A stretch of DNA of 64,000 bases from a virus. Within the stretch, counting starts at the first letter, position 1. The number at the start of each line of letters is the position of its first letter. This document shows, one piece after another, positions 1-64,000 of the stretch. The stretch lies in the IMG/VR virus record IMGVR_UViG_3300025141_016157, positions 96,347 to 160,346 of that record; one strand, written 5' to 3'. The notes below the pieces were generated by a model. The model was given only the letters and a program-made list of their open reading frames with translations. It did no database searches and was not told the origin of the DNA. A program made the position numbers and the translations under genes.

Positions 1-1
1 G

Positions 2-841
2 ACAGGCCTAGCACAGATAGATAAAAAAGATATTTTAAACGGCGGTCTTGGTCGAGGGGAAATTGGTGTCATTACAGCACCAACCGGAGTGGGAAAATCA
101 CACTTTCTTGTTCACGTCGGATGTGAGGCGCTAAAGGTTGGGAAAAATGTAATACATTACACATTTGAATTATCTGAAAGAGCTGTTGGGATAAGATATG
201 ACTCAAATCTTTGTAATATTCCCAGTAATGATATTGTTGAAAGAAAGGATGAGGTTATAAAGAACTACAAAGATAGTGATTTAGGCAGGCTAATCATTAA
301 AGAATATCCAACGGGATCTGCAACCGTTATGACAATTAGAAATCATATTGAAAAGCTTCTATTGAAAGGTTTTGTACCAAGCCTGATAGTCATTGATTAC
401 GCAGACATTATGAGATCATCAAGGTCTTATGACTCTTTGCGACACGAGTTAAAACTAGTATATGAAGAATTGAGAAATCTTGCAATGGATATGAACCTTC
501 CAGTATGGACTGCTTCTCAGGCAAACAGAGAGGCATCAAATGCATCCGTTGTCGGTCTAGAGAATATGTCAGAAGCATATGGAAAAGCAATGGTTGCAGA
601 TGTTGTTCTTTCAATATCAAGAAAGCCAATGGAAAAAGCAACAGGCGAAGGAAGGCTTTTCATAGCAAAGAACAGGGCAGGAAGAGATGGAATACTATTT
701 CCAATTTATCTCGACACGTCAATGTCAAAGCTTAGAATTGTTCAAGATTCTTCTGAGATGTCACTTTCTGATGTAGTAAAGTCAGATGAGTCAGATATGA
801 AGAATCTTTTAAAGAAAAAATGGAGACAGGTCAATTCTTAG
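2..841 (+). CDS. dnaB: Replicative SF4 DNA helicase (DnaB/T4 gp41-like), 5'-truncated by window
   Basis: Frame is open upstream of the track start and reads ...GGLGRGEIGVITAPTGVGKS (Walker A). Also FELSE, VIDYADIM (Walker B), TASQANR and KNRAG. Confidence 0.9.
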   Translation, partial: TGLAQIDKKDILNGGLGRGEIGVITAPTGVGKSHFLVHVGCEALKVGKNVIHYTFELSERAVGIRYDSNLCNIPSNDIVERKDEVIKNYKDSDLGRLIIKEYPTGSATVMTIRNHIEKLLLKGFVPSLIVIDYADIMRSSRSYDSLRHELKLVYEELRNLAMDMNLPVWTASQANREASNASVVGLENMSEAYGKAMVADVVLSISRKPMEKATGEGRLFIAKNRAGRDGILFPIYLDTSMSKLRIVQDSSEMSLSDVVKSDESDMKNLLKKKWRQVNS

Positions 842-870
842 GTGTAATATTGACTTAAAGGAAAAAATCA

Positions 871-3387
871 ATGTTTACTTATGACAACGTATATGAATCA
901 AGTCTAAAATATTTCAAGGGAGATTCTCTGGCTTCAAATGTTTTTTTAACGAAATATGCTTTAACTGGCAGAGATGGTGATATTCTTGAAGAATGTCCAG
1001 AAGATATGCACAAAAGACTTGCAAAAGAGTTTGCTAGAGTAGAGAAAAAATACCCCAATCCTGTATCAGAAAGAGAAATTTTCTCCCTTTTGAAAGATTT
1101 CAAGTATATAATACCGCAGGGTTCACCTATGGCTGGTATTGGAAATAATAATCAGATACAGTCAATATCAAACTGCTTTGTTGTCGAATCACCTCACGAT
1201 TCTTATGGTGGAATTCTTAAGACAGACCAAGAGCTAGTTCAGATTGCCAAACGGCGAGGAGGTGTAGGTTTTGACATATCCAATATTAGACCAAAGGGTA
1301 TGACAACTGGGAATGCAGCAAGGACAACAGACGGAATTGAAGTTTTCATGGATAGATTTAGCAATTCATGTCGTGAAGTAGCCCAGGGAGGCAGACGCGG
1401 TGCATTAATGCTAACCATATCAGTCCACCATCCGCAGATAAAAGATTTTATAAAGATTAAAAGAGATCTATCAAGAGTTACAGGTGCAAATATATCAGTA
1501 AGAGTAACAGATGAGTTTATGAATGCTGTAAAAGAAAATGGTGAAGTTGGGCTTAGATGGCCTGTTGACTCCTCATCACCAAAAGTTACAAAGATCGAAC
1601 AAGCTTCAGAAATATGGCACCTCTTAATTGAGTCAGCACATTCATCAGCAGAGCCTGGAATATTATTTTGGGATACTGCTAAGTCAATGACACCTTCTGA
1701 CATATACGAAAGTGAAGGCTTTGGATCTGTGTCAACAAACCCATGCGGTGAAATTATATTGTCGCCGTATGATTCATGCAGGCTTATGCTTGTAAACTTG
1801 ACTTCTTTTGTAAGAGACCCGTGGTCAGATAATGCTGAGTTTAACTTTGGCGATTTTGCATCAAAAGTTCAAAAAGCTCAGCGGTTAATGGATGACATGA
1901 TCGATCTTGAAGTAGAGCAAGTAGACAAGATTATTCAAAAAATAGAGAATGATACTCAGCCTGAAAGTGTAAAAAAGATTGAGAAAGATCTATGGGAAAA
2001 TATCAAGCTTCAAGCTGTCAATGGCAGAAGAACCGGTCTCGGGATAACTGGTCTGGGTGATACACTTGCAATGTTATCCATACGATACGGATCAAAGGAA
2101 TCTATCAGAATAACAGAAGAAATATATAAGTGGCTTGCAATTAATTCTTACGAGTCATCTATTATCCTTGCAAAAGAAAGAGGGTCATTCCCAGCGTGGG
2201 ATTCAGAAAAAGAAAAAGATCATCCGTTTATTTCAAGAATTGTAAGTGAGCTTCTACCCCACAGACAAGAAGATTATGAAAAATATGGTAGAAGAAATAT
2301 TGCAAATACTACAACAGCTCCTGCTGGGTCAGTATCAGTCCTTACACAGACAACATCTGGCATTGAGCCGGCATTTATGCTTCACTATACACGACGTAAA
2401 AAGCTGACAGGTCAAGATTCAAGCGGAAGAGTAGATTTTGTAGATGATAGCGGTGATGAATGGCAAGAATATACTGTGTATCATCATGGGTTTAAAAGAT
2501 GGATGAAGCACATGTCCGAATCGGATCCTGATATCTTTATGGGTCTTTCAGATGATGAGATGGTATCAATGAGTCCATACACAAGGGCAACTGCTAGTGA
2601 GATTGACTGGATCTCGAAAGTAAAAATGCAGGCCGCTGCTCAAAAGTGGGTATGTCATGCAATATCAAATACAACAAATCTACCCTCTGATGTTGATGTT
2701 GAAACTGTAAAGAAAGTTTATATGACAGGCTGGGAGCTTGGCTGCAAAGGAGTAACAGTATATCGCGATGGAAGTAGAGCTGGAGTTCTTGTATCTAGTG
2801 ATAAAACATCGAAAAAGAAAGACCTATCCTTTAAAAGCAATCGTGCACCAAAGCGCCCAGAGATCCTGTCTTGTGAAATACATCAAGCTTCTGTTTCAGG
2901 AGAGCCGTGGACTATAATAGTAGGATTGATGCAAGGAAGGCCATACGAGATATTTGGGGGAAAATCTGAATATGTTGAAATACCGAGAAAATATAAATCT
3001 GGATTTTTAACAAAAAAATCTAGAAAGACTATGAATTCAAAATATAATCTAAGCTTCGGCGAAGAAGGCGAAGAAATAATTGTAAGAGATATTGCAACTG
3101 TATTCGACAACCCAAATTATTCAGCATTTACAAGAACATTATCACTAGCATTACGACACGGAGCTCCTGTTAACTATGTCTGTGAGCAACTTCAAAAAGA
3201 TAGGGATGCAGATTTATTTAGTTTTTCAAAAGTAATAGCAAGATGTCTTAAAAAGTACATAGCAGATGGAACAAAGCCTGGAAACGGAACAATAGATTGT
3301 AACTGTGATAATGCAGAAGAGTGCGAAGTAGTATATCAAGAGGGATGTGCTACATGCCTTACATGTGGTTTTGCGAAATGCGGATAA
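871..3387 (+). CDS. nrdJ: Class II (adenosylcobalamin-dependent) ribonucleotide reductase
   Basis: SNCFV, GGVG, TNPCGEI, TTAPAGS, KGVTVYRDGSR; C-terminal TSCPD-like region and Cys-rich end (EGCATCLTCGFAKCG); no beta subunit nearby. Confidence 0.88.
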   Translation: MFTYDNVYESSLKYFKGDSLASNVFLTKYALTGRDGDILEECPEDMHKRLAKEFARVEKKYPNPVSEREIFSLLKDFKYIIPQGSPMAGIGNNNQIQSISNCFVVESPHDSYGGILKTDQELVQIAKRRGGVGFDISNIRPKGMTTGNAARTTDGIEVFMDRFSNSCREVAQGGRRGALMLTISVHHPQIKDFIKIKRDLSRVTGANISVRVTDEFMNAVKENGEVGLRWPVDSSSPKVTKIEQASEIWHLLIESAHSSAEPGILFWDTAKSMTPSDIYESEGFGSVSTNPCGEIILSPYDSCRLMLVNLTSFVRDPWSDNAEFNFGDFASKVQKAQRLMDDMIDLEVEQVDKIIQKIENDTQPESVKKIEKDLWENIKLQAVNGRRTGLGITGLGDTLAMLSIRYGSKESIRITEEIYKWLAINSYESSIILAKERGSFPAWDSEKEKDHPFISRIVSELLPHRQEDYEKYGRRNIANTTTAPAGSVSVLTQTTSGIEPAFMLHYTRRKKLTGQDSSGRVDFVDDSGDEWQEYTVYHHGFKRWMKHMSESDPDIFMGLSDDEMVSMSPYTRATASEIDWISKVKMQAAAQKWVCHAISNTTNLPSDVDVETVKKVYMTGWELGCKGVTVYRDGSRAGVLVSSDKTSKKKDLSFKSNRAPKRPEILSCEIHQASVSGEPWTIIVGLMQGRPYEIFGGKSEYVEIPRKYKSGFLTKKSRKTMNSKYNLSFGEEGEEIIVRDIATVFDNPNYSAFTRTLSLALRHGAPVNYVCEQLQKDRDADLFSFSKVIARCLKKYIADGTKPGNGTIDCNCDNAEECEVVYQEGCATCLTCGFAKCG

Positions 3388-3393
3388 TAATTA
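3386..3393 (+). promoter_or_regulatory. AATANTTA motif (putative late promoter)
   Basis: AATAATTA 25 nt upstream of the ClpP-like gene; same motif recurs before many putative late genes. Confidence 0.45.
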
Positions 3394-3418
3394 GTATAAA
3401 CCCAAGAGGAATTTAAAA

Positions 3419-4021
3419 ATGCATTGGAAAAGTACAATATCACCTTTAATAAAAGAAATAGAGCTAAGAAAATCTCCTCAAATAATAAGAGTAAATAAGT
3501 TCGATGAAAAGTCAGCAAAAGAATTTCAAGATCAAGTATCACTTGCGCACAACACAGGGCAAAAGGTAATTCCTGTTATCATCGATTCTTATGGCGGCCA
3601 AGTTTATTCGCTTATGGCAATGATAGCTACAATTAATGCATCTGAAATACCAATTGTAACAATTGTAGAGGGAAAGGCGATGTCTTGCGGTGCAGTCTTA
3701 TTTTCATTTGGTGAACAGGGTCTAAGATTTATGGATCCCGATGCTACTATTATGATTCATGATGTTTCATCTATGGATTTTGGAAAAGTTGAAGAGTTAA
3801 AAGCTAGCGCAGCAGAGGCAGATCGTCTAAATGATAAAATTTATACTATGATGGCTAGGAATTGCGGAAAGAAAGATGACTATTTTTTAAAAATTGTAGA
3901 TAAGAAAAAGCATGCAGACTGGTTTTTAGATTCTAATGAAGCAAAGAAGCATGGAATGGCAAATCAGATAAGAGTTCCAAAGCTTTCAATAAGTGTAGAT
4001 GTGTCAATAGACCTGGAGTAA
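3419..4021 (+). CDS. clpP: ClpP-family serine protease
   Basis: IDSYGG, GKAMSCG (catalytic Ser), MIHD (His), DWFLDSNEAKKHG. Confidence 0.85.
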   Translation: MHWKSTISPLIKEIELRKSPQIIRVNKFDEKSAKEFQDQVSLAHNTGQKVIPVIIDSYGGQVYSLMAMIATINASEIPIVTIVEGKAMSCGAVLFSFGEQGLRFMDPDATIMIHDVSSMDFGKVEELKASAAEADRLNDKIYTMMARNCGKKDDYFLKIVDKKKHADWFLDSNEAKKHGMANQIRVPKLSISVDVSIDLE

Positions 4022-4028
4022 ATATAAA

Positions 4029-4982
4029 ATGGATAAAGATTTTTATAACAAGTCTAGCTCCGATAGTTTAGGCTGGAAGCCTTCTTGGTTTGGATGCGAA
4101 GAATTTGACTTTAATTTAGTAAAAGCGGTCCAAAAATGGCAAAAAGCTCATGGATTAACCGGAGACGGTCTTGTTGGGCCAATGACATATAGAAGGATCT
4201 GGACAGAAAGGGAAGTCAGCATTTCAGACTATGAGCCTAGAAAAAACGATTATACTTCTTATGGCAATCATCACATTGTTCACAATGGGAACTTTATCCC
4301 TATTGAATGGAATAAGGTTGTTCTATGGGATGAAAGAGATGGATTCAAGGCAAGCAAGGGATGCTATACTGATTATTCTGGAAAACCTGATCGTGAACCG
4401 ACAATGTTCGTGAACCATTGGGATGTATGTCTTAGTGCTGAGTCTTGTGCGACAGTTTTGAATAGGCGTGGAATATCTGTCCATTTTCTTATAGACAATG
4501 ATGGAACAATCTTTCAAATGCTAGATACGCAGCACAAGGCGTGGCATGCCGGAATCCCGAGGTATGAAGGTGGCAATACGAAGGGGATTGGGGTAGAGAT
4601 TAGTAACGCGTATTATCCAAAGTACCAGGATTGGTATGTTCGAAAAGGCTTTGGTGAGCGACCACTTCAAGAACATGGCTATGTTCATGGAAAAACCCTG
4701 GACCCATTTTTAGATTTTTATCCTGTCCAGCTTGAAGCTTTAAAAGCGCTATGGAAAGCTATTCATATTGGTATTGGTATTCCGCTTGAGTATCCAAAGA
4801 ATTCCAACGGGCATATCGAAACTAGCATCCACAAAGAATGCGAACGAGGAAAATTTCATGGAATATGTAACCACTACAACTTTATCAAAACGAAAATTGA
4901 TTGTGCTGGTCTTGATCTTCCTACTCTTTTAGATGAAGTAAAGAGAACACCGATGTATTGCCTGGATAAAAATAGTGAATGA
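4029..4982 (+). CDS. N-acetylmuramoyl-L-alanine amidase (Amidase_2) with N-terminal peptidoglycan-binding domain; endolysin candidate
   Basis: AVQKWQKAHGLTGDGLVGPMT (PG_binding_1); VNHWD, SVHFLID, AWHAG, IGVEI, NHY..KIDC Zn ligands. Confidence 0.85.
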   Translation: MDKDFYNKSSSDSLGWKPSWFGCEEFDFNLVKAVQKWQKAHGLTGDGLVGPMTYRRIWTEREVSISDYEPRKNDYTSYGNHHIVHNGNFIPIEWNKVVLWDERDGFKASKGCYTDYSGKPDREPTMFVNHWDVCLSAESCATVLNRRGISVHFLIDNDGTIFQMLDTQHKAWHAGIPRYEGGNTKGIGVEISNAYYPKYQDWYVRKGFGERPLQEHGYVHGKTLDPFLDFYPVQLEALKALWKAIHIGIGIPLEYPKNSNGHIETSIHKECERGKFHGICNHYNFIKTKIDCAGLDLPTLLDEVKRTPMYCLDKNSE

Positions 4983-5842
4983 TAAATAATATGAATCTAT
5001 CACTAGAAAGAATTATAGGGGATACACCGCTAGTAAAGATCTCAGATAAAATATACGGAAAGCTAGAAACATACAGTCCATCTGGATCTGTAAAAGATAG
5101 AATGATTTCATATGTTGTCAAGAAATCAATCGACAGGGGTGAAATATCAGAAAATACTACACTTTGTGATGCAACAAGCGGAAACACTGGGATAGCGCTA
5201 AGCATGATTGCTGCATCGCTTGGTTTAAAATGCGTTATTTTTATGCCATCTAACATGTCTGAAGAAAGAAAGAAAATGATGAAAATCTATGGTGCAAGAA
5301 TTATAGACGCACCTGAAGATGATTTTGAAAGAGCGATTTCAATGAGGGATGAATTCATATCTGCGGGATCTAATATATGGTCACCCATGCAGTTTAGCAA
5401 TCTTGAAAACATAGAATGCCATGAGACAATTACAGGTCCGGAAATTCAAAATCAGATAACAAGTCGAGGCCTAGCATGGTCAGCATTTATTCATGGCTCA
5501 GGGACGGGCGGAACAATTGAAGGAGTTCGTAGATTTTTAAAAAATACACCTACAGAAATACACATGGTTGTTCCAGATGAATCACCGCATGGAATACAAG
5601 GGATCGGTGATGGAAAAGATTTCCTAGCCAATCCAGAAGAAATGGATGGTATCATAGTAATAAAAACAGAAGATGCAATCATGCGAGCAAAAGACTTTGC
5701 AAGAGAAACTGGACTTCTAGTGGGTATCAGTTCTGGAGCTAATATACTTGCATCGGAAAAATATGTAGCTAATAACTCTCCTGATGGGTCAGTTGTTACA
5801 ATTCTATGTGATCGTGGTGAGCGGTATATGTCAATCTATTAA
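4979..5842 (+). CDS. cysK: PLP-dependent cysteine synthase family protein
   Basis: KLE...SGSVKDR (PLP Lys), ATSGNTG, GSGTGGT, HGIQGIG, GISSGAN, CDRGERYMS. Confidence 0.9.
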   Translation: MINNMNLSLERIIGDTPLVKISDKIYGKLETYSPSGSVKDRMISYVVKKSIDRGEISENTTLCDATSGNTGIALSMIAASLGLKCVIFMPSNMSEERKKMMKIYGARIIDAPEDDFERAISMRDEFISAGSNIWSPMQFSNLENIECHETITGPEIQNQITSRGLAWSAFIHGSGTGGTIEGVRRFLKNTPTEIHMVVPDESPHGIQGIGDGKDFLANPEEMDGIIVIKTEDAIMRAKDFARETGLLVGISSGANILASEKYVANNSPDGSVVTILCDRGERYMSIY

Positions 5843-5871
5843 TTGTAAAGATTAATATTTTTTTATATAAT
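5843..5871 (+). promoter_or_regulatory. Class I promoter TTGTAA-N17-TATAAT
   Basis: TTGTAA 5843-5848, TATAAT 5866-5871. Confidence 0.65.
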
Positions 5872-5897
5872 AATAAAAATTACTGTAGTGAGAATAG

Positions 5898-6836
5898 ATG
5901 AAAGATTTCATATTTAAAATTAACAAAGCTAGAATTGACAAAGTAGCTAATGAAATAGCAAGGGTAAATCCCCAGCTATCTGATATAAAAGGATGGGAGG
6001 ATGATTGCTCTGTTGCTTTAAAGATTCAAGCAGCGATTCTTTTATCAAAAAAAGAAGATTTTGCAGATATTGTAGAGAATGAAAAGGGAGCTATTAGTAT
6101 ATCTAAGGTTGTTCCCGTGAGATATTTCAATACAGCCGGTGATCATTGCTATTTTGTAAAATATAAAAGATCTTTTATTCACATACCCAAGACTGGGGGT
6201 CGACATCTAATATACAAATATTTTGTATTTCAAGTTGGTGGCAACCACATGTTTGCAAAAACTAATAGTGAAAACTATGGTCAATATACAGAAGATTTTA
6301 AAAGATGCTTTACGATTGTAAGAAATCCATTTAGCTGGCTTTATAGCTACTGGGCACATATTTCAGAAGGCGGGGATCATACGGGTCATCACGGATGCCG
6401 ACTCATTTCAAATAATAGTACATTTGAAAAATTTATTTTTAATGTCTGCAATCTAGAAAAAGATGAGTACTGGTTTCCCTATAATAGTGGAATGACTTCT
6501 CAGATTTTTGACATTGATGAAAAAATATGTGTAAGCGATATAATATTTTTTGAAAAATATAGTGAAGGCATTATGTCTCTCAATATTGAAGAAAAGTGCG
6601 AGCCTTTCTTGTCATTCGAATGTCAGGAAAAACATAGAAGATTTATTGAATTTAGGCAAAGCTCAGACGAATATAAGAAACACTATACTGATGAAATGAT
6701 TGATGCAGTTAGTAGAAAGTTTAAGTTTGACTTAGATTTCTTAGGGTATGACTTTAACGGATTAGTTCACAAAAAGTCATCAATTCATATTCCCAAGAAA
6801 GTGTTCAAAAGTGAACTATCAAATATTTGGAAATAG
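5898..6836 (+). CDS. Sulfotransferase family 2-like protein
   Basis: FIHIPKTGG (5'-PSB) and IVRNPFSWLYSYW (3'-PB) motifs; C-terminal DLDFLGYDF. Confidence 0.75.
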   Translation: MKDFIFKINKARIDKVANEIARVNPQLSDIKGWEDDCSVALKIQAAILLSKKEDFADIVENEKGAISISKVVPVRYFNTAGDHCYFVKYKRSFIHIPKTGGRHLIYKYFVFQVGGNHMFAKTNSENYGQYTEDFKRCFTIVRNPFSWLYSYWAHISEGGDHTGHHGCRLISNNSTFEKFIFNVCNLEKDEYWFPYNSGMTSQIFDIDEKICVSDIIFFEKYSEGIMSLNIEEKCEPFLSFECQEKHRRFIEFRQSSDEYKKHYTDEMIDAVSRKFKFDLDFLGYDFNGLVHKKSSIHIPKKVFKSELSNIWK

Positions 6837-6924
6837 TATAAAGTGTTGATCCCGCAAAGATCACCTTATAATCTAATTCAAGAGAAGTTGTATATTTATG
6901 ATATATAAATGATGGTGGAGCAGT

Positions 6925-7713
6925 ATGACAAACTATGCTAAGAAAAACGCGTCTTTAATTTTTGAACATATTAGGATCGATGAGGCTGAGGCAGAAGATG
7001 TAGATGTAGTAGGCTTTGAAATCAATGAAACGTTAGATTCTGATATATGGTCTGAAAGTGAAAAGATGAAACCTGAGGTTAGAGAGAAACTTCTTGCTGT
7101 CTCTGAAGACTTTATAGCTGGGCTTCCATTCGATGTTGACGCTGAAGATATTAAACTAACTGGATCTCTTGCGACATATAACTGGTCAAGATTTTCCGAT
7201 GTTGATCTTCATATTGTAGTTGATTTTACTACTGTTGATGATGATGAACAGCTAGTAAAAGATTATTTTAATTCCAAGAAGACTGTGTGGAACTTAAAGC
7301 ATGAAATTTATATACGAGGATATGAAGTTGAAATATACGTTGAAAATATAAATGATAAACACACAGCACAAGGCATGTATTCAATTCTTCACGATGAGTG
7401 GATAAAGAAACCAAAAAGAGAATTTTTTGAGATAGATGAGGAAGAAGTTAGGAAAAAGGCAGCATCAATAATGTCGCAGATAGAGTATATCGAAGAAGTC
7501 TCAAGCGATGAGCCAGCAGAAGCAGAAAAACTAGCAGAAAGAACAAAAGAAAAAATTAGAAAGATGAGACAGGCAGGTCTTGATTCAGAGAAGGGAATCT
7601 ATTCAGTTAAAAATGTTGCTTTTAAAGTCCTAAGAAGAAACGGATATCTTGAGAGGCTAAGTAATATAAAGACTCAGTCATATGACAGGGTAATGTCTCT
7701 AGCAGACCTATAA
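6925..7713 (+). CDS. Pol-beta superfamily nucleotidyltransferase
   Basis: LTGSLATYNWSRFSDVDLHIV (GS-x-DxD), third acidic residue in YEVEIYV. Confidence 0.75.
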   Translation: MTNYAKKNASLIFEHIRIDEAEAEDVDVVGFEINETLDSDIWSESEKMKPEVREKLLAVSEDFIAGLPFDVDAEDIKLTGSLATYNWSRFSDVDLHIVVDFTTVDDDEQLVKDYFNSKKTVWNLKHEIYIRGYEVEIYVENINDKHTAQGMYSILHDEWIKKPKREFFEIDEEEVRKKAASIMSQIEYIEEVSSDEPAEAEKLAERTKEKIRKMRQAGLDSEKGIYSVKNVAFKVLRRNGYLERLSNIKTQSYDRVMSLADL

Positions 7714-7721
7714 TTAGATAC

Positions 7722-8357
7722 ATGATTATTACAGAGAAAAGGATAAGAGAAATTGTTCTCGAAGAAATTATAAGAGAGCAAGAAGAAGTCAATCAAGATT
7801 GTCCAATTCCATTTCTTGCTGCCATATTAGCCTCTGAAGCTCCCAATAGTGAAAGAGAGATGAGTGCCGTATATGATGTTATTATGAAACGAGCAGAAAT
7901 AGGCTTTAAAGAAGTAAATACGGTCGATGGACAATTAAGAGTTCCCAGGCAATTCTCTGGATATACAAGATTTAGACCAGACGATACTGCATTTATTGCA
8001 TACTATAGTGGTACTGCTCCAGATTCTGAATATTCAGTTTCAGCAGATAGAGTAGAAACAGAGAAGCTTATAAGAAGAAATCAATTTAAAAGAGCATGTG
8101 GTGTAATAGTCTCAGATTTTCAAGATCCCGGTAACCCAGATGCACCTACATATGGAGCAACTCATTTTGTAAATCCAAGAGCAGCATCGACAGATAACAA
8201 GTGGTGGGAACTAGATACGTTTAGACCGATTCCGATTAATAATGGATATATAGGTGATCATCTTTTTGGGTGGGACTTGACAACAAGACAGTCAAGAGAA
8301 TCATATTTACAGTTTAGATCTAGCCATCCAGAATTTAGCAGTCTCTATCCGGATTAA
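7722..8357 (+). CDS. SleB-like cell wall hydrolase (Hydrolase_2) with N-terminal tag
   Basis: AAILASEA (catalytic Glu), AVYDVIMKR, RQFS, GATHFVNP, IGDHLF; starts MIITEKRIREIVLEEIIRE. Confidence 0.7.
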   Translation: MIITEKRIREIVLEEIIREQEEVNQDCPIPFLAAILASEAPNSEREMSAVYDVIMKRAEIGFKEVNTVDGQLRVPRQFSGYTRFRPDDTAFIAYYSGTAPDSEYSVSADRVETEKLIRRNQFKRACGVIVSDFQDPGNPDAPTYGATHFVNPRAASTDNKWWELDTFRPIPINNGYIGDHLFGWDLTTRQSRESYLQFRSSHPEFSSLYPD

Positions 8358-8360
8358 GCT

Positions 8361-9020
8361 TTAATCTTCAAATTTTCTCAGCCTGGCAACACCATCTGTC
8401 ACAGTAACATACGTCTGGTGTGTAACCCAGTCGCCTGCATTGATATATGTTTTAATATTCTGATCTTCGTCAACCCATATTAAAGCTTCTGGTATGTGTG
8501 TATGACCCATAATAAACACATCAACTTTGGGATGGTGTCTAAGAATATTTATAATTGATCTTAGCTTGTGCTTCTTAATTTGAATTTCCGTCCACCATGT
8601 TGTAAAGTCAAAGTTAAAAGTGAATTCAAGTATATTTTGAATAACAGATAGAAATTTAACAAATACTCTATTTGCAAGAGCACCCTTGTCGTAAGAATCG
8701 CCGTGTTCAACTCTAAACACTCGGCCTTCATCTTCAAAGTCATACCTTTTAACAAATTCAACACCCATTATTTTTTTACCAACAACTCCCATTAAACCTT
8801 CGTCATGATTTCCAACTACATAGATAATTCTTTTTGCATCACCCATTTTTTCAAGTATCTGAAGACATCTTTCTGTAAAGACAGGTATCTTTATAAAATC
8901 TATAATATCACCAGCGAGAACAAGCTCATCACAATCCTCAGACTCTAAAAATGATAAAAGCTCGAGAGACTTATAGAACCTAGTCCCAATATGTGTATCA
9001 GATATAATAACTCTTTTCAT
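8361..9020 (-). CDS. Calcineurin-like metallophosphoesterase (LpxH-like)
   Basis: SDTHIG, GDIID, GNHD, EHGD, GHTH, NAGDW motifs. Confidence 0.85.
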   Translation of the reverse strand: MKRVIISDTHIGTRFYKSLELLSFLESEDCDELVLAGDIIDFIKIPVFTERCLQILEKMGDAKRIIYVVGNHDEGLMGVVGKKIMGVEFVKRYDFEDEGRVFRVEHGDSYDKGALANRVFVKFLSVIQNILEFTFNFDFTTWWTEIQIKKHKLRSIINILRHHPKVDVFIMGHTHIPEALIWVDEDQNIKTYINAGDWVTHQTYVTVTDGVARLRKFED

Positions 9021-9113
9021 TGAACAGTTTGCTAACCTTATATTAATATTATATACAGAACTACAAGGTGTACTATACTTGTGTTACTGAAGTTTAAAAA
9101 TAAAGGAAAAAAA

Positions 9114-9356
9114 ATGACAGATACAAAAAACACATCAATGGCTTTTAGCGATGAGGTAATTGGACAAATTGCAAAACTAGTCCAACTAGCAATTATTACA
9201 GGGACAGATATTGTTGATAATTTAAGGATGATGCGTGTAACTCTTGATGGAGAAACTGATGTTCTTACACTAACTGAAGAATATCGTGAAATATCAGAGG
9301 CTCAGGTTGAAAAGCTTATGCAAGAAGTAGAGGCACTTCAATCAGAAGAGGTGTAA
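9114..9356 (+). CDS. Hypothetical protein
   Basis: ATG at 9114 after AAGGA Shine-Dalgarno; in line with downstream genes. Confidence 0.7.
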   Translation: MTDTKNTSMAFSDEVIGQIAKLVQLAIITGTDIVDNLRMMRVTLDGETDVLTLTEEYREISEAQVEKLMQEVEALQSEEV

Positions 9357-9359
9357 GCT

Positions 9360-9731
9360 ATGGAAGATAGACTCTTAGAAATATTTAGGAGAAGAGAATC
9401 TTTTATGAAGAGCCTTGGTGATTCTTCCGGAGAATCTATGAACTGGCCACTTGATTTATCAAAAAAAGAAAATCAGCAACATGTCAGGGATATGGCACTA
9501 AGAGGTGTCGAAGAGATGTTTGAAGCACTTCAGCATTTAAAAAACTGGAAACCTCATCGGAAAACAGAAATAACTGAATTTGATAGAGAAGAATTTCTTG
9601 AAGAGATTGTAGATGCATTTAATTATTTTCTATCGATTCTTGTCCTTACAGGATTTGATGATAATGATTTAATTGATGCATACAGAAGAAAAGACAAGAT
9701 TATAAATGAAAGATTGAGGACTGGATATTGA
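9360..9731 (+). CDS. All-alpha dimeric dUTPase/dCTPase (MazG superfamily, T4 gp56-like)
   Basis: EEMFEA..NWKPHR, EEIVDAFNYFLS, C-terminal NERLRTGY. Confidence 0.75.
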   Translation: MEDRLLEIFRRRESFMKSLGDSSGESMNWPLDLSKKENQQHVRDMALRGVEEMFEALQHLKNWKPHRKTEITEFDREEFLEEIVDAFNYFLSILVLTGFDDNDLIDAYRRKDKIINERLRTGY

Positions 9732-10639
9732 AAGTTAAAAAGCTATTTGAAGATCAGAATTATTTTTCAAAGATGATAGGTACTGTGTGTAACACATCAG
9801 AAGATCTTGATAACTTTACAAAAACCCTATCTCTTGCACTTCATAAAGAAGTAAGTGATCTTGTATCTGCTACTAACTATAGATCTCACACTGATGATAG
9901 TATGGTTCCAGATGCAGACAAGATACTTTTTGAATCAGTAGATGTAATTAGATATGCAGTAGCTATAATGAATGCGTGGAGCATAACTCCTGAAAAATTT
10001 CAAAAAGCATGGATACTAAAGGACAAGTATCTTTCACTTTCAAGAAAGATTGAAGGAAATACTTGGAAAGGGGAAAAAGTTGCAATTGTTGATATGGACG
10101 ATGTTCTTTGTGAGTTTAGAGTAGGATTTTCAAATTGGCTAAATAAAAACTACAGCGTTATAACTGATGTAGAATCAAAAGAGTATTATTTTATTAATGC
10201 TCTTGAAAAAGCAGGTATAAACCCAGAGGGAATATTTTTAAAATTTGTATCTGAAGATGGATTCTCATCTTTAAAGCCAGCATCCGGTGCAATAGATTTT
10301 ATTAAATCTCTTCAGGAGAAAGGTTATTTTATTCATATATTGACTGCAAGGCCAGGAGATAATCTAAGATGTCTTTATAATACACTTGACTGGCTTGACT
10401 CAAACAATGTCTGCTTTGACAAGGTTAGCTTCTCATCAGAAAAACTGAGATGGTGCATGCAATCAGAATACTGGTCATCAGGTGCAATAGAGTTTGCAAT
10501 AGATGATTCACCTAAACATGCAGCAGAATATGCAAAACATGATATAAGAGTTCTTTTGCCAAGAAAGACTTATAATACAGAGGTTCAAAGTCTTTCAAAT
10601 GTAATTGTCTATGATTCTTTCCTAGATATTGATATTTAA
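9728..10639 (+). CDS. Fusion: degenerate all-alpha NTP pyrophosphatase + HAD 5'(3')-deoxyribonucleotidase-like domain
   Basis: N-half KEVSDL..FESVDVIRY; C-half IVDMDDVL (HAD motif I), LTARP, K, IDDSP. Confidence 0.7.
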   Translation: MKVKKLFEDQNYFSKMIGTVCNTSEDLDNFTKTLSLALHKEVSDLVSATNYRSHTDDSMVPDADKILFESVDVIRYAVAIMNAWSITPEKFQKAWILKDKYLSLSRKIEGNTWKGEKVAIVDMDDVLCEFRVGFSNWLNKNYSVITDVESKEYYFINALEKAGINPEGIFLKFVSEDGFSSLKPASGAIDFIKSLQEKGYFIHILTARPGDNLRCLYNTLDWLDSNNVCFDKVSFSSEKLRWCMQSEYWSSGAIEFAIDDSPKHAAEYAKHDIRVLLPRKTYNTEVQSLSNVIVYDSFLDIDI

Positions 10640-10674
10640 TTTATCCAATGATTAAGAATTTTCTGCAGCAGTTG

Positions 10675-10682
10675 AATAATTA
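10675..10682 (+). promoter_or_regulatory. AATANTTA motif (putative late promoter)
   Basis: AATAATTA upstream of tagged gene 10739. Confidence 0.5.
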
Positions 10683-10738
10683 AACATGTTAACTGCTATA
10701 ATTGTAGAAATAAATTTATTAACGAAATAGAGGAAAAG

Positions 10739-11671
10739 ATGAAGCTAACTCAAAAATCTTTAAAGAAAATTATTCTTAGCGAGCTTAGAAGGTCCATATC
10801 AGAACAAGCACGAGATGCGGGTGACGTCCCCGGGGGCCAGGCACCAGCACGAGGCACCCAAGCCTATGCTGACAGCCAGAGAGAAATATGGGGTGTCTCT
10901 GATGAAGATCTCGAAAGAGAGCGCATCCAGAAACAGGCAGACGAGCGAGGAATATCTTTTGAAGAAATGGAGGCTATTCTTGCTCATATGGATTCCCCAG
11001 AGTACCGCAGAGAACAATACCTAAGACAGCAAGAACAGGCACGTGCCCATGCACGGGATGAAGGAAACTGGCCTGAGCCAAGGACTGGCAATATGTATGA
11101 AATCATTGGTGATCCACACAGCGTTGATATTCAAAACGGATTGAAGTGGTTGTGGCTTGGTGCAGTCCGGGACTCTAAGGTTTTGGAAGGTGTTGCTAAA
11201 CAGTTCACCCCTAGAGTTCCAGCTGAGGGTGAGTACTTGGCAGGTTTTTCTTCTCCGATGTGGGCATTGGTTGATCACAGGGACGAAAATGGTGTATATA
11301 CACAGCTTGTCACTCAGCCCGTGGGTGAGAGGCGAAGAGGCGCAGAGATATGCAGAATCACCGTCGAATACATTATGAAAGTATCGGGCGATCAAGTAGA
11401 TTGTGAAATGGCATGGAACAGTGATATGGTTAGACCAGGTAGCCAGCTTGCGCGAATGATGGACGCAGCAGTTCAGGCAGTAAATGGTTCATCAGCTTCT
11501 TTCCCTGCATCGCTAAAATTCTTTCCTGATGGACGAACTGAGGGAGCAAACGCAGAAGTTCCAGCCTCAGAAGACGAAGTACCGGTTGCAATTCTTGAAT
11601 TCACAGGAGGCGAGGTTGTGGCGCTGGTCAACATGGACTTCGGTTTTCGCGTTAGCCCATATGCTCGATAA
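10739..11671 (+). CDS. Hypothetical protein with N-terminal tag (putative virion internal protein)
   Basis: Starts MKLTQKSLKKIILSELRRSISE; GAGG SD; visibly more GC-rich than flanks. Confidence 0.7.
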   Translation: MKLTQKSLKKIILSELRRSISEQARDAGDVPGGQAPARGTQAYADSQREIWGVSDEDLERERIQKQADERGISFEEMEAILAHMDSPEYRREQYLRQQEQARAHARDEGNWPEPRTGNMYEIIGDPHSVDIQNGLKWLWLGAVRDSKVLEGVAKQFTPRVPAEGEYLAGFSSPMWALVDHRDENGVYTQLVTQPVGERRRGAEICRITVEYIMKVSGDQVDCEMAWNSDMVRPGSQLARMMDAAVQAVNGSSASFPASLKFFPDGRTEGANAEVPASEDEVPVAILEFTGGEVVALVNMDFGFRVSPYAR

Positions 11672-11729
11672 TAGACTGACAAATTATGAACACTTCGCAT
11701 TGTTTTTTTCATAGTTGAGTTTTTTTATA

Positions 11730-11758
11730 TTGTAAACTTTAATTTCTTGCTGTATTGT
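11730..11758 (+). promoter_or_regulatory. Class I promoter TTGTAA-N17-TATTGT
   Basis: TTGTAA 11730-11735, TATTGT 11753-11758. Confidence 0.5.
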
Positions 11759-11783
11759 ATAAATGTAAAGCACAGGAGGAAAT

Positions 11784-12212
11784 ATGTTTCGTTTTACCCT
11801 ACTCACGCCCCTACTTTTTTCACTCTCAGCATACGGAGATATTCCACCAGATAATATTCGCATTGAATCTACTCTGGTTGGAAATGCTCCTATAGAGATT
11901 CCTGAGAGTGATTGCTCTTCTCCCATTTCAAACTCTATTGTTAAGTTTTTAGATACGGGATCAATGTGCATTGAAGGTGTTCGTGCCCATATTGATGGAA
12001 GAGGTTGTAATACAATTTTCTGGGAAAGGGGTTCTGATAATGAATATATCTTCTTTTGCAAGACAAGAGATACATGTGATATTACTCATGTAGGAAGATT
12101 TATTGCATACCCGACTTCACTTCCCGCACCTGAGATTTATTCTAGAAATCCTGCTATTTGCGAAGATTCAAATTATATTATTTTTCATGAACAAAATAAT
12201 GTTAGTGAATAA
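11784..12212 (+). CDS. Hypothetical secreted Cys-containing protein
   Basis: Signal-peptide-like N-terminus, six Cys, AGGAGG SD. Confidence 0.65.
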   Translation: MFRFTLLTPLLFSLSAYGDIPPDNIRIESTLVGNAPIEIPESDCSSPISNSIVKFLDTGSMCIEGVRAHIDGRGCNTIFWERGSDNEYIFFCKTRDTCDITHVGRFIAYPTSLPAPEIYSRNPAICEDSNYIIFHEQNNVSE

Positions 12213-12242
12213 AATTAACTAGCGTTAAATATAGGAATACAG

Positions 12243-13229
12243 ATGCCAAAAAATAAAAACTTAGAACCAGTTACTTTTCCAATGAAGATTAGATTTGACG
12301 AGGATCCGAGCACTGAGTTTAAGAATGATCTTGAATCAATTAATATTTCACTACTAGACCATCCCGACCCGCTTAGGGCAAGAAGGATGGTGTACCAATT
12401 TATTAATGCAACATGGGAAGATGAGCCCGGTCTTCACAATCCAGACGATGTAGATGACTGGAAGCTTTTTCAAGCACTAGAAGCTGCGCTTCAGTTCAAA
12501 GCTTTGCCTACAGTCTTGGAGACGCTTGATTTTACATTTAGAATTGAAGGAATCGATGTCCAGACAGTTACACATTTAATTCGGCATAGAACAGGATCTT
12601 TCTCTGCTCAGTGTACAGGAGACAGGTGGCAATCTCATGCAAATGCATTAGTTCCCGGTCCCATTCAGAATAGTCCTGAGATTTATGAAAGATGGAAAAG
12701 TCTAGTTGTTGAGTCAAAGAAGCTTTATTGTGACATGATTGATACAAGGAAGATTTCGATTATGGATGCACGAACAATTCTTCCAAAGTGTCTCGAGACA
12801 CATTATTACGCACGCTTTAATATGAAAGATCTTCTAAACTTTATTAGACAAAGAATGGATAAGCAAATTCAGCCAACAACTGACAATATTATTGCATATC
12901 AGATGTACTTAGCCGTTGCAAGAATATTTCCAGAAGTTACAACAGTCGTGAATATGCACTCACCTTCGAGACATTATGTTGCTACTGCAAGAACCGGAAA
13001 GGCAACAAATCTTTATTTTCCAGATAAAGATTCTGATTCGTTTGACTGGCACCCTAATGACTTTATCTACTCAGCATATCGCGATGAAGTAAATGGTACA
13101 GACCCAGATCTCGGCGGAAGAGAAAACTTTAAATTTTCAGAATTGGCATCAATGTACGATAGACAGGTCAATGACCTTGTAGAAAAGTACAATGAGTGGA
13201 AAGAAACTGTCGGATTTGAATCACCATAG
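12243..13229 (+). CDS. thyX: Flavin-dependent thymidylate synthase (ThyX)-like protein, divergent motif
   Basis: LETLDFTFRIEGI, HLIRHRTGSFS, DARTILP, LNFIRQR. Confidence 0.7.
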   Translation: MPKNKNLEPVTFPMKIRFDEDPSTEFKNDLESINISLLDHPDPLRARRMVYQFINATWEDEPGLHNPDDVDDWKLFQALEAALQFKALPTVLETLDFTFRIEGIDVQTVTHLIRHRTGSFSAQCTGDRWQSHANALVPGPIQNSPEIYERWKSLVVESKKLYCDMIDTRKISIMDARTILPKCLETHYYARFNMKDLLNFIRQRMDKQIQPTTDNIIAYQMYLAVARIFPEVTTVVNMHSPSRHYVATARTGKATNLYFPDKDSDSFDWHPNDFIYSAYRDEVNGTDPDLGGRENFKFSELASMYDRQVNDLVEKYNEWKETVGFESP

Positions 13230-13237
13230 GCGAAAAA

Positions 13238-13654
13238 ATGTCTTTTTCAGATTCATTTAGCATGATTGAATCATGGCTTTTTGAAAAGGATTATGAAGTC
13301 TTGTACGAGACTGATGGTCAAGATGCTGTTTATTTTGGCTGTAAGCAAATTATTCTTAACAGTAGAAACCATATTGAAAAGAGACTATATATACTTTTGC
13401 ACGAATGTGGTCACATACTAATAAATAGCAACTCTTTCGACAGGGTATTTTCCCTTAGCAGCGAAACAGAAGCTATAATGGGCGGTAGAAAAGTTTCTAG
13501 AAAAAGAAGAGTTGCAAAGCTAACAGAGGAAATTGAAGCCTGGAAACGAGGTGAGAATCTTGCAAGAAGGCTTGGGATAGAAATAAATGAAGAAAAGTTT
13601 GATAGAATACGTGCGAATGCTATTATGAGCTATATCGAATGGGCAAGAGATTAG
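13238..13654 (+). CDS. Small HEXXH zincin-like metallopeptidase
   Basis: LLHECGH plus downstream EEIEAW. Confidence 0.6.
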   Translation: MSFSDSFSMIESWLFEKDYEVLYETDGQDAVYFGCKQIILNSRNHIEKRLYILLHECGHILINSNSFDRVFSLSSETEAIMGGRKVSRKRRVAKLTEEIEAWKRGENLARRLGIEINEEKFDRIRANAIMSYIEWARD

Positions 13655-14463
13655 CTCACTGAATGTTTAATATTTGTGTAGAGCTTAGTTAGAAATTTCT
13701 CTAGAGATTTTCTATCATTCTTTAATGTTTCTTTATATCTGGAAACTATTCCAGCAAGATCAGAGTCTTGCCTTTTGATAAGTGAAAGCGCTTCTTCTTG
13801 CGTGTATTTATCTAAAAGCTGCTCAGATGCTTCATATGCAAATGCATCAATTTCATTATGAAGGCTAAGGTAGTCTTCCTGCGTTCCGCCTTTTGACAAC
13901 TGCTTGGGATCGTTCTGTAGTTCTTCCCATGCCTCTTCTTCACTAATCCCTTTGCTTTCTGCCTGTTTCTTAAGTTGATTATAGTGAACTAGTTCATGGT
14001 TGATAGTTCGTGATATTATCTTTGATAGCTCTGTAGAGTCTAAGTCATCCATATCATACTCATCAGAGTAGGGTCTAAACTCAAGCCATATAATGTGTTT
14101 CCCATTTTCAGGACCTCTGTATTGACCTCTCATCATCCAGTTGCTAGGATATCCTCCATATTCATCTCCCGGTCCTAAAGTATATAGCTCATTATCTGTA
14201 ACACTGAGGAAAAAATATAGATCTGTACCAAGATCACTAGCAGATGTATTTAGTGCATCCATAAGAGTTTCAATTGCAGGAGTTGACCAGGTCGACTCAT
14301 CAACAAGATCTACATCATTTTCATTGTGAGCCATTTCCCAAAACTTAGAATCGACAATTCCTTGAAAAATAGCTGATGTCAATTCTTTATCAGGTGCTGT
14401 TGATTCACACAGCAAGATCTCTTCCTTGATGATCTGTCTTAATTGCCTGCGTGTGATTTTCAT
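13651..14463 (-). CDS. HEXXH metallopeptidase-like protein with N-terminal tag
   Basis: Starts MKITRRQLRQIIKEEILLCE; INHELVHYNQ and NEIDAFAYE. Confidence 0.7.
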   Translation of the reverse strand: MKITRRQLRQIIKEEILLCESTAPDKELTSAIFQGIVDSKFWEMAHNENDVDLVDESTWSTPAIETLMDALNTSASDLGTDLYFFLSVTDNELYTLGPGDEYGGYPSNWMMRGQYRGPENGKHIIWLEFRPYSDEYDMDDLDSTELSKIISRTINHELVHYNQLKKQAESKGISEEEAWEELQNDPKQLSKGGTQEDYLSLHNEIDAFAYEASEQLLDKYTQEEALSLIKRQDSDLAGIVSRYKETLKNDRKSLEKFLTKLYTNIKHSVS

Positions 14464-14483
14464 GTTTAAACCCTGTTAGATAA

Positions 14484-14491
14484 TAATTATT
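14484..14491 (-). promoter_or_regulatory. AATANTTA motif (putative late promoter), minus strand
   Basis: Reverse complement AATAATTA 20 nt upstream of the minus-strand tagged gene. Confidence 0.5.
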
Positions 14492-14569
14492 TCACTTTTT
14501 CTAATTTATTTTAAAAACTACTTGCGACAAAGTTATAATCATCTATACTATAAACAAGGAGAAATAGTA

Positions 14570-15010
14570 ATGAAAGCGTATCTTGCAAGTTCATGGTTTA
14601 ACCCTGTTGCAAATCAAGAGGTTGATGATATTATCTCATCACTTGAGAACAATAACTTTGAGGTATTTTCACCTCGTGATTTTTTTGTTTGTCCGCCAAC
14701 TGCTGACCTGGCAACACAAAAGTCAACCTATGAGGGAAATCTTGAACATCTTCACAAGTGTGATTTTATGGTTTGTAATACTCATGGAAAAGATATGGGT
14801 TCAATTTTTGAAGCTGGATATTTTAAAGCACTTGAAAAGCCTATCGTTTATTTCTGCGCTGGGCTGCCCGCAGGGGCGGCATTCAACTTAATGTTGGCAC
14901 AGAGCGGAGTAAAAGTATGCACATCTATTGATGAGCTTAATGACTACATGGCACGCTGTAACTCAGAGGGTAAGCTTCTTTTCGAGCCATACTATGGAAA
15001 TATTGAGTAG
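14570..15010 (+). CDS. Nucleoside 2-deoxyribosyltransferase / nucleotide N-glycosidase family
   Basis: YLASSWF, VFSP, DMGSIFEAGY, FNLMLAQS; AAGGAG SD before ATG 14570. Confidence 0.8.
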   Translation: MKAYLASSWFNPVANQEVDDIISSLENNNFEVFSPRDFFVCPPTADLATQKSTYEGNLEHLHKCDFMVCNTHGKDMGSIFEAGYFKALEKPIVYFCAGLPAGAAFNLMLAQSGVKVCTSIDELNDYMARCNSEGKLLFEPYYGNIE

Positions 15011-15029
15011 AATTTAATAACATCGTTGC

Positions 15030-15058
15030 GTGTAAATTTGGCTAATTTATTTTATAAT
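15030..15058 (+). promoter_or_regulatory. Class I promoter GTGTAA-N17-TATAAT
   Basis: GTGTAA 15030-15035, TATAAT 15053-15058 before dnaE. Confidence 0.7.
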
Positions 15059-15074
15059 AAATTGAGGAATATAA

Positions 15075-18000
15075 ATGTCATCTATTATTAAACCCAAGAA
15101 GTTTGTCGGTCTACATGCACATTCTGGAACAGGTAGTCCGTATGACGGTCTTGGATATCCAAACCAGCATATTGACTTTGTCTTGTCAAATGAAATGAAT
15201 GCATGGGCACTGACTGATCACGGTAACGGTAACGGTCTTGCCCATGCACATGCTTATGCAAAGAAGCTAAAGAAGAAAGGTAGGGATTATCGACAGATTT
15301 ATGGTGTTGAGTTTTACTTTGTACCTTCATTGCTTGAATGGCGTGAATCTTACGAAGCACATCGTGAAGAAGTTCGTGCAGCAAGGTCTGAAAAGAAGTT
15401 AAAAGAGTCAACAGATATTAACTCTGAAGATGAGATTTCTGGAGGTCTTATAATTGAAAATGAAGATGAGACAAAAAATGATTTCGAGAAAAACGATTGG
15501 AAGAGGCGATATCACCTAGTTGTCATCGCAAAGAATCAAATTGGTCTACAGAATCTTTTCACTCTTGTCAAGAAGTCTTATACAGATGGTTTCTACAGAT
15601 TCCCTAGAATTGATTACAATCTTCTCAAGATGCACGGTGAGGGTCTTGTAGTAAGTACAGCATGCATTGGTGGCTATCCCTCATCTTTAATTGCTAGAGG
15701 GGAGGCAACAGGCAAGTCTGATAGTGATATTATTCTAGATTTAGAAAACATGTCTGATAGATTTATTGATGCCGTAGGCAGGAAAAACTTTAATCTAGAA
15801 GTTCAATTTAACTCTCTATCAATGCAACATAAAACCAATAAGCATCTTATTTCTCTACATGAGAAAACAGGTATACCGCTTGTCGCTACTGCTGATAGTC
15901 ACTACTATGGTAGAAATATGTGGGAAGCACGAGAATTGTATAGAAAACTCGGCCGCATGGGTGCAAGAGGAGATGCAATGCCGTCACTTCCAGCTTTTGA
16001 AGACTTGAAGTGTGAGCTCTATCCCAAGAATGCTGAACAAATGTGGGATGAGTATAAACAGCATGCTTCAAGCTATGATTTCTACAAGGGTAAAGATCAG
16101 CTAATAGCTGATGCAATTGAAAGATCTTACGATATTGCATGGGAACAATGCGAAGATGTCTGGTTTGATGAGGAGGCAAAGCTTCCAAGATTTGGTACAC
16201 CGACAGACTCAGCATTCAATCAGCTAGCACGAAGAGTTAAAGAGGCACTAGTTAAAGAAGACCTTCATAAAGATCAAGAATATGTTGATCGTGCAAAGAT
16301 GGAGCTAGATGATATCAAGTATCTTGGATTTGAAAACTATTTCCTAACTATGACAAAGGTTTTTGACCTAGCATCACAAAGCACTATTATCGGCCCAGGT
16401 CGCGGCTCTGGCGCTGGATCACTAGTTAACTACTTGCTAGGAATTACAACAACAGACCCGATTAAATATGGGCTTCTATGGGAGAGATTTCTTCACAGGG
16501 CAAAGGCAGGATGGCCAGACATTGATACAGATGCTGGTGATAGAGATGTCCTGATCAATGCTTCAAGAGAACTTTTCGGAGAAGAGTCTGTTGTTCCAGT
16601 TTCCAATTTTAATACACTTAAGCTTAAGTCCCTTGTTAAGGATGTTTCAAAGTTTTATGGTATTGACTTTGGCGAAGTTAACGCAATGACAAATACTTTA
16701 GAAAAAGATGTTATGCATAAAGCTATGGGTGATCATGAAGAAAGATCAACATATGTTCTTACACATGAAGATTGTATGAAGTACTCGCAGAAGTATTCTG
16801 ATTTTATGGATGAATACCCGAAGGTAAGTGAACATGTCCAGAATCTTTTTATGGAGTCTAGATCAATTGGTAGACATGCTGGGGGTGTTTTAATCTGCCC
16901 GAATCTCGAGAAGCATATGCCCGTTATTAAGGTAAGGGGCGAATTGCAAACACCATGGTCTGAAGGTATGAACTTTAGACATCTTGAAACAAACGGATTT
17001 CTTAAGTTTGATTTTCTCGGTCTAACAACACTTAAGATGGTCGAAGATTGTACAAGACTTATTCTTAGAAAGCAAGGCAATCTATCACCTACGTTTGCTG
17101 ATATTCAAAAGTTCTTTGATGAAAAGATGAATTGTAGATATAATGATCTTGATGATCAAAATGTATGGGAGCATGTTTACCATAAGGGTCGGTTTGTACA
17201 GGTATTCCAGTTTACCCAGCAAGGCGCAAGAAACTTTTGCACTTCTGCAAAGCCAAGTACTATTGAAGAATTAGCAACAATTACAGCAATCTATCGGCCA
17301 GGACCTCTTTCTGCTGGTGTTCATAGAAAGTACGTAAAAGCTAAGAAGTCAGTTGAGGATGGTAAACCTATTGAGTATGATCACCCTGTTATCGAAGAGA
17401 TTCTAAGCGAAACTTACGGCTTTATCTCGTTCCAAGAGCAGTTCATGCTCTTAGCACAGAAGCTAGCTAATTTTGACAAGGGTGCATCAGATAAGATGCG
17501 TAAGACACTAGTTAAGAAATCACTCGATTCAAATGCTGCAAAGGTTCAAGAAAGAATTGACCTTCACAAGAAGTTTGTCAACGGTGCAGTTGAGATATCT
17601 GGGATGGATAAGGACAAGGCTGAGAAGCTCTATGAGACAATTGAATTCTTCTCTGGGTATGGCTTCAATAAGTCGCATGCAGTGTCCTACGCCATTGATT
17701 CCTATTACTCTGCATGGCTTCACACATACTATGAAAAAGAATGGCTTGCAACATGCTTGCAAACACAAAATGGCTCTAGTAAGTTTGGAAAGGTCATCTC
17801 TGAGATTAAATCACTAGGATATACAATTTTACCGCCTGACATCAACGCCTCTTCTGATGTCTGGGTTTACAGTGATGAGAGGGGAGGCTTTGTCCCACCT
17901 CTAACAGCAATCAAGGGTGTTGGCGACGCTGCCGTTGCAGAGATTATGGAAAGGAGACCATTCTCCAGTCTTGATGAGATGATGTTTACTGAGGATGGCA

Positions 18001-18632
18001 AGTGGCGACCATCAAAGATGAACAAGACATGTTTTAGCTCACTTTCTTTGGTCGAGGCTTTTGGAAGCCTAGATGAGTTCAAAACTGGAAAGGTACTAAA
18101 TCACAGACAACTTTACACTGTTATCATTGACAACTATGACCTCCTTAAGAAGGGCAGACATGGAATGACAAAGACTGCTGTTAAGAAATTGTTAAAGGAA
18201 CAGGACTACATTCCAAACTTTATCGATATCAAGCTTAACGAGGTTGATGGAATGCCTGACTGGAATCGTGCAGAGAAGATTGGAAACAGTGTTGAATTAA
18301 TGGCAAGTGCAGATGAGACTCTTGTATTCCCGCCAAGAATTATGGCAAAGATTGAAAAGGCAGATGTTCGCCCAGTCACTGCACTCTCGGGAAAAGAAAG
18401 AGATATTGTCTGGTTCTGTATTCAAACAATGGAAGAGAGAACAACAAAGAACAACAAGAAGTTCTATCGGATGAAGGTCATGGATAATAACTCTGAGAGC
18501 TGCTGGCTCCGTGTCTGGGGTAGGTTTGATGATCCCCCTGACCTATATACCATGTGGCTGGCTGAAGTAGCTTCTACAGAGTCCTGGGGTTGTTCTACAT
18601 CATCATATAAGATGAAGAAGCTAGAGGTTTAG
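15075..18632 (+). CDS. dnaE: DNA polymerase III alpha subunit (family C) with PHP domain
   Basis: LHAHS, ALTDHG, ADSHY (PHP); GPGRGSGAGSLV, PDIDTD, GRHAGG, KFDFLGL, FQEQ, GYGFNKSHAVSY. Confidence 0.95.
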   Translation: MSSIIKPKKFVGLHAHSGTGSPYDGLGYPNQHIDFVLSNEMNAWALTDHGNGNGLAHAHAYAKKLKKKGRDYRQIYGVEFYFVPSLLEWRESYEAHREEVRAARSEKKLKESTDINSEDEISGGLIIENEDETKNDFEKNDWKRRYHLVVIAKNQIGLQNLFTLVKKSYTDGFYRFPRIDYNLLKMHGEGLVVSTACIGGYPSSLIARGEATGKSDSDIILDLENMSDRFIDAVGRKNFNLEVQFNSLSMQHKTNKHLISLHEKTGIPLVATADSHYYGRNMWEARELYRKLGRMGARGDAMPSLPAFEDLKCELYPKNAEQMWDEYKQHASSYDFYKGKDQLIADAIERSYDIAWEQCEDVWFDEEAKLPRFGTPTDSAFNQLARRVKEALVKEDLHKDQEYVDRAKMELDDIKYLGFENYFLTMTKVFDLASQSTIIGPGRGSGAGSLVNYLLGITTTDPIKYGLLWERFLHRAKAGWPDIDTDAGDRDVLINASRELFGEESVVPVSNFNTLKLKSLVKDVSKFYGIDFGEVNAMTNTLEKDVMHKAMGDHEERSTYVLTHEDCMKYSQKYSDFMDEYPKVSEHVQNLFMESRSIGRHAGGVLICPNLEKHMPVIKVRGELQTPWSEGMNFRHLETNGFLKFDFLGLTTLKMVEDCTRLILRKQGNLSPTFADIQKFFDEKMNCRYNDLDDQNVWEHVYHKGRFVQVFQFTQQGARNFCTSAKPSTIEELATITAIYRPGPLSAGVHRKYVKAKKSVEDGKPIEYDHPVIEEILSETYGFISFQEQFMLLAQKLANFDKGASDKMRKTLVKKSLDSNAAKVQERIDLHKKFVNGAVEISGMDKDKAEKLYETIEFFSGYGFNKSHAVSYAIDSYYSAWLHTYYEKEWLATCLQTQNGSSKFGKVISEIKSLGYTILPPDINASSDVWVYSDERGGFVPPLTAIKGVGDAAVAEIMERRPFSSLDEMMFTEDGKWRPSKMNKTCFSSLSLVEAFGSLDEFKTGKVLNHRQLYTVIIDNYDLLKKGRHGMTKTAVKKLLKEQDYIPNFIDIKLNEVDGMPDWNRAEKIGNSVELMASADETLVFPPRIMAKIEKADVRPVTALSGKERDIVWFCIQTMEERTTKNNKKFYRMKVMDNNSESCWLRVWGRFDDPPDLYTMWLAEVASTESWGCSTSSYKMKKLEV

Positions 18633-18663
18633 CCAGATATATATTATCTGAGTGTGACACAGC

Positions 18664-19995
18664 ATGAAGATAACAGAGTCAAGAATCAGAAGAATTATAA
18701 GAGAAGAGCTTCTTCAGGAATCTAGTGACTTTAGATTTGACATTAACAAAAGTGTATATGTACTTCCTGATGCGCAGGTAGAGATTGAAAAAGCGGGGGA
18801 TGGCTGGCTATTAAAGATCAGGAATTTACAAGCAGGACAATTTGGTTCAGTTCCTTTGAACATCTACGGACCATCCTACATGCTTGATTCGCTTGTACCA
18901 CACGGAGCAGAGCCGGGCGATAAGCATCATAGGTTCTTGCAATCTGTAGGCTTTCCATTTGATGATCATCCTCCCTACGAAACCTGGGAGAATGAATTTC
19001 CCGGGGGCGCCAGAAGATTTATCACTGATGGTGACTACCTTGATCAGTACCTTGAAAGATTTCACAAAGATGAGGAATTTACTAGTGAGTTCAGGCTAAG
19101 CTACTTTGGCTACGCTCAGGATGTCTTACAGGGAATTCGCTTAACGCTTGATAGAATTGACAGCTATATACATAGCAATAGGGTTCAAAATATCATAGCT
19201 AGGGATCATGATGATTTTAAAGATAAGCTTGCAAAATTTTTCTCAATAAGTGAAATAAACATTGTTGATAAGACAGCACGAGATACGGCTGGTTTCTATA
19301 TGCCATCTGAACACAGTATCACAATTGCAGTTGCAAGAAACCCGCGTAAGGTGACAAGGGAAACAACCTATCATGAATTTCTTCATCACTGGCAAGAAAT
19401 TTTTGATGAACCTGAAAATTTTGATTGGAAGTTTCGTCCACTTGAACGTGAAGATGAGACAGGCTTAGGGCAAGAAGATGAAACATATGAAGCTCTTTAT
19501 TCACAACTAATGGCTGCCTCAAATATTCCAGTAAGAAGGTGGCTTAGGAACCTCGGAGCAAGCTATCTTAATCTTCCTACTAATTTTGACAGATATACTG
19601 TTAGAGAGTCAATGAGAAAAGCTGAAAGCTTTGAGATGTCATTAAGCGCTGATGATAAGGGGGAGTGGAGTGGTTTTGATTCAGTCTTTAAGGCATTTTA
19701 CCAGTTTCAGGAAAACCACTTTACAATGTCCCTAAGACGACTCTTTATGATCTTAAATAACTTAGGATATGATTTAGATTTAACTAGTGATAATAGCATT
19801 GAAAGATTTAAAGAGGGATTAAATTTATTTTTAAGATTTGGATTTCCACACAGCGTATATCTTAAAAACAGGGATTTGATTGCGTTACCTTTGTTTCTTA
19901 AGCCTACACCAAAGAATATAAATTTAATCACAAGAATAGGTGATACTCTTGCTTCTAATGAAATACATTCTGACAGTGGTACTGAAACTGTATAA
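18664..19995 (+). CDS. HEXXH metallopeptidase-like protein with N-terminal tag
   Basis: Starts MKITESRIRRIIREELLQE; AGFY..ITIA..TYHEFLHHWQ. Confidence 0.7.
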   Translation: MKITESRIRRIIREELLQESSDFRFDINKSVYVLPDAQVEIEKAGDGWLLKIRNLQAGQFGSVPLNIYGPSYMLDSLVPHGAEPGDKHHRFLQSVGFPFDDHPPYETWENEFPGGARRFITDGDYLDQYLERFHKDEEFTSEFRLSYFGYAQDVLQGIRLTLDRIDSYIHSNRVQNIIARDHDDFKDKLAKFFSISEINIVDKTARDTAGFYMPSEHSITIAVARNPRKVTRETTYHEFLHHWQEIFDEPENFDWKFRPLEREDETGLGQEDETYEALYSQLMAASNIPVRRWLRNLGASYLNLPTNFDRYTVRESMRKAESFEMSLSADDKGEWSGFDSVFKAFYQFQENHFTMSLRRLFMILNNLGYDLDLTSDNSIERFKEGLNLFLRFGFPHSVYLKNRDLIALPLFLKPTPKNINLITRIGDTLASNEIHSDSGTETV

Positions 19996-20008
19996 AACAA
20001 TTATTAAG

Positions 20009-20016
20009 AATAATTA
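20009..20016 (+). promoter_or_regulatory. AATANTTA motif (putative late promoter)
   Basis: AATAATTA 19 nt before ATG 20036. Confidence 0.5.
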
Positions 20017-20035
20017 TATTAAGAGCAAAGTTATT

Positions 20036-20968
20036 ATGAAAATCACACACAAGCGGCTAAAAAGAATTATAAGAGAAGAGCTTCTACGTGAGGCCAGTGG
20101 AGCTGCAGGTCCGGGCACAGTTCCAGGATACAATTATATTGAGGTATCTGAGTACAGAGGTAAACCTGCTCACATGATAAATGCTAAGCATCTCAAAAGA
20201 ACTTTGAAAGAGACATTGGGTATAAAGCAACATGGAACGGCTGACGACCACTTCCACCAGGCGGGCTTGGGAGGTATTATTTCTGGTTGGGGAAGCCTAA
20301 GTAAGAAACTAACAAAAATCTGGAGCGATCGAATCCCCCAGGGACAAGGCGGTCATGGAACGGGATGCCAAAGCTGCTGGGCAGACTTCTTTATTCTTGT
20401 AGATCTTGGAAAATGTGGAGCATCTCAGGCATACTTGATCCCTGGTGTTAGCGTTGTTGAAGATATTCCAATTATAGTATTTGGAGATATTAGTCTTGAG
20501 CCTCTAATTGATCACATAGCAGATGAAGCAGGCTTGGCGATAATTGGGAAAGGCGAAAAAAGAGATGATGCTGAACAACAGACTGTTGAAAATGAGTGGG
20601 CAGAATGGACAGGTAGACAGTATGAGCTTATTAGTAAATTTCATAATAAGGTGTATTATGGAGGCGAGATGCTTTCCGACCTATTACACGATGCATTTGT
20701 TTTCCGGACACCAGTAATTGTTGTGCTCCCAAGGTCATCGCTAATTAAAGATATTGATCCGTGTGTCATTGCTAAAAATTATCAACTTCTTAGAGCGCCA
20801 CCGGTGACACCGGTGGCTCCAGCTGTTAAGGATGAAGTAGAGCTTGATCCTGCAAGCGTGGAGATAGATCCCCAGGGCCAGCAAATAGATATTGATTCTG
20901 AGATATATGATGCGCCTCTTGAGCCGTATAAATCTCCCTTTAGAACTCCAATAGGTAAGCAAGATTAA
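20036..20968 (+). CDS. Hypothetical protein with N-terminal tag
   Basis: True start probably ATG 20036 (MKITHKRLKRIIREELLRE), not 19940. Confidence 0.7.
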   Translation: MKITHKRLKRIIREELLREASGAAGPGTVPGYNYIEVSEYRGKPAHMINAKHLKRTLKETLGIKQHGTADDHFHQAGLGGIISGWGSLSKKLTKIWSDRIPQGQGGHGTGCQSCWADFFILVDLGKCGASQAYLIPGVSVVEDIPIIVFGDISLEPLIDHIADEAGLAIIGKGEKRDDAEQQTVENEWAEWTGRQYELISKFHNKVYYGGEMLSDLLHDAFVFRTPVIVVLPRSSLIKDIDPCVIAKNYQLLRAPPVTPVAPAVKDEVELDPASVEIDPQGQQIDIDSEIYDAPLEPYKSPFRTPIGKQD

Positions 20969-20969
20969 A

Positions 20970-23900
20970 ATGAAGATAACAGAATCCAGAATCAGAAGAA
21001 TCATAAGAGAAGAGCTTCTTAAAGAAGATAGCGAAGATACCGTTCTAGGAAAAATGAGCTGGCCCATGGCGCCTGGTGTCTCAGACCCGTTTGGTGAACT
21101 ACGATCCTCAAATCCCCCACCAGTTCTTTCAACATCAATGTGGTATGACCTCGATGGTGACGCAATGCTATCGAGTCATAAGATTGAATCAAAGAAATTT
21201 ATTGAACACCTTATGGATACTATAGAGCACAGAGGTGGAGTTGCAAACTCTGTTGCAAATGCTGGACACATCGCAGCTGTCTACAAGGAAATGGGTGTTG
21301 AGACGCGAATAGCTCCATACCCTGGGCCTAAGCATTGGGGTGCAGGAGATTATGAGTCATGGGGAGAGTTTCCAGGATCAGCAAGAAGTTTTTTTAAAAA
21401 GTATGACCCATGGGTTCTTGATGCGGACGAGATATTTCTCGTAACAGTTGATAATACTTCTTACAGGGCTCCTGGCCAAAAAGTTACAGAGATTGAACCT
21501 GAAGATATGGAGATGGGAGTTGAATACGGAGGAACAACTGATCCCGCAGCTGGCAAGATTAAGCGAGCACTTAGCTCTCTACTTGGTGACCTTACGCTTC
21601 CTGCCCATTACGATCCTTCACCAGTTCAACTGACCGCTGCTAAATCATGGCTGTCTCAATGGCTTCCAGGAGGAAATCCATCTCCTGAAATGGCTAGGGC
21701 AATGGCAGCTACAAATCCATACAATGCTGTCTGGGAAACATTTCTAGGTCCAATAAAAGAGTGTCTAAGCGGTCAAGCAGCTGCCAAAGAAGAAGCTACT
21801 CGAAGAGCATCAAAGCAGGATGATTTCTATTCTAGAGAAGGGGCAGACATAACCTTTGCTGGAGGAGCAACGTCAGAGGATACCCAGGCTGTTCTCAAAC
21901 AAATGCAAAAAACTGGGGAGGCAGAAAAGATATCAGATGAATCAATTGGGACTTCTTCTGCTGGTCTGTGTGCATCAGCCAGAGCATCAGAGCTTATAGC
22001 ATTGTTAGTTTTGCCATCTGGACAGTTTACTTTAGCCGGAAGGATTGCGCTAGCAGCTGGTCTCGTTCATCTTGCAAGAGGCTCTCACAGAGAGGCTATG
22101 TTTGAACTACTGCTTGGTGCATTTGAGATTGTAGCAGCAACCAAAGCGATTGTAAGATATACCGCAGTAGTTAAAAGTGCACTTAGGTCAGGAAAGCTTC
22201 CGGCAGATGACATTCTCGAAGAAATGATTAAAGCTGGAGTATTTGAAGAGCATGCTGATATAATAAGGCGGTTAGCAAGACAGCCAAAGATGGAGGAAGA
22301 AGTTCAAGCTATGCGCCAAGAGATGGCAAGAGTAATCGAGACAATGGATAGTACAGATCCCTTGAAGCCTTATCTGGATGCATATGTTAGAGGAGCCAGT
22401 TCAGATGAGCTTAGGGGAATATACAAGGCTGCCAAGGCTGAGATTGAGTCTGGAGCTCGCTGGGACATTCACACGTCAACTAGACGTGCAGCTGATATTG
22501 ATCCAGATGAGCTCGATGCGTGGCTAGAAAGACTTGAGGACTTACCGCTTACATCATCTCCTGGATCTAGAAAAGCTGTAATAGACAAGTATATAGAATC
22601 TCAGATCAGTATAAATAGAGCTCTGGAAGCTGAACAGGCAACAGCAAGAGGTGCAGGTCGAGGGAAATCGACTCCGGAAAATCCATGGGGAAAGGGTCCT
22701 GAGCCTAAAGCAATTAGACCCGCAGGATCTAAGGCGCCATTAGCACAAACAGCCAATATGGGAAGACAGATTATTGATTTAGCATATGCCAAATTACGAT
22801 CGATACCTGATGGTAAAATTTATAAGATTGCAAAATTCGAAAGAGGTCACTTCAGCGACGTTGATAGAATTGAAATTAGACTGGATGGTTTGTTTGATGT
22901 TGATGATATTGAAAAAATTGTTGACGACTCTCTCGGTGACTATCTAAACACGCTCACACCCCCGCAGGCATCAAGGTATAAGCAAGATGTTATTGAAGAA
23001 ATCCAAAACCTTGACTTTGTAGTAGGACCAAGGACTCCTGACAGGGTGGGACAATATGTCCAATCCGGACCTGGTCAAAGAGGCCAAGTCTGGGTTGAAC
23101 CGTTTGACAAAGAAGAGTGGAAGGCTATAGTAGGAACCAATAGAGATCGACCAGATTTTGAAGAAGCCGTTAAAAAAGCTTTTATCGACGCTCTAGATTC
23201 TGGAACAAAATTTGATTTGCCAGAGCAGGTGAGAAATACACTTTCTCATGAACTTGGTCACTGGATAGACCTCACTATCGAGGGAAATAAATATGATCAC
23301 CTTATTGTAGATTCAAATGGAATTCCCATGAGGGAAATCGATGGCAAGCAGATGACATTTGATCAAGCTGTCAAAGAAAGAAAAGTTAAAACAATAGAAG
23401 AATGGCTACAGGACCCGCCGGATATCTTTGGAGATTTCGTAACGCAACCCTGGCATGGAAGAATTGGGGAGCTAGATGCTGAAATAACAAGAGGCGTAAC
23501 AGATTTTCAAGATTCCCTAGAGGCATCAATTAAAAGAATTCGTGACCTTGATGATCAATATAAGCTTCCCTGGGATATCTCTCCCAGAAAGCCGCCGCGA
23601 GATCAACAGCCAGTAGCATCTGATAGTCCGTCAGCATGGGATAGAAGAAGTACTACCAAACACCCATCACAGACTACTCGCAGACAAGAGCCGAAAAAAT
23701 GGGATGATGCAGAGACAAAGTCAGCAATGCACAAAGAAGAGATGGCAGAGATCGGCTTGGACGAACTAGATTATACATATCAAATATTGACTGATAAAGA
23801 TCTATTTAGGGATATATTTGTCGGAGACTACTTTCCTATTGAGCCTAACCGTGGGTATCTTGATGATTATGGATGGGTAGGAAGTGCAGAAAATATCGTA

Positions 23901-24047
23901 GATCAAAAGATTGATGACGTTCTTTTCGAACCTGGCGGATTATGGGACTGGGCTAGAAAGGAAGCAGGAATAAACGTTGAGTACATTGACATGCAGGAGT
24001 CAGTTGTATATGTGTCTCGGTGGATGAAACTTGCAGGTATAAAATGA
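20970..24047 (+). CDS. Large tagged protein with hydrophobic hairpin and C-terminal HEXXH peptidase-like domain
   Basis: MKITESRIRRIIREELLKE; LSHELGHWID...ELDAE; ends MQESVVYVSRWMKLAGIK. Confidence 0.7.
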   Translation: MKITESRIRRIIREELLKEDSEDTVLGKMSWPMAPGVSDPFGELRSSNPPPVLSTSMWYDLDGDAMLSSHKIESKKFIEHLMDTIEHRGGVANSVANAGHIAAVYKEMGVETRIAPYPGPKHWGAGDYESWGEFPGSARSFFKKYDPWVLDADEIFLVTVDNTSYRAPGQKVTEIEPEDMEMGVEYGGTTDPAAGKIKRALSSLLGDLTLPAHYDPSPVQLTAAKSWLSQWLPGGNPSPEMARAMAATNPYNAVWETFLGPIKECLSGQAAAKEEATRRASKQDDFYSREGADITFAGGATSEDTQAVLKQMQKTGEAEKISDESIGTSSAGLCASARASELIALLVLPSGQFTLAGRIALAAGLVHLARGSHREAMFELLLGAFEIVAATKAIVRYTAVVKSALRSGKLPADDILEEMIKAGVFEEHADIIRRLARQPKMEEEVQAMRQEMARVIETMDSTDPLKPYLDAYVRGASSDELRGIYKAAKAEIESGARWDIHTSTRRAADIDPDELDAWLERLEDLPLTSSPGSRKAVIDKYIESQISINRALEAEQATARGAGRGKSTPENPWGKGPEPKAIRPAGSKAPLAQTANMGRQIIDLAYAKLRSIPDGKIYKIAKFERGHFSDVDRIEIRLDGLFDVDDIEKIVDDSLGDYLNTLTPPQASRYKQDVIEEIQNLDFVVGPRTPDRVGQYVQSGPGQRGQVWVEPFDKEEWKAIVGTNRDRPDFEEAVKKAFIDALDSGTKFDLPEQVRNTLSHELGHWIDLTIEGNKYDHLIVDSNGIPMREIDGKQMTFDQAVKERKVKTIEEWLQDPPDIFGDFVTQPWHGRIGELDAEITRGVTDFQDSLEASIKRIRDLDDQYKLPWDISPRKPPRDQQPVASDSPSAWDRRSTTKHPSQTTRRQEPKKWDDAETKSAMHKEEMAEIGLDELDYTYQILTDKDLFRDIFVGDYFPIEPNRGYLDDYGWVGSAENIVDQKIDDVLFEPGGLWDWARKEAGINVEYIDMQESVVYVSRWMKLAGIK

Positions 24048-24193
24048 AGATAAAAGGTGCCACCCAGGCTCACAAGGGTCATCTTGATTTCGAAGATGAT
24101 GAAGAAATAGACATCGAATTTGATGATTACGATTCTCCATTCACTACAGACTTCTGTGAAATGTTTCCTGATCACCCGAAATGCAGAGATTAA
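24044..24193 (+). CDS. 49-aa acidic microprotein with C-x8-C tail (not in ORF track)
   Basis: ATGA overlap with upstream stop; MKIKGATQAHKGHLDFEDDEEIDIEFDDYDSPFTTDFCEMFPDHPKCRD. Confidence 0.6.
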   Translation: MKIKGATQAHKGHLDFEDDEEIDIEFDDYDSPFTTDFCEMFPDHPKCRD

Positions 24194-24238
24194 TTTATAT
24201 CAAATCTTAAAAACTTTAAACTATCATGTTATAATAAT

Positions 24239-25147
24239 ATGATGTTAATGTTTCCAACACAAAATTTATTTATCGAAGGTCCTGACTGTTCAGGAAAGAC
24301 AACACTCGTTAGAAATATTCACGATCTTTCCAGATACAAATGGCATATTCATGATAGATCTCAGATATCAAGAAAGATCTTTAAGTATGAATACAGTAGA
24401 AATCTTTACTATTCTGACGATGATTTTCACAGGGAGATTTTTAATCTTAACAATAGGTTTATTTTTCTACTCCCAGATATTGAAATAATAAAAGATAGAT
24501 TTAAATTGAGAGGGGATAATATTCACAAGAGTATAAGCGATATTGAAAAAGTTTATCATCTTTTTAAAGAAGAGCTTGAGCGTATCTCCAGTTTACCAAA
24601 TATTATACCGTGTTTCTCAGTTGCGACACCCAGGGCTGTTGAAGCTCTATGCACAACGCTGTCTCTAATAGAAAGAACAATGCTGAGAGAAGTTTCAGAT
24701 CAAGTTATAAAATCTGTCAATTTTTGTGGTGATGAATGCTTTCCTATTGAGTTTACTCTGTACGACAATGGAATGTTTGAAGAGGCAGATCCATTATCAA
24801 TGAGATATAAGCCCGAGGAGGAGTATTATGAAAAAATCTATGATAGAGTTCACAATAAAATTACAAATGAAATGCTGGGAAAAAATGAGTATAGTAGAAC
24901 AGAATCATTTTTATCAAGAAGATTTGTTTATTCCGATGATAGTTGCATATCATTTATTCAGCTTTCAGTAAGAAAAAATGTTATGGATTTTCACACAGTA
25001 ATAAGATCAACAGACGTCAAGAATATCTTTCCTCATGATCTTAAATTTTTATACTATCTTGCATCAACATGTTACAAAAGGTTCAAAGATAAGTGTAGTT
25101 CAGCAAGGCTTCGTTTTAATTTGAACTCTGCACACATAATTAGTTAA
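24239..25147 (+). CDS. Fusion: dNMP (thymidylate-type) kinase + minimal thymidylate synthase/dCMP hydroxymethylase-like domain
   Basis: EGPDCSGKTT and DRS (TMPK); SRR, SCISFIQ, RSTDVKNIFPHD, SAH (TS fold). Confidence 0.75.
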   Translation: MMLMFPTQNLFIEGPDCSGKTTLVRNIHDLSRYKWHIHDRSQISRKIFKYEYSRNLYYSDDDFHREIFNLNNRFIFLLPDIEIIKDRFKLRGDNIHKSISDIEKVYHLFKEELERISSLPNIIPCFSVATPRAVEALCTTLSLIERTMLREVSDQVIKSVNFCGDECFPIEFTLYDNGMFEEADPLSMRYKPEEEYYEKIYDRVHNKITNEMLGKNEYSRTESFLSRRFVYSDDSCISFIQLSVRKNVMDFHTVIRSTDVKNIFPHDLKFLYYLASTCYKRFKDKCSSARLRFNLNSAHIIS

Positions 25148-25173
25148 AATAATAATATAGGATTGGAGAATTT

Positions 25174-26184
25174 ATGAGAGCACTAATCACAGGAGGTTGC
25201 GGATTTATTGGATCAAATCTTGCAAAAGCTCTTGTATCAAATGGCTGGACAGTAGACGTAGTAGATAATATGTCAGCAGGATCAATTTCTGCACTTGATA
25301 ACTTAAAGATAAGACAATTACCCAATGCAAGCTTTTTACCACATTTTTATGAAAGTACTACTGGGACGGAAAGGGAAAGGATGCAAGATGAAATCTTGGT
25401 CATACCCGACGATCTTTCGCATGAATCAGTTTTAAATCATATAAGATCAAAAATGTATGATATTGTCTTTCATCAGGCAGCAATACCACGAGTAAGCTAC
25501 TCAGTTGAAAATCCTGCAGAAACCACATACGAAAATATTACAAAAACAGTTTCACTTTTTGAAGCTTGTAATGGAAATGTTAAAAGGGTCGTCTGGGCAT
25601 CTTCATCTTCAGTATATGGTGGCGCAAAGATTCTTCCAACTCCAGAATCAGAAAGAGGAAAGATGCTACCTCTTTCTCCATACGCCTGGCAAAAATTTGC
25701 GATTGAAGACTTTTCAAAGATTTGTGGAACACTCTATAATTTAGACATAGTGTGTTTAAGATATTTTAATGTTTTTGGACCTGGTCAGCTTGGAGACTCT
25801 CCGTATGCAACTGCAATATCTGCATGGTGCAATGCTGTAAAGAAAGGTTGCGGCCTTAGGAGTGACGGAGACGGCAATCAATCAAGAGATCTCTGCTATA
25901 TAGAAAATGTTATCCATGCTAATATTCTAGCTGCTACTTCAAGTAAGACATTTAACGGTAGATGCTATAATGTAGCTTGCGGAGATAGAGTTTCAAATAA
26001 TGAAATATTAGAGTTTTTTACTAATAAATTTGATGCTAGTATTATAAATGCACCTGAGAGACCTGGTGATGTCAAGCATACACAGGCAGATATAACTAGA
26101 ATACAAGATGAGCTTGGGTATTCACCAATTGTTGAATTTTGGGAAGGTCTAGATAAAACTATCAAATGGTGGGGTCTTGAGTGA
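25174..26184 (+). CDS. NAD-dependent NDP-sugar epimerase/dehydratase (extended SDR)
   Basis: ITGGCGFIGS, ASSSSVYG, SPYAWQK (YxxxK), LRYFNVFGP, GDGNQSRD. Confidence 0.9.
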   Translation: MRALITGGCGFIGSNLAKALVSNGWTVDVVDNMSAGSISALDNLKIRQLPNASFLPHFYESTTGTERERMQDEILVIPDDLSHESVLNHIRSKMYDIVFHQAAIPRVSYSVENPAETTYENITKTVSLFEACNGNVKRVVWASSSSVYGGAKILPTPESERGKMLPLSPYAWQKFAIEDFSKICGTLYNLDIVCLRYFNVFGPGQLGDSPYATAISAWCNAVKKGCGLRSDGDGNQSRDLCYIENVIHANILAATSSKTFNGRCYNVACGDRVSNNEILEFFTNKFDASIINAPERPGDVKHTQADITRIQDELGYSPIVEFWEGLDKTIKWWGLE

Positions 26185-26606
26185 GTATTAAAATTCCAAA
26201 ACATGTAAAATCTTCATGGGTAAAAAAAGGCATGTCAAAGCCAATACAAAAACCGTGGGGCCATGAATATGTGTGGGCAGGATTTTCAGGAATTCATGGA
26301 AAATCTCTATTTATAAAAAAAGATCATAGAACAAGCTTTAAGTATCATAGTTTAAAAACTGAAGTTTTGTTTCTTCAAAAAGGAACAGCAGAAGTTACGT
26401 TTGGCGATGAATACTCATTACGAGATCCAGTTGGACACCCATTTAAAATAGAAATCATTGATGCCGGAAGCTCTCTAATGGTACAGTCAAATTGCCCCTA
26501 TAGAATAAAAGCAATATCTGACTGTGAGATTATTGAAATAGGTAATAACTCATCAGATACACCAGTAAGAATAGAAGATGACTACGGAAGAATAGAAAAT
26601 GAATAG
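26181..26606 (+). CDS. Cupin (mannose-6-phosphate isomerase/sugar isomerase-like)
   Basis: KPWGHE, TSFKYH..KTE, IIEIG, VRIEDDYGR. Confidence 0.75.
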   Translation: MSIKIPKHVKSSWVKKGMSKPIQKPWGHEYVWAGFSGIHGKSLFIKKDHRTSFKYHSLKTEVLFLQKGTAEVTFGDEYSLRDPVGHPFKIEIIDAGSSLMVQSNCPYRIKAISDCEIIEIGNNSSDTPVRIEDDYGRIENE

Positions 26607-27168
26607 AATGCCAGAATTTATTATATTTACAGGTCCAATGTTTGGAGCAAAAACAAGCAGGCTACTAGCAACAATTGATAGATTTTCATATCAAAATAGA
26701 AAAGTAATAGCATTTAAACCTAAAATAGATAGAAGATATTCGCAGACAGATATAACAACACATAACGGAATTTCTATTGAAGCACATGCTGTCAATACAG
26801 GTGAAGATATAGTATCTCAGGTTCTTGAAAGAGAAGATTGCATAGACGTTGTAGCTGTTGATGAAGCATTTATGATAGAAGATTGTGCAGATTCCCTGTT
26901 AAAGCTATTTAGAATGGGAAAGACAATAGTAGTTTCATCTCTTCAGCTGTCTGCATCTGGAAATGTTTTTACAGAGATTAGAGATATGATGCCATGGGCA
27001 ACCAAGATAGAAGTTTGTCCAGCAGTTTGCACTGTTTCTGGTCATGATGCATATTATACACACAAGAAGGTAGATGATCTTGCAGAAATTACTGTTGGTG
27101 GATCAGAGCTTTATGAACCTCGTTCATGGAAACATCATTCCTTCATGAATCAAACTTTTAAAAATTGA
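26599..27168 (+). CDS. tdk: Thymidine kinase
   Basis: GPMFGAKT, KPKIDRRY, VAVDEA, AVC, VGGSELYEPR. Confidence 0.88.
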   Translation: MNRMPEFIIFTGPMFGAKTSRLLATIDRFSYQNRKVIAFKPKIDRRYSQTDITTHNGISIEAHAVNTGEDIVSQVLEREDCIDVVAVDEAFMIEDCADSLLKLFRMGKTIVVSSLQLSASGNVFTEIRDMMPWATKIEVCPAVCTVSGHDAYYTHKKVDDLAEITVGGSELYEPRSWKHHSFMNQTFKN

Positions 27169-27175
27169 GAAAAAA

Positions 27176-28090
27176 ATGATTGAACCTACTAGTGTAAATT
27201 GCGTAATTTATCATGCTGATTGTACCGATGGTTTTGGTGCTGCTTATGCCGCATGGAAATGCTTGGGCAATAGAGCTGAATATCATCCATGTAAGCACGG
27301 CATGGATACACCAGACATAACGGGAAAAAGCGTTGTTATTTTAGATTTTTCCTTTGACAACTCAACAACAAAAAAAATGATTTCTGATGCTGAGTCATTG
27401 CTTGTAATTGACCATCATAAATCTGCAATGGTTGAGTTGCATGATATTACTAATACTCGTTTTGATATGACTAAGAGCGGAGCAATGCTAGCTTGGGAAT
27501 TTTTTCATCCCGGGAAAGAACCTCCAAAGTTCATCCAGTATATTCAAGATAGAGATCTTTGGAAGTGGGAACTCCCATACTCAAGAGAGTTTGCAGCAGC
27601 GTTTGACATGGTACCATTTGAGTTTGAAGAATTTGAGAAGTTTGAAGATGATTCTGTATTTGATGATGCTAGAAAGAGAGGGTCCTTTATCCTAGCTTAT
27701 TCTAAGACAGTTGTTAAGAAAGTGTGTGAAAAAGCATCACCTCGAAAAATGATGGGAAAGGATGTAATGGTGGTAAATGCTTCACACTGGATGTCAGAGA
27801 TTGGAGCTAGACTAGCTCCTGACTGTGATCTTGCTATGATATGGTACTGGGATCATGATGCAAAGCATACAAAAGTTAGCCTAAGAGCGTTTCATGATAC
27901 CGTAGACGTTTCAGAGATAGCTAAGAAATTTGGCGGAGGCGGGCATAGAAAAGCAGCGGGATTTCAACTTCCAAAAAATAAGCATGTAGAAGATTTATTT
28001 GATAAGCCAAAGCCTGCAAAGAAGAAGAGGGTGACAAGGCCAAAAACTAAAGCAAAGCAAGATCAGCAAAAAAAAGATGATGAAAAATAA
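27176..28090 (+). CDS. DHH/DHHA1 phosphoesterase
   Basis: YHADCTDG, ILDF, IDHH, QDRDLW, SLR, GGGGHRKAAG. Confidence 0.88.
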   Translation: MIEPTSVNCVIYHADCTDGFGAAYAAWKCLGNRAEYHPCKHGMDTPDITGKSVVILDFSFDNSTTKKMISDAESLLVIDHHKSAMVELHDITNTRFDMTKSGAMLAWEFFHPGKEPPKFIQYIQDRDLWKWELPYSREFAAAFDMVPFEFEEFEKFEDDSVFDDARKRGSFILAYSKTVVKKVCEKASPRKMMGKDVMVVNASHWMSEIGARLAPDCDLAMIWYWDHDAKHTKVSLRAFHDTVDVSEIAKKFGGGGHRKAAGFQLPKNKHVEDLFDKPKPAKKKRVTRPKTKAKQDQQKKDDEK

Positions 28091-28101
28091 GGTTATAGCC
28101 A

Positions 28102-28743
28102 ATGTCAACTATATTTGAAAAAGATGGAAGAAGAATTCTATTTGTTCATATTCCTAAGTGCTCCGGTACATCTGTTAGAATGATGCTCCAGGAGGAAGGG
28201 TGGAAACCTCAACCTCAGCATATAATAAGGCCAACATTCTTTATCACAGGAGAGTTTGCTGGTCCCGTTACGTCTAATCATCAGCACGCAGAGATGAGAA
28301 ATGACTGGATTTCAAAATGGGATTATGAGTTTGCACTTGTAAGAAATCCATATGATAGATTAGTATCTCGTGGAAAACAGTCAGCAAGAAGGCTAAAGCT
28401 TACTTATATCAAAGAAGTTAATTTTTTTGCTTGGGCAGATGATGTTCTAGGAAGAGTTATGAGAAAAGAGGGTCCCGGCGCAGAAGATAATCACTACAGA
28501 CCACAAGTAGAATTTATTTCAGATAAAACTCAATGGTTTAGAATGGAAGACCAGAAAGAGCTTTTTTTAGAAACCCTTAGAAAGGAGAATATAATATCAA
28601 ACACTGCAAAGCTTGGCGTTTTTAACAAATCTCTTTCTGAGAATAATGAGTATAGCTTTAATTGGGGTATGTTTCCCGATATCCACAAAAGATTTTTAGA
28701 TAAATACAAAAAAGATTTTGACGTATTTGGATATAAAATATGA
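28102..28743 (+). CDS. Sulfotransferase family 2-like protein
   Basis: FVHIPKCSGTS, VRNPYDRLVS, HYRPQ, DFDVFGY. Confidence 0.8.
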   Translation: MSTIFEKDGRRILFVHIPKCSGTSVRMMLQEEGWKPQPQHIIRPTFFITGEFAGPVTSNHQHAEMRNDWISKWDYEFALVRNPYDRLVSRGKQSARRLKLTYIKEVNFFAWADDVLGRVMRKEGPGAEDNHYRPQVEFISDKTQWFRMEDQKELFLETLRKENIISNTAKLGVFNKSLSENNEYSFNWGMFPDIHKRFLDKYKKDFDVFGYKI

Positions 28744-29153
28744 AAAGGCCGACGTGGAATAAAATATGGCTAGAGTTTGCAAACTCTATATCAAAAAGAT
28801 CATATGATCCAAGGTACAGAGTTGGAGCAGTAATAGTAACAGAAGATAACACACAGGTTTTATCAGTAGGGTATAATGGTAACTATGCAGGAGGGCCAAA
28901 TCAAGTTGAATCTACAGTTCCAGGAGAGTCTGGAATGATACATGCTGAAATTAATGCTTTGCTTAAAATGGATTATAATAATCCAAAGTCTAAAAAGTTA
29001 TACCTTACTTTATCACCGTGCAGAATGTGTGCAAAGGCAATAATAAATGCAGGAATATCAGAAGTTTTTTATTCCGAGATCTATAGAGATGATTCATCTC
29101 TTAAAATTCTAGATGAGTCGGGAATAAAACATAAGCTAATTCAATTAGAGTAA
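28740..29153 (+). CDS. dCMP deaminase
   Basis: VGAVIV, GYNG, HAEINA, SPCRMC. Confidence 0.9.
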   Translation: MKRPTWNKIWLEFANSISKRSYDPRYRVGAVIVTEDNTQVLSVGYNGNYAGGPNQVESTVPGESGMIHAEINALLKMDYNNPKSKKLYLTLSPCRMCAKAIINAGISEVFYSEIYRDDSSLKILDESGIKHKLIQLE

Positions 29154-29160
29154 ATAATTA
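29153..29160 (+). promoter_or_regulatory. AATANTTA motif (putative late promoter)
   Basis: AATAATTA at the boundary between nucleotide-metabolism genes and tagged genes. Confidence 0.5.
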
Positions 29161-29170
29161 TTAATGTATC

Positions 29171-29449
29171 ATGAAAGAATTGAACTCTAAATCCATCAAC
29201 AAATTAGTCTCTTATATAAGAGAGAACCTATCAGTATCTGCAGGCACAGGTGATAACAAAAGAATTCTTATCAAGCCCGGGTTGAAAATAACGCATGTGG
29301 GCAATAAAGAAAATCAGGGTTCTGGGCTCAATTATACAGTTGATGCAGTTTTAGATTCAGAAGATGGATTACTTATAAGATGTGTAAGACCCCCAGACGT
29401 CTTTATCACACTCACAGGCACTGACCTAAAACAGTTTGAGAGAACATAA
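29171..29449 (+). CDS. Hypothetical protein
   Basis: ORF with tag-like N-terminus (..INKLVSYIRE), coupled to the next gene. Confidence 0.65.
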   Translation: MKELNSKSINKLVSYIRENLSVSAGTGDNKRILIKPGLKITHVGNKENQGSGLNYTVDAVLDSEDGLLIRCVRPPDVFITLTGTDLKQFERT

Positions 29450-30138
29450 TGACAATAACAAAAAAAGATTTATTATCTAAAATTAGAGATGATCTAAATT
29501 TATCAGATACCCTAGAAGAATCTATAATTGCCCAGCCAAAGAAGTTTAGATTAAAAACTGATTTATTGAGCGAGGCAAACAAGGTAAATCATGTTGAGCT
29601 ATATGATCAGTACGTAAAAGACTTTAATAAGATAAGCATTGAGTTAGACTCAGCTAATAGAAAAGACTCTAGCTCTAACGGATCACTCTATAGATCTTTA
29701 AAAATAGATGAGACATACAATCTAAACTCAGTATATCTTCATGAGCTTTACTTTAATAATATTAGCGATCTTCATAGTAATATTCCAATGGACTCTTTGG
29801 TGTATATGAGGCTGTCTAGAGATTTTGGAACATTCGATGCCTGGCAGCAAGATTTTATAGCCAGCTGCATGGCCTCAAGATGCGGATGGGCTATCACATA
29901 TTATAATATGTTCACACAGACTTATATGAATTGTCCTATTGATCTACACTCGATTAATGTGCCTGTTGGTGCATACCCAGTAATTGTTATGGATGTTTGG
30001 CAGCATGCATATTATCGTGATTATCTAAAGGATAAGAAATCTTATGTTTTTGGAATGATGAAACAGCTCAATTGGAGCGTGATTGAAAAGAGGGTTGAAA
30101 AAGCAGAAGAGATATCAAGAGTGGTAAAAGGTGGATAG
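29449..30138 (+). CDS. Fe/Mn superoxide dismutase-like protein with N-terminal extension
   Basis: NH..LY..Y, LHELYF, DFGTFDAW, GWA, MDVWQHAYYRDY; leader MTITKKDLLSKIRDDL..LEE. Confidence 0.8.
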   Translation: MTITKKDLLSKIRDDLNLSDTLEESIIAQPKKFRLKTDLLSEANKVNHVELYDQYVKDFNKISIELDSANRKDSSSNGSLYRSLKIDETYNLNSVYLHELYFNNISDLHSNIPMDSLVYMRLSRDFGTFDAWQQDFIASCMASRCGWAITYYNMFTQTYMNCPIDLHSINVPVGAYPVIVMDVWQHAYYRDYLKDKKSYVFGMMKQLNWSVIEKRVEKAEEISRVVKGG

Positions 30139-30142
30139 GTAA

Positions 30143-30775
30143 ATGTCAAGTTTAAAAGATATTAGTCTTTTCTTAGAAGAGACAGCAAAAGAATTATATG
30201 CAGAGCCTTTAAGCTCTACTGATGCTGTAAGGCAGACAGGTGACTCCGTTGATGATCAAATAGATTCATTTCTTATAGCATTTGAAAGAGACTCGGTAAT
30301 TTCAAAAGATGAACAGGTAATGGAGTCTTTAAAAGATATGAGCCTAAGGGTTTTATTTGAACAGCCAAGCGCTGCAGAAGAAGCTGAGGATGCTGAGGGT
30401 GAAGATGTTGCTGTAGATCCAGAAGAAGAAGAGGCAAAAGATCCTGAAACTGAAGACCCTGTGGGAAGCGAGAGGATAAAAGTAGATGAACCAGTAGATA
30501 CTCCCATGCTTCCCCTTGATATTGATTCATTTGCAAAGAGGGTTGCAAGGCTTGCTGAAAATGGACCTACACTTCTTGATCTTGAGACTGTTATAGTAAA
30601 TCGAGCATTAAACTACCTAAGAGAAAATTATAACGAGCAACATGCTAAATCTCTTCTTGAGGTTCTTGATGATCAATTTGATTTCAATATTGACGATGCC
30701 GGTGCGCCTCTAGAGACACCGTTTGCTGTAGGAGCATATGCCGGCGGAACAGGCGGCCTCGGTGGAGGCGGGTGA
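30143..30775 (+). CDS. Acidic hypothetical protein with Gly-rich C-terminus
   Basis: 210-aa ORF; tag-like SLFLEE and RVLFE; ends GAYAGGTGGLGGGG. Confidence 0.7.
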   Translation: MSSLKDISLFLEETAKELYAEPLSSTDAVRQTGDSVDDQIDSFLIAFERDSVISKDEQVMESLKDMSLRVLFEQPSAAEEAEDAEGEDVAVDPEEEEAKDPETEDPVGSERIKVDEPVDTPMLPLDIDSFAKRVARLAENGPTLLDLETVIVNRALNYLRENYNEQHAKSLLEVLDDQFDFNIDDAGAPLETPFAVGAYAGGTGGLGGGG

Positions 30776-30778
30776 TAT

Positions 30779-31069
30779 TTGACCAAGTCTATATTAAAAG
30801 AGTTAGAAAGAAGAAAATCACTACATTTTAATATTCCATCCTCAGCTCACTCTTCATTGAGAATAAACTGTTTTAAGCTTGGGATAACAATGCAAGATTT
30901 TTTTGAAGAGATTTCAAATCTTGTTGAGTCAGAATCACCTATTGTACTTTCAATTATGGAAACTGTCGCAGAGAATAAGAAAAACAAACAAATTAAAAAG
31001 CTTGCCGAAACAGATGTAGAATCGTTGTATAATATGATAGAGAAAGAAATCGGTGAAGGTAAAAGTTGA
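30779..31069 (+). CDS. Hypothetical protein (possible ribbon-helix-helix DNA binder)
   Basis: KSLHFNIPSSAHSSLRINCFKLGITMQDFFEE resembles the RHH pattern. Confidence 0.5.
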   Translation: MTKSILKELERRKSLHFNIPSSAHSSLRINCFKLGITMQDFFEEISNLVESESPIVLSIMETVAENKKNKQIKKLAETDVESLYNMIEKEIGEGKS

Positions 31070-31338
31070 CAAGTAGAGTAGCTAAATTTTTTAAAAATAT
31101 AAGAAATAGATTTCATTTATTCTTTGTTGGAAAAGTCTTTGAAAAAAGGTGCAAAGATCTAGAAGCACAAGTAGAGTTTATGTCTTCAATAATCACACAA
31201 CAGTCTCAGCTGATAGCATCCCTTGCTGTTGTTCAAAGTGATCTGGCAAAGTCCATAAGGGAGAATGGACTATTGGACTCTAGCGGAGAATATCTTACAC
31301 TTAGGATACCCATCTCAGATGACGGTCCTGCTAATTAA
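31066..31338 (+). CDS. Hypothetical coiled-coil protein
   Basis: ORF in operon-like order. Confidence 0.55.
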   Translation: MTSRVAKFFKNIRNRFHLFFVGKVFEKRCKDLEAQVEFMSSIITQQSQLIASLAVVQSDLAKSIRENGLLDSSGEYLTLRIPISDDGPAN

Positions 31339-31360
31339 GACTAATTAATCTCTATATCGT

Positions 31361-31368
31361 AATATTTA
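31361..31368 (+). promoter_or_regulatory. AATANTTA motif (putative late promoter) before holin
   Basis: AATATTTA. Confidence 0.5.
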
Positions 31369-31387
31369 TTATAAAGAGGAATTAATT

Positions 31388-31627
31388 ATGGGTGACAATG
31401 AAATAGACATTCAGGAAGTAAATGCGCATAAAGCTGGAGAAAAGATTGGCCTTGTTGATAGGATTGTAGGTAGAATAATATCAAGAAAGTTTTTTGTATT
31501 TTTAACTGCAACTGGCCTTATGGCATTCTACGGTCTAGACAGTGAGACATGGGGCATGATAGCAATGATTTATATCGGCGGTCAGTCAGTTATAGATGCA
31601 GCAATTGCATGGAGACACGGTGCTTGA
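31388..31627 (+). CDS. Putative holin (2 TM)
   Basis: 79 aa, SRKF followed by two hydrophobic segments; GAGG SD. Confidence 0.6.
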   Translation: MGDNEIDIQEVNAHKAGEKIGLVDRIVGRIISRKFFVFLTATGLMAFYGLDSETWGMIAMIYIGGQSVIDAAIAWRHGA

Positions 31628-32024
31628 ATCAATTACGATTTTGATTATTAAGGAAAAGCTTTCAGATATCTGGAGAGTAATAAAAAAGTATTGGCAATTT
31701 TTTCTAGGAATGAGTGTTGCAGTGATCTTCTTTATTCTTACAAGAGATACTAGTAAAGCAAGCAAAGCTCTTGAGCAATTTAGAAAATCTTCAAAAGACG
31801 AAAGAGAGCGATCACTAGAAATTCAAGAAGACAAGCAGAGTGATATTGAAAAAGCAGTAGACGAGTTTAGTGAAGATATCAATAGTGCAGCAGAGGATCT
31901 CTCTGAGAGAAGTCGACAGCTAGAAGAAGAAAAGGAAAGAATCAAAAATGAACTTCTTGAAAAAGAGGAAAAAGAAAGAGGTTCAATAGCAGAAGAGATA
32001 TCAGAAACTTTAGATAAAATTTAA
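31620..32024 (+). CDS. Putative inner-membrane spanin-like protein
   Basis: GTG start after GGAG; single N-terminal TM then long coiled coil; follows the holin. Confidence 0.55.
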   Translation: MLESITILIIKEKLSDIWRVIKKYWQFFLGMSVAVIFFILTRDTSKASKALEQFRKSSKDERERSLEIQEDKQSDIEKAVDEFSEDINSAAEDLSERSRQLEEEKERIKNELLEKEEKERGSIAEEISETLDKI

Positions 32025-32054
32025 CTTTTAGAACGAGATTTATAAAATTTAATC

Positions 32055-32516
32055 ATGCAATTTTTTTCAAAAAATTTTTTAATTCTAGCTTTTTCTCTCT
32101 TTCTTACTGGATTTTCACCAGTATCACATGCAGATGATCTTGATGCAGTTCCTATTTCTGAAGGTGACCCAGCCCCGTTTTCAGGAACCCTTCTAACAAA
32201 TGAAGCTGCTGCTTCTTTACTTGCAGAGATACATACATGCGCTGAAAGATCAACATCACAACTTCAGTTTGAACTTGACAGTACAAGAGCACGATGTGAA
32301 CTAGACCTTTCTCTATCGCAGATAAATCTTGATAGCAGTGTACAGAGATATCAGTCTGTAATACTTGCGCAAGATGAGCAGCTTGAATATTTATTAAAAT
32401 CAAATACAAATCAGGGAATGTCTAAAGAGGTTACATTTATAGTTGGCGTTGTTGCTGGTGTACTTGTTATGACAGGATCAGCATATGCATTACAAGCGAT
32501 ATCAAATTCCAACTAA
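32055..32516 (+). CDS. Secreted coiled-coil protein with C-terminal TM (spanin partner candidate)
   Basis: Sec signal (..VSHA/DD), GDPAPFSGTLL, coiled coil, C-terminal hydrophobic helix. Confidence 0.55.
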   Translation: MQFFSKNFLILAFSLFLTGFSPVSHADDLDAVPISEGDPAPFSGTLLTNEAAASLLAEIHTCAERSTSQLQFELDSTRARCELDLSLSQINLDSSVQRYQSVILAQDEQLEYLLKSNTNQGMSKEVTFIVGVVAGVLVMTGSAYALQAISNSN

Positions 32517-32534
32517 ATAACTTCAATTCTACTG

Positions 32535-32542
32535 AATAATTA
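32535..32542 (+). promoter_or_regulatory. AATANTTA motif (putative late promoter)
   Basis: AATAATTA then AGGAG SD. Confidence 0.5.
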
Positions 32543-32558
32543 ATGATAGGAGAGTTGC

Positions 32559-34733
32559 ATGATGAATGTTATTGTTAATAAGAAATCTCTCGTGAGCGCA
32601 CTTGTTGAAGCGATCATGTCAGAAGAAGAGCCGCCAGAATTCGAAAGAGTAAACGTTCATGAAGATGAGCCAATTGTACCAAACGAGATGATGGCAACAC
32701 AGCTTGCTGAGTTTGTGCCTCCTGTCGGAGATCCTGAGTTTGTGCCAGTATCAATTGAAGAATTGGGAAGCTCAGCACAAGCAATATCTCGTGAAGTTCC
32801 GCCTACTGAGATAGAATATTTTTATAGAAAGCTTCATCAATTGCTTGATGTATGTCTTGACAGAGAGGCAGAAAAATCAATGAAAATAGAAACTATTGTT
32901 CATAGGATTTTATCAGAAGCTGATAATATGAAAGATGCTTTTCTTAAAAAAGCAGTTGAGAGAGTAACTGCAGGTGAGGATGCGTATAGTGTAGCCGTTG
33001 AACTCATTGACTCATATGTAGAATTTGAAGAAGAAGATCCCGAGGAGTTATCATCAAATATTCAAATGCTATCTTACGGAATTGAAGATGATCGCAGTGA
33101 AGATGTCGAGATTGAAGATAGCAAAGAAGAAATCGAAACGACAGCTGAGCCTATAGATCAAGATACGAAAGGCAGTGAGAGTGAAAAAAGTGAAGATGAC
33201 TTCTCATATACAGATGAAGATTACGATGCAGACCTTGCAAAAGAACAGATGGATGAATCAGAAGAATCAATTGCTAGTGATATTGTAGATCTAATTATGA
33301 AAAAAGGTCTTCATACAACAGTTCTAAAAGATCCTGAAACTGGTGAGAAAGAAATGGTACCAGTTGTAATAATTGACCCGGCCACAGGCGACTTTAAGAT
33401 GTCTGAAAAAGAAATGAGAGTTCTTGCATCTGAATCTTACGGGTTTGAAATTATAAAAACAGCACTAGAGATGTCTGATATTGCAGGGCTTTTTTCAAAG
33501 CTTAGTGATAAGGCGGGAAGTGACAAAGCAGCATATCTATGGCTGTATTCAAATCTAAGTGAGATTTTAGGCAAAGAGGGCAATCCTGTTTCATCTGAGC
33601 TTGGTGCAGAGATGTATGCAAATCAAATTGCAGATACGATTGGAAAATACGGTGAAGCAGTTAAGGATCAACTTCTGGCAATGGCTGATCAGGTCGAGAC
33701 AAAGACAGAAGACATAGCAACAGAAATTGGTCGAGGAAGCGACTCGCTGTCAATAGTTGTTCCACCCGATGAAATGGCAGCAGCTCTTAGGCTAGTCGCT
33801 GATCAAAGATTAGAGGTGCCAAGGAGAGGTCGACCTAGACTTTATGATGAAGATGAACCTCGTGAAGCAATGACACCCGAGATGAGAAAACAAATCAGGG
33901 CAGAAAGAAGAAGAGCAGAGCTTGAATTAGAGTATGAGCCTGGTAAAATGCACCTCTCACCTAAAGCTCTTAGGGCTATGATGGATGGCATTGCAACAAG
34001 TCTCGGAGTCTCACTTGGGAATGTTAGAAATGTCATATATGATGATCTCAAAGTCTATGGCCTTCCCGCTGAAGATCTAAGAAAGATGATACAGGTTGAT
34101 AAGATGCCAGGCGGAAGAGAGAAAATACCATTCACATATGATCCGCTTAGAGTTCAGGCAAAAGAGAAGATTGTAGAGAAACTGTACGACATGTATAGAA
34201 ATGCAATGATGTCGTATGTTGATGAAGTTGCAAGCTCTGATGATGAAGAAGATAGAGATATCGGTGAGGCTTATAGGGATCTATTCTTTGGAGACGGAGG
34301 CTTCTACCAGCCCGGCCTTGACGGGTATGTTGCACTTCAGGCGCAAGTTGGAGGCCCTACGCTCGAAGATCCAGACTCTGTTGACATTGATGATATAGCC
34401 TTTAGAACGAAGAGAAAAGCTTACGACTTTATTCAGGAATTTATTGATCAGGTTGCAAAAGAATGGCTTGACCCTGAGTCTCCTGAATACAAGCAGGCAA
34501 AAGAAGGGGGAATGAGAGCGTTCTTAAACTCCCTGGTTAATGATGAAACGTTTAGTGATGTAAGTTCTCGAGCTGATATTGATAATATTATTGATAAAGA
34601 AGTTGGTGATATATCTAACTCTCTAGACGAAGACAGGCTTAAAGAGATTATTGATATAGTATTTGACAAAGCACCAAAAAGAACTAAGAAATATATTGCT
34701 AGAGTTAAGAAAGAGCTAGGGAAGCAGGTATAA
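32559..34733 (+). CDS. Large acidic hypothetical protein (putative virion internal protein)
   Basis: 724 aa; N-terminal ..LVEAIMSE and internal MKIETIVHRILSE tag-like helices. Confidence 0.7.
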   Translation: MMNVIVNKKSLVSALVEAIMSEEEPPEFERVNVHEDEPIVPNEMMATQLAEFVPPVGDPEFVPVSIEELGSSAQAISREVPPTEIEYFYRKLHQLLDVCLDREAEKSMKIETIVHRILSEADNMKDAFLKKAVERVTAGEDAYSVAVELIDSYVEFEEEDPEELSSNIQMLSYGIEDDRSEDVEIEDSKEEIETTAEPIDQDTKGSESEKSEDDFSYTDEDYDADLAKEQMDESEESIASDIVDLIMKKGLHTTVLKDPETGEKEMVPVVIIDPATGDFKMSEKEMRVLASESYGFEIIKTALEMSDIAGLFSKLSDKAGSDKAAYLWLYSNLSEILGKEGNPVSSELGAEMYANQIADTIGKYGEAVKDQLLAMADQVETKTEDIATEIGRGSDSLSIVVPPDEMAAALRLVADQRLEVPRRGRPRLYDEDEPREAMTPEMRKQIRAERRRAELELEYEPGKMHLSPKALRAMMDGIATSLGVSLGNVRNVIYDDLKVYGLPAEDLRKMIQVDKMPGGREKIPFTYDPLRVQAKEKIVEKLYDMYRNAMMSYVDEVASSDDEEDRDIGEAYRDLFFGDGGFYQPGLDGYVALQAQVGGPTLEDPDSVDIDDIAFRTKRKAYDFIQEFIDQVAKEWLDPESPEYKQAKEGGMRAFLNSLVNDETFSDVSSRADIDNIIDKEVGDISNSLDEDRLKEIIDIVFDKAPKRTKKYIARVKKELGKQV

Positions 34734-34736
34734 AAA

Positions 34737-35129
34737 ATGAGATTGACAGACTTAATCGTTGAAAGTGCAGAAAGAGAGTTTTCCGGAGTAGGATCTGTTG
34801 ACGATATGATACAACAGGTATCAGTAAAATCTACTATTGATGCAGGATTACCCATAATTGCTAGAGAATCAGACTGGGAGACACTTCAAAGTCCTACACG
34901 CCTTGCAAGATCTTTTTCATTTGAATCTCTAGATAAAATTAGATATTTTATTAATGAAATGCTTGCATATCAATCTATATCAAATCATCACTGCACAATG
35001 ATAGTTCAAGAAAATATTATCCATATAGAGACATATACACATGATGTAAATAATATAACTGCTCAAGATTTAAGCTTAGCAAAATTTGCAGATGAGATAT
35101 ATGAAGACACTAGGTTCTTTTTAACATGA
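34737..35129 (+). CDS. Pterin-4-alpha-carbinolamine dehydratase-like protein
   Basis: W..L.RSFSF, NHH, YTHDVNNITAQDLSLAKFADEIY. Confidence 0.75.
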   Translation: MRLTDLIVESAEREFSGVGSVDDMIQQVSVKSTIDAGLPIIARESDWETLQSPTRLARSFSFESLDKIRYFINEMLAYQSISNHHCTMIVQENIIHIETYTHDVNNITAQDLSLAKFADEIYEDTRFFLT

Positions 35130-35479
35130 GTGAGCGTTTCATTATAAGCAGAGAGCTTGAAGGTATAATTGATAAAGAAAACGTTTTTGGAGACGAAGGT
35201 CTAAATAGCATTTCTATAGAAATTTTATTAAAAACGTTTAAAATAAATAGTAATATAAAGAATATAAAAATTAAAAAAAGATCAGTATCTTTCATGTTTT
35301 CAATAGCTGAAAGTGATATCTACAATCTTATATCACATAATGGGCCGATAGATCTAATATCTGTAGGGAGGCAACAAGATAAATTTGTTCAGTTTGCAGA
35401 TTGTAATATTAGATCGCTAGACATAACAGCAAATGAAGATATGTATATTTGTAAAATTATTATAGATAGAATTGAATAA
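35126..35479 (+). CDS. Hypothetical protein
   Basis: ATGA-coupled ORF. Confidence 0.6.
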   Translation: MSERFIISRELEGIIDKENVFGDEGLNSISIEILLKTFKINSNIKNIKIKKRSVSFMFSIAESDIYNLISHNGPIDLISVGRQQDKFVQFADCNIRSLDITANEDMYICKIIIDRIE

Positions 35480-35482
35480 TTA
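35475..35482 (+). promoter_or_regulatory. AATANTTA motif (putative late promoter)
   Basis: AATAATTA then GAGGAG SD. Confidence 0.5.
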
Positions 35483-35500
35483 ATCACGAGGAGTTATAAT

Positions 35501-35683
35501 ATGAAACGTAAATCTCAAAGCTTTTCTTTTGATAAGTTTGTAACAGATATAGAAAAAAGAGAAGAAGATGCTAGAAAAAAGGTTGAAGATCACCAAAGCC
35601 AGCAAGAATCTCACCCAGGAAGAAAATATAATAAGCTCTACAGAGAACACTGGCAAAATAGAGTAAAGTTTCGGAGAAAATAA
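35501..35683 (+). CDS. Small hypothetical protein
   Basis: Strong SD, coupled to the next gene. Confidence 0.6.
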   Translation: MKRKSQSFSFDKFVTDIEKREEDARKKVEDHQSQQESHPGRKYNKLYREHWQNRVKFRRK

Positions 35684-36402
35684 TGTCATCAATAAGATTA
35701 AAGACAAAGCAAGATATTAAAGATTTTTTTAAAATTCTTGCTGAAGAAAGTGTAAAAAGCGCAAAAAAGCAAGTTCTAGATACTGGTGCCAGCTATTTGA
35801 ACAGTCAATCAAAGCTAGATAAAAAAGCTTATTCAGATATTAGAGAAGAGGAGGAAGAAGAAGTAGTCGAAGACGACTTGGACGTATCCGCAGCGACTCC
35901 TGAAGAACCTGTTGCAGCAGAAGAGGATATTGATACCTCAGTGGCTGTTGAGACTCAAGACATAGAAGATGTATCGCTAGATTCAATTGCAAAGAAAATA
36001 AAAATAATGAGAAGCGGTCTGTCAGTTGATGATTCTTCAGTTCAACAACCATTAAGAACATATTTTGATTTATTGAGCGATGCAGAAAGGAAAGCTTTGT
36101 ATGCATTTCTAAATGCAATAGCTGGAATGATGACTGGCGAGACAACGGCAGAAAACGCTGATGACCCGAGTGATCCTCCTTATAATGTTACAATGAGTTC
36201 AGGTGAAATTGAAACTGAAGATGAAGAAAGTATAGAGACAGAAGATTTTCTAGATGATACATCAGATATAGATGTTGAAGTAGAAGAAGAGGAAGAAGTT
36301 GAATCAGACGGAAGTGTTCCAATTAGAGTTGGAGGCGTTCAGTCAAGGAAATCAATATCTGAAATTAGAAAAAAAGTAATTTCACTTCTTGGAAAGTCAT
36401 GA
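35683..36402 (+). CDS. Acidic hypothetical protein (putative head core/scaffold-like)
   Basis: Glu/Asp-rich tracts; tag-like ..FFKILAEE and ..ISEIRKKVISLL. Confidence 0.65.
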   Translation: MSSIRLKTKQDIKDFFKILAEESVKSAKKQVLDTGASYLNSQSKLDKKAYSDIREEEEEEVVEDDLDVSAATPEEPVAAEEDIDTSVAVETQDIEDVSLDSIAKKIKIMRSGLSVDDSSVQQPLRTYFDLLSDAERKALYAFLNAIAGMMTGETTAENADDPSDPPYNVTMSSGEIETEDEESIETEDFLDDTSDIDVEVEEEEEVESDGSVPIRVGGVQSRKSISEIRKKVISLLGKS

Positions 36403-36596
36403 AAATAAAGGGAAAATCAGAGTCTAGAACTATTAGCATTGGCAAAGATTCAACAATGGAAATTGAAGTAAGCGAAATAATTATTGAGCAGATAAAAAAA
36501 GAGTATGGAATTGAAAGTGTTGATGACTACCATCTTCAAATTTTCTTTAGGGATGTTTTGAAAGATGCATCTTTAAATATTTTAAACGACAGATAG
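36399..36596 (+). CDS. Small hypothetical protein
   Basis: ATGA-coupled ORF. Confidence 0.55.
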   Translation: MKIKGKSESRTISIGKDSTMEIEVSEIIIEQIKKEYGIESVDDYHLQIFFRDVLKDASLNILNDR

Positions 36597-36610
36597 AGGG
36601 TAAAGATAGA

Positions 36611-37885
36611 ATGAGAATAAGTCGTCAAAAAATTGAAAGTCTGATTCTATCTGAGATAAGTTTAAAACATGAAATAGACTCAGATGAGTATATAAATGAA
36701 CTTGATGACCTGATACTATCCATCAAGAATCTTAAAAGCTCTTTAAGAAAAGGGCCTAGTAGAAAGTCAAATAGAAAGGAAATGCATCGATTGCAAAGTG
36801 CAATAGAGGCTGTTAGATTTATTAAAAAAAAATCTAAGAGAAAAAGAGAAAAAATGCTTTCTGAGGGTGGAAGGAAAATTTCTCACCTGCCAGAAGATAA
36901 AATAGCAAAGCTATCTCCTGAAGTTGTTACAAGTGCAATCTCAATCTATAGAGACCTTATTGCCCAGTTTAATGATTATCTAGGGCAGAAAGGGCTAGAT
37001 CCAGTTTCACCAGATAGAGCAGTTGGATCAACTGCTTATTATCAGGAAGATCTTGAGGAAGATTCAGATGTTATCTACGGAGATATAGACTATCTTGTTG
37101 TATTTCCACACGTTAAAAATAGTGAAAATTTTAAAAACTTAAGAGATTTACAGTCCAGAACTAAAAGAGAGTACTCTGGTTACTTTCTTGATTTTATAAA
37201 ATCTTCTAGTCCCGACAATGTAGACGTAGAGCTAACAGGTGAGGTATCTCCAACCATGGTTGTCTTGTCACTTCCAGATGATAAAAAAGTCCAAGTTGAT
37301 CTTATAGCAACGTTTCCAAGATATCAGGAATGGATGAATACAAGATGGGTTCCTGAAAGAGGTGTCAAAGGATATATTGGTGGAAATCTATACAAAGCAT
37401 TTGGAGATTCACTTGTTCTAACAGTTGGAGATCAGGGTGTTATTGCAAGAACTATTGATGGAAAAAGAGTTTCGTCAAACAAGCGAGGAAAAGAAGTAAA
37501 CGTTGAGCAAATATCATCAAGCCCACAGACTTTTTTTAAAGATATAGTTTCCTATCTATCCGGAGACAGTTTACAAATTTCAAAAGATCTGGAAGACTTC
37601 CAGGGAATGGATCCTAAAAATATTTCTGTATCTGATATAGCAAAAGGTATAAGACTTGTTTCAGAAAATCTTTATGAAAATGACTCCCTTCCGTCGAGAT
37701 TTAAAAATCCAAGAGAGATGCTAGAGGAGGTTCTTGCTCGTTTTAAGATAGCTATAGACAACTCTCTTTCTAAGAAGTCAAAGCCAAGCTCTCAAGGTGG
37801 TATGTTAAGTGATGAAAAGCTATCAAAGCTAGTAAAAATGAATGCAGAGCAGTATAATAATGTTAAAAGTGAATTTAACTTATAG
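36611..37885 (+). CDS. Pol-beta superfamily nucleotidyltransferase with N-terminal tag
   Basis: MRISRQKIESLILSE; MLSEGG; VGSTAYY...GDIDYLV; VQVDL. Confidence 0.7.
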   Translation: MRISRQKIESLILSEISLKHEIDSDEYINELDDLILSIKNLKSSLRKGPSRKSNRKEMHRLQSAIEAVRFIKKKSKRKREKMLSEGGRKISHLPEDKIAKLSPEVVTSAISIYRDLIAQFNDYLGQKGLDPVSPDRAVGSTAYYQEDLEEDSDVIYGDIDYLVVFPHVKNSENFKNLRDLQSRTKREYSGYFLDFIKSSSPDNVDVELTGEVSPTMVVLSLPDDKKVQVDLIATFPRYQEWMNTRWVPERGVKGYIGGNLYKAFGDSLVLTVGDQGVIARTIDGKRVSSNKRGKEVNVEQISSSPQTFFKDIVSYLSGDSLQISKDLEDFQGMDPKNISVSDIAKGIRLVSENLYENDSLPSRFKNPREMLEEVLARFKIAIDNSLSKKSKPSSQGGMLSDEKLSKLVKMNAEQYNNVKSEFNL

Positions 37886-37896
37886 AACGGCTTCGA

Positions 37897-38550
37897 ATGG
37901 ATTTCTTTATATCTGACTGTCATTTCGGTCACAAAAATATAATACGTTACATGGATAGACCATTTATGTCTGTCGATGATATGAATTTAAAAATGATCAA
38001 TCTTTGGAATGATACAGTTACTAATGATGATAGAGTCTTCTTAGTAGGAGACGCATTTCTTTGTAATGATGAAAAATCATCTGATATACTTAGTCAGCTT
38101 AACGGTTATAAAGTTTTAATTGCTGGCAATCATGACAAATCTGAAAGAACAATGCTTGACATAGGTTTCGATGAGTATCATAGAGAGCTTCAGTACAGCC
38201 TTGGTGATCTCGGAATTGCACTTATGAAACATTACCCACTTCCAGATATAGTGATCAAGGAAAAGGGGTATGACTATCTAATACACGGGCATCTTCATCG
38301 ACCGCCTCACACACAGGGTCTTAAAATTAATGTTGCTGCAGATCTTATTGACTTTATTCCAAAGGACTCTAATTATATAAGAACAATGCTCACGAGATCA
38401 GTTTCAAATGAAGAAAATGAAAAACTAGATTTTAAAATTAAAGACGATAAGATTAGTTTAAATTTAGAAATTAGAATTGAAGATTTTTCTGGAAGTGTAG
38501 ACCATATTTATAGTATATTAAGAAAGCATTGGGCTGAGGAAGAAAAATGA
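37897..38550 (+). CDS. Calcineurin-like metallophosphoesterase
   Basis: SDCHFGH, LVGD, GNHD, KHYP, HGHLH. Confidence 0.85.
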   Translation: MDFFISDCHFGHKNIIRYMDRPFMSVDDMNLKMINLWNDTVTNDDRVFLVGDAFLCNDEKSSDILSQLNGYKVLIAGNHDKSERTMLDIGFDEYHRELQYSLGDLGIALMKHYPLPDIVIKEKGYDYLIHGHLHRPPHTQGLKINVAADLIDFIPKDSNYIRTMLTRSVSNEENEKLDFKIKDDKISLNLEIRIEDFSGSVDHIYSILRKHWAEEEK

Positions 38551-41500
38551 AATTAGGACTTTATGGCGGCGGATTTAAACCGTTTCACACAGGACATTTT
38601 GCAAAATTACTTCTTGCACTAGACGAGAGCGATAGAGTTCTTTCGTTTTTCGGAATAAAGAAGCAGAAGATAAGCAAGAAAACGGGAAAGCCTTTAAAGA
38701 CACATTTTAGAAAATTCGGTGATGGCCCTGATGCAAGAGATTTTAATCAAGAAATGCAAGAGAAAATTGTTGCCATCTACGAGAAAGCTTTACAAGATGC
38801 ATATCCTGGAACACTAGATGTTATACCATCAGCTGATATTACACCGATAACAAATGTCCATAGCATGCTAGATAGGTTTGCATATTCTCAGATGACAGAC
38901 GAAGAGAAGCAAGAAGTGGGAACAGGGGAAAGCATACCAGAACTAACCTATCAAAGCTCTGGTGAAGATGGTGGTTCAATAAAAATAGATTTTAACGATA
39001 TTGATGAAGTTATAGTTGTTGCAGGATCAGAAGAGATTAACGGTCCCGTTTACATGGGAGCAATCAATAGGCGCGCAGAAAGAGGTGATTCTCGCATTGG
39101 AGAAAAGGTGAAGGAGCTTGTTGATTTGGGAAAAATAAAGCTAACTTCTGGTACAGCAGATGAAGGAAGGCTTGTTAATCTTTTAAATCAATATCATGAC
39201 AATGCAACAGAAGATATGGTAACTGTAAGAGGGACAGGTGTCCGTGGCCTAGCTGGAAGTAGAGATGTAGAGAATCTAATTAAATACCTGCCTAATATTC
39301 TTCCTCAGGATCAAAAAGAAGAAATAATAAAAATACTAATAGGTGAAGAACAGCTAGAACCATCAGCGAAGACGGAGTCATTTTTTATGCCAATTATTAC
39401 AGATAGCACAGTCTTAAGAGCTGCAGCACGATTTACAGCAAGAAAAAAAATTAAAGAATCTGTAGCAAGAAAAAAGGGAGAGGATCATATACCCGGGTTG
39501 ACAGAAGATATGTCTCTTACATTTGATAATCTTAGAAGTCTTATTGACGATGTTCTTAGCGGAAGAGTTGAGCATGTTGAGGAAAAGATGGATGGTCAAA
39601 ATTTTACATTCACCGTCCTTGATAATGGTGAAATAAGACTGTTTGGAAAAGGTGTTAGTGCAACTACATTAGAAAAAGGCGGAGCTGGAAGAGATGATAT
39701 TAGAGATCATCAAAGGTGGAATGAAAATGTTAAAGATGCTTTTGGATCTGGATATGATGTTGTAGATAAATACCTTGATGGTAAGGATGCTGATCTCATA
39801 AAAAGATTCTTTCAAAATGGAAAAGTTGTAGTTGAAGGACAGGTTATGACTCCGGCAAATCCTAATACGATACCATATACAGAAAATCATGTACGGTTTA
39901 TTAGACCGTTCACGCCTTATGATACTGAGATAGATCAGGATTCTTACAGAGATCTATTTTCAGATGCAGATGTAGAAATTCAAGATGAAAAAGGCCGTGA
40001 GTGGTCACTAGGTCATGTTCCAAAGCTTAAACAAGTTCAAGTTGATGCAAGCGAGATGCATGGAAAAATACAGGAATTACAAAGTGACATAGACAATCTT
40101 TTGTCAGGTATGGATCCCACCCCTCAGACTGTTGGTGAATATGCATCCCATGTATTAGAAAAATACATTGAAAGAGTTTCACCCCAGCTTGATCTAAGTG
40201 GTCTCAGCAGTGATCAAAAGAGAAGAGCACTTCAAAGACTTGCAACGGGCGATAAAAAAGTAATTGGAAAACCTGAAATGGGAAGTGCCTGGGCTGAGTT
40301 CCAGCAATTTGAAAAAATGAGAACTGCTCATGTATCTGCTGCAATAGCAGATCTAGAAAAAATTGTTCAAAAATTAGGGTCTTACTTTTTCGATACTCTT
40401 GAGTTTGCCTTGGCAACAAATGAGGGTGTGGTTGCAGAGCTAGCAAATGAAGTTGAGAAAATAAAACGTGCAAGAGAATCAGACCAGATAGTAGTTAAAA
40501 ATATTGAAACTGGCGATGTGTCTGATATGATTGATTCTAAATGGGCTACAAAGTTAGATACTTCTCTGGCACGAGTCGAACAGATGGATCTATTTAAAAA
40601 AGCTGTAGAGGGTGTCGTCCTTAGGTTCTCTGGCGATGATGGTAGAGACATTGTCACAAAATTAACAGGAATGTTTACACCGGTTCATAGGCTCGTAGGT
40701 CTTTTCAGATATCCAGATAGAAGCTCAAAAAGCCTTCTTTCAATTCAAATTCCAGATATTGAAGATGATATAGAAAGTGAAGATCTTACAGATGAAGAGG
40801 TTGATGCAATTAACGAAGTCCTTAGAGAGTTTGCTTTTAAACTGGGCTGGGAGAATATATTAATTGAAGGAGGTGCAGCATTTAAAAATATAGATGGTGA
40901 TAGTTTAACTACTAATATTGAATTAAAAAATGTCAATGATACTCTTGAAGATTTCTTCTCTAGCCACTTAAAACCTGCTGGTGTTGATATCTATAGACCT
41001 ATAGGAAGCACAGGTAAGAAATCGAAATCTGGTGATCTTGATATAGTGATTGGATCACCTCAAGGTATTGACAATCGTACTTTTAAAAATAAACTACTTG
41101 GTGCAATTCAATCTTCAATAGTAGACGGAGATGCAAAGCTTGTTGGACAAAATATAGCAGTAATGTATCCGATTAAAGGTTCACAACATGATGATTATGT
41201 TCAGATAGATATTATGATTGATAAATGTCCAGATGATGCATGCTGGCTTATGGCTGGAACAGGAGACGGTGAGATCAAAGGTGTGTATAGAAATTTACTA
41301 CTTAGCCATATTGCAAAAAGGCTAAGCCAGGATTCAGAAAACACACTATTCCCAGATGAAAAGATAGTAATATCAAACCCCGGCGGTCTTCAGTATAAGA
41401 GAATTAAAGACAATATAGACGGTCACCCTCATGATAAAAAGAATAATAAGAAGTGGACTAATATAGGGGAAAAAATTACTTCACCAGAAGAGATATTAAA

Positions 41501-43235
41501 AATATTGGGAATTAACATTTCACCAGAAGAGGCATTGACATTTCGTGGTGTTGCAAATGCAATAAATTCTGATCCGTCTCTTCAAAAGTACTTTGTTTCC
41601 GGTGATGCTAGTGATGGATTTGAAAGACTTTCATTTGAGGAATACATCTCTAGACACTTGACAGATGACAAGACATCACAAGAAGCTAGAAAAGCAGTAG
41701 AATATATTAATAATCTTAGCCTAGATGGAAATATTTCAACCCTGGCACTAGACGAACAAATAATCATACAGCAAATAGTCAGTAAAATTCTATCAGAGGG
41801 TAATTCAAATTCTTCGTCATTCCCATTTTCAAAAATTAGATGGTCTGACAAACTAAAGATGTTTTCATCCGGAAAGTGGAATCTTTGGCAAGAAAGGGTT
41901 TCAGCAACAGCAGACGGTGGAAAAGATCCAGAAGGTGCAGAGAAAGCTGTTGCTGCTATGGAGAACTTAATATACATTAGTCAAAATGGATATTCCGTAG
42001 TGGGCCAAGAAGGCGGAGGAATTCTTATACAGGGAAAGGGGATTAATGCAAAACTTGATGCTGATGAGGCTGTGGAGTATATTATTGGAATCAGAACAAG
42101 CGAGGATGAAGGAGAGCCAGCTCTTCCAAAAGTTAGAATAAGACACGTTGCAGGAACAAAACCATATGATCTAGAGCTTGCAGAGAATGGTGAGGCACTC
42201 GAGGTTAAAAAGATGGGCGGTAAAGATAGGCTTTCAAAGCTTGGATCTGCAACAGGCCGTGTCTTCGATAGACAGGTTAAGATTATAAGGCCCATTAGAG
42301 ATGCTGGACAAATTTCACAAAAGTTTATTGAAACTGGTTCAATTATTGATGAAAACGGCGCAGCTCTGATTAGAAGGATAGATTCTCCCCCTGAGGGATT
42401 TGAAATAGAAAATGTTGCAAAAGCAGTTGAAATGGTAGATTACTTTTTCAATAAGATTAGATTTGGAAACTCTAAAAAAGAACTTCCGGGAATAATGATA
42501 AAAGTAGAGGGTGGCCAGCTAGGCGCAGGAATGGTAAGAAAAATAAAGAGAAATGATCTTTTGAATATTCCAGATATGGGCAATCTCTTTGACATATGTA
42601 AAAAAGTATTAAATAATACACTTGGTGACTACTCTCCTGGAAAAGCAAGAGGGGATGACAGGGAGGGTGACAGTGTAGACGTTAAAGCTCAAACAGGAAA
42701 TACTGAATTTGAAGGCAAGGTATCGCTTGATTATTTTTACGATGAACTTATTTATAAACTATTTGACACAGATGAAGACAGTGTCGAGATAGATCCAGAA
42801 TTAATAGAATCATATGCGCAGTCGATAGAGATGCTCTCTGAAATCTATTCAGCTCTTGTCAAGATTAAAAATAATCAAGGAGAAGATGTATTCGATAATT
42901 TTATTTCAGATCTTCACTACGGGGGATTTTATGGCGTAGATTCGGAAGCCTATTATTCAATACCATGTGACTCAGATCATCTCGAAGTATATGGGACAAC
43001 TCAGGGATTCAGAGCTGTTCTTTCAATGAAGTCAATCCCACCTGAGGGCAGGGGTATATCTAGTGTAAAAATTAAAAAACCTGTTCCAGAAGAAGAGGTA
43101 GACCTTGAAGTCGATTTAAACTCTATAGATCCAAAGAAAGAGAATCCTGATGAGACACAAGATCATGATGTAGAAGAGATCGATATAGAAAAGATAGAGA
43201 ATGAAGAATCAGAAGATACCAGAGAAGATAGTTGA
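38547..43235 (+). CDS. Multidomain protein: HIGH-type nucleotidyltransferase + KxDG ligase-like + pol-beta NTase + PD-(D/E)xK-like domain
   Basis: GGGFKPFHTGH; EEKMDGQN..EGVVL..KLTG; GSTGKKSKSGDLDIV..VQIDI; PYDL..LEVK. Confidence 0.7.
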   Translation: MKLGLYGGGFKPFHTGHFAKLLLALDESDRVLSFFGIKKQKISKKTGKPLKTHFRKFGDGPDARDFNQEMQEKIVAIYEKALQDAYPGTLDVIPSADITPITNVHSMLDRFAYSQMTDEEKQEVGTGESIPELTYQSSGEDGGSIKIDFNDIDEVIVVAGSEEINGPVYMGAINRRAERGDSRIGEKVKELVDLGKIKLTSGTADEGRLVNLLNQYHDNATEDMVTVRGTGVRGLAGSRDVENLIKYLPNILPQDQKEEIIKILIGEEQLEPSAKTESFFMPIITDSTVLRAAARFTARKKIKESVARKKGEDHIPGLTEDMSLTFDNLRSLIDDVLSGRVEHVEEKMDGQNFTFTVLDNGEIRLFGKGVSATTLEKGGAGRDDIRDHQRWNENVKDAFGSGYDVVDKYLDGKDADLIKRFFQNGKVVVEGQVMTPANPNTIPYTENHVRFIRPFTPYDTEIDQDSYRDLFSDADVEIQDEKGREWSLGHVPKLKQVQVDASEMHGKIQELQSDIDNLLSGMDPTPQTVGEYASHVLEKYIERVSPQLDLSGLSSDQKRRALQRLATGDKKVIGKPEMGSAWAEFQQFEKMRTAHVSAAIADLEKIVQKLGSYFFDTLEFALATNEGVVAELANEVEKIKRARESDQIVVKNIETGDVSDMIDSKWATKLDTSLARVEQMDLFKKAVEGVVLRFSGDDGRDIVTKLTGMFTPVHRLVGLFRYPDRSSKSLLSIQIPDIEDDIESEDLTDEEVDAINEVLREFAFKLGWENILIEGGAAFKNIDGDSLTTNIELKNVNDTLEDFFSSHLKPAGVDIYRPIGSTGKKSKSGDLDIVIGSPQGIDNRTFKNKLLGAIQSSIVDGDAKLVGQNIAVMYPIKGSQHDDYVQIDIMIDKCPDDACWLMAGTGDGEIKGVYRNLLLSHIAKRLSQDSENTLFPDEKIVISNPGGLQYKRIKDNIDGHPHDKKNNKKWTNIGEKITSPEEILKILGINISPEEALTFRGVANAINSDPSLQKYFVSGDASDGFERLSFEEYISRHLTDDKTSQEARKAVEYINNLSLDGNISTLALDEQIIIQQIVSKILSEGNSNSSSFPFSKIRWSDKLKMFSSGKWNLWQERVSATADGGKDPEGAEKAVAAMENLIYISQNGYSVVGQEGGGILIQGKGINAKLDADEAVEYIIGIRTSEDEGEPALPKVRIRHVAGTKPYDLELAENGEALEVKKMGGKDRLSKLGSATGRVFDRQVKIIRPIRDAGQISQKFIETGSIIDENGAALIRRIDSPPEGFEIENVAKAVEMVDYFFNKIRFGNSKKELPGIMIKVEGGQLGAGMVRKIKRNDLLNIPDMGNLFDICKKVLNNTLGDYSPGKARGDDREGDSVDVKAQTGNTEFEGKVSLDYFYDELIYKLFDTDEDSVEIDPELIESYAQSIEMLSEIYSALVKIKNNQGEDVFDNFISDLHYGGFYGVDSEAYYSIPCDSDHLEVYGTTQGFRAVLSMKSIPPEGRGISSVKIKKPVPEEEVDLEVDLNSIDPKKENPDETQDHDVEEIDIEKIENEESEDTREDS

Positions 43236-43473
43236 TCAGCTAATTGAAGTTTCACAGTATGCAGGTGACTGCGATGACTGGATGATAATTAAAAAAGAAG
43301 TGATGAAAAGTATACCTTCTAGCCTTAGGATGCTATTTTCTAGAAGAGATCCTATAACAAAAGAGCAAGTTCCAAATGATTTTGATAATCTTGTAATAGA
43401 ATATTATTTTAATATCACGGGAACCCGGCTTAAGATACGGACACTTGAAGAAAGAAGAAAACTAAAAAATTAA
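43201..43473 (+). CDS. Hypothetical protein
   Basis: 90-aa ORF overlapping the end of the previous gene. Confidence 0.55.
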   Translation: MKNQKIPEKIVDQLIEVSQYAGDCDDWMIIKKEVMKSIPSSLRMLFSRRDPITKEQVPNDFDNLVIEYYFNITGTRLKIRTLEERRKLKN

Positions 43474-43517
43474 CATTTTAAAATATTGTCTTATAGTTTT
43501 TTTATCAGGAGATTCTT

Positions 43518-43859
43518 ATGAGTGAAAACTGGATTCCAGAAATGTTATATGAAGAGGGCGAGGACGGTGAGTCATCTGCAATTCCCTTTATTATGGTTCC
43601 TCCGGGAGAGGAAATGCCCAAGCTTTTATATGTCTTTGAAAGTAGAGATACACAACAGTTTGAACCAGGAGCAGAAGGAGAAGAAATACCAATTATTGAA
43701 TGGGATCTTCATCAGTATGCAGACATGGTTGTTTTAAAAGATGGTCTCGATCTAGAGACTTATGATGCAGTTAGAGAGTGTCTTGGATTAGAACCGTTGA
43801 ATGTTGCAGTTGAAAAGGGTATAAAGATTACAAATACTGTTCGTGAAAATCTAGTTTAG
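43518..43859 (+). CDS. Hypothetical protein
   Basis: AGGAG SD, 113 aa. Confidence 0.7.
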   Translation: MSENWIPEMLYEEGEDGESSAIPFIMVPPGEEMPKLLYVFESRDTQQFEPGAEGEEIPIIEWDLHQYADMVVLKDGLDLETYDAVRECLGLEPLNVAVEKGIKITNTVRENLV

Positions 43860-43877
43860 TAAAAACAAATTTTGCGT

Positions 43878-43885
43878 AATAATTA
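43878..43885 (+). promoter_or_regulatory. AATANTTA motif (putative late promoter)
   Basis: AATAATTA then GGAGG SD. Confidence 0.5.
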
Positions 43886-43909
43886 AATAGTGATTGGAGG
43901 CATTTAAAA

Positions 43910-44434
43910 ATGAACCTAGACGTTGATAGACTTGCACAACTAGCCGGGTTACCGGTTTCTACAAAGAGAAATCTTAACGAAGCTTCAAATAGAAGCATGC
44001 ATGATGACCCATCTGTTTCTGATGAGAAAGATCATCGCTTTGGAAAGAACCAATTGTCTGAAAGAGGCTCAAAGAAAGGTGACCAGTCTGCTACTCACTC
44101 AGACTATGAAAAAAATGAGGGTGGTGCCAAGAAAGGTGACCAGTCTGCTACTCACTCAGACTTTGAAGAGGCACTCAGTCTTCCCGATGAAAAGATTATG
44201 GGTGAGGAAGATGAAGTCGTTGATATTAATGAAGCAATGCTTGCCAAAGAGATTAAGAGAATGAGAAGGGAAAGACTTCAAGAGAATGAGCTTAGAGGAA
44301 TTATTAGAGCTGAGATTGGATCTATTATAAAAGATCTTAAGAAAGAGTCGTCAAGAGGCAGCTCTCGTTCTAGGTCGCGTGCCAACAAAATGAGACAGGT
44401 TACAATGGGAATTCCAGGTCCTGGATTTAGATAA
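43910..44434 (+). CDS. Low-complexity protein with internal repeat (putative head core protein)
   Basis: RLAQLAGL..LNE; repeat KKGDQSATHSD(Y/F)E; LQENELRGIIRAEI. Confidence 0.7.
   Translation: MNLDVDRLAQLAGLPVSTKRNLNEASNRSMHDDPSVSDEKDHRFGKNQLSERGSKKGDQSATHSDYEKNEGGAKKGDQSATHSDFEEALSLPDEKIMGEEDEVVDINEAMLAKEIKRMRRERLQENELRGIIRAEIGSIIKDLKKESSRGSSRSRSRANKMRQVTMGIPGPGFR
44072..44162 (+). repeat. 34-bp perfect direct repeat x2, 57-bp period, in frame
   Basis: aagaaaggtgaccagtctgctactcactcagact at 44072-44105 and 44129-44162. Confidence 0.9.
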
Positions 44435-44457
44435 ATCTAAATTAATTCTAATTAGTA

Positions 44458-44489
44458 AAAAAAGCCGGATTTTTTAATCCGGCTTTTTT
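44458..44489. terminator. Rho-independent (bidirectional-type) terminator
   Basis: AAAAAAGCCGGATT-tttt-AATCCGGCTTTTTT perfect stem with T/A tails. Confidence 0.85.
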
Positions 44490-44529
44490 ATTTTTCTTTT
44501 TTTATGTGTATAATCTCTAAGAGGTTATA

Positions 44530-44962
44530 ATGAATTTTTCCGTTGGACAGGTAGTCTACCTATTAACTAAAAAAGATCCAAATGTCTATCCAGCACTTGT
44601 TTGTGAAGAAATTCACAAAAGATCTCTTACTGGAAAAACAACGAGCTATGTTGTCAGACTTCCAACAAAAGATTCACAAGAAGTTGAGCTTGATAAGCTA
44701 GATGCAGAGGTATTCACTGGTATTGATGAGGCTAGGTCTGAGATGATATCAAGAGCAACAGACCAGATTAACTTTATATTAGGAAAAGCAGAGGAAATAA
44801 GCTCAGTGTTTTCTGAGTTTGTAATTAATGAAAGTGAAAATCTTTCTGAAAATAGCAGCCCAGACATCCTAATTCCAGAAGAATATGCAACAGTTGACCT
44901 GGGTGATGGCCAGGTTGCAAGAATTAATGTTGGTGAAATTGACAAGATGAAGGGAGAAAGAG

Positions 44963-44970
<8 letters not shown>
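44530..44970 (+). CDS. Hypothetical protein
   Basis: GAGG SD; FSVGQVVY SH3-like start. Confidence 0.7.
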
Positions 44971-46748
<1,778 letters not shown>

Positions 46749-46763
46749 CTAAGAGAAATCTCG

Positions 46764-46771
46764 AATACTTA
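46764..46771 (+). promoter_or_regulatory. AATANTTA motif (putative late promoter)
   Basis: AATACTTA then GAGG SD. Confidence 0.5.
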
Positions 46772-46791
46772 TGTATTGAGGATCATGGTCA

Positions 46792-47172
46792 ATGATTGAT
46801 ATAGAGTCATTAGAAAGATTAATAGAAGCTATTATTTTAAATGAGTACGAAGAGACTAGGCTGGATAAAGCACTAGTAAATGTTAATTGCCTCCTTAAGC
46901 TTGATAAAGATTCTCACGTTCCTGATACACTTACGAGAATACGAGTCCTGCCAACTGTTTCTGTTGTAGGACAAAAATCTCCTGTTAATAGAGGCGGTGA
47001 CGGTGCCTCTGTAGAAGTATATGTCAAGTTTTTGCCAAACGGTTCTGACACCTACAAGAATCTAATTAATATAGCAAAATTAATAAAAGCATTGCCAGGA
47101 ATAAATATTGTAAAAGTTACAGAGCTTGACGGCAAAAAAGTTTCCTATAAGGGCAAGCCAATAATTGTCTAA
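46792..47172 (+). CDS. Hypothetical protein with N-terminal tag
   Basis: MIDIESLERLIEAIILNE. Confidence 0.65.
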   Translation: MIDIESLERLIEAIILNEYEETRLDKALVNVNCLLKLDKDSHVPDTLTRIRVLPTVSVVGQKSPVNRGGDGASVEVYVKFLPNGSDTYKNLINIAKLIKALPGINIVKVTELDGKKVSYKGKPIIV

Positions 47173-47175
47173 AAC

Positions 47176-47204
47176 GTGTAAAGTTAGAAATTTTATGCTA
47201 TAAT
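47176..47204 (+). promoter_or_regulatory. Class I promoter GTGTAA-N17-TATAAT (extended -10 TG)
   Basis: GTGTAA 47176-47181, TGc-TATAAT 47199-47204. Confidence 0.7.
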
Positions 47205-47229
47205 AATAACATGCTGTCAAGGAGGAACT

Positions 47230-47481
47230 ATGCAGCTAAATTTGATTAACGGAGATAGACTTCCGTCTACTTCAGACTATGATATTAATCGATCAATTGA
47301 AGATTTAACAAGGCGTCTTAGGGATTCTGGTGCAAACTGGAGAGTTTCCGGGGGCAAGAGAAAGAAAGAAATGGGACTATTTCTTGAAACTGAGATTTGT
47401 TATCTTCAACGTGAGATCATGTGGAGAAGGTGTAGAGAAGTTCATCACCAAAACTATCTCAAAGGTTTACAAAAAAGATAG
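47230..47481 (+). CDS. Hypothetical protein
   Basis: AAGGAGG SD. Confidence 0.7.
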   Translation: MQLNLINGDRLPSTSDYDINRSIEDLTRRLRDSGANWRVSGGKRKKEMGLFLETEICYLQREIMWRRCREVHHQNYLKGLQKR

Positions 47482-47525
47482 TTTTCAATTCAATATTGGT
47501 GTCTATATTATACTGTACAAAAAAC

Positions 47526-47554
47526 GTGCAAGTTTAAAAATTAAAAATTAAAAT
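47526..47554 (+). promoter_or_regulatory. Class I-like promoter GTGCAA-N17-TAAAAT before the sigma gene
   Basis: aaaacGTGCAA context matches aaaacGTGTAA at 47171. Confidence 0.5.
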
Positions 47555-47593
47555 ATAAAAGTTAAAACATAAAAGTTAAAACAGGAGAAAAAC

Positions 47594-48319
47594 ATGGGTA
47601 ATTTACTTGATGTATATATGAAAGATGTTGGGAAATCTTCACTGCTCTCTCGAGAGCAAGAGGTTGAACTTTGCAAAAGAATTGAAATGGGCGATAGCTC
47701 TGCAAGAGATAAGATGATACAAAGCAATCTTAGACTTGCAATTAGCATTGCAAAGAGGTACTACAGAAGTGGATGCCCAATGGAAGACCTAATCCAGGAA
47801 TCTAATATTGGTCTCATGAAAGCAGTTGAGAGATTTGACTGGAGAAGGGGATTTAAGTTTAGTACATACGCAAGCTGGTGGATTAAGCAATCTGTATCGC
47901 GGTACGTAGCATCACATAAAAATACAGTTAGAGTTCCCTCTCATGCAATTTCACTTGCATATAAAGTAAAGAATCTAATTAAAGAATATGAAGAGGATCT
48001 CGGGAGCGTTCCGTCTGTTAAGGAAATAGCATCTCTTCTTGGTGTTACTGAGTCCATGGTTGAGCTGAGTGTTGAATCTCTTAAGCTTAATAATATTCTA
48101 TCTATTGATACACCGGTTGGTGATGCAGATTCATCTAGAACTATCGGTGACATGATTGAAGATAAAGATGCAAACTCTGTTGAAGATATACTAGATAACC
48201 AAAAAATAAGATCAGTAATTGTAGCTTCGCTTTCTAGACTAAGCAAAAGAGAAGAACAGGTTTTAAGATTGAGATTTGGAATCTCTGAAATTGAAAACGC
48301 AGAAGACTTTGAAATTTAA
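47594..48319 (+). CDS. Sigma70-family factor, regions 1.2-4.1 (lacks the region 4.2 HTH)
   Basis: YMKDVG..LLSREQE (1.2), SNLRLAISIAKRY, DLIQE.NIGLMKAVERFD, FSTYASWWIKQ (2), SIDTPVG (3.2), LSKREEQVLRLRFGI, then stop. Confidence 0.9.
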   Translation: MGNLLDVYMKDVGKSSLLSREQEVELCKRIEMGDSSARDKMIQSNLRLAISIAKRYYRSGCPMEDLIQESNIGLMKAVERFDWRRGFKFSTYASWWIKQSVSRYVASHKNTVRVPSHAISLAYKVKNLIKEYEEDLGSVPSVKEIASLLGVTESMVELSVESLKLNNILSIDTPVGDADSSRTIGDMIEDKDANSVEDILDNQKIRSVIVASLSRLSKREEQVLRLRFGISEIENAEDFEI

Positions 48320-48330
48320 AGGAGAAAGTT

Positions 48331-48624
48331 ATGCCAATGCCTAAAGGACACAAATCAGAAAATGGATACGCAACAGTTCAAGGACAAGGAGGACTTGGAT
48401 ACAGAGAGATTGCAGAACATATGACAGAGTGTGGAGATTCAATGAATCACTCTACTGCTCGAAATATATTTCTTCGTGCTGTTAAGAAAGTTGCAAGAGA
48501 TGCATGCACAATGACAGGCTCTACTGCTACAGAAAATGAAATCGAAAAGATCGCATCTGATCCCAGGTTTCAAGCAGGCCTAATTGAAATAATTAGCGAT
48601 GAATCCTCTAGAATTCTTATTTAA
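48331..48624 (+). CDS. Stand-alone sigma region-4.2-like HTH protein
   Basis: GLGYREIAEHM..MNHSTARNIFLRAVKKV; own AAGGAG SD. Confidence 0.65.
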   Translation: MPMPKGHKSENGYATVQGQGGLGYREIAEHMTECGDSMNHSTARNIFLRAVKKVARDACTMTGSTATENEIEKIASDPRFQAGLIEIISDESSRILI

Positions 48625-48895
48625 GTCTCTTCAGTCACTAAATACTGAGACTGCGCTTCTGGAAGCTTGTGAGTGGGATGAGGATAGAGTTTTGTATGTC
48701 AAGGATTGTCTTGAAACATCACTAGCAGAAATACTTAAAAGTAATGATACATTTTCACTTATTGATATTTCAAAAGAAATTAGAAAAAAAATGTTGAATA
48801 CTATTAGTGAAAAAGAGGCTAACGTCTGCCTACATATTGTTGATGGGCTATTACATAGCACTGCAATTATAAAAGGAGATAGTTATGAAAATTAA
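48599..48895 (+). CDS. Hypothetical protein
   Basis: ORF in operon order. Confidence 0.6.
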   Translation: MNPLEFLFKSLQSLNTETALLEACEWDEDRVLYVKDCLETSLAEILKSNDTFSLIDISKEIRKKMLNTISEKEANVCLHIVDGLLHSTAIIKGDSYEN

Positions 48896-49145
48896 GCTTT
48901 CTTATTTTTTAGGAAAAAGAAAAACAAACATTAAAGATCTTTGTAGAAATTACAGGATAAAGAGTTACAATTCTTTGTGTGATTTTCTTCAAGAGAATAG
49001 AGTTGAGGAGCCTTCCGAAAAAGATGTATCTTATATTTTCCGTAGTGAAGATAAAAAAAAATCTGAAAAACCTGCTTCGCAAAAGGGAAAATCATCAAGC
49101 TTGAAAAAGAATTCAGGAAACTATAGACCAGGCCCGAAGAAATAA
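48885..49145 (+). CDS. Basic hypothetical protein
   Basis: AAGGAG SD. Confidence 0.65.
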   Translation: MKIKLSYFLGKRKTNIKDLCRNYRIKSYNSLCDFLQENRVEEPSEKDVSYIFRSEDKKKSEKPASQKGKSSSLKKNSGNYRPGPKK

Positions 49146-49155
49146 ACATCATAAA

Positions 49156-49407
49156 ATGATTGAAACAGACGGAATTGCTATTGTAAATGATAGGTGCTAT
49201 ATAGATCTTGAATCTCATATAGTTGCAATTCAATTTGACAGAGTTACGTTTACAGTTCATGTTGAAGAGTTTTTAGATTTTTTTAATTCAATAGACAGTG
49301 TAAGAGAATATCTTATTAACTCTGACAGCTATGTAGTTGGAACTACTATGCAGGGAGAGAGAGAAGAGATAATTGTTCCAAAGCCCACAGATGAAGAGTG
49401 CTCATAG
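49156..49407 (+). CDS. Hypothetical protein
   Basis: ORF in operon order. Confidence 0.6.
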   Translation: MIETDGIAIVNDRCYIDLESHIVAIQFDRVTFTVHVEEFLDFFNSIDSVREYLINSDSYVVGTTMQGEREEIIVPKPTDEECS

Positions 49408-49409
49408 AG

Positions 49410-49709
49410 ATGAACTTAACATTTTCAAATGACAGGTCTAGTGTAACATCTTATGCTCATGATCCGCTATTAGTATCTAAATTGAATAGTACACTTATAA
49501 ACTTTCCAAAGATTTTAGATGGAATGGGAGAGAAAGTCGTTATTTGCGATTGTAAAAAATGCAAGCCATCTGGATTTGCAAAGTTCGCTGAGGTAATAAT
49601 CTTTGAATGGACCGCGAATGGAAACAAGTATGAAAAAGCTTTTTCAGGATACAATAGTTACTTTATACAAAATATAATTCATAAGTTAGAATCAATGAAT
49701 CAAGGTTAG
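49410..49709 (+). CDS. Hypothetical protein (CxCxxC)
   Basis: ATG 49410 right after the previous stop; CDCKKC. Confidence 0.55.
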   Translation: MNLTFSNDRSSVTSYAHDPLLVSKLNSTLINFPKILDGMGEKVVICDCKKCKPSGFAKFAEVIIFEWTANGNKYEKAFSGYNSYFIQNIIHKLESMNQG

Positions 49710-49718
49710 AGGTATTTT

Positions 49719-50033
49719 TTGAAATTCGATCATATAGCACTTAAGTCTTCAGATATTGATGCATCAATTGAGTGGTACAAGACGTGTCTGTCTTGCACTG
49801 TAGATTATGTAGATTCAACATGGGCAATGCTAGACTGCAATGGTACAAAAATTGCGCTTGTGAAAGAAGGAACACATCCACCCCACTTAGCGTTTCAAGT
49901 AATGTCAGAAGTAAAATTTCCATGTGATGAGTCACTAATTAAAAAACATAGGGACGGATCTTCATATTACTATGGTACTGATCCTGATGGAAATATTATA
50001 GAATGGGTAGCATATCCAGAAAAACAAGAATAG
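49719..50033 (+). CDS. VOC/glyoxalase family protein
   Basis: FDHIAL..DI..SIEWY, HLAF, DPDGNIIEW. Confidence 0.85.
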   Translation: MKFDHIALKSSDIDASIEWYKTCLSCTVDYVDSTWAMLDCNGTKIALVKEGTHPPHLAFQVMSEVKFPCDESLIKKHRDGSSYYYGTDPDGNIIEWVAYPEKQE

Positions 50034-50036
50034 TTA
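50029..50036 (+). promoter_or_regulatory. AATANTTA motif (putative late promoter)
   Basis: AATAGTTA then GGAG SD. Confidence 0.45.
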
Positions 50037-50059
50037 TATATTAATAATGGAGAAAGATT

Positions 50060-50524
50060 ATGTCATCAAGTAGATTCCCTGGGCAGGGTCCCAACTTTGT
50101 TCCAGCATACCAAGTGTCTGGAATTCCATATGTTACAAGCTCAGCTGGGCCTAAGGCAAATGCTGATCCAGTCTTAAGAGTAGCATTTCCAACTGTTACA
50201 AAAAGTGTAATGATTAAAAATACGGGAAACTATGGTCTAAGGGTAGCATTTACAAAGTCAGGATCATACAAGGCATCTGAGTCACATGAAGATGGAACGC
50301 CTCCAGCGTCATTTATAAGTCAATACTTCATGATACCTCCGTGTGACGCATCTGCGGGAGTTGCTGATGCCCCTCCTACAGTATTTGATGTCAGATGTAA
50401 GGAAATATTCCTTAGGTCAAACGATACAGGCAACGTTGCACCTTTCAGTCTGTATGCTGCATTGACAGGTGTTGAACAATTTCCTATTATCTCTGGAAGC
50501 ACTGGATTCAAGGGAGTTGGCTAG
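50060..50524 (+). CDS. Putative virion structural protein (beta-rich)
   Basis: VPAYQVSGIPYVTSS start, small-residue-rich beta pattern, late-type motif upstream. Confidence 0.5.
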   Translation: MSSSRFPGQGPNFVPAYQVSGIPYVTSSAGPKANADPVLRVAFPTVTKSVMIKNTGNYGLRVAFTKSGSYKASESHEDGTPPASFISQYFMIPPCDASAGVADAPPTVFDVRCKEIFLRSNDTGNVAPFSLYAALTGVEQFPIISGSTGFKGVG

Positions 50525-50754
50525 TGGCTACTAGGGAAACAATAAAAGAACTTGTAGAGAGATTATCGACAATAGAAAATGAAATAAAACTTCTTCAAGT
50601 TGATAAGAAAGATTTAATTTCCTCATACAGTGACAGGGTTGATATCAAGGCTTTTAGAGCGGCATGGGCAGTAATGAAAGCGAAGAAGAGAGTTGATGAA
50701 TCTGAGTTTGAACAGATTCTAGATGAGATTGAAAAGAGCGTTTCATTGACGTGA
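50524..50754 (+). CDS. GapR/DUF2312-like (T4 DsbA-like) DNA-binding protein
   Basis: IKELVERLSTIENEIKLLQVDKKDL..DIKAFR pattern. Confidence 0.6.
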   Translation: MATRETIKELVERLSTIENEIKLLQVDKKDLISSYSDRVDIKAFRAAWAVMKAKKRVDESEFEQILDEIEKSVSLT

Positions 50755-50960
50755 TCAGCCCAGGCGATATTGTTATCGTTGATAAGAATGCATTCGAATA
50801 CGCTGGAATAAGCTACGCTTGTGATACAGTAGGAGTTGTGATTTCAATACTATCAGGAAGAAGAGAGCTAAATCTCGATACTGATGAAATGTTTTGTGAA
50901 GTAATGATGCCCAGTGGAATGTTATCAATATTTTATAATAGAGACCTTGATGTTGCATAA
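50751..50960 (+). CDS. Small SH3-like hypothetical protein
   Basis: ISPGDIV..GVVI pattern. Confidence 0.55.
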   Translation: MISPGDIVIVDKNAFEYAGISYACDTVGVVISILSGRRELNLDTDEMFCEVMMPSGMLSIFYNRDLDVA

Positions 50961-51049
50961 AATGTAAATTAACTTTCATAAATTATATGAATGTTCTAGT
51001 TATCGAATATGTAATTAATGTAGGGTTCATTTTTTTATAGAGAGGGATT

Positions 51050-51211
51050 ATGAAACTATTGAAAAGTAGATCATTTTGGGTTTTTCTCTCATCAATAAAT
51101 GTAACTTCTGCAATGATCTGTGCATTTTGCGGATCACTTGAAGGAACAATAACTTGTATTCTTTCTTTGGGGGCATGTATGATATCATATAGCCTCTCAG
51201 AGAATCCCTAG
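51050..51211 (+). CDS. 53-aa two-helix membrane microprotein (not in ORF track)
   Basis: MKLLKSRSFWVFLSSINVTSAMICAFCGSLEGTITCILSLGACMISYSLSENP; GAGGG SD; stop abuts the next ATG. Confidence 0.55.
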   Translation: MKLLKSRSFWVFLSSINVTSAMICAFCGSLEGTITCILSLGACMISYSLSENP

Positions 51212-51700
51212 ATGAAATACTTAAAACCGATTAGCAAATATAAGTGGAATTCAGGTTGCGGTGACATTGTTTTTTTTGATGACATTATAGAAGATATAAG
51301 ATTTCACACTAAAAATGGTGGAAATATTTATATAGGCGCTGATAGTCAAATACATGGAACGACATGCACGTTTGTTACTGCAATATGCCTTCACGGCGGA
51401 GATAAAAAAGCAAGCAGGTATTACTTTAAAAGAGAACCGCAGATAAAATATCCCAATAGAAATTTAAGAAATAGAATAAACGAAGAAGTTACAAGGGCAA
51501 TTGATGTTTTTTTGTATTTGTCTGATACAGTGCCTGATATTAAAGTAGAGATACATATTGATATTGGCAGTACTGAGAAATCTAGGACAAGGACACTTGT
51601 TGATTCTATTACCGGGTGGGTAAAAGGGTTCGGAGTTCCCTATAAAATCAAACCAGATGCATGGGCATCAGCAGCAGTTGCAGACAGGCATACAAAATAA
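51212..51700 (+). CDS. RNase H-like YkuK/DUF458 family protein
   Basis: YIGADSQ, EIHIDIG, KPDAWASAAVADRHTK. Confidence 0.8.
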   Translation: MKYLKPISKYKWNSGCGDIVFFDDIIEDIRFHTKNGGNIYIGADSQIHGTTCTFVTAICLHGGDKKASRYYFKREPQIKYPNRNLRNRINEEVTRAIDVFLYLSDTVPDIKVEIHIDIGSTEKSRTRTLVDSITGWVKGFGVPYKIKPDAWASAAVADRHTK

Positions 51701-51819
51701 CTCTAGGACTTCAACTAGGGTACCCAGATCAGCTCCAGATTTATTTCAAGTGATCCACTGATTGGTTTATTGGATAGGAACCAGGATGCTTCTTATGTTT
51801 AATTTAAGCTACTCTTTAC

Positions 51820-51848
51820 GTGTAAATATTGCAAATAAATTATAAAAT
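51820..51848 (+). promoter_or_regulatory. Class I promoter GTGTAA-N17-TAAAAT
   Basis: GTGTAA 51820-51825, TAAAAT 51843-51848. Confidence 0.6.
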
Positions 51849-51864
51849 ATATTTGGATATAAAT

Positions 51865-52482
51865 ATGATTAAAGTTCTTGGAAGAATTCCCAATAGGGTT
51901 GTTTTGGCGTGTAGCGGTGGGCCGGATTCAATGGCAGCTGCAAGTTTTATACTTAATAGTAGAAGAGACATGTCTATTTTGCATTTTGATCATCACACAG
52001 ATCATTCAAAAGATGCAAGAGCTCTTGTTGAAAGATTTTGTGAAAATTATAAAATACCTCTTAGAGTTGTTGACATCGAAGGTTCTCCTGAAAAAGGCGA
52101 ATCTTGTGAAAAGTGGTGGAGGGATAAAAGATACAATGTGTTTCACGAGTATAGTGCTCCAGTAATAACAGCTCATAACCTAGATGATGTTGCAGAGTGG
52201 TGGCTATTTACATCTCTTAGGGGAAACCCACGAGTAATGCCGTATAGAAATAAAAATGTATTTAGGCCTTTTCTAATTACAAAAAAACTAGATCTAGAAA
52301 ACTGGTGTGAAAAAAACAATGTTCCGTTTGTAATAGATCCTACAAACTCAGGTGACAGGTTTGCCAGATCACTAATTAGAAAAAATATTATTCCAGAAGC
52401 ACTAAGGGTGGCACCGGGATTTTTAAAGACAATGTCCAATAAAGTTAAAAAAGATTACTCGGAGAATCAAAATGAAAATTAA
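51865..52482 (+). CDS. tilS: tRNA(Ile)-lysidine synthetase, N-terminal catalytic domain only
   Basis: SGGPDS PP-loop, HFDH, RY, TAHNLDDVAE, RPFL, DPTN, R..IR. Confidence 0.85.
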   Translation: MIKVLGRIPNRVVLACSGGPDSMAAASFILNSRRDMSILHFDHHTDHSKDARALVERFCENYKIPLRVVDIEGSPEKGESCEKWWRDKRYNVFHEYSAPVITAHNLDDVAEWWLFTSLRGNPRVMPYRNKNVFRPFLITKKLDLENWCEKNNVPFVIDPTNSGDRFARSLIRKNIIPEALRVAPGFLKTMSNKVKKDYSENQNEN

Positions 52483-53509
52483 AAAATGTCTATCATTTGA
52501 TGATATACTTCTCGTTCCAAGAATGTCAGATATTGTGTCACGAAGTGAAATTGACATTAACACTAATATTGGGGGAGGGATATCACTGAATCTACCAGTT
52601 ATTTCTTCTCCTATGGATACTGTAACAGAATCTGACATGGCTGTTGGAATGGATCAGAACGGCGGCTTGGGAATTATTCACAGATATAACACAGTTGAAA
52701 ATCAATGTGAAATAGTAAAGACAGCAATTAGTAGAAATGCATATCATGTAGGTGCAGCAATCGGTGTTTCTGGAGACTATATTGAAAGAGCAAGATCGCT
52801 TATTAGTGCAGGAGCAACTATTCTTTGCGTTGATATTGCCCATGGTCATCATACTTTAATGAGGCACGCACTCTCTACACTTAGAAATACTTTGGGTCAT
52901 GATGTACATATTATGGCTGGAAATGTTGCAACAAGAGAGGGGTACGAATCTCTTGCTGATTGGGGTGCTACATCTGTAAGAGTTGGAATTGGCGGTGGGT
53001 CAATATGCTCAACTAGAATTCAAACAGGACATGGTGTTCCCACATTTCAATCAATACTTGATTGCTCGGAGTCAAGCTATACTTTTGATGTTCCTATAGT
53101 TGCAGATGGCGGGATTAAAAATAGTGGTGATATTGTAAAAGCTCTTGCTGCAGGAGCTTCATCTGTCATGCTTGGATCATTAATCTCTGGGACAGAGGAA
53201 TCTCCAGGCGTTAAAATTTCTAGAGATGGACTTGTCTATAAGGAGTACAGGGGAATGGCTTCATCTCGTGCACAGATAAACTGGAGAGGAAAAATTGCAT
53301 CTAGGGAAGGTGTTGCAGCTCTTGTACCATATAAGGGGCCTGTTTGTGAAATTCTAAAGAGCCTTGAGGCAGGAATAAGAAGCGGACTAAGCTATACCGG
53401 AAGTAAGAATATTGAACATTTTCAGGCAACATCTGAGATGATTATTCAGACATCGGCAGGAATCGCGGAAAGCAATACACATGTTTTTTCTCGAGGTTTA
53501 AAGTTTTGA
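52472..53509 (+). CDS. guaB: IMP dehydrogenase / GMP reductase family (no CBS domains)
   Basis: SPMDTVT, DIAHGH, GNVAT, GIGGGSICSTR, ADGGI, YRGMAS, EG. Confidence 0.88.
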   Translation: MKIKKCLSFDDILLVPRMSDIVSRSEIDINTNIGGGISLNLPVISSPMDTVTESDMAVGMDQNGGLGIIHRYNTVENQCEIVKTAISRNAYHVGAAIGVSGDYIERARSLISAGATILCVDIAHGHHTLMRHALSTLRNTLGHDVHIMAGNVATREGYESLADWGATSVRVGIGGGSICSTRIQTGHGVPTFQSILDCSESSYTFDVPIVADGGIKNSGDIVKALAAGASSVMLGSLISGTEESPGVKISRDGLVYKEYRGMASSRAQINWRGKIASREGVAALVPYKGPVCEILKSLEAGIRSGLSYTGSKNIEHFQATSEMIIQTSAGIAESNTHVFSRGLKF

Positions 53510-53557
53510 AAATAACAGATAATTGTGTTAATATTATTATGGAAGAGGTAGAATATT

Positions 53558-53788
53558 TTGAATAATTTTTTTCTAGAAAAAGGTAGGCATGTCTATCTAA
53601 GTGAAGTGGGGCATAGAGGATTTCTCTATCCCGAGTCTTCAGAGACTGTGGTCCTATATTCATCAAATTGTGAAATGCTTCCATGGGTAGGGAGTAATAC
53701 AAAGAAAGCAATTTTGGTACCGGAGAATTCAGTCTCAGTAGCAGGAAGTCCTAATAAAAAAATTCCTGTCTGGGTGAAAAATGGATAA
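53558..53788 (+). CDS. Hypothetical protein
   Basis: GAGG SD, TTG start. Confidence 0.55.
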   Translation: MNNFFLEKGRHVYLSEVGHRGFLYPESSETVVLYSSNCEMLPWVGSNTKKAILVPENSVSVAGSPNKKIPVWVKNG

Positions 53789-55409
53789 TGGATATGAATC
53801 ATATCTAGAAAAGTTTCCGTATGAATCTATAAGAGATCAGCAGAAGACTGCGATAGACTTTGCACTGAAAACACTTCTAGCAGAAAATAAAAAGTTTTGC
53901 GTTATTGAAGCAGGCACAGGTGTAGGAAAATCAGCAGTAGGACTCACTGTTGCAAGAATTGTAGCAGAAAACTCTTCTTTTAGTGAAAAAACTTCAAAAG
54001 GATCATATTTTCTCACAACACAAAAAATACTCCAAGACCAGTACGAAAATGATTTTAACTCTATGGTGTCTCTAAAATCATCAACAAATTACAAGTGTAA
54101 TTATCACAAGAAAAATACATGCTCTGAAAGCCAGGCGCTTCTAAGAACTGAAGAGAAAGGGACAAGATTTTTTAATTCATGTGCATTTGACTGTGTCTAT
54201 AAAAAGAAAAAGAAGAAATTTCTTGAATCTCCCGAGAGTGTTACAAATTTTCCATACTTTCTTACAGAGGCTGGCTATAGTGGAAAGATAACCAAGAGAC
54301 AAGTTCTCATAGTAGACGAAGCCCATAATGTTGAATCAGAACTATCTCGCTTTGTGGAAGTAAGTGTCTCAGCACATTTTGCAAAAACACTTTTAAATCT
54401 AAAATTTCCCGAAAAGCCTACACAGTATAGAGTTTTTAAGTGGATAGTAGATGTATATTTACCTGCAGTTACAAGAAAAATATCACACATAGAAAGGATG
54501 ATTGAACAATTTGGTGGAGAAAAATTTAGAGAAAAGCTCAGCCAGTTTAAAAAAATTACACGACAGCTAGACCTATTAAGCAGTCACCTTTCAAAAATAG
54601 AGAATTTTGTAAACATGTATGATTCTGATAACTGGATATTTGATATCTCGAAAACAGACTATAGGGGAAGTCTTAGAGCGACTTTTAAACCTATCGATGT
54701 TTCCCCTTACGCAGAAGAGAGTTTATTTTCCCTAGGCGAAAAAGTTGTTATGATGAGTGCTACTATAATGGACAAGAAAACATTCTGTCAAACACTTGGG
54801 ATAAATGAGGATGATTGCGGATTTATTAGTATACCGTCACCTTTTGATCCCAAGAGCAGACCTGTTATATTCTCCCCTGTTGGCAGTATGAGTGCTAGAA
54901 ATATTGAGAAGACTCTTCCCAATCTTGCAAAGGCTGTTAAGGAAGTTTTAGATCATCATAAAGGTGAAAAAGGTATTATTCATTGTAAAACTTTTAAGAT
55001 AGCAAACTACATTAAAAGAAATGTTAAATCAAGTAGATTTATTATACACGACTCTACAAATAGAGATGAGATGTTAGCAAAGCATATATCTTCTAATCGT
55101 GATACAATTCTTCTTTCACCCTCTATGACAGAGGGCGTTGATTTAAAAGATGACTCTAGCAGATTTCAAATAATCTGCAAAGTTCCTTTTCCATATCTCG
55201 GAGATAAGCTTGTAAAGAAGCGGATGCATAAGTTTCCCGGATGGTATAATTTACAAACAGCAAAAACAATAGTCCAGTCAGCCGGTAGAAGTGTCAGAAA
55301 TGAAGATGATCATGCAGCCACTTATATTCTCGACTCTGACTTTAGCAGATTTTTACAGAATAATCGAGGGCTATTTTCAAAAGATTTCCTTCAGTGCTTA
55401 GTTGGATAA
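53781..55409 (+). CDS. DinG/XPD-family SF2 helicase
   Basis: RDQQ, EAGTGVGKS, four-Cys Fe-S-like region, VDEAHN, MSAT, EGVD, QSAGRSVR. Confidence 0.88.
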   Translation: MDNGYESYLEKFPYESIRDQQKTAIDFALKTLLAENKKFCVIEAGTGVGKSAVGLTVARIVAENSSFSEKTSKGSYFLTTQKILQDQYENDFNSMVSLKSSTNYKCNYHKKNTCSESQALLRTEEKGTRFFNSCAFDCVYKKKKKKFLESPESVTNFPYFLTEAGYSGKITKRQVLIVDEAHNVESELSRFVEVSVSAHFAKTLLNLKFPEKPTQYRVFKWIVDVYLPAVTRKISHIERMIEQFGGEKFREKLSQFKKITRQLDLLSSHLSKIENFVNMYDSDNWIFDISKTDYRGSLRATFKPIDVSPYAEESLFSLGEKVVMMSATIMDKKTFCQTLGINEDDCGFISIPSPFDPKSRPVIFSPVGSMSARNIEKTLPNLAKAVKEVLDHHKGEKGIIHCKTFKIANYIKRNVKSSRFIIHDSTNRDEMLAKHISSNRDTILLSPSMTEGVDLKDDSSRFQIICKVPFPYLGDKLVKKRMHKFPGWYNLQTAKTIVQSAGRSVRNEDDHAATYILDSDFSRFLQNNRGLFSKDFLQCLVG

Positions 55410-55424
55410 AAGCGTTAAGTTATT

Positions 55425-55772
55425 TTGTGGTTACAGCTAGCGATAAGTACTTTTTTATTTACTATTCTTCACACACTAGTCTGGTTTAGTACAAATTTAC
55501 AGTTTGTAAAAGGATTTGACAATAGTAAGTCTCTATTTATTTCATTGTTGCTTTCTATACCGATTACTTTATGCGCATTTTATGCAACAAAGATTGCGTA
55601 TAGCGCAATGAGTGACTCTCTTTGGTCTGTAAGATTTATAGGATTTGGAATGTCCTATCTTGTATTTCCAATACTAACATGGACTATTCTTGGTGAGTCT
55701 ATGTTTACGATAAAGACTATTTCGTGCATATGTCTTTCAATTATAATTGTGTGTATACAAGTTTTCTTTTAG
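55425..55772 (+). CDS. Small 4-TM membrane protein (EamA/SMR-like)
   Basis: Four hydrophobic helices; LGE motif before the last helix. Confidence 0.65.
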   Translation: MWLQLAISTFLFTILHTLVWFSTNLQFVKGFDNSKSLFISLLLSIPITLCAFYATKIAYSAMSDSLWSVRFIGFGMSYLVFPILTWTILGESMFTIKTISCICLSIIIVCIQVFF

Positions 55773-55780
55773 TAGAAACG

Positions 55781-55788
55781 AATAATTA
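55781..55788 (+). promoter_or_regulatory. AATANTTA motif (putative late promoter)
   Basis: AATAATTA. Confidence 0.5.
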
Positions 55789-55806
55789 TAAAATAGAGAG
55801 GGCTTG

Positions 55807-56229
55807 ATGAAAAATCATGTAGTTACCATTAGAGATATTCCCTTGTCTGTTGAGGTTGCAGATACTGAGGAACTAAGGCAGAAAGGTCTTATGAATAGGA
55901 TGAACCTGGCTCATGATTCAGGCATGCTTTTTATATTTGAAGAACCTAGAGAATTAGGGTTCTGGATGAAAAATACAAGAATACCTCTTTCTATTGCATT
56001 TCTATCATCGACAGGAGACATTTTGAACATAGAGGACATGAATCCGTACGATTCTACTACACAAAAATCTATTTCAGATGCCAGATGTGCAATAGAGGTA
56101 AACCAGGGGTGGTTTAAGAGAAATGGTATAAACCCAGGAGATACAGTAAGCGGGATTCCCATAGAGGATACAGTTACAATAACAGAAGATAAACTTAGAG
56201 AAATAGTACGGAATGTACTTTTAGGATAA
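55807..56229 (+). CDS. DUF192 family protein with C-terminal tag
   Basis: VEVADT..R.KGLM.R, GMLFIF, FWMKNTRIPLSIAF, AIEVNQG; ends VTITEDKLREIVRNVLLG. Confidence 0.85.
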   Translation: MKNHVVTIRDIPLSVEVADTEELRQKGLMNRMNLAHDSGMLFIFEEPRELGFWMKNTRIPLSIAFLSSTGDILNIEDMNPYDSTTQKSISDARCAIEVNQGWFKRNGINPGDTVSGIPIEDTVTITEDKLREIVRNVLLG

Positions 56230-56234
56230 ATATT

Positions 56235-56804
56235 ATGAAACTAATTTCACTTTTTGCTCTTTTACTATCTGGCTGCGCAGCAACCCTTGACTCAGATGTT
56301 GGAGTTGAAGATTCTACGCAAGTAGACAATAGACAATGGCACACATGGGAGGAATGTGGCGCATTGCCCGGAGAGAACCCATGTAATTTTACGCTTCTTG
56401 ATCAGAATAATAAAGAAGTAGAGCTTTATGATTTCTATGGAAAGGTAATCATACTAGATCTTTCTGCAATGTGGTGTGGCATATGTGTAAACATAGCAGG
56501 AACTAGTGAAACTCTTGTAGATGATCTTGGTAGTGATAAAGTTGTATGGATAACCGTTCTAATAGAAGATGAATCTGGTCTCCCGCCTGATCAGAGTGAT
56601 TTACAAAGATGGGAATCTCAACACGGAGGATCAGGTCCAATACTTGCGGGAGATAGATCACTTGTAGATCCAACAGGAGAAACTGGATACCCAGTAACGG
56701 GTTGGCCAACAGTCGTAGTCATAGACCAAAAAATGACAGTATTCAATGGAATAACAGGCTGGAGTGAAGATATGGTTAGGGGATGGGTAACCTCACTGCT
56801 ATAG
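56235..56804 (+). CDS. TlpA-like thioredoxin lipoprotein
   Basis: Lipobox LSGC; FTLLDQ, GKVIILD..AMWCGIC, WPT. Confidence 0.8.
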   Translation: MKLISLFALLLSGCAATLDSDVGVEDSTQVDNRQWHTWEECGALPGENPCNFTLLDQNNKEVELYDFYGKVIILDLSAMWCGICVNIAGTSETLVDDLGSDKVVWITVLIEDESGLPPDQSDLQRWESQHGGSGPILAGDRSLVDPTGETGYPVTGWPTVVVIDQKMTVFNGITGWSEDMVRGWVTSLL

Positions 56805-56833
56805 TTGTAAAATTGTAAATAATTCTGTATTAT
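56805..56833 (+). promoter_or_regulatory. Class I promoter TTGTAA-N17-TATTAT
   Basis: TTGTAA 56805-56810, TATTAT 56828-56833. Confidence 0.55.
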
Positions 56834-56857
56834 TAGTTTGATAAAGAAGAATTTATT

Positions 56858-57118
56858 ATGATAGCTAAAGAAAAAAAATGGTACGTTTATCTTCTTGTCT
56901 GTTCAGACATGACTCTTTATTGTGGTATAACTACTGACATAGGAAGACGACTTGTTGAGCATAACCAGTCAAAGAAAGGTGCAAAATATACAAGATCGAG
57001 GAGGCCAGTAGAGCTTGTGGGCTATGTTGAAAAGAATAGCAGATCAGAAGCGCTATCATACGAAATAAAGATAAAAAAGCTTAAGAGGAAAGAAAAAATA
57101 CTAATGTTTATTCAATAG
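56858..57118 (+). CDS. Stand-alone GIY-YIG nuclease (YhbQ-like)
   Basis: WYVYLL..D.TLYCGITTD..RR..EHN, GAKYTR, EA...E..IK. Confidence 0.85.
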   Translation: MIAKEKKWYVYLLVCSDMTLYCGITTDIGRRLVEHNQSKKGAKYTRSRRPVELVGYVEKNSRSEALSYEIKIKKLKRKEKILMFIQ

Positions 57119-57126
57119 AATAATTA
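57119..57126 (+). promoter_or_regulatory. AATANTTA motif (putative late promoter)
   Basis: AATAATTA. Confidence 0.45.
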
Positions 57127-57136
57127 CTTATTAGAC

Positions 57137-57808
57137 ATGACAGATAGTAAAAACATATTTAAAAAGTGGTTTTCACTTTTAGAATCAGAAGTAATAGACA
57201 GGTCAAGCCCTAGGTCACTACGTGTTCTTGATTTTGATCACACGGTTGCTTTTACTGGTGAGCTAGTATACGTTTTAAGCCCAGAAGGTGACGTAGTTGA
57301 AACACTTGATTCAGAAGAATATTCTCACCATAGCTTTTCTAGAGACGAAGTACTGGCTGGATTCTCTTACGATTTTAAAGAGTTTGATGACGTAAATCCA
57401 AGTAGGGCAAAAGAGAATAGTCATGTAACTACTATTTTGAGAAATTTTATTAATGCAAAACCAGAGAGAATTATTCTTATTCTCACTGCTCGAAATCAAG
57501 AGGCAGAAAAAGGAATTAGAAATTATTTAGAAACTATTGGAATAGATCACAGTAATATACATGTTGTAGGTGTTGGTAGTTCATCGCCGCAGAAGAAAGT
57601 AGATGAAGTGAAAAATATTTTAGATAAAAATATTTCTATTGATGAGGTAAGTTTTTTTGATGATTCAATGGCAAATACTGAGGAAATGATGAGATTTTTA
57701 AGCGGATATGAGAGAGACAATGGAGATACTGTCTTCTTTGATGTTGCAAAAGTCGAAGAAGATGGAAAATTAACTAGAATGCCCGGCTATAGGGTAAGGA
57801 GAAAATAA
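57137..57808 (+). CDS. HAD-superfamily phosphatase with N-terminal tag
   Basis: LDFDHT, LTAR, KK, FFDDS; leader ..FKKWFSLLE. Confidence 0.8.
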   Translation: MTDSKNIFKKWFSLLESEVIDRSSPRSLRVLDFDHTVAFTGELVYVLSPEGDVVETLDSEEYSHHSFSRDEVLAGFSYDFKEFDDVNPSRAKENSHVTTILRNFINAKPERIILILTARNQEAEKGIRNYLETIGIDHSNIHVVGVGSSSPQKKVDEVKNILDKNISIDEVSFFDDSMANTEEMMRFLSGYERDNGDTVFFDVAKVEEDGKLTRMPGYRVRRK

Positions 57809-58006
57809 ATGCTTAGAGTAGGTGATAGGGTTTTTCCCATAATGAATATGGGAGCAACTGGAACAATTGTAGATGTAAAGCTTGTTGAGTCTGGCGCATG
57901 GATGATCGGTGGTGCTTCTTCAAAAATAAGAAAGCTAATTGTCAAACATGACGATAACCAAATTTTAGAATACACTTCAAACGATCTTATGAGGCTAGAT
58001 GACTAA
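57809..58006 (+). CDS. Small SH3-like hypothetical protein
   Basis: LRVGDRV..GTIV pattern; AAGGAG SD. Confidence 0.6.
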   Translation: MLRVGDRVFPIMNMGATGTIVDVKLVESGAWMIGGASSKIRKLIVKHDDNQILEYTSNDLMRLDD

Positions 58007-58236
58007 TGAAGAAAGATAATACTATAGATTCAAACACACCAATAGAAGATAGACTTGAAGCTCTTGAGGCTGAGCTAGCAAAATATAGCGAAAAATCTAA
58101 TACAGGTGCAAACCCGCTAGGCTTTGTAAAAAAAATAGTTAAAAGAGTTTTCTGTAGGCAAAACTTAGAACTGTTCCTTTCAGTTGCAGCAATTGCAATT
58201 TCTCTAGCAACTGCATTTTATACATTGGGATCATAA
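58006..58236 (+). CDS. Small protein with C-terminal TM
   Basis: Coupled ORF, hydrophobic C-terminus. Confidence 0.6.
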   Translation: MKKDNTIDSNTPIEDRLEALEAELAKYSEKSNTGANPLGFVKKIVKRVFCRQNLELFLSVAAIAISLATAFYTLGS

Positions 58237-58311
58237 GATATACAATTTAATGATTTATAAAATAAATTGTGATAGTCTTTTCACCTTGTGTATTATGTAA
58301 CTATAGGAGTA

Positions 58312-58578
58312 ATGAATATGGATATGTTTCAAGAAATTCTTAGTTCTGGATTTGAAATTCCAGTAGATGAAGCATTTCATCCCGAATGTATCTTAAGCGG
58401 ATCGGGTTTTGGATGGTTCTATAGCGAAACAAAGAGAACAATGGTTAGAGTTATAAGGGGATCTGAATGTCTTATTTTTGACAAAGACCCTACAAATGAT
58501 TCAAAAGTTATTGTTCAAATTGGAAATGAAGTTCTCTCAATTCCTGAAAGTGAACTTCTTGAAGTTGGGTGGAATTAA
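58312..58578 (+). CDS. Hypothetical protein
   Basis: AGGAG SD before ATG 58312/58318. Confidence 0.6.
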   Translation: MNMDMFQEILSSGFEIPVDEAFHPECILSGSGFGWFYSETKRTMVRVIRGSECLIFDKDPTNDSKVIVQIGNEVLSIPESELLEVGWN

Positions 58579-58802
58579 ACAAGATATTGAAAAAAAATAG
58601 TGCTTGCTATAAACCCAGAGATAAAACAAGATATTGAAATTAATTTTATTTTTCTAATTTTGTTTTTTACCTCTTTATCTCTTGCTTCGATAAGGGCGAG
58701 AGAAATATCTACATGATACTCTCTAAGGTTTAAAGAGCACTCTTTATCTATAAGCTCTCTCTCTTTTTTCTGCAATAGAAATGGATGTGGAATTATTTTC
58801 AT
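58575..58802 (-). CDS. Small protein with C-terminal TM
   Basis: Fills an otherwise empty gap; hydrophobic C-terminus. Confidence 0.5.
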   Translation of the reverse strand: MKIIPHPFLLQKKERELIDKECSLNLREYHVDISLALIEARDKEVKNKIRKIKLISISCFISGFIASTIFFQYLV

Positions 58803-58906
58803 TTTTTATATAAGTCTCTATTGTATGTTTTTATTTTTGATCCATATTTTAGATATTTAATATTTGATACCTTTATACGTATATAGCATATAGACACGAG
58901 GTTAAT

Positions 58907-59569
58907 ATGAAAAACGCTGTACTTATAGGAATGATAGGAATATTGCTTGGATCACCGTTAGATTCTCATGCAGATCCTCCAGAAATAGAAGAAGTTCATG
59001 CAGGACCAGAGAGAAGCTTTGAATCAATAATGAGATCTGTAGTGGAAGTTAGAAGCTTTTACGGATATGGAACAGGAACAGTTTTTGAAAAATCTGGTAA
59101 AACATATGTTCTTACTGCTGCACACGTAGTAACAGGTGTTGACAATGAGCCGATTGCAGTTTTTGTAGTCCACGGTGAAGAGCAAAAGCCGGCAACAATA
59201 GCGTATATTGATTCAGGTTCAGATATTGCCATTTTAGCAATCGATGAAATGGAGACACGAGATCCGTATAGACTAAAATTTAGAAGATCTGAAATTGGAG
59301 TAGGTGATAGGGCTGGATACTGTGGGTTTCCTAATAGAAGAGATCTTGCTTGCTTTTCTGGCGGAATTTCACATACTTCTGACGGAGTAATAAATTTACA
59401 CTCTTACGCATTCGGAGGTGCATCAGGCTCTCTTGTCGTAGACTCAAGAGGTAAAGCAATTGGAATACTTAGTGCAATTGAAGTAGCGAGGTTCTATGGT
59501 ATGCCTACACCCCTTGAAAGCATAGTATGGATAAGACCATTATCTAGGGATATTCTTGAAAACCTATAG
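58907..59569 (+). CDS. Secreted trypsin-like (S1) serine protease
   Basis: Signal peptide; GTG, LTAAHV, DIAIL, GGASGS triad. Confidence 0.85.
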   Translation: MKNAVLIGMIGILLGSPLDSHADPPEIEEVHAGPERSFESIMRSVVEVRSFYGYGTGTVFEKSGKTYVLTAAHVVTGVDNEPIAVFVVHGEEQKPATIAYIDSGSDIAILAIDEMETRDPYRLKFRRSEIGVGDRAGYCGFPNRRDLACFSGGISHTSDGVINLHSYAFGGASGSLVVDSRGKAIGILSAIEVARFYGMPTPLESIVWIRPLSRDILENL

Positions 59570-59571
59570 GA

Positions 59572-59601
59572 TTGTAAACTACAGCATTGCTAAGTTATAA
59601 T
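59572..59601 (+). promoter_or_regulatory. Class I promoter TTGTAA-N18-TATAAT
   Basis: TTGTAA 59572-59577, TATAAT 59596-59601. Confidence 0.6.
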
Positions 59602-59616
59602 TTAATGAGGTAAAAC

Positions 59617-60372
59617 ATGTACTTACAAAAAGATTCAGTCACCCCTACACTAGCTAGATTAGTAAATTTTGAAAATAAGCTTGAGAGTCTCTTCTGTGAT
59701 TTTAATTTAGATCTTAGAGAGAATACTGGCAGGAGAAATATGCTACTATCTCAGGCACAAGAGGTATTTTTTGCAGAAGCTATTTCTTCAAATGGGTACA
59801 ATGTATCATGTTCAGGAAAGACTGGTGAACCAGATATTGTTATAGAATGTATTGGAAAGGAGCTTGAGTGCAAGCTAACATCTAGCGGAAATAGATCGTG
59901 GCCGTTACAATGTGATTATACTACAATATCAAAAAAAGGAAGCCTTGATTTTTTATATGTGCTTTCAAATAAAGATTTTTCAGAGTTCGCTGTTTTACTA
60001 TTTGAAAATCTTACAGCAAAAGATTTTCACTTACCAGCACCCGGATCACGTCAGAAATCTAGAATGAACAAGGCGAACGCTATGAAAAAGTGCATAGTTC
60101 TTCATGGAGATGTTAATAATAAAAGCCAGCGACATATTTCAAAATATATCGATGATCTTTCTGAAGAAACAATGGGAAATAAGTCGAGAATTTCCGAACT
60201 TACAAGAAGGCTTGAAAATACTAAATCAGAAAAAAAGAGATTATCAATATTAAAAATGATAAAAAATGAAAAATTTAGATTTGAAAAGAAGAAAAGCAAG
60301 CTTTGTGAAAAAATTAAATACTGGACAGATTCAGGACCTCATTTTGAAATTTCGCTGGATGCAATTGCGTGA
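59617..60372 (+). CDS. PD-(D/E)xK nuclease (restriction endonuclease-like) with C-terminal coiled coil
   Basis: QE helix, GEPDIV...ELECKLT. Confidence 0.6.
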   Translation: MYLQKDSVTPTLARLVNFENKLESLFCDFNLDLRENTGRRNMLLSQAQEVFFAEAISSNGYNVSCSGKTGEPDIVIECIGKELECKLTSSGNRSWPLQCDYTTISKKGSLDFLYVLSNKDFSEFAVLLFENLTAKDFHLPAPGSRQKSRMNKANAMKKCIVLHGDVNNKSQRHISKYIDDLSEETMGNKSRISELTRRLENTKSEKKRLSILKMIKNEKFRFEKKKSKLCEKIKYWTDSGPHFEISLDAIA

Positions 60373-60492
60373 AAGAAAAGGAAACAAGGAAAATTTGCAG
60401 GATTTTTGATGATATTATGACACTAACTGGAAGTCTTGCATTAAGTGTCTATATAGTTTACTATAGTATCTTTAGATACAAAGGTAATTCCG

Positions 60493-62097
60493 CTACAGAC
60501 AGGAAAGAATACCGTAAGTAATATCTATAGAGCTTCCATCTGCTGGCGATGTTGTAAATATAACTGTGTTAGATGATTGCTCATATGTCCAATCTGATGA
60601 AATAACACCGTCAACAGTAACTGCTATCGTATCTTCAATTGGAATGTCTGATAAAGCAAATGCCATCTGTGCAAGAGATTCTCTTGCTAGCGTATCCATT
60701 GTTGTACTCCAGTCAGATGCACATATTGACATAAATGTTCCACCCAGATCACTCACTACATCGTAGTATCCATCACCAAATTGTGCGCCGCCGTTTGTGC
60801 TACACCCGGAAGGGTAATCTCCCGAGATTGCGTGTGCAACAATTAAATCTGATGAGCTCTTTAGCGAAAGCAGAGATGAAGAATAGTCTGACGGAACCAT
60901 CGTGCTTCTGTAAGTAGACCAGTCGGGTTCGTCGGAAACATATACAACAACTAGCCTAGAATGCGATCTAAAGAATCCTGTTGAAGACCCAGAAGAAGCA
61001 TCACCAGTAGTAGTAGATTCATATGCATGCCATAAACCAGCTTCCATTGCGCTACCTCGTGTCCCTATAGAGTCAACTTGAATATTAAATTCTCCAACGG
61101 GATCAGCTGTTGCATTTGTAATAACGTCTCCGACAAAATCGGCACTGTCTGTTGTTATAAGTGCAACCTGGTATGAAACACCAGCAGCATTGAAAGCATT
61201 CATAAAAGCATCAAAGTTATTCTGTAAGTTGGTTTGATTTCCACCCATGGACCCAGAGTTGTCTATAACAAAAAGAATATCAACATCTACTGTTCCATCT
61301 TGTGTAAATGAATCTAAGATCCAAGCTTCTATGTCTCCCAAACCATCTTGATCTGCGTAGGCAAGTGGTGTTGCAGGATCGTTAGAGACTATCTCTAGGT
61401 ACCCAGCATCATCATGAGTATCTAAAGGTAGGTAATCTATATTAAGATCTATAGTGTCTCCAGGAGCTACCGTGATAGGCAGAACACCCCATCCTGGCTC
61501 ATAGTCTTGCATAGAGAAGTCTACAGGAAGACTAGCGAAAAACTCTATATCAGAAATTATAAGATTTGAATTTCCAATATTCCCGACTTCTACTGAGAGT
61601 GTATCATCACAACCCAGGTAAACATTTCCAAAATCATGATAGTCAGGTGTTATTGTAATTACCGGTGCATCACCAGATCCATCAAGTAAAACATTGACAA
61701 TTGGCTCGTCATCATCATTAGAGACGATACTGATTGTATCATAATTAGTTTCATATGTTCCAGGAGCATAAGTGACAATAAGCTCAACTGAGCTTAAAGA
61801 ATCTACAATCCCAAGCGGTATCGCTGTAAGGGAAAAGTTTGAATCTCCTGCATGTAGATAGATGTTAGAAATGTTAAGATCACCATTTCCTATATTTTTA
61901 ATGTTGACAATAACATCTTGAGATTCTGATCCAGCACTAAGAGCACCGTAGTCATGATATGTAGGATCGACTTCTATTTCAGGAACAGTTATGCCCGGGT
62001 CTGATTCTTCTACATGTTTAGCAACTCCATAGTCACTTGTGCATCCAGATAGAAAAAATAGGAAAGTAAAGACTCCGACTTTAGATTTCATAAACAT
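60493..62097 (-). CDS. Lipoprotein with two Ig-like domains and a vWA domain
   Basis: Lipobox LSGC; repeated P..HD(Y/F)G...NIGN..L.IS.I Ig-like units; DILFVIDNSGSM MIDAS; VSDEPD. Confidence 0.75.
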   Translation of the reverse strand: MFMKSKVGVFTFLFFLSGCTSDYGVAKHVEESDPGITVPEIEVDPTYHDYGALSAGSESQDVIVNIKNIGNGDLNISNIYLHAGDSNFSLTAIPLGIVDSLSSVELIVTYAPGTYETNYDTISIVSNDDDEPIVNVLLDGSGDAPVITITPDYHDFGNVYLGCDDTLSVEVGNIGNSNLIISDIEFFASLPVDFSMQDYEPGWGVLPITVAPGDTIDLNIDYLPLDTHDDAGYLEIVSNDPATPLAYADQDGLGDIEAWILDSFTQDGTVDVDILFVIDNSGSMGGNQTNLQNNFDAFMNAFNAAGVSYQVALITTDSADFVGDVITNATADPVGEFNIQVDSIGTRGSAMEAGLWHAYESTTTGDASSGSSTGFFRSHSRLVVVYVSDEPDWSTYRSTMVPSDYSSSLLSLKSSSDLIVAHAISGDYPSGCSTNGGAQFGDGYYDVVSDLGGTFMSICASDWSTTMDTLARESLAQMAFALSDIPIEDTIAVTVDGVISSDWTYEQSSNTVIFTTSPADGSSIDITYGILSCL

Positions 62098-62956
62098 TAT
62101 AACCAACCTCGACAACTGAGCTGTAGTTGGGGACAAAACCGAGCTGAACTGTATTTGTCTCTTCTACGTAAGTCCAATCATGTATTGCAACCTGGTCTAC
62201 ATATACGATAATTGACTCAAGAATAGGATCTTTCTCGCTTAGAATGATATAATCTCTTAACTGTGTAAGGTAAGATGAACTCGACAGCCAGACAGACCAG
62301 TCTTCTTCGCATATATCAATTGGATCTTTTCCGTACAGAATTGCTAATTCTTCATACTTGTATCCAATATCATATGTATAGCCACATTCGCTATCTTCGA
62401 GCTGCGTTATTGTAACTACGTCATGACTGACATCTTTAAACTCATCATTTAGCCAATCGTAGAATAGATCAGCTGAGATAGCACTTTGCTCATCTTCGTC
62501 AGAAATTAAGAATAATAGAAAATCCGCCTCTGGACGCCTGAAGGTTAATCCTTCCTCTGAGTCCAAAAAAGTGTATGTGGCTCCGAACCCCTCCTCTAAA
62601 TAAGTGCTAGGAAGAAGACTGGGTGCCATTAGCATATCTATGGCTGTAGATGATGAATCATAGGGCCCAGTGTAAGATAGCTCGCTAGGGTCCATTGTTA
62701 TATATCCAAACTTATAGTCAAGCGTGAGAGATTCAATATCAATTCTTAGTATGTCCATTCCGTCTGCAACATCTTCATAGTTATCTGACATCGATCCAGA
62801 GGTGTCTAATACAACCAAGACATCTAATTCTTTTAGCTGCTCTGATTGAACATATGAATCAATAACAACTCTCACCTCTTTAGTGTCTGTCACCTGATAG
62901 TCAGGTGTACATCCACAAAAAAATAACAAAACCAGGAGTGATACAAGCTTTTTCAT
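62081..62956 (-). CDS. vWA-domain lipoprotein (paralog of 60493-62097)
   Basis: Start MKKLVSLLVLLFFCGC (ATG 62956); DVLVVLDTSGSM, ISDEDEQS, IC..DWS, shared C-terminal DWTY beta domain. Confidence 0.75.
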   Translation of the reverse strand: MKKLVSLLVLLFFCGCTPDYQVTDTKEVRVVIDSYVQSEQLKELDVLVVLDTSGSMSDNYEDVADGMDILRIDIESLTLDYKFGYITMDPSELSYTGPYDSSSTAIDMLMAPSLLPSTYLEEGFGATYTFLDSEEGLTFRRPEADFLLFLISDEDEQSAISADLFYDWLNDEFKDVSHDVVTITQLEDSECGYTYDIGYKYEELAILYGKDPIDICEEDWSVWLSSSSYLTQLRDYIILSEKDPILESIIVYVDQVAIHDWTYVEETNTVQLGFVPNYSSVVEVGYNVYEI

Positions 62957-63059
62957 AATTTGTCCTATAGAATTACGTATCACGAACTTCAATTCACTAA
63001 AAAAATATTTTACATTTAATTTGTGCTGTACCCTTGTATCACTATAATTAAAGAGCGCT

Positions 63060-63278
63060 ATGGTAAGTGTAAGGGCAAAGGTTTCGATAGGAGATCTTGC
63101 AAGACATAAATGTGGAATTAACAAAGAAACAGCAGGCATTTCTGAAAGGATCGGACTAGTCATAGCAATAAATCCCGTTTTAGGATCGGGATTTCAGTCA
63201 GCAGAAATTATGTGGTGTACTAACGGAAATATTGAAACTGTTATGCTTAACTACCTAAGACCTATAAATAAACTTTAA
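63060..63278 (+). CDS. Small SH3-like hypothetical protein
   Basis: IGDL...IGLVI..AEIMW pattern; TATAAT upstream. Confidence 0.55.
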   Translation: MVSVRAKVSIGDLARHKCGINKETAGISERIGLVIAINPVLGSGFQSAEIMWCTNGNIETVMLNYLRPINKL

Positions 63279-63285
63279 AAGTTAC

Positions 63286-63314
63286 GTGTAAACAACCATG
63301 GCTTTTATTATAAT
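63286..63314 (+). promoter_or_regulatory. Class I promoter GTGTAA-N17-TATAAT
   Basis: GTGTAA 63286-63291, TATAAT 63309-63314 before a tRNA. Confidence 0.7.
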
Positions 63315-63347
63315 AAAGGTGTAATGGAAAACAAGCTAATTACATAT

Positions 63348-63425
63348 AGGCCTATAGCTCAATCAGGTTAGAGCATCGCTCTCATAAAGCGAGGGTTCTC
63401 GGTTCGAGTCCGAGTAGGCCTACCA
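63348..63425 (+). tRNA. tRNA with CAT anticodon, probably tRNA-Ile2 (lysidine)
   Basis: Acceptor AGGCCTA/TAGGCCT, anticodon arm TCGCT-ctCATaa-AGCGA, TTCGA T-loop, encoded CCA; C4-G69/C5-G68 match known TilS determinants. Confidence 0.88.
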
Positions 63426-63491
63426 TTTTTGATATTTTATAATTTAAAAAGACCCCCGGGCACAGTGCCTAGAAACTCGAAAGGAGAGAAA

Positions 63492-63770
63492 ATGAAAATA
63501 AAAACAAATGAAAATAAGATCGCCGATCATCACTATACATCAGCAGATGCTGGTGTGATGATTAGTGGTACTTTGAGTAATATTCCGTATGAATCCTATG
63601 TGACGATGGCAACAGATGCCGGCGTCAAGATTATTAAAGAGACAGTTTATACTATGAATAGAATCAAACTCCATGATCGACTGAACAAGGTTGCTTCAGG
63701 TACTATTACAGTAGAGGAGTTTATGAATGTTGTCCAGGGTGAAGTTCTGAGAACAGCAACGGGAATGTAA
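63492..63770 (+). CDS. Hypothetical protein
   Basis: AAGGAG SD before ATG 63492. Confidence 0.65.
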   Translation: MKIKTNENKIADHHYTSADAGVMISGTLSNIPYESYVTMATDAGVKIIKETVYTMNRIKLHDRLNKVASGTITVEEFMNVVQGEVLRTATGM

Positions 63771-63778
63771 AGAAAATT

Positions 63779-63808
63779 TTGTAAACCTATCCTAGCAGAG
63801 GATATAAT
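63779..63808 (+). promoter_or_regulatory. Class I promoter TTGTAA-N18-TATAAT
   Basis: TTGTAA 63779-63784, TATAAT 63803-63808, just before a tRNA. Confidence 0.6.
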
Positions 63809-63816
63809 AGATTCAT

Positions 63817-63893
63817 CGGATCCTAGCTCAATCGGTTAGAGCAGCGGTCTCATAAACCGCCGGTTCTGGGTTCAAGTCCCAGGGATCCGACCA
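63817..63893 (+). tRNA. tRNA with CAT anticodon, probably elongator tRNA-Met
   Basis: Acceptor CGGATCC/GGATCCG (paired 1-72, so not initiator), GCGGT-ctCATaa-ACCGC, TTCAA, CCA. Confidence 0.85.
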
Positions 63894-63900
63894 CTGCTTA

Positions 63901-63976
63901 GGGTCAATAGCTCAATTGGTAGAGCACCGGCCTTTTAAGCCGTAGGTTCTGGGTTCAAGTCCCAGTTGACCCACCA
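63901..63976 (+). tRNA. tRNA-Lys (TTT)
   Basis: Acceptor GGGTCAA/TTGACCC, anticodon loop ctTTTaa, TTCAA, CCA. Confidence 0.92.
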
Positions 63977-64000
63977 TCACAAGAGAGAGAAATGATAAAA

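Follow-up and report, generated by a model that had tools for sequence, protein, structure and literature searches.

Six proteins encoded in the window analysed here (64,000 nucleotides at the end of a 160-kb contig of an uncultured marine T4-like phage) have in common an N-terminal leader of about 19 residues with the consensus M-K-I-T-x3-[IL]-[RK]-x-I-I-x-E-E-[LI]-L-x-E. By analogy with T4, this leader is most likely a capsid-targeting propeptide of the CTS type, with which the proteins would be loaded into the head and which would then be cut off. The proteins behind the leader are unrelated, and the same leader heads thousands of proteins in related phages.

The leader and the proteins that carry it

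An earlier sequence-only reading of this DNA had listed eight strong and seven weaker copies of the tag. The N-termini that it quoted do exist in the sequence at their coordinates. Using a position matrix derived solely from tags in other phage contigs, six ORFs of the window (Table 1) outscore all 43,947 internal windows of the phage proteome, as do two ORFs located outside the window, at genome positions 60687 and 61161. A six-frame profile search of the genome returned the same six window ORFs plus 61161. Six of the eight strong tags are therefore retained. The 36611 tag is borderline, and 46792 (rank 17/161, p ~0.03 over eight offsets, uncorrected for 161 ORFs) is at chance level. Among the seven weaker tags only 29449 reaches a borderline score; with the same matrix 35683 (rank 20/161, p ~0.03) and 6925, 30143, 32559, 34737 and 57137 (ranks 39-78 of 161) are at or near chance. 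Neither 36611 nor 29449 was recovered in the profile search of the genome. In the 29449 protein the Sod_Fe_C domain covers residues 121-215, and the roughly 28 residues preceding the apparent start of the SOD fold were delimited by eye. A weak copy of the leader was also seen at the C-terminus of a DUF192 protein (window 55804-56229). The start of the 20036 gene is the ATG at this position, not the GTG at 19940 given in the ORF list; the upstream gene stops at 19995.

Table 1. Leaders, leader-like stretches, scaffold-like motif and ATANTTA elements in the window
Feature	Position	Gene	Strand	Description	Basis
Leader, 19 aa, ends I-R-E	7722..7778	7722-8357	+	211-aa SleB/Hydrolase_2-like cell-wall hydrolase	matrix and profile search; homologues
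Leader, 22 aa, ends I-S-E	10739..10804	10739-11671	+	310-aa protein without assigned function	matrix and profile search
Leader, 20 aa, ends L-C-E	14404..14463	13651-14463	-	270-aa protein, HExxH at residue 156	matrix and profile search
Leader, 19 aa, ends L-Q-E	18664..18720	18664-19995	+	443-aa protein, conserved HEFLHH at residue 237	matrix and profile search
Leader, 19 aa, ends L-R-E	20036..20092	20036-20968	+	310-aa protein without assigned function	matrix and profile search
Leader, 19 aa, ends L-K-E	20970..21026	20970-24047	+	1025-aa protein, HExxH at residue 760	matrix and profile search
Borderline divergent leader-like N-terminus	36611..36655	36611-37885	+	424-aa protein	rank 9/161 ORFs, ~2e-4 per window
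Borderline leader-like stretch	29449..29532	29449-30138	+	Fe/Mn superoxide dismutase homologue	rank 10/161
C-terminal S-R-W-M-K-L-A-G-I-K	24015..24044		+	end of the 1025-aa tagged protein	motif match to scaffold-like protein end
ATAATTA	20010..20016		+	example of ATANTTA	19 nt upstream of 20036
ATANTTA	7710-7716		+
ATANTTA	6892-6898		+
ATAATTA	14484-14490		-	copy of ATANTTA	20 nt upstream of 14463

The tag had been described as helical. In a hydrophobic-moment test the amphipathicity of the leader was no greater than in its shuffled versions, and its helicity is a low-confidence prediction (pLDDT <50). No paper giving the leader motif was found.

Relatives of this phage carry the leader in large numbers, with 1-19 copies per record in the 35 IMG/VR records checked and 3,791 leader-bearing protein clusters at 50% identity. 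Of 77 tag-bearing IMG/VR loci, 73 have further proteins in common with this phage or with its relative G001. The S77 prohead protease was detected in 17 of the 35 largest records, which are mostly fragments; the two records with a completeness of 90% or more both have it. T4, RM378, Syn9, S-SSM7 and HTVC008M gave no match to the leader, and the cultured relative Flavobacterium phage immuto has a variant leader. As judged from these searches, the leader is restricted to one clade. In the relatives, hypervariable small ORFs that begin with the leader lie in tandem arrays. Two to four in-frame copies are present in many metagenomic proteins; a Met is missing from 34 of 106 internal copies, one copy is C-terminal, and internal copies are usually preceded by an in-frame E-N-K or E-G-K. 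The multi-copy forms could be polyproteins that the prohead protease cuts into units.

Cargoes and gene context

BLASTP among the remainders of the window proteins after removal of the tag gave no match at E<=0.01. The cargoes are thus unrelated and not paralogous, and the idea of a portable tag is borne out. The 7722 product scores 18 bits against PF07486, below the cut-off of 27 bits; this family is in the precomputed annotation of two of its homologues (45-49% identity), and its structure model has a pLDDT of 47. All nine homologues of this protein (45-96% identity) retain the leader, with an invariant Glu19 and an almost invariant Gln20. The leader is likewise retained in a homologue of the 18664 protein at 80% identity and in homologues of the 20970 protein at 74% and 48%. 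The 14463, 18664 and 20970 proteins contain three of only five HExxH motifs in the whole proteome and are putatively zincin-like on the basis of this motif. Sequence searches of Pfam, PHROG, NCBIfam and PDB gave no match for them. For an HExxH cargo, the AlphaFold model has a pLDDT of 35, and the Atlas offers a lead (0.88) to a cluster of putative metalloproteases. The 10739 product has no Pfam, PHROG or NCBIfam match. The cargo names of the sequence-only reading are partly right: its NTase, SOD, PCD and HAD domains are present, but on proteins without a significant tag, whereas the tagged proteins include the SleB-like one and the three with HExxH. Its "large enzyme set" is overstated, since no more than six proteins have a convincing tag: one SleB-like hydrolase, three with HExxH only and two without assigned function. 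In the clade as a whole, small cargoes are mostly acidic and have no recognisable domain, and a PG-binding domain is found among the large ones.

The sequence AATANTTA had been said to precede most of the tagged genes or their operons. It is not over-represented in the whole window (32 matches versus 25.8 expected). The promoter-like ATANTTA element is enriched: 34 of 161 genes have it in the 60 nt before the gene versus about 15 in shuffles, mostly 10-25 nt before the start codon. Of the six tagged genes, 7722, 14463 and 20036 have it within this distance, 20970 lies behind 20036 in one operon, and the copy at 10739, 56 nt upstream, is outside the scanned 60 nt. The element is not specific to tagged genes, as it also precedes many untagged ones, including head and tail genes and the protease, scaffold and sheath genes. 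The leader arrays of relatives seldom have an ATANTTA of their own (5/208).

Head machinery, putative cleavage site and alternative roles

The contig encodes a T4-type portal (PF07230), a gp21-type S77 prohead protease (PF03420, 90 bits; genome 60053-60694) and a gp23-type capsid protein (PF07068, 258 bits), all scoring far above cut-off. The columns of T4 gp21 His85 and Ser140, which we take to be the catalytic residues, are invariant in the protease alignment. The gp21 protease cleaves after the Glu of L/I-x-E (PMC9026906). An [LI]-x-E ends at residue 19-22 in all six window leaders, and at positions 17-28 in 153 of 209 non-identical tagged ORFs; two control windows taken from these proteins gave 15 and 20. 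In 80 ORFs of this set the Glu is residue 21 or 22, a place not expected by the search profile. The capsid protein of the phage has Q-L-L-R-E|Q at an invariant column aligned with Glu65 of T4 gp23, a known maturation site. The small leader-bearing proteins 60687 and 61161 are encoded between the protease and scaffold genes, and G001 has an equivalent of a head-module leader protein.

The 1025-aa tagged protein bears a second candidate signal. Its C-terminus carries R-W-x-x-L-A-G-I-K, the C-terminal end of a scaffold-like protein that is encoded directly upstream of the capsid gene, and both homologues of the 1025-aa protein retain it. The motif also terminates the homologous scaffold proteins of G001, L009, L083, Flavobacterium phage immuto and Microcystis phage Mel-JY01. 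It is likewise the end of an unrelated tagged protein of 698 aa (L052), and the 60687 protein ends in a looser version, N-W-A-A-L-A-F-G-N-K. The scaffolding protein of P22 has a C-terminal coat-binding domain, a helix-turn-helix. The likeness lies in a short element at the scaffold C-terminus, which here is conserved in the clade and copied onto cargo; R-W-x-x-L-A-G-I-K is a candidate binding motif. Its presence on cargo suggests direct binding to the inner surface of the capsid.

These elements can be combined as follows. The leader would dock the protein onto the scaffolding core during prohead assembly. Once the shell is complete, the S77 serine protease would cut behind the Glu of the terminal [LI]-x-E; for this step the motif, the protease and a matching site in the capsid protein are all observed. 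The freed cargo would stay in the head with the DNA and, as in T4, enter the host at infection. In the window it would comprise the SleB-like peptidoglycan hydrolase, the three HExxH (zincin-like) proteins and the two without assigned function. For large cargoes, of which the 1025-aa protein is an example, the copy of the scaffold motif would act as a second signal. More tentatively, this whole clade of abundant marine T4-like phages may load its capsids through a two-signal address system, in which a 19-residue leader is cleaved from the N-terminus and large cargo additionally bears a copy of the scaffold C-terminal motif; the load would be a hypervariable injected arsenal of more than 150 unrelated families in the sampled contigs, including HExxH proteins and proteins that bind or degrade the cell wall.

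The T4-like loading signal suggested by the sequence-only reading fits with the terminal Glu, the gp21-type S77 protease, the capsid-protein site, the head-module copies, the scaffold motif, the portability of the leader, its restriction to one clade and the ATANTTA shared with head genes. Against it, the leader has no similarity to the T4 CTS detectable from sequence and has roughly double its length, the module also occurs away from the N-terminus, about one quarter of the tagged ORFs lack [LI]-x-E at positions 17-28, the tagged genes of the window sit among replication genes, not in the head module, and ATANTTA is rare in the arrays of relatives. The internal and C-terminal copies could belong to a general docking or oligomerisation helix acting independently of the capsid, for example one bringing host-takeover proteins to a polymerase, chaperonin or ribosome hub, in which case the terminal Glu would be incidental. 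Phage early/host-takeover regions typically hold hypervariable small ORFs in tandem, the tagged window genes adjoin those for the DnaE polymerase and nucleotide metabolism, and the phage encodes its own chaperonin. We nevertheless consider such a helix unlikely. It leaves unexplained the enrichment of [LI]-x-E behind the core, the match to the capsid-protein maturation site, the leader proteins in the head module, the scaffold motif on two unrelated tagged proteins and the restriction to the S77-protease clade.

That two leader proteins lie beside the protease gene, at the position of T4 gp67/gp68, could mean that at least the small tagged proteins are dispensable parts of the prohead core like gp67 and gp68, helping to form the scaffold core or set its size and then being degraded and expelled at maturation. 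This seems quite improbable. Clustering by cargo splits the 213 tagged ORFs into 152 clusters, mostly of small cargoes, unlike conserved structural parts, and the leader-retaining hydrolase homologues and the HExxH and PG-binding cargoes are sensible only on the assumption that they outlast maturation and then act on the host; the acidic, domain-less small cargoes do agree with such a role, and gp21 breaks T4 gp22, gp67 and gp68 down to peptides. It is hardly credible that the 5' coding stretch is a DNA or RNA element (a recombination cassette for gene shuffling or a translation-initiation region) with no functional peptide: the 91% DNA identity between the leaders of 18664 and 20970 points to recent exchange, and the codons for E-N-K or E-G-K could, by back-translation, spell a ribosome-binding site, but the other leader pairs have 44-72% DNA identity with many synonymous changes and retained residues, residues are conserved position by position across 220 leader sequences, and Glu19 is invariant in the hydrolase homologues down to 45% identity.

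Comparison with known systems and implications

In T4, the CTS on internal proteins was reportedly described by Mullaney and Black in 1996. These internal proteins are a diverse set with only the conserved CTS in common (PMC3012670). The CTS is borne by IPI, IPII, IPIII and Alt, the last of which is trimmed at both ends (reviewed in PMC9026906, PMC9958956), and it is sufficient to package foreign proteins (PMC9026906). Here, too, unrelated proteins begin with a short leader that ends in hydrophobic-x-Glu, and the phage has gp20-, gp21- and gp23-type genes; in parallel with the trimming of Alt at both ends, the 1025-aa protein would have a signal at each end. The present system differs in leader length (about 19 residues versus about 10), in a far higher copy number (up to 19 per partial genome) and in the in-frame multi-copy forms. 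The leader profile has no match in the T4 genome, and the CTS is an analogue with no demonstrable homology.

The polymorphic internal-protein locus of T-even phages holds diverse IP genes with only the CTS in common (PMC3012670, its reference 23; PMC9026906, its reference 69). The leader arrays are alike in that hypervariable small genes keep the leader as sole conserved part, and the same logic of an anti-defence arms race could apply. They belong to a marine far-T4 clade (immuto/G001-like), most of their cargoes are acidic, in contrast to the basic internal proteins of T4, and their scale is larger. In phiKZ-like giant phages (201phi2-1, phiKZ, SPN3US), many internal head proteins are processed by a protease related to gp21, which cuts after Glu; their propeptides are inferred to direct them into the prohead, and paralogues can have identical N-termini (PMC5694885). 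Unlike the present leader, these propeptides are mostly longer than 100 residues, have the cleavage motif S/A-x-E and include no single portable leader (PMC5694885).

If the capsid-targeting reading is true, a simple signature would flag thousands of probably packaged and injected proteins, which would be first-rank candidates for roles in anti-defence and host takeover. It would also predict the cleavage specificity of the protease and suggest that large cargo is held through a motif mimicking the scaffold C-terminus. The leader would provide a packaging tag; on the more tentative two-signal reading it would serve for engineering such phages and be a marker of a large unexplored "effector" repertoire. 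To our knowledge, work on the T4 capsid-targeting peptide has been almost confined to T-even phages; the uncultured marine phages would then offer a second, much larger instance.

The leader and its cargoes in this genome

The sequence-only reading had proposed a portable tag on many unrelated proteins, and every N-terminus that it quoted was found at the position it had assigned. To avoid circularity, a position matrix for this leader of about 19 residues (M-K-I-T-x3-[IL]-[RK]-x-I-I-x-E-E-[LI]-L-x-E) was derived from the tags of other contigs only, and the N-termini of the genome's 161 ORFs were compared with 43,947 windows internal to its proteins. Eight ORFs outscored all of these windows, namely six window genes, named here by their starts, and two leader-bearing ORFs beyond the window, 60687 and 61161. 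A six-frame profile search of the genome retrieved the six window leaders and 61161. Six members of the proposed tag list are secure, and the others range from borderline to chance level (see the table). Chance as the source of the leader is ruled out by the matrix scores and by the enrichment of the [LI]-x-E ending. DNA identity between leader pairs is 44–72% (18664 versus 20970, at 91%, is the exception), and because the pairs differ by many synonymous codons, selection acts on the leader peptide. Its helicity is predicted by low-confidence models only, and an amphipathic character found no support in a hydrophobic-moment test, which was negative.

Features of the window and of the head module
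Feature	Coordinates	Frame	Remarks
Tagged gene 7722	from 7722	window	SleB-like hydrolase, 211 aa
Tagged gene 10739	from 10739	window	
Tagged gene 14463	from 14463, minus	window	
Tagged gene 18664	from 18664	window	first of three adjoining tagged genes; begins 31 nt 3' of the polymerase gene
Tagged gene 20036	from 20036	window	
Tagged gene 20970	from 20970	window	1025-aa protein
Tagged ORF 60687	from 60687	genome	135 aa
Tagged ORF 61161	from 61161	genome	81 aa
Borderline candidates	36611; 29449 (SOD homologue)	window	ranks 9 and 10
Marginal candidates	46792; 35683	window	46792 comes next after the chaperonin gene
Candidates at chance level (matrix)	6925; 30143; 32559; 34737; 57137	window	
138-aa ORF	13238-13654	window	convergent with 14463; one of the two other HExxH motifs of the proteome; sub-threshold Peptidase_M78 match
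Replicative polymerase	15075-18632	window	DnaE-type Pol III alpha (PHP, NTPase, finger, HHH domains)
1562-aa ORF	38547-43235	window	sub-threshold RNA-ligase domain, residues 344-508
GroEL-type chaperonin	45159-46748	window	Cpn60_TCP1, 229 bits
Sigma-70 family protein	47594-48319	window	regions 1.2, 2, 3; region 4 as a fragment only
DUF192 protein	55804-56229	window	PF02643, 114 bits; weak leader-like stretch at the C-terminus, residues 126-136
tRNA cluster	63348-63976	window (contig end)	two tRNA-Met (CAT), one tRNA-Lys (TTT)
Prohead protease	60053-60694	genome	PF03420, 90 bits (cut-off 27 bits)
Capsid protein	64199-66211	genome	gp23-type, PF07068

That the cargoes are unrelated was borne out by BLASTP, which found no mutual similarity among the tag-less remainders. 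Throughout the clade, 213 non-identical tagged ORFs fall into 152 cargo clusters, including 125 singletons, and Pfam recognises almost nothing in them beyond a peptidoglycan-binding domain and TSP3 repeats. Five of the six window cargoes stayed unnamed after PHROGs, Pfam, NCBIfam and PDB sequence searches, and ESM Atlas look-ups for cargoes gave sub-threshold leads only. The "large enzyme set" envisaged earlier is overstated: there is one SleB-like cargo, three have an HExxH motif and two are of no assigned function, while the SOD, PCD, NTase and HAD-like proteins are not convincingly tagged. The proteome as a whole has five HExxH motifs, three of them in these cargoes, and similar motifs occur in other large tagged proteins (L052, and P0092 and P0119 from metagenomes). 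AlphaFold2 models of the 7722 protein (pLDDT 46.6, 10-row alignment) and the 18664 protein (pLDDT 35.2, 3 rows) were too poor for a fold search. The net charge of the cargoes is only mildly acidic and uninformative.

The head module and the leader ending

The window is the final 64 kb (G000:C1:96347-160346, 37% G+C) of a 160,346-bp phage contig with a CheckV completeness of 58%. A T4-type head module lies elsewhere on this contig, outside the window; it encodes a large terminase, a portal of the gp20 type (PF07230), a prohead serine protease of the gp21 type and a major capsid protein of the gp23 type. The protease retains the His85 and Ser140 columns of T4 gp21; its N-terminal L-L-T-E aligns with L-L-I-E of gp21, the proposed autocleavage site. 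By capsid protein the closest named relatives are an uncultured 484-kb phage, Microcystis phage Mel-JY01, Flavobacterium phage immuto and Rhodothermus phage RM378, at just 40–50% identity across about half to two-thirds of the length. A complete 190-kb relative, G001, shows 47% identity in the portal, 50% in the protease and 51–64% in the capsid protein. A 9-kb piece of the window gave no megablast match to phage records. The tagged window genes are located among replication genes, and the replicative polymerase is of the DnaE type, whereas that of T4 is the family-B gp43.

In T4, gp21 cleaves after the Glu of L/I-x-E, removing leaders of 10–20 residues from the internal proteins and Alt, and the first ten residues of IPIII are enough to package foreign proteins (PMC9026906; PMC9958956). 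T-even internal proteins are described as a diverse set with the capsid targeting sequence (CTS) alone in common (PMC3012670). All six window leaders terminate in [LI]-x-E. Across the clade, this ending is found at positions 17–28 in 153 of 209 tagged ORFs versus 15–20 of 209 in control windows, and in 80 tagged ORFs the Glu stands at 21 or 22, outside the position expected by the search profile; about a quarter of tagged ORFs have no [LI]-x-E nearby. In the 7722 hydrolase, the leader is kept in nine of nine homologues, down to 45% identity, with Glu19 invariant. Alignment with T4 gp23 shows an invariant Glu65 maturation column, where the capsid protein of this phage reads L-L-R-E, identical to the end of the 20036 leader; in the immuto capsid protein the predicted cut is after V-S-E. 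Scored with the leader matrix, the N-terminus of this phage's capsid protein comes 11th among the 161, a hint that its propeptide and the leader may contact the same core partner. The 60687 and 61161 proteins sit between the protease and scaffold genes; in the equivalent T4 module, the small core proteins gp67 and gp68 are encoded just ahead of the protease gene.

A second motif is shared with the scaffold-like protein encoded upstream of the capsid gene, which ends in D-R-W-A-V-L-A-G-I-K-N; the last residues of the 1025-aa tagged protein are S-R-W-M-K-L-A-G-I-K. In G001, immuto, Mel-JY01 and two further loci, the scaffold homologue terminates in this motif, which is also retained in homologues of the 1025-aa protein at 74% and 48% identity. 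The 698-aa tagged protein L052, which has nothing else in common with the 1025-aa protein, also terminates in it. A predicted complex of the scaffold-like protein with a 30-residue leader scored 0.00, which is evidence neither way.

Distribution and copy number of the leader

A search for the leader core with a degenerate DNA pattern detected 82 ORF starts at 77 IMG/VR loci, and the two positions 3' of the pattern, unconstrained in the search, are mostly K/R then E. Further proteins in common with this phage or G001 are encoded at 73 of these loci. By profile search, the 35 largest records carry 1–19 leaders each, often in tandem arrays of 70–180-aa ORFs. The S77 (prohead) protease was found in 17 of these 35 records, mostly fragments, including both records at least 90% complete; a PF07068 search of the 18 S77-less records gave no match, and its controls likewise none, which makes it uninformative. 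The leader had no match in T4, RM378, Syn9, S-SSM7 or HTVC008M. Weaker variants occur in Mel-JY01, the 484-kb phage and immuto (MW353176; L089, L091 and L084:8454-8675). In immuto, a shorter variant, M-K-K-S-[QE]-L-x-x-I-I-K-E, begins at least three ORFs, of 253, 164 and 192 aa, and a small head-module protein near the protease gene, immuto_198, has a related N-terminus.

Among 1.84 billion representative proteins, 3,791 matched the leader profile (E<=0.001); ten of these were looked up, and each was a metagenomic protein without a name. A tblastn search of a phage collection with the 20-residue consensus gave no match, probably owing to a short and filtered query. Among the best 150 database matches, 141 have an N-terminal copy and 87 carry between two and four copies in frame (e.g. 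P0004, P0015, P0061, P0119 and P0092, all metagenomic), so that the module is not strictly confined to the N-terminus. A Met is lacking from 34 of the 106 internal copies, and one protein has a C-terminal copy. The residues just ahead of an internal copy are usually E-N-K or E-G-K, and on back-translation their codons could spell a ribosome-binding site. The multi-copy proteins may be array units that have become fused, or they may be true polyproteins that the prohead protease cuts.

Upstream element and proposed function

Two promoter classes, AATAATTA ahead of tagged genes and TATATTTA ahead of structural ones, were considered and rejected: both fit ATANTTA, and the count favours a single positioned 7-mer. 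It lies upstream of 34 of 161 genes versus about 15 expected, 10–25 nt from the start, and the genes for protease, scaffold and sheath are among these. Of the six tagged genes, three have a copy no more than 60 nt from the start, and a fourth shares an operon with one of them. In relatives, where tagged ORFs sit inside arrays and the element is therefore rare, it directly precedes 5 of 208 only, and the promoter argument thus does not generalise.

The leader is not demonstrably homologous to the T4 CTS, judging from sequence comparison. It most plausibly works like it, a reading held with moderate confidence and preferred because the leader and head evidence runs parallel to the T4 system of gp21 and internal proteins. 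Packaging, cleavage and injection of the tagged proteins are the predicted roles. No description of the motif was found in the literature searched. This portable leader is real and statistically secure and serves as a marker for a clade of marine T4-like phages, for which immuto, as a cultured relative, could serve as an experimental system.

What the first reader, a model, noticed from the sequence alone, without database searches (positions are those of the whole stretch)
24239..29153. Seven-gene nucleotide/sugar cluster resembling a hypermodified-cytosine pathway in a DnaE phage
Seen: contiguous kinase-TS fusion, NDP-sugar epimerase, sugar-isomerase-like cupin, thymidine kinase, DHH phosphoesterase, sulfotransferase and dCMP deaminase. 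Elsewhere in the window are a dCTPase/dUTPase-like pair, ThyX-like and NDT genes. Established: T4-type cytosine replacement uses dCTPase + dCMP-modifying TS homolog + dNMP kinase + dCMP deaminase, then sugar transfer. Inference: the same logic here, possibly with a sugar and/or sulfate decoration, but replicated by a family C polymerase. Caveat: no glycosyltransferase is visible in this window.
Basis: inference. Interest (0 to 1): 0.72.

Follow-up and report, generated by a model that had tools for sequence, protein, structure and literature searches.

The report
Phage cytosine-modifying kinase-synthase gene cluster
An uncultured marine phage carries, just after its DNA polymerase gene, a conserved block of nucleotide genes led by a kinase fused to a stripped-down thymidylate-synthase-like enzyme that looks built to alter cytosine nucleotides, but the neighbouring sugar and sulfate genes are later, variable add-ons and nothing ties them to the DNA.

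Summary
All seven genes are present at the stated coordinates and have the stated identities. They are not one seven-step pathway.

- **Conservation.** I compared 62 non-redundant related phage loci. dCMP deaminase (60), thymidine kinase (56), epimerase (51) and DHH (46) usually follow the kinase-TS fusion. The cupin follows in 23 and the sulfotransferase in only 3, at varying positions. A methyltransferase often fills the sulfotransferase slot.
- **The informative gene.** The fusion joins a thymidylate-kinase/YorR-like domain to a 155-residue minimal thymidylate-synthase fold. The catalytic Cys is invariant, as is Asp at the E. coli Asn177 position, the dCMP signature. The model predicts a TS-type dimer.
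- **Known parallel.** Characterised 5-hydroxycytosine phages (RB69, DLP3, RL38J1) pair a YorR-like kinase gene with their TS homologue.
- **Most likely reading (about 0.5).** The phage makes a C5-altered dCMP before replication and phosphorylates it.
- **Caveats.** The domain lacks the usual cofactor-binding parts, so the chemistry is unknown.
- **Sugar link.** No glycosyltransferase lies in the window. Two GT4 genes lie elsewhere in the genome. A near-complete relative that keeps the cluster has none detected.

The scan reached the same reading of the fusion earlier on another genome.

The parts
24207..24235 (+). Promoter-like site (TTAAAA-17-TATAAT with TG) directly before the fusion gene. 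A terminator-like hairpin lies at 24067-24080.
   Evidence: This is a consensus match only; the total number of sites in the region is not above the shuffled expectation.
24239..25147 (+). kinTS: a TMPK/YorR-like nucleotide kinase (residues 1-145) fused to a minimal thymidylate-synthase-fold domain (about 147-302).
25174..26184 (+). SDR NDP-sugar 4-epimerase of the WbgU/WbpP/TviC type.
26181..26606 (+). Small cupin, remotely like the type II phosphomannose-isomerase C-terminal cupin. The family has no invariant His.
26599..27168 (+). Thymidine kinase (TK1 type).
27176..28090 (+). DHH/DHHA1 phosphoesterase (NrnA/RecJ-like).
28102..28743 (+). Sulfotransfer_2-family sulfotransferase, occupying a variable slot.
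28740..29153 (+). dCMP deaminase.
15075..18632 (+). DnaE-type family C DNA polymerase. It lies upstream of kinTS in 70 of 70 relatives with enough upstream sequence.
9360..9731 (+). Small all-alpha NTP pyrophosphatase of Pfam dUTPase_2, the same family and the same profile region as T4 gp56 dCTPase. Candidate dCTPase or dUTPase.
9728..10639 (+). dUTPase_2-like domain fused to an NT5C 5'-deoxynucleotidase domain.
12243..13229 (+). Divergent ThyX-like flavin-dependent thymidylate synthase. It has Cys where the RHR-x7-S motif has Ser.
14522..15010 (+). Nucleoside 2-deoxyribosyltransferase-family protein.

Best explanation
The stretch is a composite built in three layers.

1. **Old core.** DnaE, kinTS, thymidine kinase and dCMP deaminase form a pyrimidine deoxynucleotide module, usually with a DHH phosphoesterase.
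2. **Sugar genes added in subclades.** These are a UDP-HexNAc-type 4-epimerase and, in a smaller subclade, a small cupin.
3. **A hypervariable slot.** It holds a sulfotransferase here and methyltransferases or nothing in relatives.

kinTS is the only gene that points to non-canonical DNA. The proposed mechanism is as follows. The minimal TS-fold domain forms a TS-type dimer and binds dCMP. Its invariant Cys attacks C6, which activates C5, and a substituent is added there. The fused TMPK-like domain then phosphorylates the altered dCMP to the diphosphate, host NDP kinase makes the triphosphate, and DnaE incorporates it. dUTPase_2-family pyrophosphatases may keep dCTP low. dCMP deaminase, ThyX and TK supply dTTP, as their counterparts do in T4.

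Shown here: the folds, the motifs, their conservation, the synteny and the predicted dimer. Inferred: the substrate, the chemistry, incorporation into DNA and any later decoration.
For: - **Fold.** The AF2 model has pLDDT 95.4. The TS fold scores Z about 11-11.7 (rmsd 2.9-3.2, 137-145 aligned) against AfhB 9iqu/9iqc, MilA and L. casei TS. The kinase fold scores Z 13.0-13.1 (rmsd 2.9-3.0, 135-139 aligned) against YorR and M. mycoides dAK.
- **Motif block.** hhalign aligns the Cys..RSxD..D..SAH block to T4 gp42 and RB69 gp48.
- **Conservation over 187 unique homologues.** Cys236 is present in 187/187, Arg227 in 187/187, Arg228 in 186/187, Arg256 and Ser257 in 186/186, and Asp267 (E. coli Asn177) in 186/186. 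His299, Glu193 and the kinase motifs (P-loop, DRS, R87, R91-G-D) are essentially invariant. The position equivalent to E. coli L143 is Asp/Glu in 132.
- **Dimer.** The homodimer scores ipSAE 0.88 against a best control of 0.01. That mark was reached by 20 of 30 proteins solved as pairs of one chain and 1 of 23 solved as single chains. Runs agree in at least 91% of contacts and the partner pLDDT is at least 90. Arg227/228 touch Arg256/Ser297 of the partner, as in TS. TS dimers are solved structures, so this pass may partly reflect likeness to them.
- **Published parallel.** PMC13326640 reports that N177D sets dCMP specificity. It also shows that RB69, DLP3 and RL38J1 each encode a YorR/TMPK-like kinase next to their dCMP-modifying TS homologue, beside the DNA polymerase and the sugar genes.
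- **Split and stand-alone forms.** A split kinase plus mini-TS pair exists in L091. Stand-alone mini-TS genes sit in nucleotide modules of PolB and PolA phages, one of them next to a 5-hmdU-DNA-kinase-like protein.
- **Synteny.**
- **dUTPase_2 proteins.** The family is shared with T4 gp56, and these proteins co-occur with a trimeric dUTPase in 3 relatives.
Against: - The TS-like domain has about 155 residues, against 238-264 in characterised enzymes.
- It lacks the helical insert and the C-terminus that bind folate in ThyA.
- PF00303 does not match anywhere in the record, even at E 10.
- A profile of the protein finds no TS among PDB sequences.
- No cofactor can be named.
- TK, dCMP deaminase and ThyX occur in many phages with ordinary DNA.
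- The specificity of the dUTPase_2 proteins is unknown, and this record has no other dUTPase.
- No chemistry or DNA data exist for this uncultured lineage.
Confidence: 0.5

Rival explanations
1. Ordinary dNTP-supply and salvage module with unrelated sugar genes. On this reading kinTS is the phage's dNMP kinase. Its TS-like domain either feeds thymidylate synthesis (for example dCMP to 5-methyl-dCMP, then deamination to dTMP) or acts as a nucleotide-binding regulatory domain. The DNA is canonical. The epimerase, cupin and sulfotransferase modify host or virion glycans.
For: - TK, dCMP deaminase, ThyX, RNR, NDT, NT5C and DHH are all salvage or supply enzymes.
- Relatives insert further plain nucleotide genes into the same block: trimeric dUTPase, a phosphoribosyltransferase and a GMP-reductase-like gene.
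- The genome is A+T-rich (GC 37%), so high dTTP demand is plausible.
Against: - The catalytic Cys, the dimer-completing Arg pair and the cytosine-specifying Asp are invariant in 186-187 sequences down to 28% identity. That argues for a working dCMP-directed active site, not a relic.
- A ThyX is already present.
- The polar residue at the L143 position is not the methylating signature described in PMC13326640.
Confidence: 0.28
2. All seven genes form one pathway that yields a sugar- and/or sulfate-decorated cytosine in DNA. The epimerase and cupin make the NDP-sugar donor, and the sulfotransferase tailors the attached sugar.
For: - The epimerase directly follows kinTS in most relatives (51 of 62). 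In RB69, sugar-nucleotide genes likewise sit between the polymerase and the TS homologue.
- The variable slot holds tailoring enzymes (sulfotransferase, Methyltransf_24), as expected under an arms race.
- The DNA arabinosyltransferases of RB69 and DLP3 resemble GT-B glycosyltransferases such as BshA, PimA, MshA and sucrose-phosphate synthase, which I recall are GT4-family enzymes.
- This genome has a tandem GT4 pair, one member of which matches PF20706 GT4-conflict, beside a PD-(D/E)XK nuclease.
- In one relative a DNA N6/N4 methylase occupies the epimerase position.
Against: - All seven genes co-occur in only 2 of 62 loci. The sulfotransferase is in 3 of 62 and at different positions, and the cupin is in 23 of 62.
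- Distant relatives keep kinTS without any sugar gene.
- No GT lies in the window.
- An 87%-complete relative with kinTS, epimerase and cupin has no PF00534 match.
- The cupin has no specific sugar-enzyme match.
Confidence: 0.1
3. kinTS makes a modified pyrimidine nucleotide that is not put into DNA. It could be a free base or nucleotide with a signalling or inhibitory role, by analogy with MilA/MilB. There a TS homologue hydroxymethylates CMP and an NDT-family hydrolase releases the base.
For: - An NDT-family gene accompanies kinTS in 46 of 70 loci, and accompanies the stand-alone mini-TS in L090.
- MilA is among the structural matches (Z 11.2, rmsd 3.2, 137 aligned).
- That MilB belongs to the NDT family is from my own knowledge.
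Against: - The fused NMP-kinase domain points toward the triphosphate, not toward base release.
- The gene is tightly linked to the replicative polymerase in 70 of 70 loci.
Confidence: 0.07

Closest known systems
5-hydroxy-dCMP synthase clusters of phages RB69 (gp45 + gp48), DLP3 (gp78 + gp80), RL38J1 (gp214 + gp216) and HY126 AfhB (PDB 9iqu/9iqc); PMC13326640
   Same: - A TS-fold enzyme with the catalytic Cys, Asp at the N177 position and an acidic residue at the L143 position.
- A YorR/TMPK-like kinase partner.
- A position next to the DNA polymerase gene, with sugar-nucleotide genes nearby.
- AfhB is the top Foldseek hit (E 5.4e-06) and the top TS-fold VIA hit (Z 11.7, rmsd 2.9, 144 aligned).
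   Different: - Kinase and TS domain are one polypeptide here.
- The TS domain is about 80 residues shorter.
- This phage has Asp, not the diagnostic Asn, at the D169 position, although 65 of 187 relatives have Asn.
- There is no adjacent glycosyltransferase, arabinose genes or T4-gp1-type dNMP kinase.
- The polymerase is DnaE, not family B.
T4 dCMP hydroxymethylase pathway (gp42, gp1, gp56, cd, alpha/beta-gt)
   Same: - The overall logic: NTP pyrophosphatase of the gp56 Pfam family, dCMP-directed TS homologue, dNMP kinase, dCMP deaminase and TK.
- This phage's signature residues match gp42 at all three positions (Asp at the L143, D169 and N177 positions).
   Different: - gp42 is a 246-residue folate enzyme recognised by PF00303. 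The domain here is not recognised and lacks the folate-binding segments.
- Kinase fusion.
- ThyX instead of Td.
- No demonstrated DNA glucosyltransferase.
Bacillus subtilis SPbeta YorR (PDB 2axp/3kb2) and thymidylate kinases
   Same: - The N-terminal domain matches the YorR sequence (E 1.6e-05) and fold (Z 13.0, rmsd 2.9, 139 aligned).
- It has the EGxDxxGKTT P-loop and DRS motifs.
   Different: YorR is a stand-alone protein of unknown substrate. Here the domain packs rigidly against a TS-fold domain (pTM 0.91).
WbgU / WbpP / TviC UDP-HexNAc(A) 4-epimerases
   Same: The epimerase gene matches WbgU at E 1.5e-48, WbpP at E 7.7e-42 and TviC at 175 bits.
   Different: The score is far below the TviC equivalog cut-off (760 bits). 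The substrate is undetermined, and the gene sits in a replication operon rather than a polysaccharide cluster.

Membership tests
Thymidylate synthase superfamily (ThyA / dCMP hydroxymethylase / 5hodCMP synthase) | TS fold with the catalytic Cys, the Arg pair from the partner subunit, and the RSxD motif | tested here: met
   Fold Z 11-11.7 (rmsd 2.9-3.2, 137-145 aligned). Cys236, Arg227/228 and Arg256/Ser257 are invariant or nearly so in 187 sequences. The motif block aligns to gp42 and gp48. The predicted dimer is of TS type.
Thymidylate synthase superfamily (ThyA / dCMP hydroxymethylase / 5hodCMP synthase) | Full-length domain with the cofactor (folate or flavin) binding segments, recognised by Pfam PF00303 | tested here: not met
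   The domain has about 155 residues against 238-264. PF00303 has no match in the record at E 10. There is no Pfam hit and no TS among PDB sequence hits.
dCMP-directed TS homologues | Asp at the E. coli Asn177 position | tested here: met
   Asp267 in 186/186 homologues. The residue's significance is taken from PMC13326640.
5hodCMP synthases (AfhB, RB69 gp48) | Asn at the E. coli Asp169 position (diagnostic D169N) | tested here: not met
   This phage has Asp259. The family splits D 107, N 65, E 14, by clade.
5hodCMP synthases (AfhB, RB69 gp48) | Bound flavin and O2-dependent hydroxylation | not testable with these tools
   Needs purified protein.
T4-type cytosine replacement pathway | dCTPase that removes dCTP from the pool | tested here: inconclusive
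   Two dUTPase_2-family proteins were found. The small one scores 23.5 bits on the same profile region as T4 gp56 (25.4 bits). They co-occur with a trimeric dUTPase in 3 relatives. Their specificity is unknown.
T4-type cytosine replacement pathway | dNMP kinase for the modified nucleotide | tested here: inconclusive
   The fused TMPK/YorR-like domain has invariant catalytic motifs. Its substrate was not tested.
T4-type cytosine replacement pathway | DNA glycosyltransferase acting on the modified base | tested here: inconclusive
   None lies in the window. Two GT4 genes lie at genome positions 6720-9147, with unknown target. A GT4 pair was found in 4 of 9 long relatives. None was detected in an 87%-complete relative that keeps the cluster.
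T4-type cytosine replacement pathway | Non-canonical cytosine in virion DNA | not testable with these tools
   The lineage is uncultured and known only from assembled sequence.
NDP-sugar 4-epimerase (extended SDR) | Pfam Epimerase domain and similarity to solved UDP-HexNAc 4-epimerases | tested here: met
   PF01370 at E 5.7e-43. WbgU at E 1.5e-48 and WbpP at E 7.7e-42.
Type II phosphomannose isomerase-like cupin (PF01050) | Cupin fold with conserved metal-binding His/Glu residues and a family-level profile match | tested here: inconclusive
   The cupin fold is confirmed. There is no Pfam hit. TIGR01479 scores E 0.0045. Atlas neighbours carry PF01050 in 33-88% of members. The family has no invariant His.
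Sulfotransfer_2 sulfotransferases | Pfam match above the gathering score | tested here: met
   32.8 bits against a cut-off of 22, and phrog_3347 at E 6.5e-19. No solved relative was found by sequence.

The most novel reading that the evidence does not exclude
[quoted passage not shown] The D/N/E switch at the Asp169 position would set different products in different subclades. In this phage's subclade the base would then carry a HexNAc-type sugar that is sulfated or methylated according to the variable slot. That would be the first sulfated DNA base.
Probability: 0.07. Interest if true: 0.9.

Novelty: new variant of a known kind. Interest (0 to 1): 0.6.

Why it matters
- **Scale.** The kinase-mini-TS fusion is not a curiosity of one contig. 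A profile of its TS-like domain finds 373 cluster representatives. Many of the close homologues come from Tara Oceans and other ocean metagenomes, on contigs of up to about 280 kb.
- **If the fusion makes an altered cytosine.** A large group of ocean phages would then have non-canonical DNA. This would affect restriction and CRISPR escape, and could affect how well they are recovered in sequencing surveys.
- **For enzymology.** It would define a minimal TS scaffold working without the usual folate-binding parts.
- **For annotation.** The sugar and sulfate genes should not be read as part of a DNA pathway on adjacency alone.

Tried and rejected
- **Cultured relatives.** DNA and protein searches of GenBank phages found no relative of the cluster or of kinTS. 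The best DnaE hit is about 31% identical. No cultured phage can therefore lend chemistry.
- **Sequence link to TS.** A PDB sequence search with the kinTS profile found only kinases.
- **Cupin.** Foldseek returned only generic cupins such as vicilins, quercetinase and oxalate decarboxylase, so no sugar-enzyme assignment follows.
- **Sulfotransferase.** It has no solved relative by sequence.
- **Unknown ORFs.** PHROGs and Pfam gave nothing for the three ORFs between DnaE and kinTS or for several small neighbours.
- **Other glycosyltransferases.** PF00535 (GT2) has no match in the record.
- **Literature.** The searches found the 5hoC paper but nothing on a kinase-mini-TS fusion.
- **GT4 and epimerase correlation.** I tried to correlate GT4 presence with epimerase presence across long relatives. 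The records are too incomplete (11-100%) for a verdict.
- **Kinase likeness to RB69 gp45.** hhalign supports it only over the P-loop (25 columns). The likeness is therefore at fold level.

Full report
**Setting**

The window is the last 64 kb of a single 160,346-bp IMG/VR virus record. GC is 37% and CheckV estimates 58% completeness. The record has no close relative among 50,697 GenBank phage records. The cluster DNA and the fusion protein find nothing there, and DnaE is at most about 31% identical to any hit. The window also encodes a DnaB-like helicase, class II RNR, ClpP, a PLP enzyme, GroEL and a GMP-reductase-like protein.

**Observation**

Seven tightly packed + strand ORFs occupy 24239-29153, and their identities are as stated.
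- Epimerase: PF01370, E 5.7e-43.
- TK: E 2.9e-33.
- DHH: DHHA1/DHH, and phrog_4771 at E 2e-78.
- Sulfotransferase: Sulfotransfer_2 at 32.8 bits against a cut-off of 22.
- dCMP deaminase: E 1e-20.
- The first gene has no Pfam hit, but it folds with high confidence (pLDDT 95.4, pTM 0.91) into two domains, described below.
- The 141-residue protein is a confident cupin (pLDDT 92).

A promoter-like site lies just before the first gene, preceded by a hairpin. This is a consensus match only.

**The fusion protein (kinTS)**

*Kinase domain.* Residues 6-147 match deoxynucleoside and thymidylate kinases and SPbeta YorR. The fold scores are Z 13.1 (rmsd 3.0, 135 aligned) for M. mycoides dAK and Z 13.0 (rmsd 2.9, 139 aligned) for YorR 3kb2. 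The YorR sequence match is E 1.6e-05.

*TS-like domain.* Residues 147-302 match the TS fold. HY126 AfhB (9iqu) is the best Foldseek hit (E 5.4e-06) and scores Z 11.7 (rmsd 2.9, 144 aligned). MilA and L. casei TS score Z about 11 (rmsd 3.1-3.2, 137-142 aligned). T4 dCMP hydroxymethylase also appears among the Foldseek hits.

*Motif alignment.* Profile comparison aligns one ungapped block to T4 gp42 and RB69 gp48. The block runs from the catalytic Cys through RSxD and the specificity Asp to the SAH motif.

*Conservation.* I examined 187 unique homologues, down to 28% identity.
- Cys236 is present in 187/187 and Arg227 in 187/187.
- Arg228 is present in 186/187.
- Arg256 and Ser257 are present in 186/186.
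- Asp267, at the E. coli Asn177 position, is present in 186/186.
- Glu193 is present in 187/187. His299 and the kinase P-loop, DRS and lid motifs are essentially invariant.

*Meaning of the signature residues.* According to PMC13326640:
- N177D sets dCMP specificity.
- An acidic residue at L143 marks non-methyl products.
- D169N is diagnostic of flavin-dependent 5-hydroxy-dCMP synthases.

This phage has Asp at all three positions, which is the T4 gp42 pattern. The family as a whole varies at the D169 position (D 107, N 65, E 14), and the variation follows clades.

*Dimer.* The model supports a homodimer, with ipSAE 0.88 against a best control of 0.01. That mark was reached by 20 of 30 proteins solved as pairs of one chain and 1 of 23 solved as single chains. 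Runs agree in at least 91% of contacts and the partner pLDDT is at least 90. The interface is the TS-type sheet, with Arg227/228 reaching Arg256/Ser297 of the partner. TS dimers are well represented among solved structures, so this pass may partly reflect likeness.

*Against simple membership.*
- The domain has about 155 residues, against 238-264 in characterised enzymes.
- It lacks the helical insert and the C-terminus that hold folate in ThyA.
- PF00303 does not detect it anywhere in the record.
- PDB sequence profiles do not detect any TS.

**How widespread it is, and its other forms**

kinTS has 256 near-length homologues in the 90%-identity cluster collection. Many of them are from ocean metagenomes such as Tara. 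A profile of the TS-like domain finds 373 cluster representatives. Most are fusions of about 300 residues, but stand-alone proteins of 165-185 residues with the same motifs also exist. Their contexts are informative.
- L091 (a PolA phage) has, in order: dUTPase_2, a short ThyA homologue, Thy1, an HAD nucleotidase-like protein, a small P-loop kinase overlapping the mini-TS, then dCMP deaminase. This is a split version of the fusion.
- L090 (a PolB phage) has a TMPK-like kinase, NDT, an HD nucleotidase, ThyX and the mini-TS directly before the polymerase.
- L089 has a protein with the 5-hmdU DNA kinase helical domain (28.6 bits, cut-off 25) directly upstream of the mini-TS.

In the characterised 5hoC phages, a YorR/TMPK-like kinase gene lies next to the TS homologue. 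The pairs are RB69 gp45/gp48, DLP3 gp78/gp80 and RL38J1 gp214/gp216. The fusion here therefore links two partners already known to travel together in cytosine-modification clusters.

**Is it a seven-gene unit?**

I fetched 79 IMG/VR loci and 4 other contigs carrying kinTS, at 28-72% identity. Among non-redundant loci with at least 7 kb downstream (n = 62), the counts are:

| Gene | Loci (of 62) |
|---|---|
| dCMP deaminase | 60 |
| TK | 56 |
| Epimerase | 51 |
| DHH | 46 |
| Cupin | 23 |
| Sulfotransferase | 3 |
| All seven genes | 2 |
| Six genes (all but the sulfotransferase) | 23 |

DnaE lies upstream in 70 of 70 loci with enough upstream sequence. These counts rest on single-query tblastn at E 1e-5, so very divergent copies may be missed. 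The more distant relatives mostly read kinTS-TK-deaminase, and a few lack even TK.

The slot between DHH and the deaminase holds different genes in different relatives. It holds Methyltransf_24 proteins, a weak Sulfotransfer_3-like protein (below the Pfam cut-off), a class II aldolase, unknown proteins, or nothing. Other positions in the block hold a trimeric dUTPase, a phosphoribosyltransferase, a GMP-reductase-like gene, a second SDR and, once, a DNA N6/N4 methylase.

The block is therefore a mosaic. It has a conserved pyrimidine core with sugar-type and nucleotide-type genes inserted at different depths of the phage tree.

**The sugar genes**

The epimerase is closest to the UDP-HexNAc 4-epimerases WbgU (E 1.5e-48) and WbpP (E 7.7e-42), and to TviC.

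The cupin resembles type II phosphomannose-isomerase cupins only remotely. Its family has no invariant His, and its fold matches only generic cupins.

The window has no glycosyltransferase. Genome positions 124-9147 hold a separate operon. It encodes:
- an RmlA-like nucleotidyltransferase;
- a PIG-L deacetylase;
- a WbqC-like protein;
- a UDP-glucose dehydrogenase-like protein;
- a second SDR;
- a QueF-like protein;
- a PD-(D/E)XK nuclease;
- two GT4 glycosyltransferases, one of which matches PF20706.

A GT4 pair recurs in four of nine long relatives. It was not detected in an 87%-complete relative that keeps kinTS, the epimerase and the cupin. I cannot decide between DNA and protein targets.

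**Pool-control genes**

T4 gp56 and the 123-residue protein at 9360-9731 hit the same C-terminal part of PF08761, at 25.4 and 23.5 bits. The next gene fuses such a domain to an NT5C nucleotidase. Three relatives that carry a canonical trimeric dUTPase beside kinTS also carry these small dUTPase_2-like proteins. This suggests a different specificity. This record itself has no trimeric dUTPase, so a plain dUTPase role is not excluded.

The ThyX-like protein is divergent (56.6 bits against a cut-off of 87.9). It has Cys at the Ser position of the RHR-x7-S motif.

**Verdict**

The best reading (about 0.5) has two parts:
- kinTS is a bifunctional enzyme that modifies dCMP at C5 and phosphorylates the product for incorporation by DnaE.
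- It sits inside an otherwise ordinary dNTP-supply module, and the sugar, cupin and sulfotransferase genes are accessory additions of unknown target.

The chemistry (hydroxymethyl, hydroxyl or other) cannot be named, because the cofactor site is missing or rebuilt.

The scan reached the same reading of the fusion earlier on another genome (e1-5410215, e1-5410221).

Noticed in passing
window 18664-24047: Three large ORFs (443, 342 and 1025 aa) with no Pfam or PHROG match lie between DnaE and kinTS. In most relatives DnaE directly abuts kinTS, so this is a 5.4-kb lineage-specific insertion. Only L001 and L007 share the largest ORF.
   Followed up: partly
window 12243-13229: The ThyX-like protein has 328 aa, with N- and C-terminal extensions. 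It has Cys where the ThyX RHR-x7-S motif has Ser, and it scores below the TIGR02170 cut-off.
   Followed up: partly
window 9728-10639: A single ORF fuses a dUTPase_2-like NTP pyrophosphatase domain to an NT5C 5'-deoxynucleotidase domain. This could take a dNTP all the way to the nucleoside.
   Followed up: no
L088 (genome 5112-9147): A QueF-like protein and a PD-(D/E)XK nuclease sit between the sugar-nucleotide genes and a tandem GT4 pair. The first GT4 matches PF20706 'GT4 in conflict systems' (30.5 bits).
   Followed up: partly
L089 2-1307: In an unrelated small contig, a stand-alone mini-TS (186 aa) overlaps the end of a gene whose product carries the 5-hmdU DNA kinase helical domain (PF18723, 28.6 bits).
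   Followed up: no
L091 3485-8980: A PolA phage carries both a short canonical ThyA homologue (222 aa, PF00303) and a stand-alone mini-TS. It also carries Thy1, dUTPase_2, an HAD nucleotidase-like protein, a small kinase and dCMP deaminase.
   Followed up: no
L054 10942-11733: In one relative, a DNA N6/N4 methyltransferase (PF01555, E 6e-43) occupies the position directly after kinTS, where the epimerase normally sits.
   Followed up: no
window 4979-5842 and 28102-28743: A PLP-dependent (cysteine-synthase-type PALP) enzyme and a sulfotransferase are in the same window. The PALP gene was seen near kinTS in only one relative. A possible link through sulfur metabolism was not examined.
   Followed up: no
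window 52472-53509: A GMP-reductase/IMPDH-family gene (E 1e-107) lies 25 kb downstream here. Seven relatives carry an unidentified ORF of 340-356 aa between the epimerase and the cupin or TK. In the one checked (L004) that ORF carries the IMPDH domain.
   Followed up: no

What the first reader, a model, noticed from the sequence alone, without database searches (positions are those of the whole stretch)
38547..43235. 1562-aa putative polyprotein: three unrelated nucleotidyl-transfer folds plus a nuclease, separated by tag/cleavage motifs
Seen: (i) HIGH-type NTase (GGGFKPFHTGH, ~38570). (ii) Ligase-type KxDG domain (KMDG 39585-39596, later EGVVL and K). (iii) Pol-beta NTase (GS..GDLD 41004-41042, VQID). 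(iv) PD-(D/E)xK-like PYD..EVK (42162-42209). Each junction has an amphipathic helix ending (I/L)-x-E: KKIKE/S ~39456, NILIE/GG ~40866, QIVSKILSE/G ~41796. These match the ends of the N-terminal tags on other genes. Established: the T4 prohead protease cuts after (I/L)-x-E. Inference: a head-packaged polyprotein is cut into separate enzymes and injected, for RNA end repair, NAD/nucleotide-signal manipulation or AMPylation against host defence.
Basis: partly seen in the sequence, partly recalled or inferred. Interest (0 to 1): 0.85.

Follow-up and report, generated by a model that had tools for sequence, protein, structure and literature searches.

The report
Four-enzyme phage polyprotein with cleavage-site linkers
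An uncultured marine T4-like phage fuses an NMNAT-like transferase, an RNA-ligase-like enzyme, a mini polymerase-X-like enzyme and a probable nuclease into one 1562-residue protein, and the flexible joints carry the motif that T4-type head proteases cut, so it may be a repair kit cut up in the capsid and injected, but no cleavage or packaging has been shown.

Summary
The ORF (38547-43235, 1562 aa) is real and intact, and about 20 full-length marine metagenomic homologs conserve it.

**Domains**
- Three of the four calls hold at fold level:
  - aa 1-266: NMNAT/PPAT-type HIGH transferase.
  - aa 311-736: Rnl1/Trl1-like RNA ligase, with invariant K347.
  - aa 776-1059: family-X polymerase-like palm plus thumb.
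- The PD-(D/E)xK call rests only on an invariant D...ExK motif and its position in the model.

**Junctions**
- All three are low-confidence helices that end in a conserved [ILV]-x-E followed by S, A or G.
- They hold 3 of the protein's 5 such sites (18 of 20,000 shuffles do as well).

**Support for cutting and packaging**
- The genome encodes a T4-type prohead protease and a gp23-type capsid protein.
- At least seven other proteins here start with a helical leader that ends the same way.
- In other phages the same modules are separate adjacent genes, split exactly at these junctions and carrying such helices at their ends.

**Limits**
- Cutting and packaging remain inference, at about even odds.
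- The protein's own N-terminus has no leader.
- The substrate is unknown; nucleic-acid end repair is my best guess.

This scan reached similar readings for relatives in two other genomes.

The parts
38547..43235 (+). Whole ORF P0001, 1562 aa
   Evidence: about 20 full-length homologs at 32-73% identity
38547..39344 (+). Module D1 (aa 1-266): HIGH-motif adenylyltransferase, NMNAT/PPAT fold. Motifs PFHTGH (aa 12-17) and RGTxVR (aa 228-233).
39348..39476 (+). Junction 1 (aa 268-310): disordered stretch, isolated helix 286-306, then K-I-K-E304|S
   Evidence: pLDDT 32-58. [ILV]-x-E in 19 of 20 homologs, followed by A or S in 14. Aligns with the N-terminal leader of homologs that lack D1.
39477..40754 (+). 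Module D2 (aa 311-736): ATP-dependent RNA-ligase-like nucleotidyltransferase. K347-M-D-G (motif I), E688-G-V-V-L (motif IV), K705 (motif V), with a large helical insert at about aa 500-645.
40755..40871 (+). Junction 2 (aa 737-775): disordered stretch, helix 749-766, then I-L-I-E774|G-G
   Evidence: E774 is invariant in 21 of 21, followed by G in 19. pLDDT is below 50 at aa 769-775. Stand-alone D3+D4 proteins start exactly after this Glu.
40872..41723 (+). Module D3 (aa 776-1059): family-X polymerase-like palm plus thumb. G820-S, G829-D-L-D832, D888.
41724..41816 (+). Junction 3 (aa 1060-1090): isolated helix 1065-1085 ending I-L-S-E1084|G, followed by an S/N-rich coil
   Evidence: pLDDT 42-50. 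An HMM of this junction finds the phage's own tags. The stand-alone D4 protein P0046 has this helix as its N-terminal leader.
41817..43031 (+). Module D4 (aa 1091-1495): probable PD-(D/E)xK nuclease core (E1139, D1208, E1219-V-K1221), plus a helical part and a C-terminal beta part with invariant TTQGFRA
   Evidence: Invariant residues. Helix then hairpin placement in the model. No hit in Pfam, PHROGs, NCBIfam or PDB sequences. Only family members in 1.84 billion representatives. Weak language-model leads to PD-(D/E)xK families.
43032..43232 (+). Acidic low-complexity C-terminal tail (aa 1496-1562)
37897..38550 (+). Upstream calcineurin-type phosphoesterase, overlapping the P0001 start. This position is conserved in the L007 and L010 relatives; L008 has an unannotated 186-aa gene there.
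   Evidence: phrog_547, E 2.5e-39. Pfam Metallophos, weak. TIGR04123 PdeM, weak, E 4e-5. Synteny.
36611..37885 (+). Upstream 424-aa protein: N-terminal tag, basic leader ending M-L-S-E|G-G, then a distant paralog of D3 (GS...GDIDY...VQVD)
   Evidence: hhalign against the D3 profile, E 1.8e-4, probability 48%

Best explanation
P0001 is a modular multi-enzyme of an uncultured marine T4-like phage.

**Modules**
- D1: an NMNAT-type adenylyltransferase.
- D2: an Rnl1/Trl1-like ATP-dependent ligase.
- D3: a minimal Pol X-like polymerase.
- D4: a probable PD-(D/E)xK nuclease.
- Each keeps its catalytic residues.
- A phosphoesterase and a second D3-like transferase lie immediately upstream (gaps of 11 nt or less between the three genes).

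**Proposed function (inferred).** Together these form a healing, filling and sealing kit for broken nucleic-acid ends, DNA or RNA.

**Proposed processing (inferred).** The modules are joined by flexible amphipathic helices that each end in [ILV]-x-E followed by a small residue. This is the motif cut by T4-type prohead proteases. It is also the end of the leader peptide on many other proteins of this phage. I propose three steps:
1. The helices load the protein into the prohead core.
2. The S77 protease cuts after E304, E774 and E1084, releasing four enzymes.
3. The enzymes are ejected with the DNA.

**Status**
- Shown: the architecture, the conservation, the junction sites and the split-gene relatives.
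- Inferred: loading, cutting, ejection and the substrate.

**My odds**
- Domain composition: about 0.9.
- Nucleic-acid end repair: about 0.55.
- Cut and packaged: about 0.45.
For: **Folds and motifs**
- Catalytic residues are invariant across the family.

**Junctions**
- They are low-pLDDT isolated helices.
- Three of the five strict [IL]-x-E-[ASG] sites lie in the three linkers (P = 0.003; 18 of 20,000 shuffles).
- Three of the nine family-conserved [ILVMF]-x-E triplets are these sites.

**Same genome**
- Peptidase_S77 protease, 90 bits, above the cut-off, and a Gp23 capsid, E 2.6e-76.
- T4 gp21 cuts after L/I-x-E, and a short leader loads diverse cargo (PMC9026906).
- At least 7 ORFs in the window share the leader MKITxxx[IL]RxIIxEE...L-x-E (24-33 bits against a shuffled maximum of 4).
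- Small proteins next to the protease gene carry the same leader.

**Fission at the junctions**
- L010 encodes phosphoesterase | D1 | D2 | D3+D4 as adjacent genes. D2 starts with a leader ending ILSE|A. D3+D4 starts at the residue after E774.
- L005: D1 | tag-X-tag-D2.
- P0042: leader MKKIIAE|GG, then D3.
- P0046: leader ...VLLE|QGG, then D4.
- E774 is dispensable for the D3 fold, because P0026 and P0027 begin after it. Even so, L-x-E precedes GG wherever anything lies upstream.

**Unrelated cargo in one relative**
- In P0014 a possible M15-peptidase-like module sits between two tag helices. This is a lead only.

**Repair context**
- The phosphoesterase neighbour is conserved.
Against: **Against loading and cutting**
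- No data show presence in virions or cleavage, and no cultured relative exists.
- P0001 starts directly with the HIGH motif and has no N-terminal leader, unlike every characterised T4 capsid-targeting sequence.
- The tag HMM does not hit P0001's own junctions. HMMs of junctions 1 and 2 find no tags above the null.
- Tag-like helices also end stand-alone D1 and D2 proteins with no Glu site. The helix could therefore be a docking or linker element rather than a propeptide.

**Against the functional reading**
- D4's fold is unverified.
- The role of an NMNAT-like domain in end repair is unexplained.
- The gene lies among replication and metabolic genes, not head genes.
Confidence: 0.42

Rival explanations
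1. The enzymology is the same, but the protein works uncut inside the infected cell as a single multi-domain repair enzyme, as bacterial LigD or fungal Trl1 do. The junction helices are flexible tethers, and the conserved Glu residues are helix-capping or structural features.
For: - There is no N-terminal leader.
- The gene sits among replication and metabolic genes.
- Fusing repair activities in one chain is common; LigD and Trl1 are the models (established knowledge; Trl1 is among the fold matches).
- HMMs of junctions 1 and 2 do not find the tags.
Against: - In every relative a Glu followed by a small residue sits at the end of otherwise variable, low-confidence linkers.
- E774 is not needed by D3.
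- The same motif ends the leaders of at least 7 unrelated proteins in a phage that has an S77 protease.
- One homolog may have acquired a cell-wall peptidase-like module between tag helices.
Confidence: 0.33
2. The helices are protein-protein docking elements, like the docking domains of modular synthases. A C-terminal helix of one module pairs with an N-terminal helix of the next, or with a common hub. Split and fused forms therefore build the same assembly, and no protease or capsid is involved.
For: - Stand-alone D1 and D2 end in LRx[FY]xRGxxxG and the next gene starts with a similar helix.
- Tags occur at N-terminal, internal and C-terminal positions.
Against: - It does not explain the strict Glu-plus-small-residue ending.
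- It does not explain why unrelated enzymes share the leader. Hydrolase and zincin identities come from other readers' notes and were not checked here.
- Head-module proteins next to the protease carry the tag too.
Confidence: 0.12
3. This is a counter-defence kit acting on small molecules rather than on nucleic-acid ends. D1 would remake NAD+ against NAD-depleting defences. D3 would act as a signalling or tailing nucleotidyltransferase.
For: - D1's best matches are NadM/NadR-type NMNATs.
Against: - No Nampt or Nudix partner was found in the 160 kb held, though the record is about 58% complete.
- The ligase, nuclease and phosphoesterase context fits end repair.
Confidence: 0.1

Closest known systems
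T4 internal proteins IPI-III and Alt (capsid-targeting leader, gp21 processing, ejection)
   Same: - The phage has a T4-type S77 protease and a gp23-type capsid.
- Short helical leaders ending L/I-x-E sit on diverse cargo.
- Alt is an enzyme cut at both ends and injected (PMC9026906).
   Different: - Here the candidate sites are internal, between four enzyme modules of one 175-kDa chain.
- There is no N-terminal leader.
- The leader is about 20 aa, not 10, and also occurs at C-termini.
- Nothing is shown experimentally.
Head proteins of giant phages (phiKZ, SPN3US, 201phi2-1) processed by gp21-like proteases
   Same: Many head-internal proteins are cut after Glu at short motifs, some internally, with both parts retained (PMC9026906, PMC5694885).
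   Different: - Their cargo is not a string of recognisable repair enzymes.
- They belong to a different phage lineage.
Bacterial LigD (NHEJ polymerase + phosphoesterase + ligase in one chain)
   Same: - Polymerase, end-cleaning and ligase activities are combined.
- Domain order varies and split forms occur.
   Different: - LigD uses an archaeo-eukaryotic primase-type polymerase, a DNA ligase with an OB domain, and its own phosphoesterase fold.
- Here the parts are Pol X-like, RNA-ligase-like, a separate calcineurin-type phosphoesterase, an NMNAT-like module and a putative nuclease.
T4 Rnl1 with Pnkp, and fungal Trl1 (tRNA healing and sealing)
   Same: - It shows the healing-plus-sealing logic, with a neighbouring phosphoesterase.
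   Different: - No polynucleotide kinase was found.
- D2 has a helical insert of about 150 aa between motifs I and IV.
- Pfam RNA_ligase scores below its cut-off.
ASFV Pol X with its ligase (minimal viral base-excision repair), and the D. radiodurans Pol X / Rnl5 'ribo-patch' idea
   Same: - It is paired with a ligase.
- Nick-sealing RNA ligases have been linked to DNA damage repair (PMC5397189 abstract).
   Different: - Identity is only 15%.
- There is no Pfam match.
- There is no 8-kDa lyase domain.
- Template dependence is untested.
NadM/NadR-type NMN adenylyltransferases (2qjo, 2qjt, 6gye)
   Same: - GxFxPFHxGH and a [SR]GTx[IV]R second motif are present.
   Different: - D1 is about 100 aa longer, through insertions.
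- It has no Nudix or kinase partner domain.
- All curated models score far below their cut-offs.
- The substrate is unknown.

Membership tests
HIGH-motif nucleotidyltransferases (cytidylyltransferase-like; NMNAT/PPAT) | (H/T)xGH motif at the end of the first strand | tested here: met
   PFHTGH at aa 12-17. G16 and H17 are invariant; H14 is T in some relatives.
HIGH-motif nucleotidyltransferases (cytidylyltransferase-like; NMNAT/PPAT) | Second ISxTxxR-type motif | tested here: met
   V-R228-G-T230-G-V-R233. G229, T230 and R233 are invariant.
HIGH-motif nucleotidyltransferases (cytidylyltransferase-like; NMNAT/PPAT) | Rossmann-like fold matching solved members | tested here: met
   [not shown]
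HIGH-motif nucleotidyltransferases (cytidylyltransferase-like; NMNAT/PPAT) | Curated sequence model above its cut-off, or NMN specificity | tested here: not met
   - No Pfam hit.
- NCBIfam NMNAT models score 12-16 bits against cut-offs of 127-418.
- Substrate specificity cannot be tested here.
ATP-dependent RNA ligases (covalent nucleotidyltransferase superfamily) | Motif I KxDG with the adenylylated Lys | tested here: met
   K347-M-D349-G350, invariant within the domain alignment.
ATP-dependent RNA ligases (covalent nucleotidyltransferase superfamily) | Motifs IV (EGhhh) and V (Lys) | tested here: met
   E688-G-V-V-L and K705 are invariant.
ATP-dependent RNA ligases (covalent nucleotidyltransferase superfamily) | Pfam RNA_ligase (PF09414) above the gathering score | tested here: inconclusive
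   24.1 bits against 27, E 4.6e-5. Ten of 21 relatives match at E of 0.01 or better.
ATP-dependent RNA ligases (covalent nucleotidyltransferase superfamily) | Fold like solved Rnl enzymes | tested here: met
   - Foldseek 2c5u: probability 0.96.
Family X DNA polymerases | GS ... GDxD ... D catalytic signature | tested here: met
   G820-S821, G829-D830-L-D832 and D888 are all invariant.
Family X DNA polymerases | Palm plus thumb fold, not palm alone | tested here: met
   - TUTases, PAPs and CD-NTases align over only about 100 residues.
Family X DNA polymerases | 8-kDa lyase / HhH fingers domains; sequence-model membership | tested here: not met
   - No Pfam, PHROG or NCBIfam hit.
- Matches start at pol beta residue ~90-140, so no 8-kDa domain is covered, as in ASFV Pol X.
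- Profile against PDB sequences: Pol lambda, E 0.55 only.
PD-(D/E)xK nucleases | D ... (D/E)xK on a beta hairpin after a helix bearing an acidic residue | tested here: met
   - D1208, E1219 and K1221 are invariant in the domain alignments.
- E1139 is invariant on helix 1130-1146.
- The strands are at 1209-1211 and 1217-1223 of the model.
PD-(D/E)xK nucleases | Fold or profile match to a known member | tested here: inconclusive
   - No hit in Pfam, PHROGs, NCBIfam or PDB sequences.
- Fold searches were filled by the Pol X domain of the same model.
- There are only weak language-model leads: Mrr_cat, PDDEXK_14 and Tox-REase-7, score 0.76.
T4-type capsid-targeted, gp21-processed head cargo | Prohead protease of the gp21 (S77) family in the same phage | tested here: met
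   PF03420, 90 bits, above the cut-off; Gp23 capsid, E 2.6e-76.
T4-type capsid-targeted, gp21-processed head cargo | Accessible L/I-x-E sites at the points of processing | tested here: met
   E304, E774 and E1084 lie in low-pLDDT linkers and are conserved.
T4-type capsid-targeted, gp21-processed head cargo | N-terminal targeting leader | tested here: not met
   P0001 begins with the HIGH motif at residue 7. Only internal helices are present; junction 3 is tag-like.
T4-type capsid-targeted, gp21-processed head cargo | Presence in virions and observed cleavage | not testable with these tools
   No cultured relative was found, and no proteomic data are at hand.

The most novel reading that the evidence does not exclude
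A clade of marine T4-like phages loads a complete nucleic-acid break-repair kit into the capsid as one polyprotein. The kit holds an adenylyltransferase, a ligase, a Pol X-like polymerase and a nuclease. A portable helix works as a capsid-loading signal whether it is N-terminal, internal or C-terminal. The prohead protease cuts after it, so four separate enzymes are injected with the genome.
Probability: 0.35. Interest if true: 0.8.

Novelty: new variant of a known kind. Interest (0 to 1): 0.6.

Why it matters
If the cutting and packaging are real, they would extend T4's capsid-targeting principle in two ways:
- from small N-terminally tagged proteins to an internally tagged polyprotein of enzymes;
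- to a phage that carries ready-made repair or end-processing enzymes into the cell.

It would also give a natural, position-independent loading signal for putting large enzymes into T4-like capsids.

Even if the protein is never cut, the family links an NMNAT-like transferase, an RNA-ligase-like enzyme and a minimal Pol X-like polymerase. That link recurs as fusions and as conserved neighbours in several phage groups, and no described pathway explains it. All four activities are directly assayable.

Tried and rejected
- **D4 by sequence.** These searches gave nothing usable:
  - Pfam on all 20 members at E up to 10.
  - PHROGs and NCBIfam.
  - A profile search of PDB sequences.
  - A profile search of 1.84 billion representatives, which returned only family members.
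- **D4 by fold.** Foldseek pdb, VIA wide, BFVD and the Atlas were all run on the D3+D4 model. The Pol X-like domain filled every list.
- **PPR hits.** The PPR-protein hits to the D3 profile have no single passing stretch. I treat them as a repeat artefact.
- **Complex test.** Complex prediction with the putative scaffold (483 aa) and the junction-3 peptide (aa 1056-1092) gave no verdict: score 0.00, controls not run. This counts neither for nor against binding.
- **Cultured relatives.**
  - blastn of the head-protease region against cultured phages found no match.
  - tblastn of P0001 against cultured phages found three weak hits to the ligase part only. One lies in Microcystis phage Mel-JY01, in a gene annotated 'cytidylyltransferase like protein'.
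- **NAD-salvage partners.** Nampt (PF04095) and Nudix (PF00293) were not found in the 160 kb held. The record is about 58% complete, so this is weak.
- **Promoters.** The sigma-70 promoter scan of the region is at chance level: 43 found against 41.6 expected.
Full report
**What is there**

The window holds one intact ORF, 38547-43235 (+), encoding 1562 aa (P0001). Its start overlaps the stop of the upstream gene by 4 nt. All relatives conserve the N-terminal sequence, so the start is right.

The window is the last 64 kb of a 160-kb virus record, about 58% complete. That record encodes a Peptidase_S77 (T4 gp21-type) prohead protease above Pfam's cut-off and a Gp23-family major capsid protein at E 2.6e-76. 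The phage is therefore an uncultured T4-like phage. No cultured phage carries the whole protein.

About 20 full-length homologs exist at 32-73% identity, all metagenomic, some from Tara samples, on contigs up to 280 kb. Gene order around the gene is conserved where checked: a tagged ~420-aa protein, a phosphoesterase, then the P0001-like gene in L007 (and, with an unannotated 186-aa gene in the middle position, L008). GroEL and a sigma factor follow in L006 and L008.

**The four modules**

I folded aa 1-774 and aa 752-1510 with family alignments. The mean pLDDT was 84 and 81.

- **D1 (aa 1-266).**
  - Sequence: a family profile finds the NadM NMNAT 2qjo at E 1.5e-4.
  - Motifs: PFHTGH and RGTxVR, conserved.
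  - Limit: curated NMNAT models score far below their cut-offs, so this is a fold-level assignment, not membership of a named enzyme family.
- **D2 (aa 311-736).**
  - Sequence: Pfam RNA_ligase scores just under threshold here but matches 10 of 21 members.
  - Motifs: K347-x-D-G, E688-G-V-V and K705, all invariant.
  - Unusual feature: a helical insert of about 150 aa lies between motifs I and IV.
- **D3 (aa 776-1059).**
  - Motifs: GS, GDxD and D888, all invariant.
- **D4 (aa 1091-1495).**
  - Fold: not identified by any sequence or fold search. The fold searches were filled by D3.
  - Basis of the PD-(D/E)xK call: invariant D1208 and E1219-x-K1221 on a beta hairpin after a helix with invariant E1139, plus weak language-model leads.
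  - Verdict: I rate it probable, not shown.

**The junctions**

In the models the three junctions are isolated helices of low confidence, flanked by disorder: aa 268-310, 737-775 and 1060-1090. Each ends in [IL]-x-E followed by S or G.

- P0001 has only five [IL]-x-E-[ASG] sites, and three are these. The binomial P is 0.003, and 18 of 20,000 shuffles put a site in each linker.
- Across the family alignment only nine [ILVMF]-x-E triplets are conserved in at least 80% of sequences. E304, E774 and E1084 are three of them. These three are followed mostly by A/S, G and S/G/D respectively, and sit in otherwise variable sequence.
- T4 gp21 cuts after L/I-x-E. A short N-terminal leader loads diverse proteins into the T4 prohead core. 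Alt is trimmed at both ends (PMC9026906).

**The tags**

At least seven ORFs of the window begin with the same ~20-aa helix, MKITxxx[IL]RxIIxEE...L-x-E. They score 24-33 bits with a tag HMM, against a shuffled maximum of 4 bits. Two small proteins next to the protease gene carry weaker copies, one ending LKE|G.

The tag HMM does not hit P0001's own junctions. In relatives, however, its best hits fall at junction 1 or junction 3. An HMM of junction 3 finds this phage's tags: a C-terminal copy at 13.3 bits against a null maximum of 8.0, then the N-terminal tags of three ORFs. HMMs of junctions 1 and 2 find nothing above the null.

So 'the junctions match the tags' holds fully for junction 3. For junction 1 it holds by homology to leaders in relatives. 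For junction 2 it holds only in the L-x-E-G-G ending.

**Split relatives**

This is the strongest new evidence.

- **L010.** This contig carries phosphoesterase | D1 (283 aa) | D2 (470 aa) | D3+D4 (768 aa) as adjacent genes.
  - D1 ends in a tag-like helix.
  - D2 starts with a leader ending ILSE|A and ends in another helix.
  - D3+D4 starts at the residue aligned just after E774.
- **L005.** D1 is a separate gene directly upstream of tag-X-tag-D2. The same contig has several N-terminal tags and one internal tag in an 832-aa protein.
- **P0042.** A stand-alone D3 whose leader is MKKIIAE|GG.
- **P0046.** A stand-alone D4 whose leader ends VLLE|QGG.
- **The upstream gene in this window (36611-37885).** It has an N-terminal tag, a basic leader ending MLSE|GG, and then a distant paralog of D3 (hhalign E 1.8e-4).

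E774 is absent where D3 starts a protein, and present wherever something precedes D3. It is therefore not needed for the fold, which fits a P1 residue.

In P0014 an extra module sits between two tag helices. Language-model leads point to M15/VanY peptidases at a score of 0.83, which is a lead only. If that is real, it favours 'string of cargo modules' over 'one coordinated enzyme'.

**Function**

- All four active sites are conserved.
- The phosphoesterase neighbour is a common phage family (phrog_547, E 2.5e-39) with a weak match to the ligase-associated PdeM family.
- D1-D2, D1-D3 and D3-ligase-like associations recur in other phages.
- My reading is a healing, filling and sealing kit for broken DNA or RNA ends. 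The role of the NMNAT-like module is unexplained.
- An NAD-salvage reading lacks its usual partners in the 160 kb held.

**Verdict**

The architecture, the site conservation, the protease and the split-gene evidence make processing plausible, at about 0.45. Against it, there are no virion or cleavage data, P0001 has no N-terminal leader, and tag-like helices also sit at C-termini without a Glu site. A docking or linker role therefore remains open.

I found no paper describing this family.

Follow-up agents of this scan reached similar conclusions on relatives in two other genomes (e1-5410214, e1-5410219). My analysis was done independently of these and agrees with them.

Noticed in passing
window 36611-37885 (+): This 424-aa protein has the N-terminal tag and a basic leader that ends MLSE|GG. 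A distant paralog of the Pol X-like module follows (GS...GDIDY...VQVD). hhalign against the D3 profile gives E 1.8e-4 at 48% probability.
   Followed up: partly
window 37897-38550 (+): A calcineurin-type phosphoesterase (phrog_547, E 2.5e-39) overlaps the P0001 start. It has a weak match to the ligase-associated PdeM family. It is missing in L006, the one relative checked whose P0001 homolog also lacks D1.
   Followed up: partly
window 55807-56229 (+), aa 125-139 of 140: A copy of the tag (ITEDKLREIVRNVLLG) sits at the C-terminus of a small protein. It scores above the shuffled null with both the tag HMM and the junction-3 HMM.
   Followed up: partly
L010:168-5408: A fully split version of the locus: phosphoesterase, D1, D2 and D3+D4 as four adjacent genes. 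D1 and D2 both end in the C-terminal motif LRx[FY]xRGxxxG. This motif loosely resembles the RWxxLAGIK ending that another reader noted on the putative scaffold and on one cargo protein.
   Followed up: partly
L005:542-3040 (-): An 832-aa protein contains an internal MKLTESHLRRIIREE tag, Met included, about three quarters of the way along. It looks like a second fused cargo protein.
   Followed up: no
P0014 aa 1120-1385 (homolog, alignment A1 columns ~1400-1660): An extra module of about 290 aa lies between D3 and D4, flanked by two tag helices. Language-model leads point to M15/VanY-type cell-wall peptidases (score 0.83). There is no Pfam or PDB sequence hit.
   Followed up: partly
L003:8683-9795 (+): A DUF6267 protein directly downstream of a stand-alone D3 gene contains a K-W-D-G motif. 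It may be another ligase-type nucleotidyltransferase.
   Followed up: no
window 35477-35684 (+): A small ORF (ATG at 35502, about 60 aa) lies in the apparent gap; it fell below my 60-aa ORF threshold. It is preceded at about -25 by ATAATTA, the candidate late-promoter heptamer that also lies 20-35 nt upstream of many structural genes in this genome. It could head the operon that contains P0001.
   Followed up: partly
window 44458-44489 (+): A strong intrinsic-terminator-like hairpin (14 pairs plus a T run) lies after the gene at 43910-44434. It probably marks the end of the operon.
   Followed up: no
genome C1:62705-64156 (outside the window): The putative scaffold (483 aa, upstream of the capsid gene) has five [IL]-x-E-[ASG] sites, four within its first 104 residues, as expected for a protein degraded by the prohead protease.
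   Followed up: no
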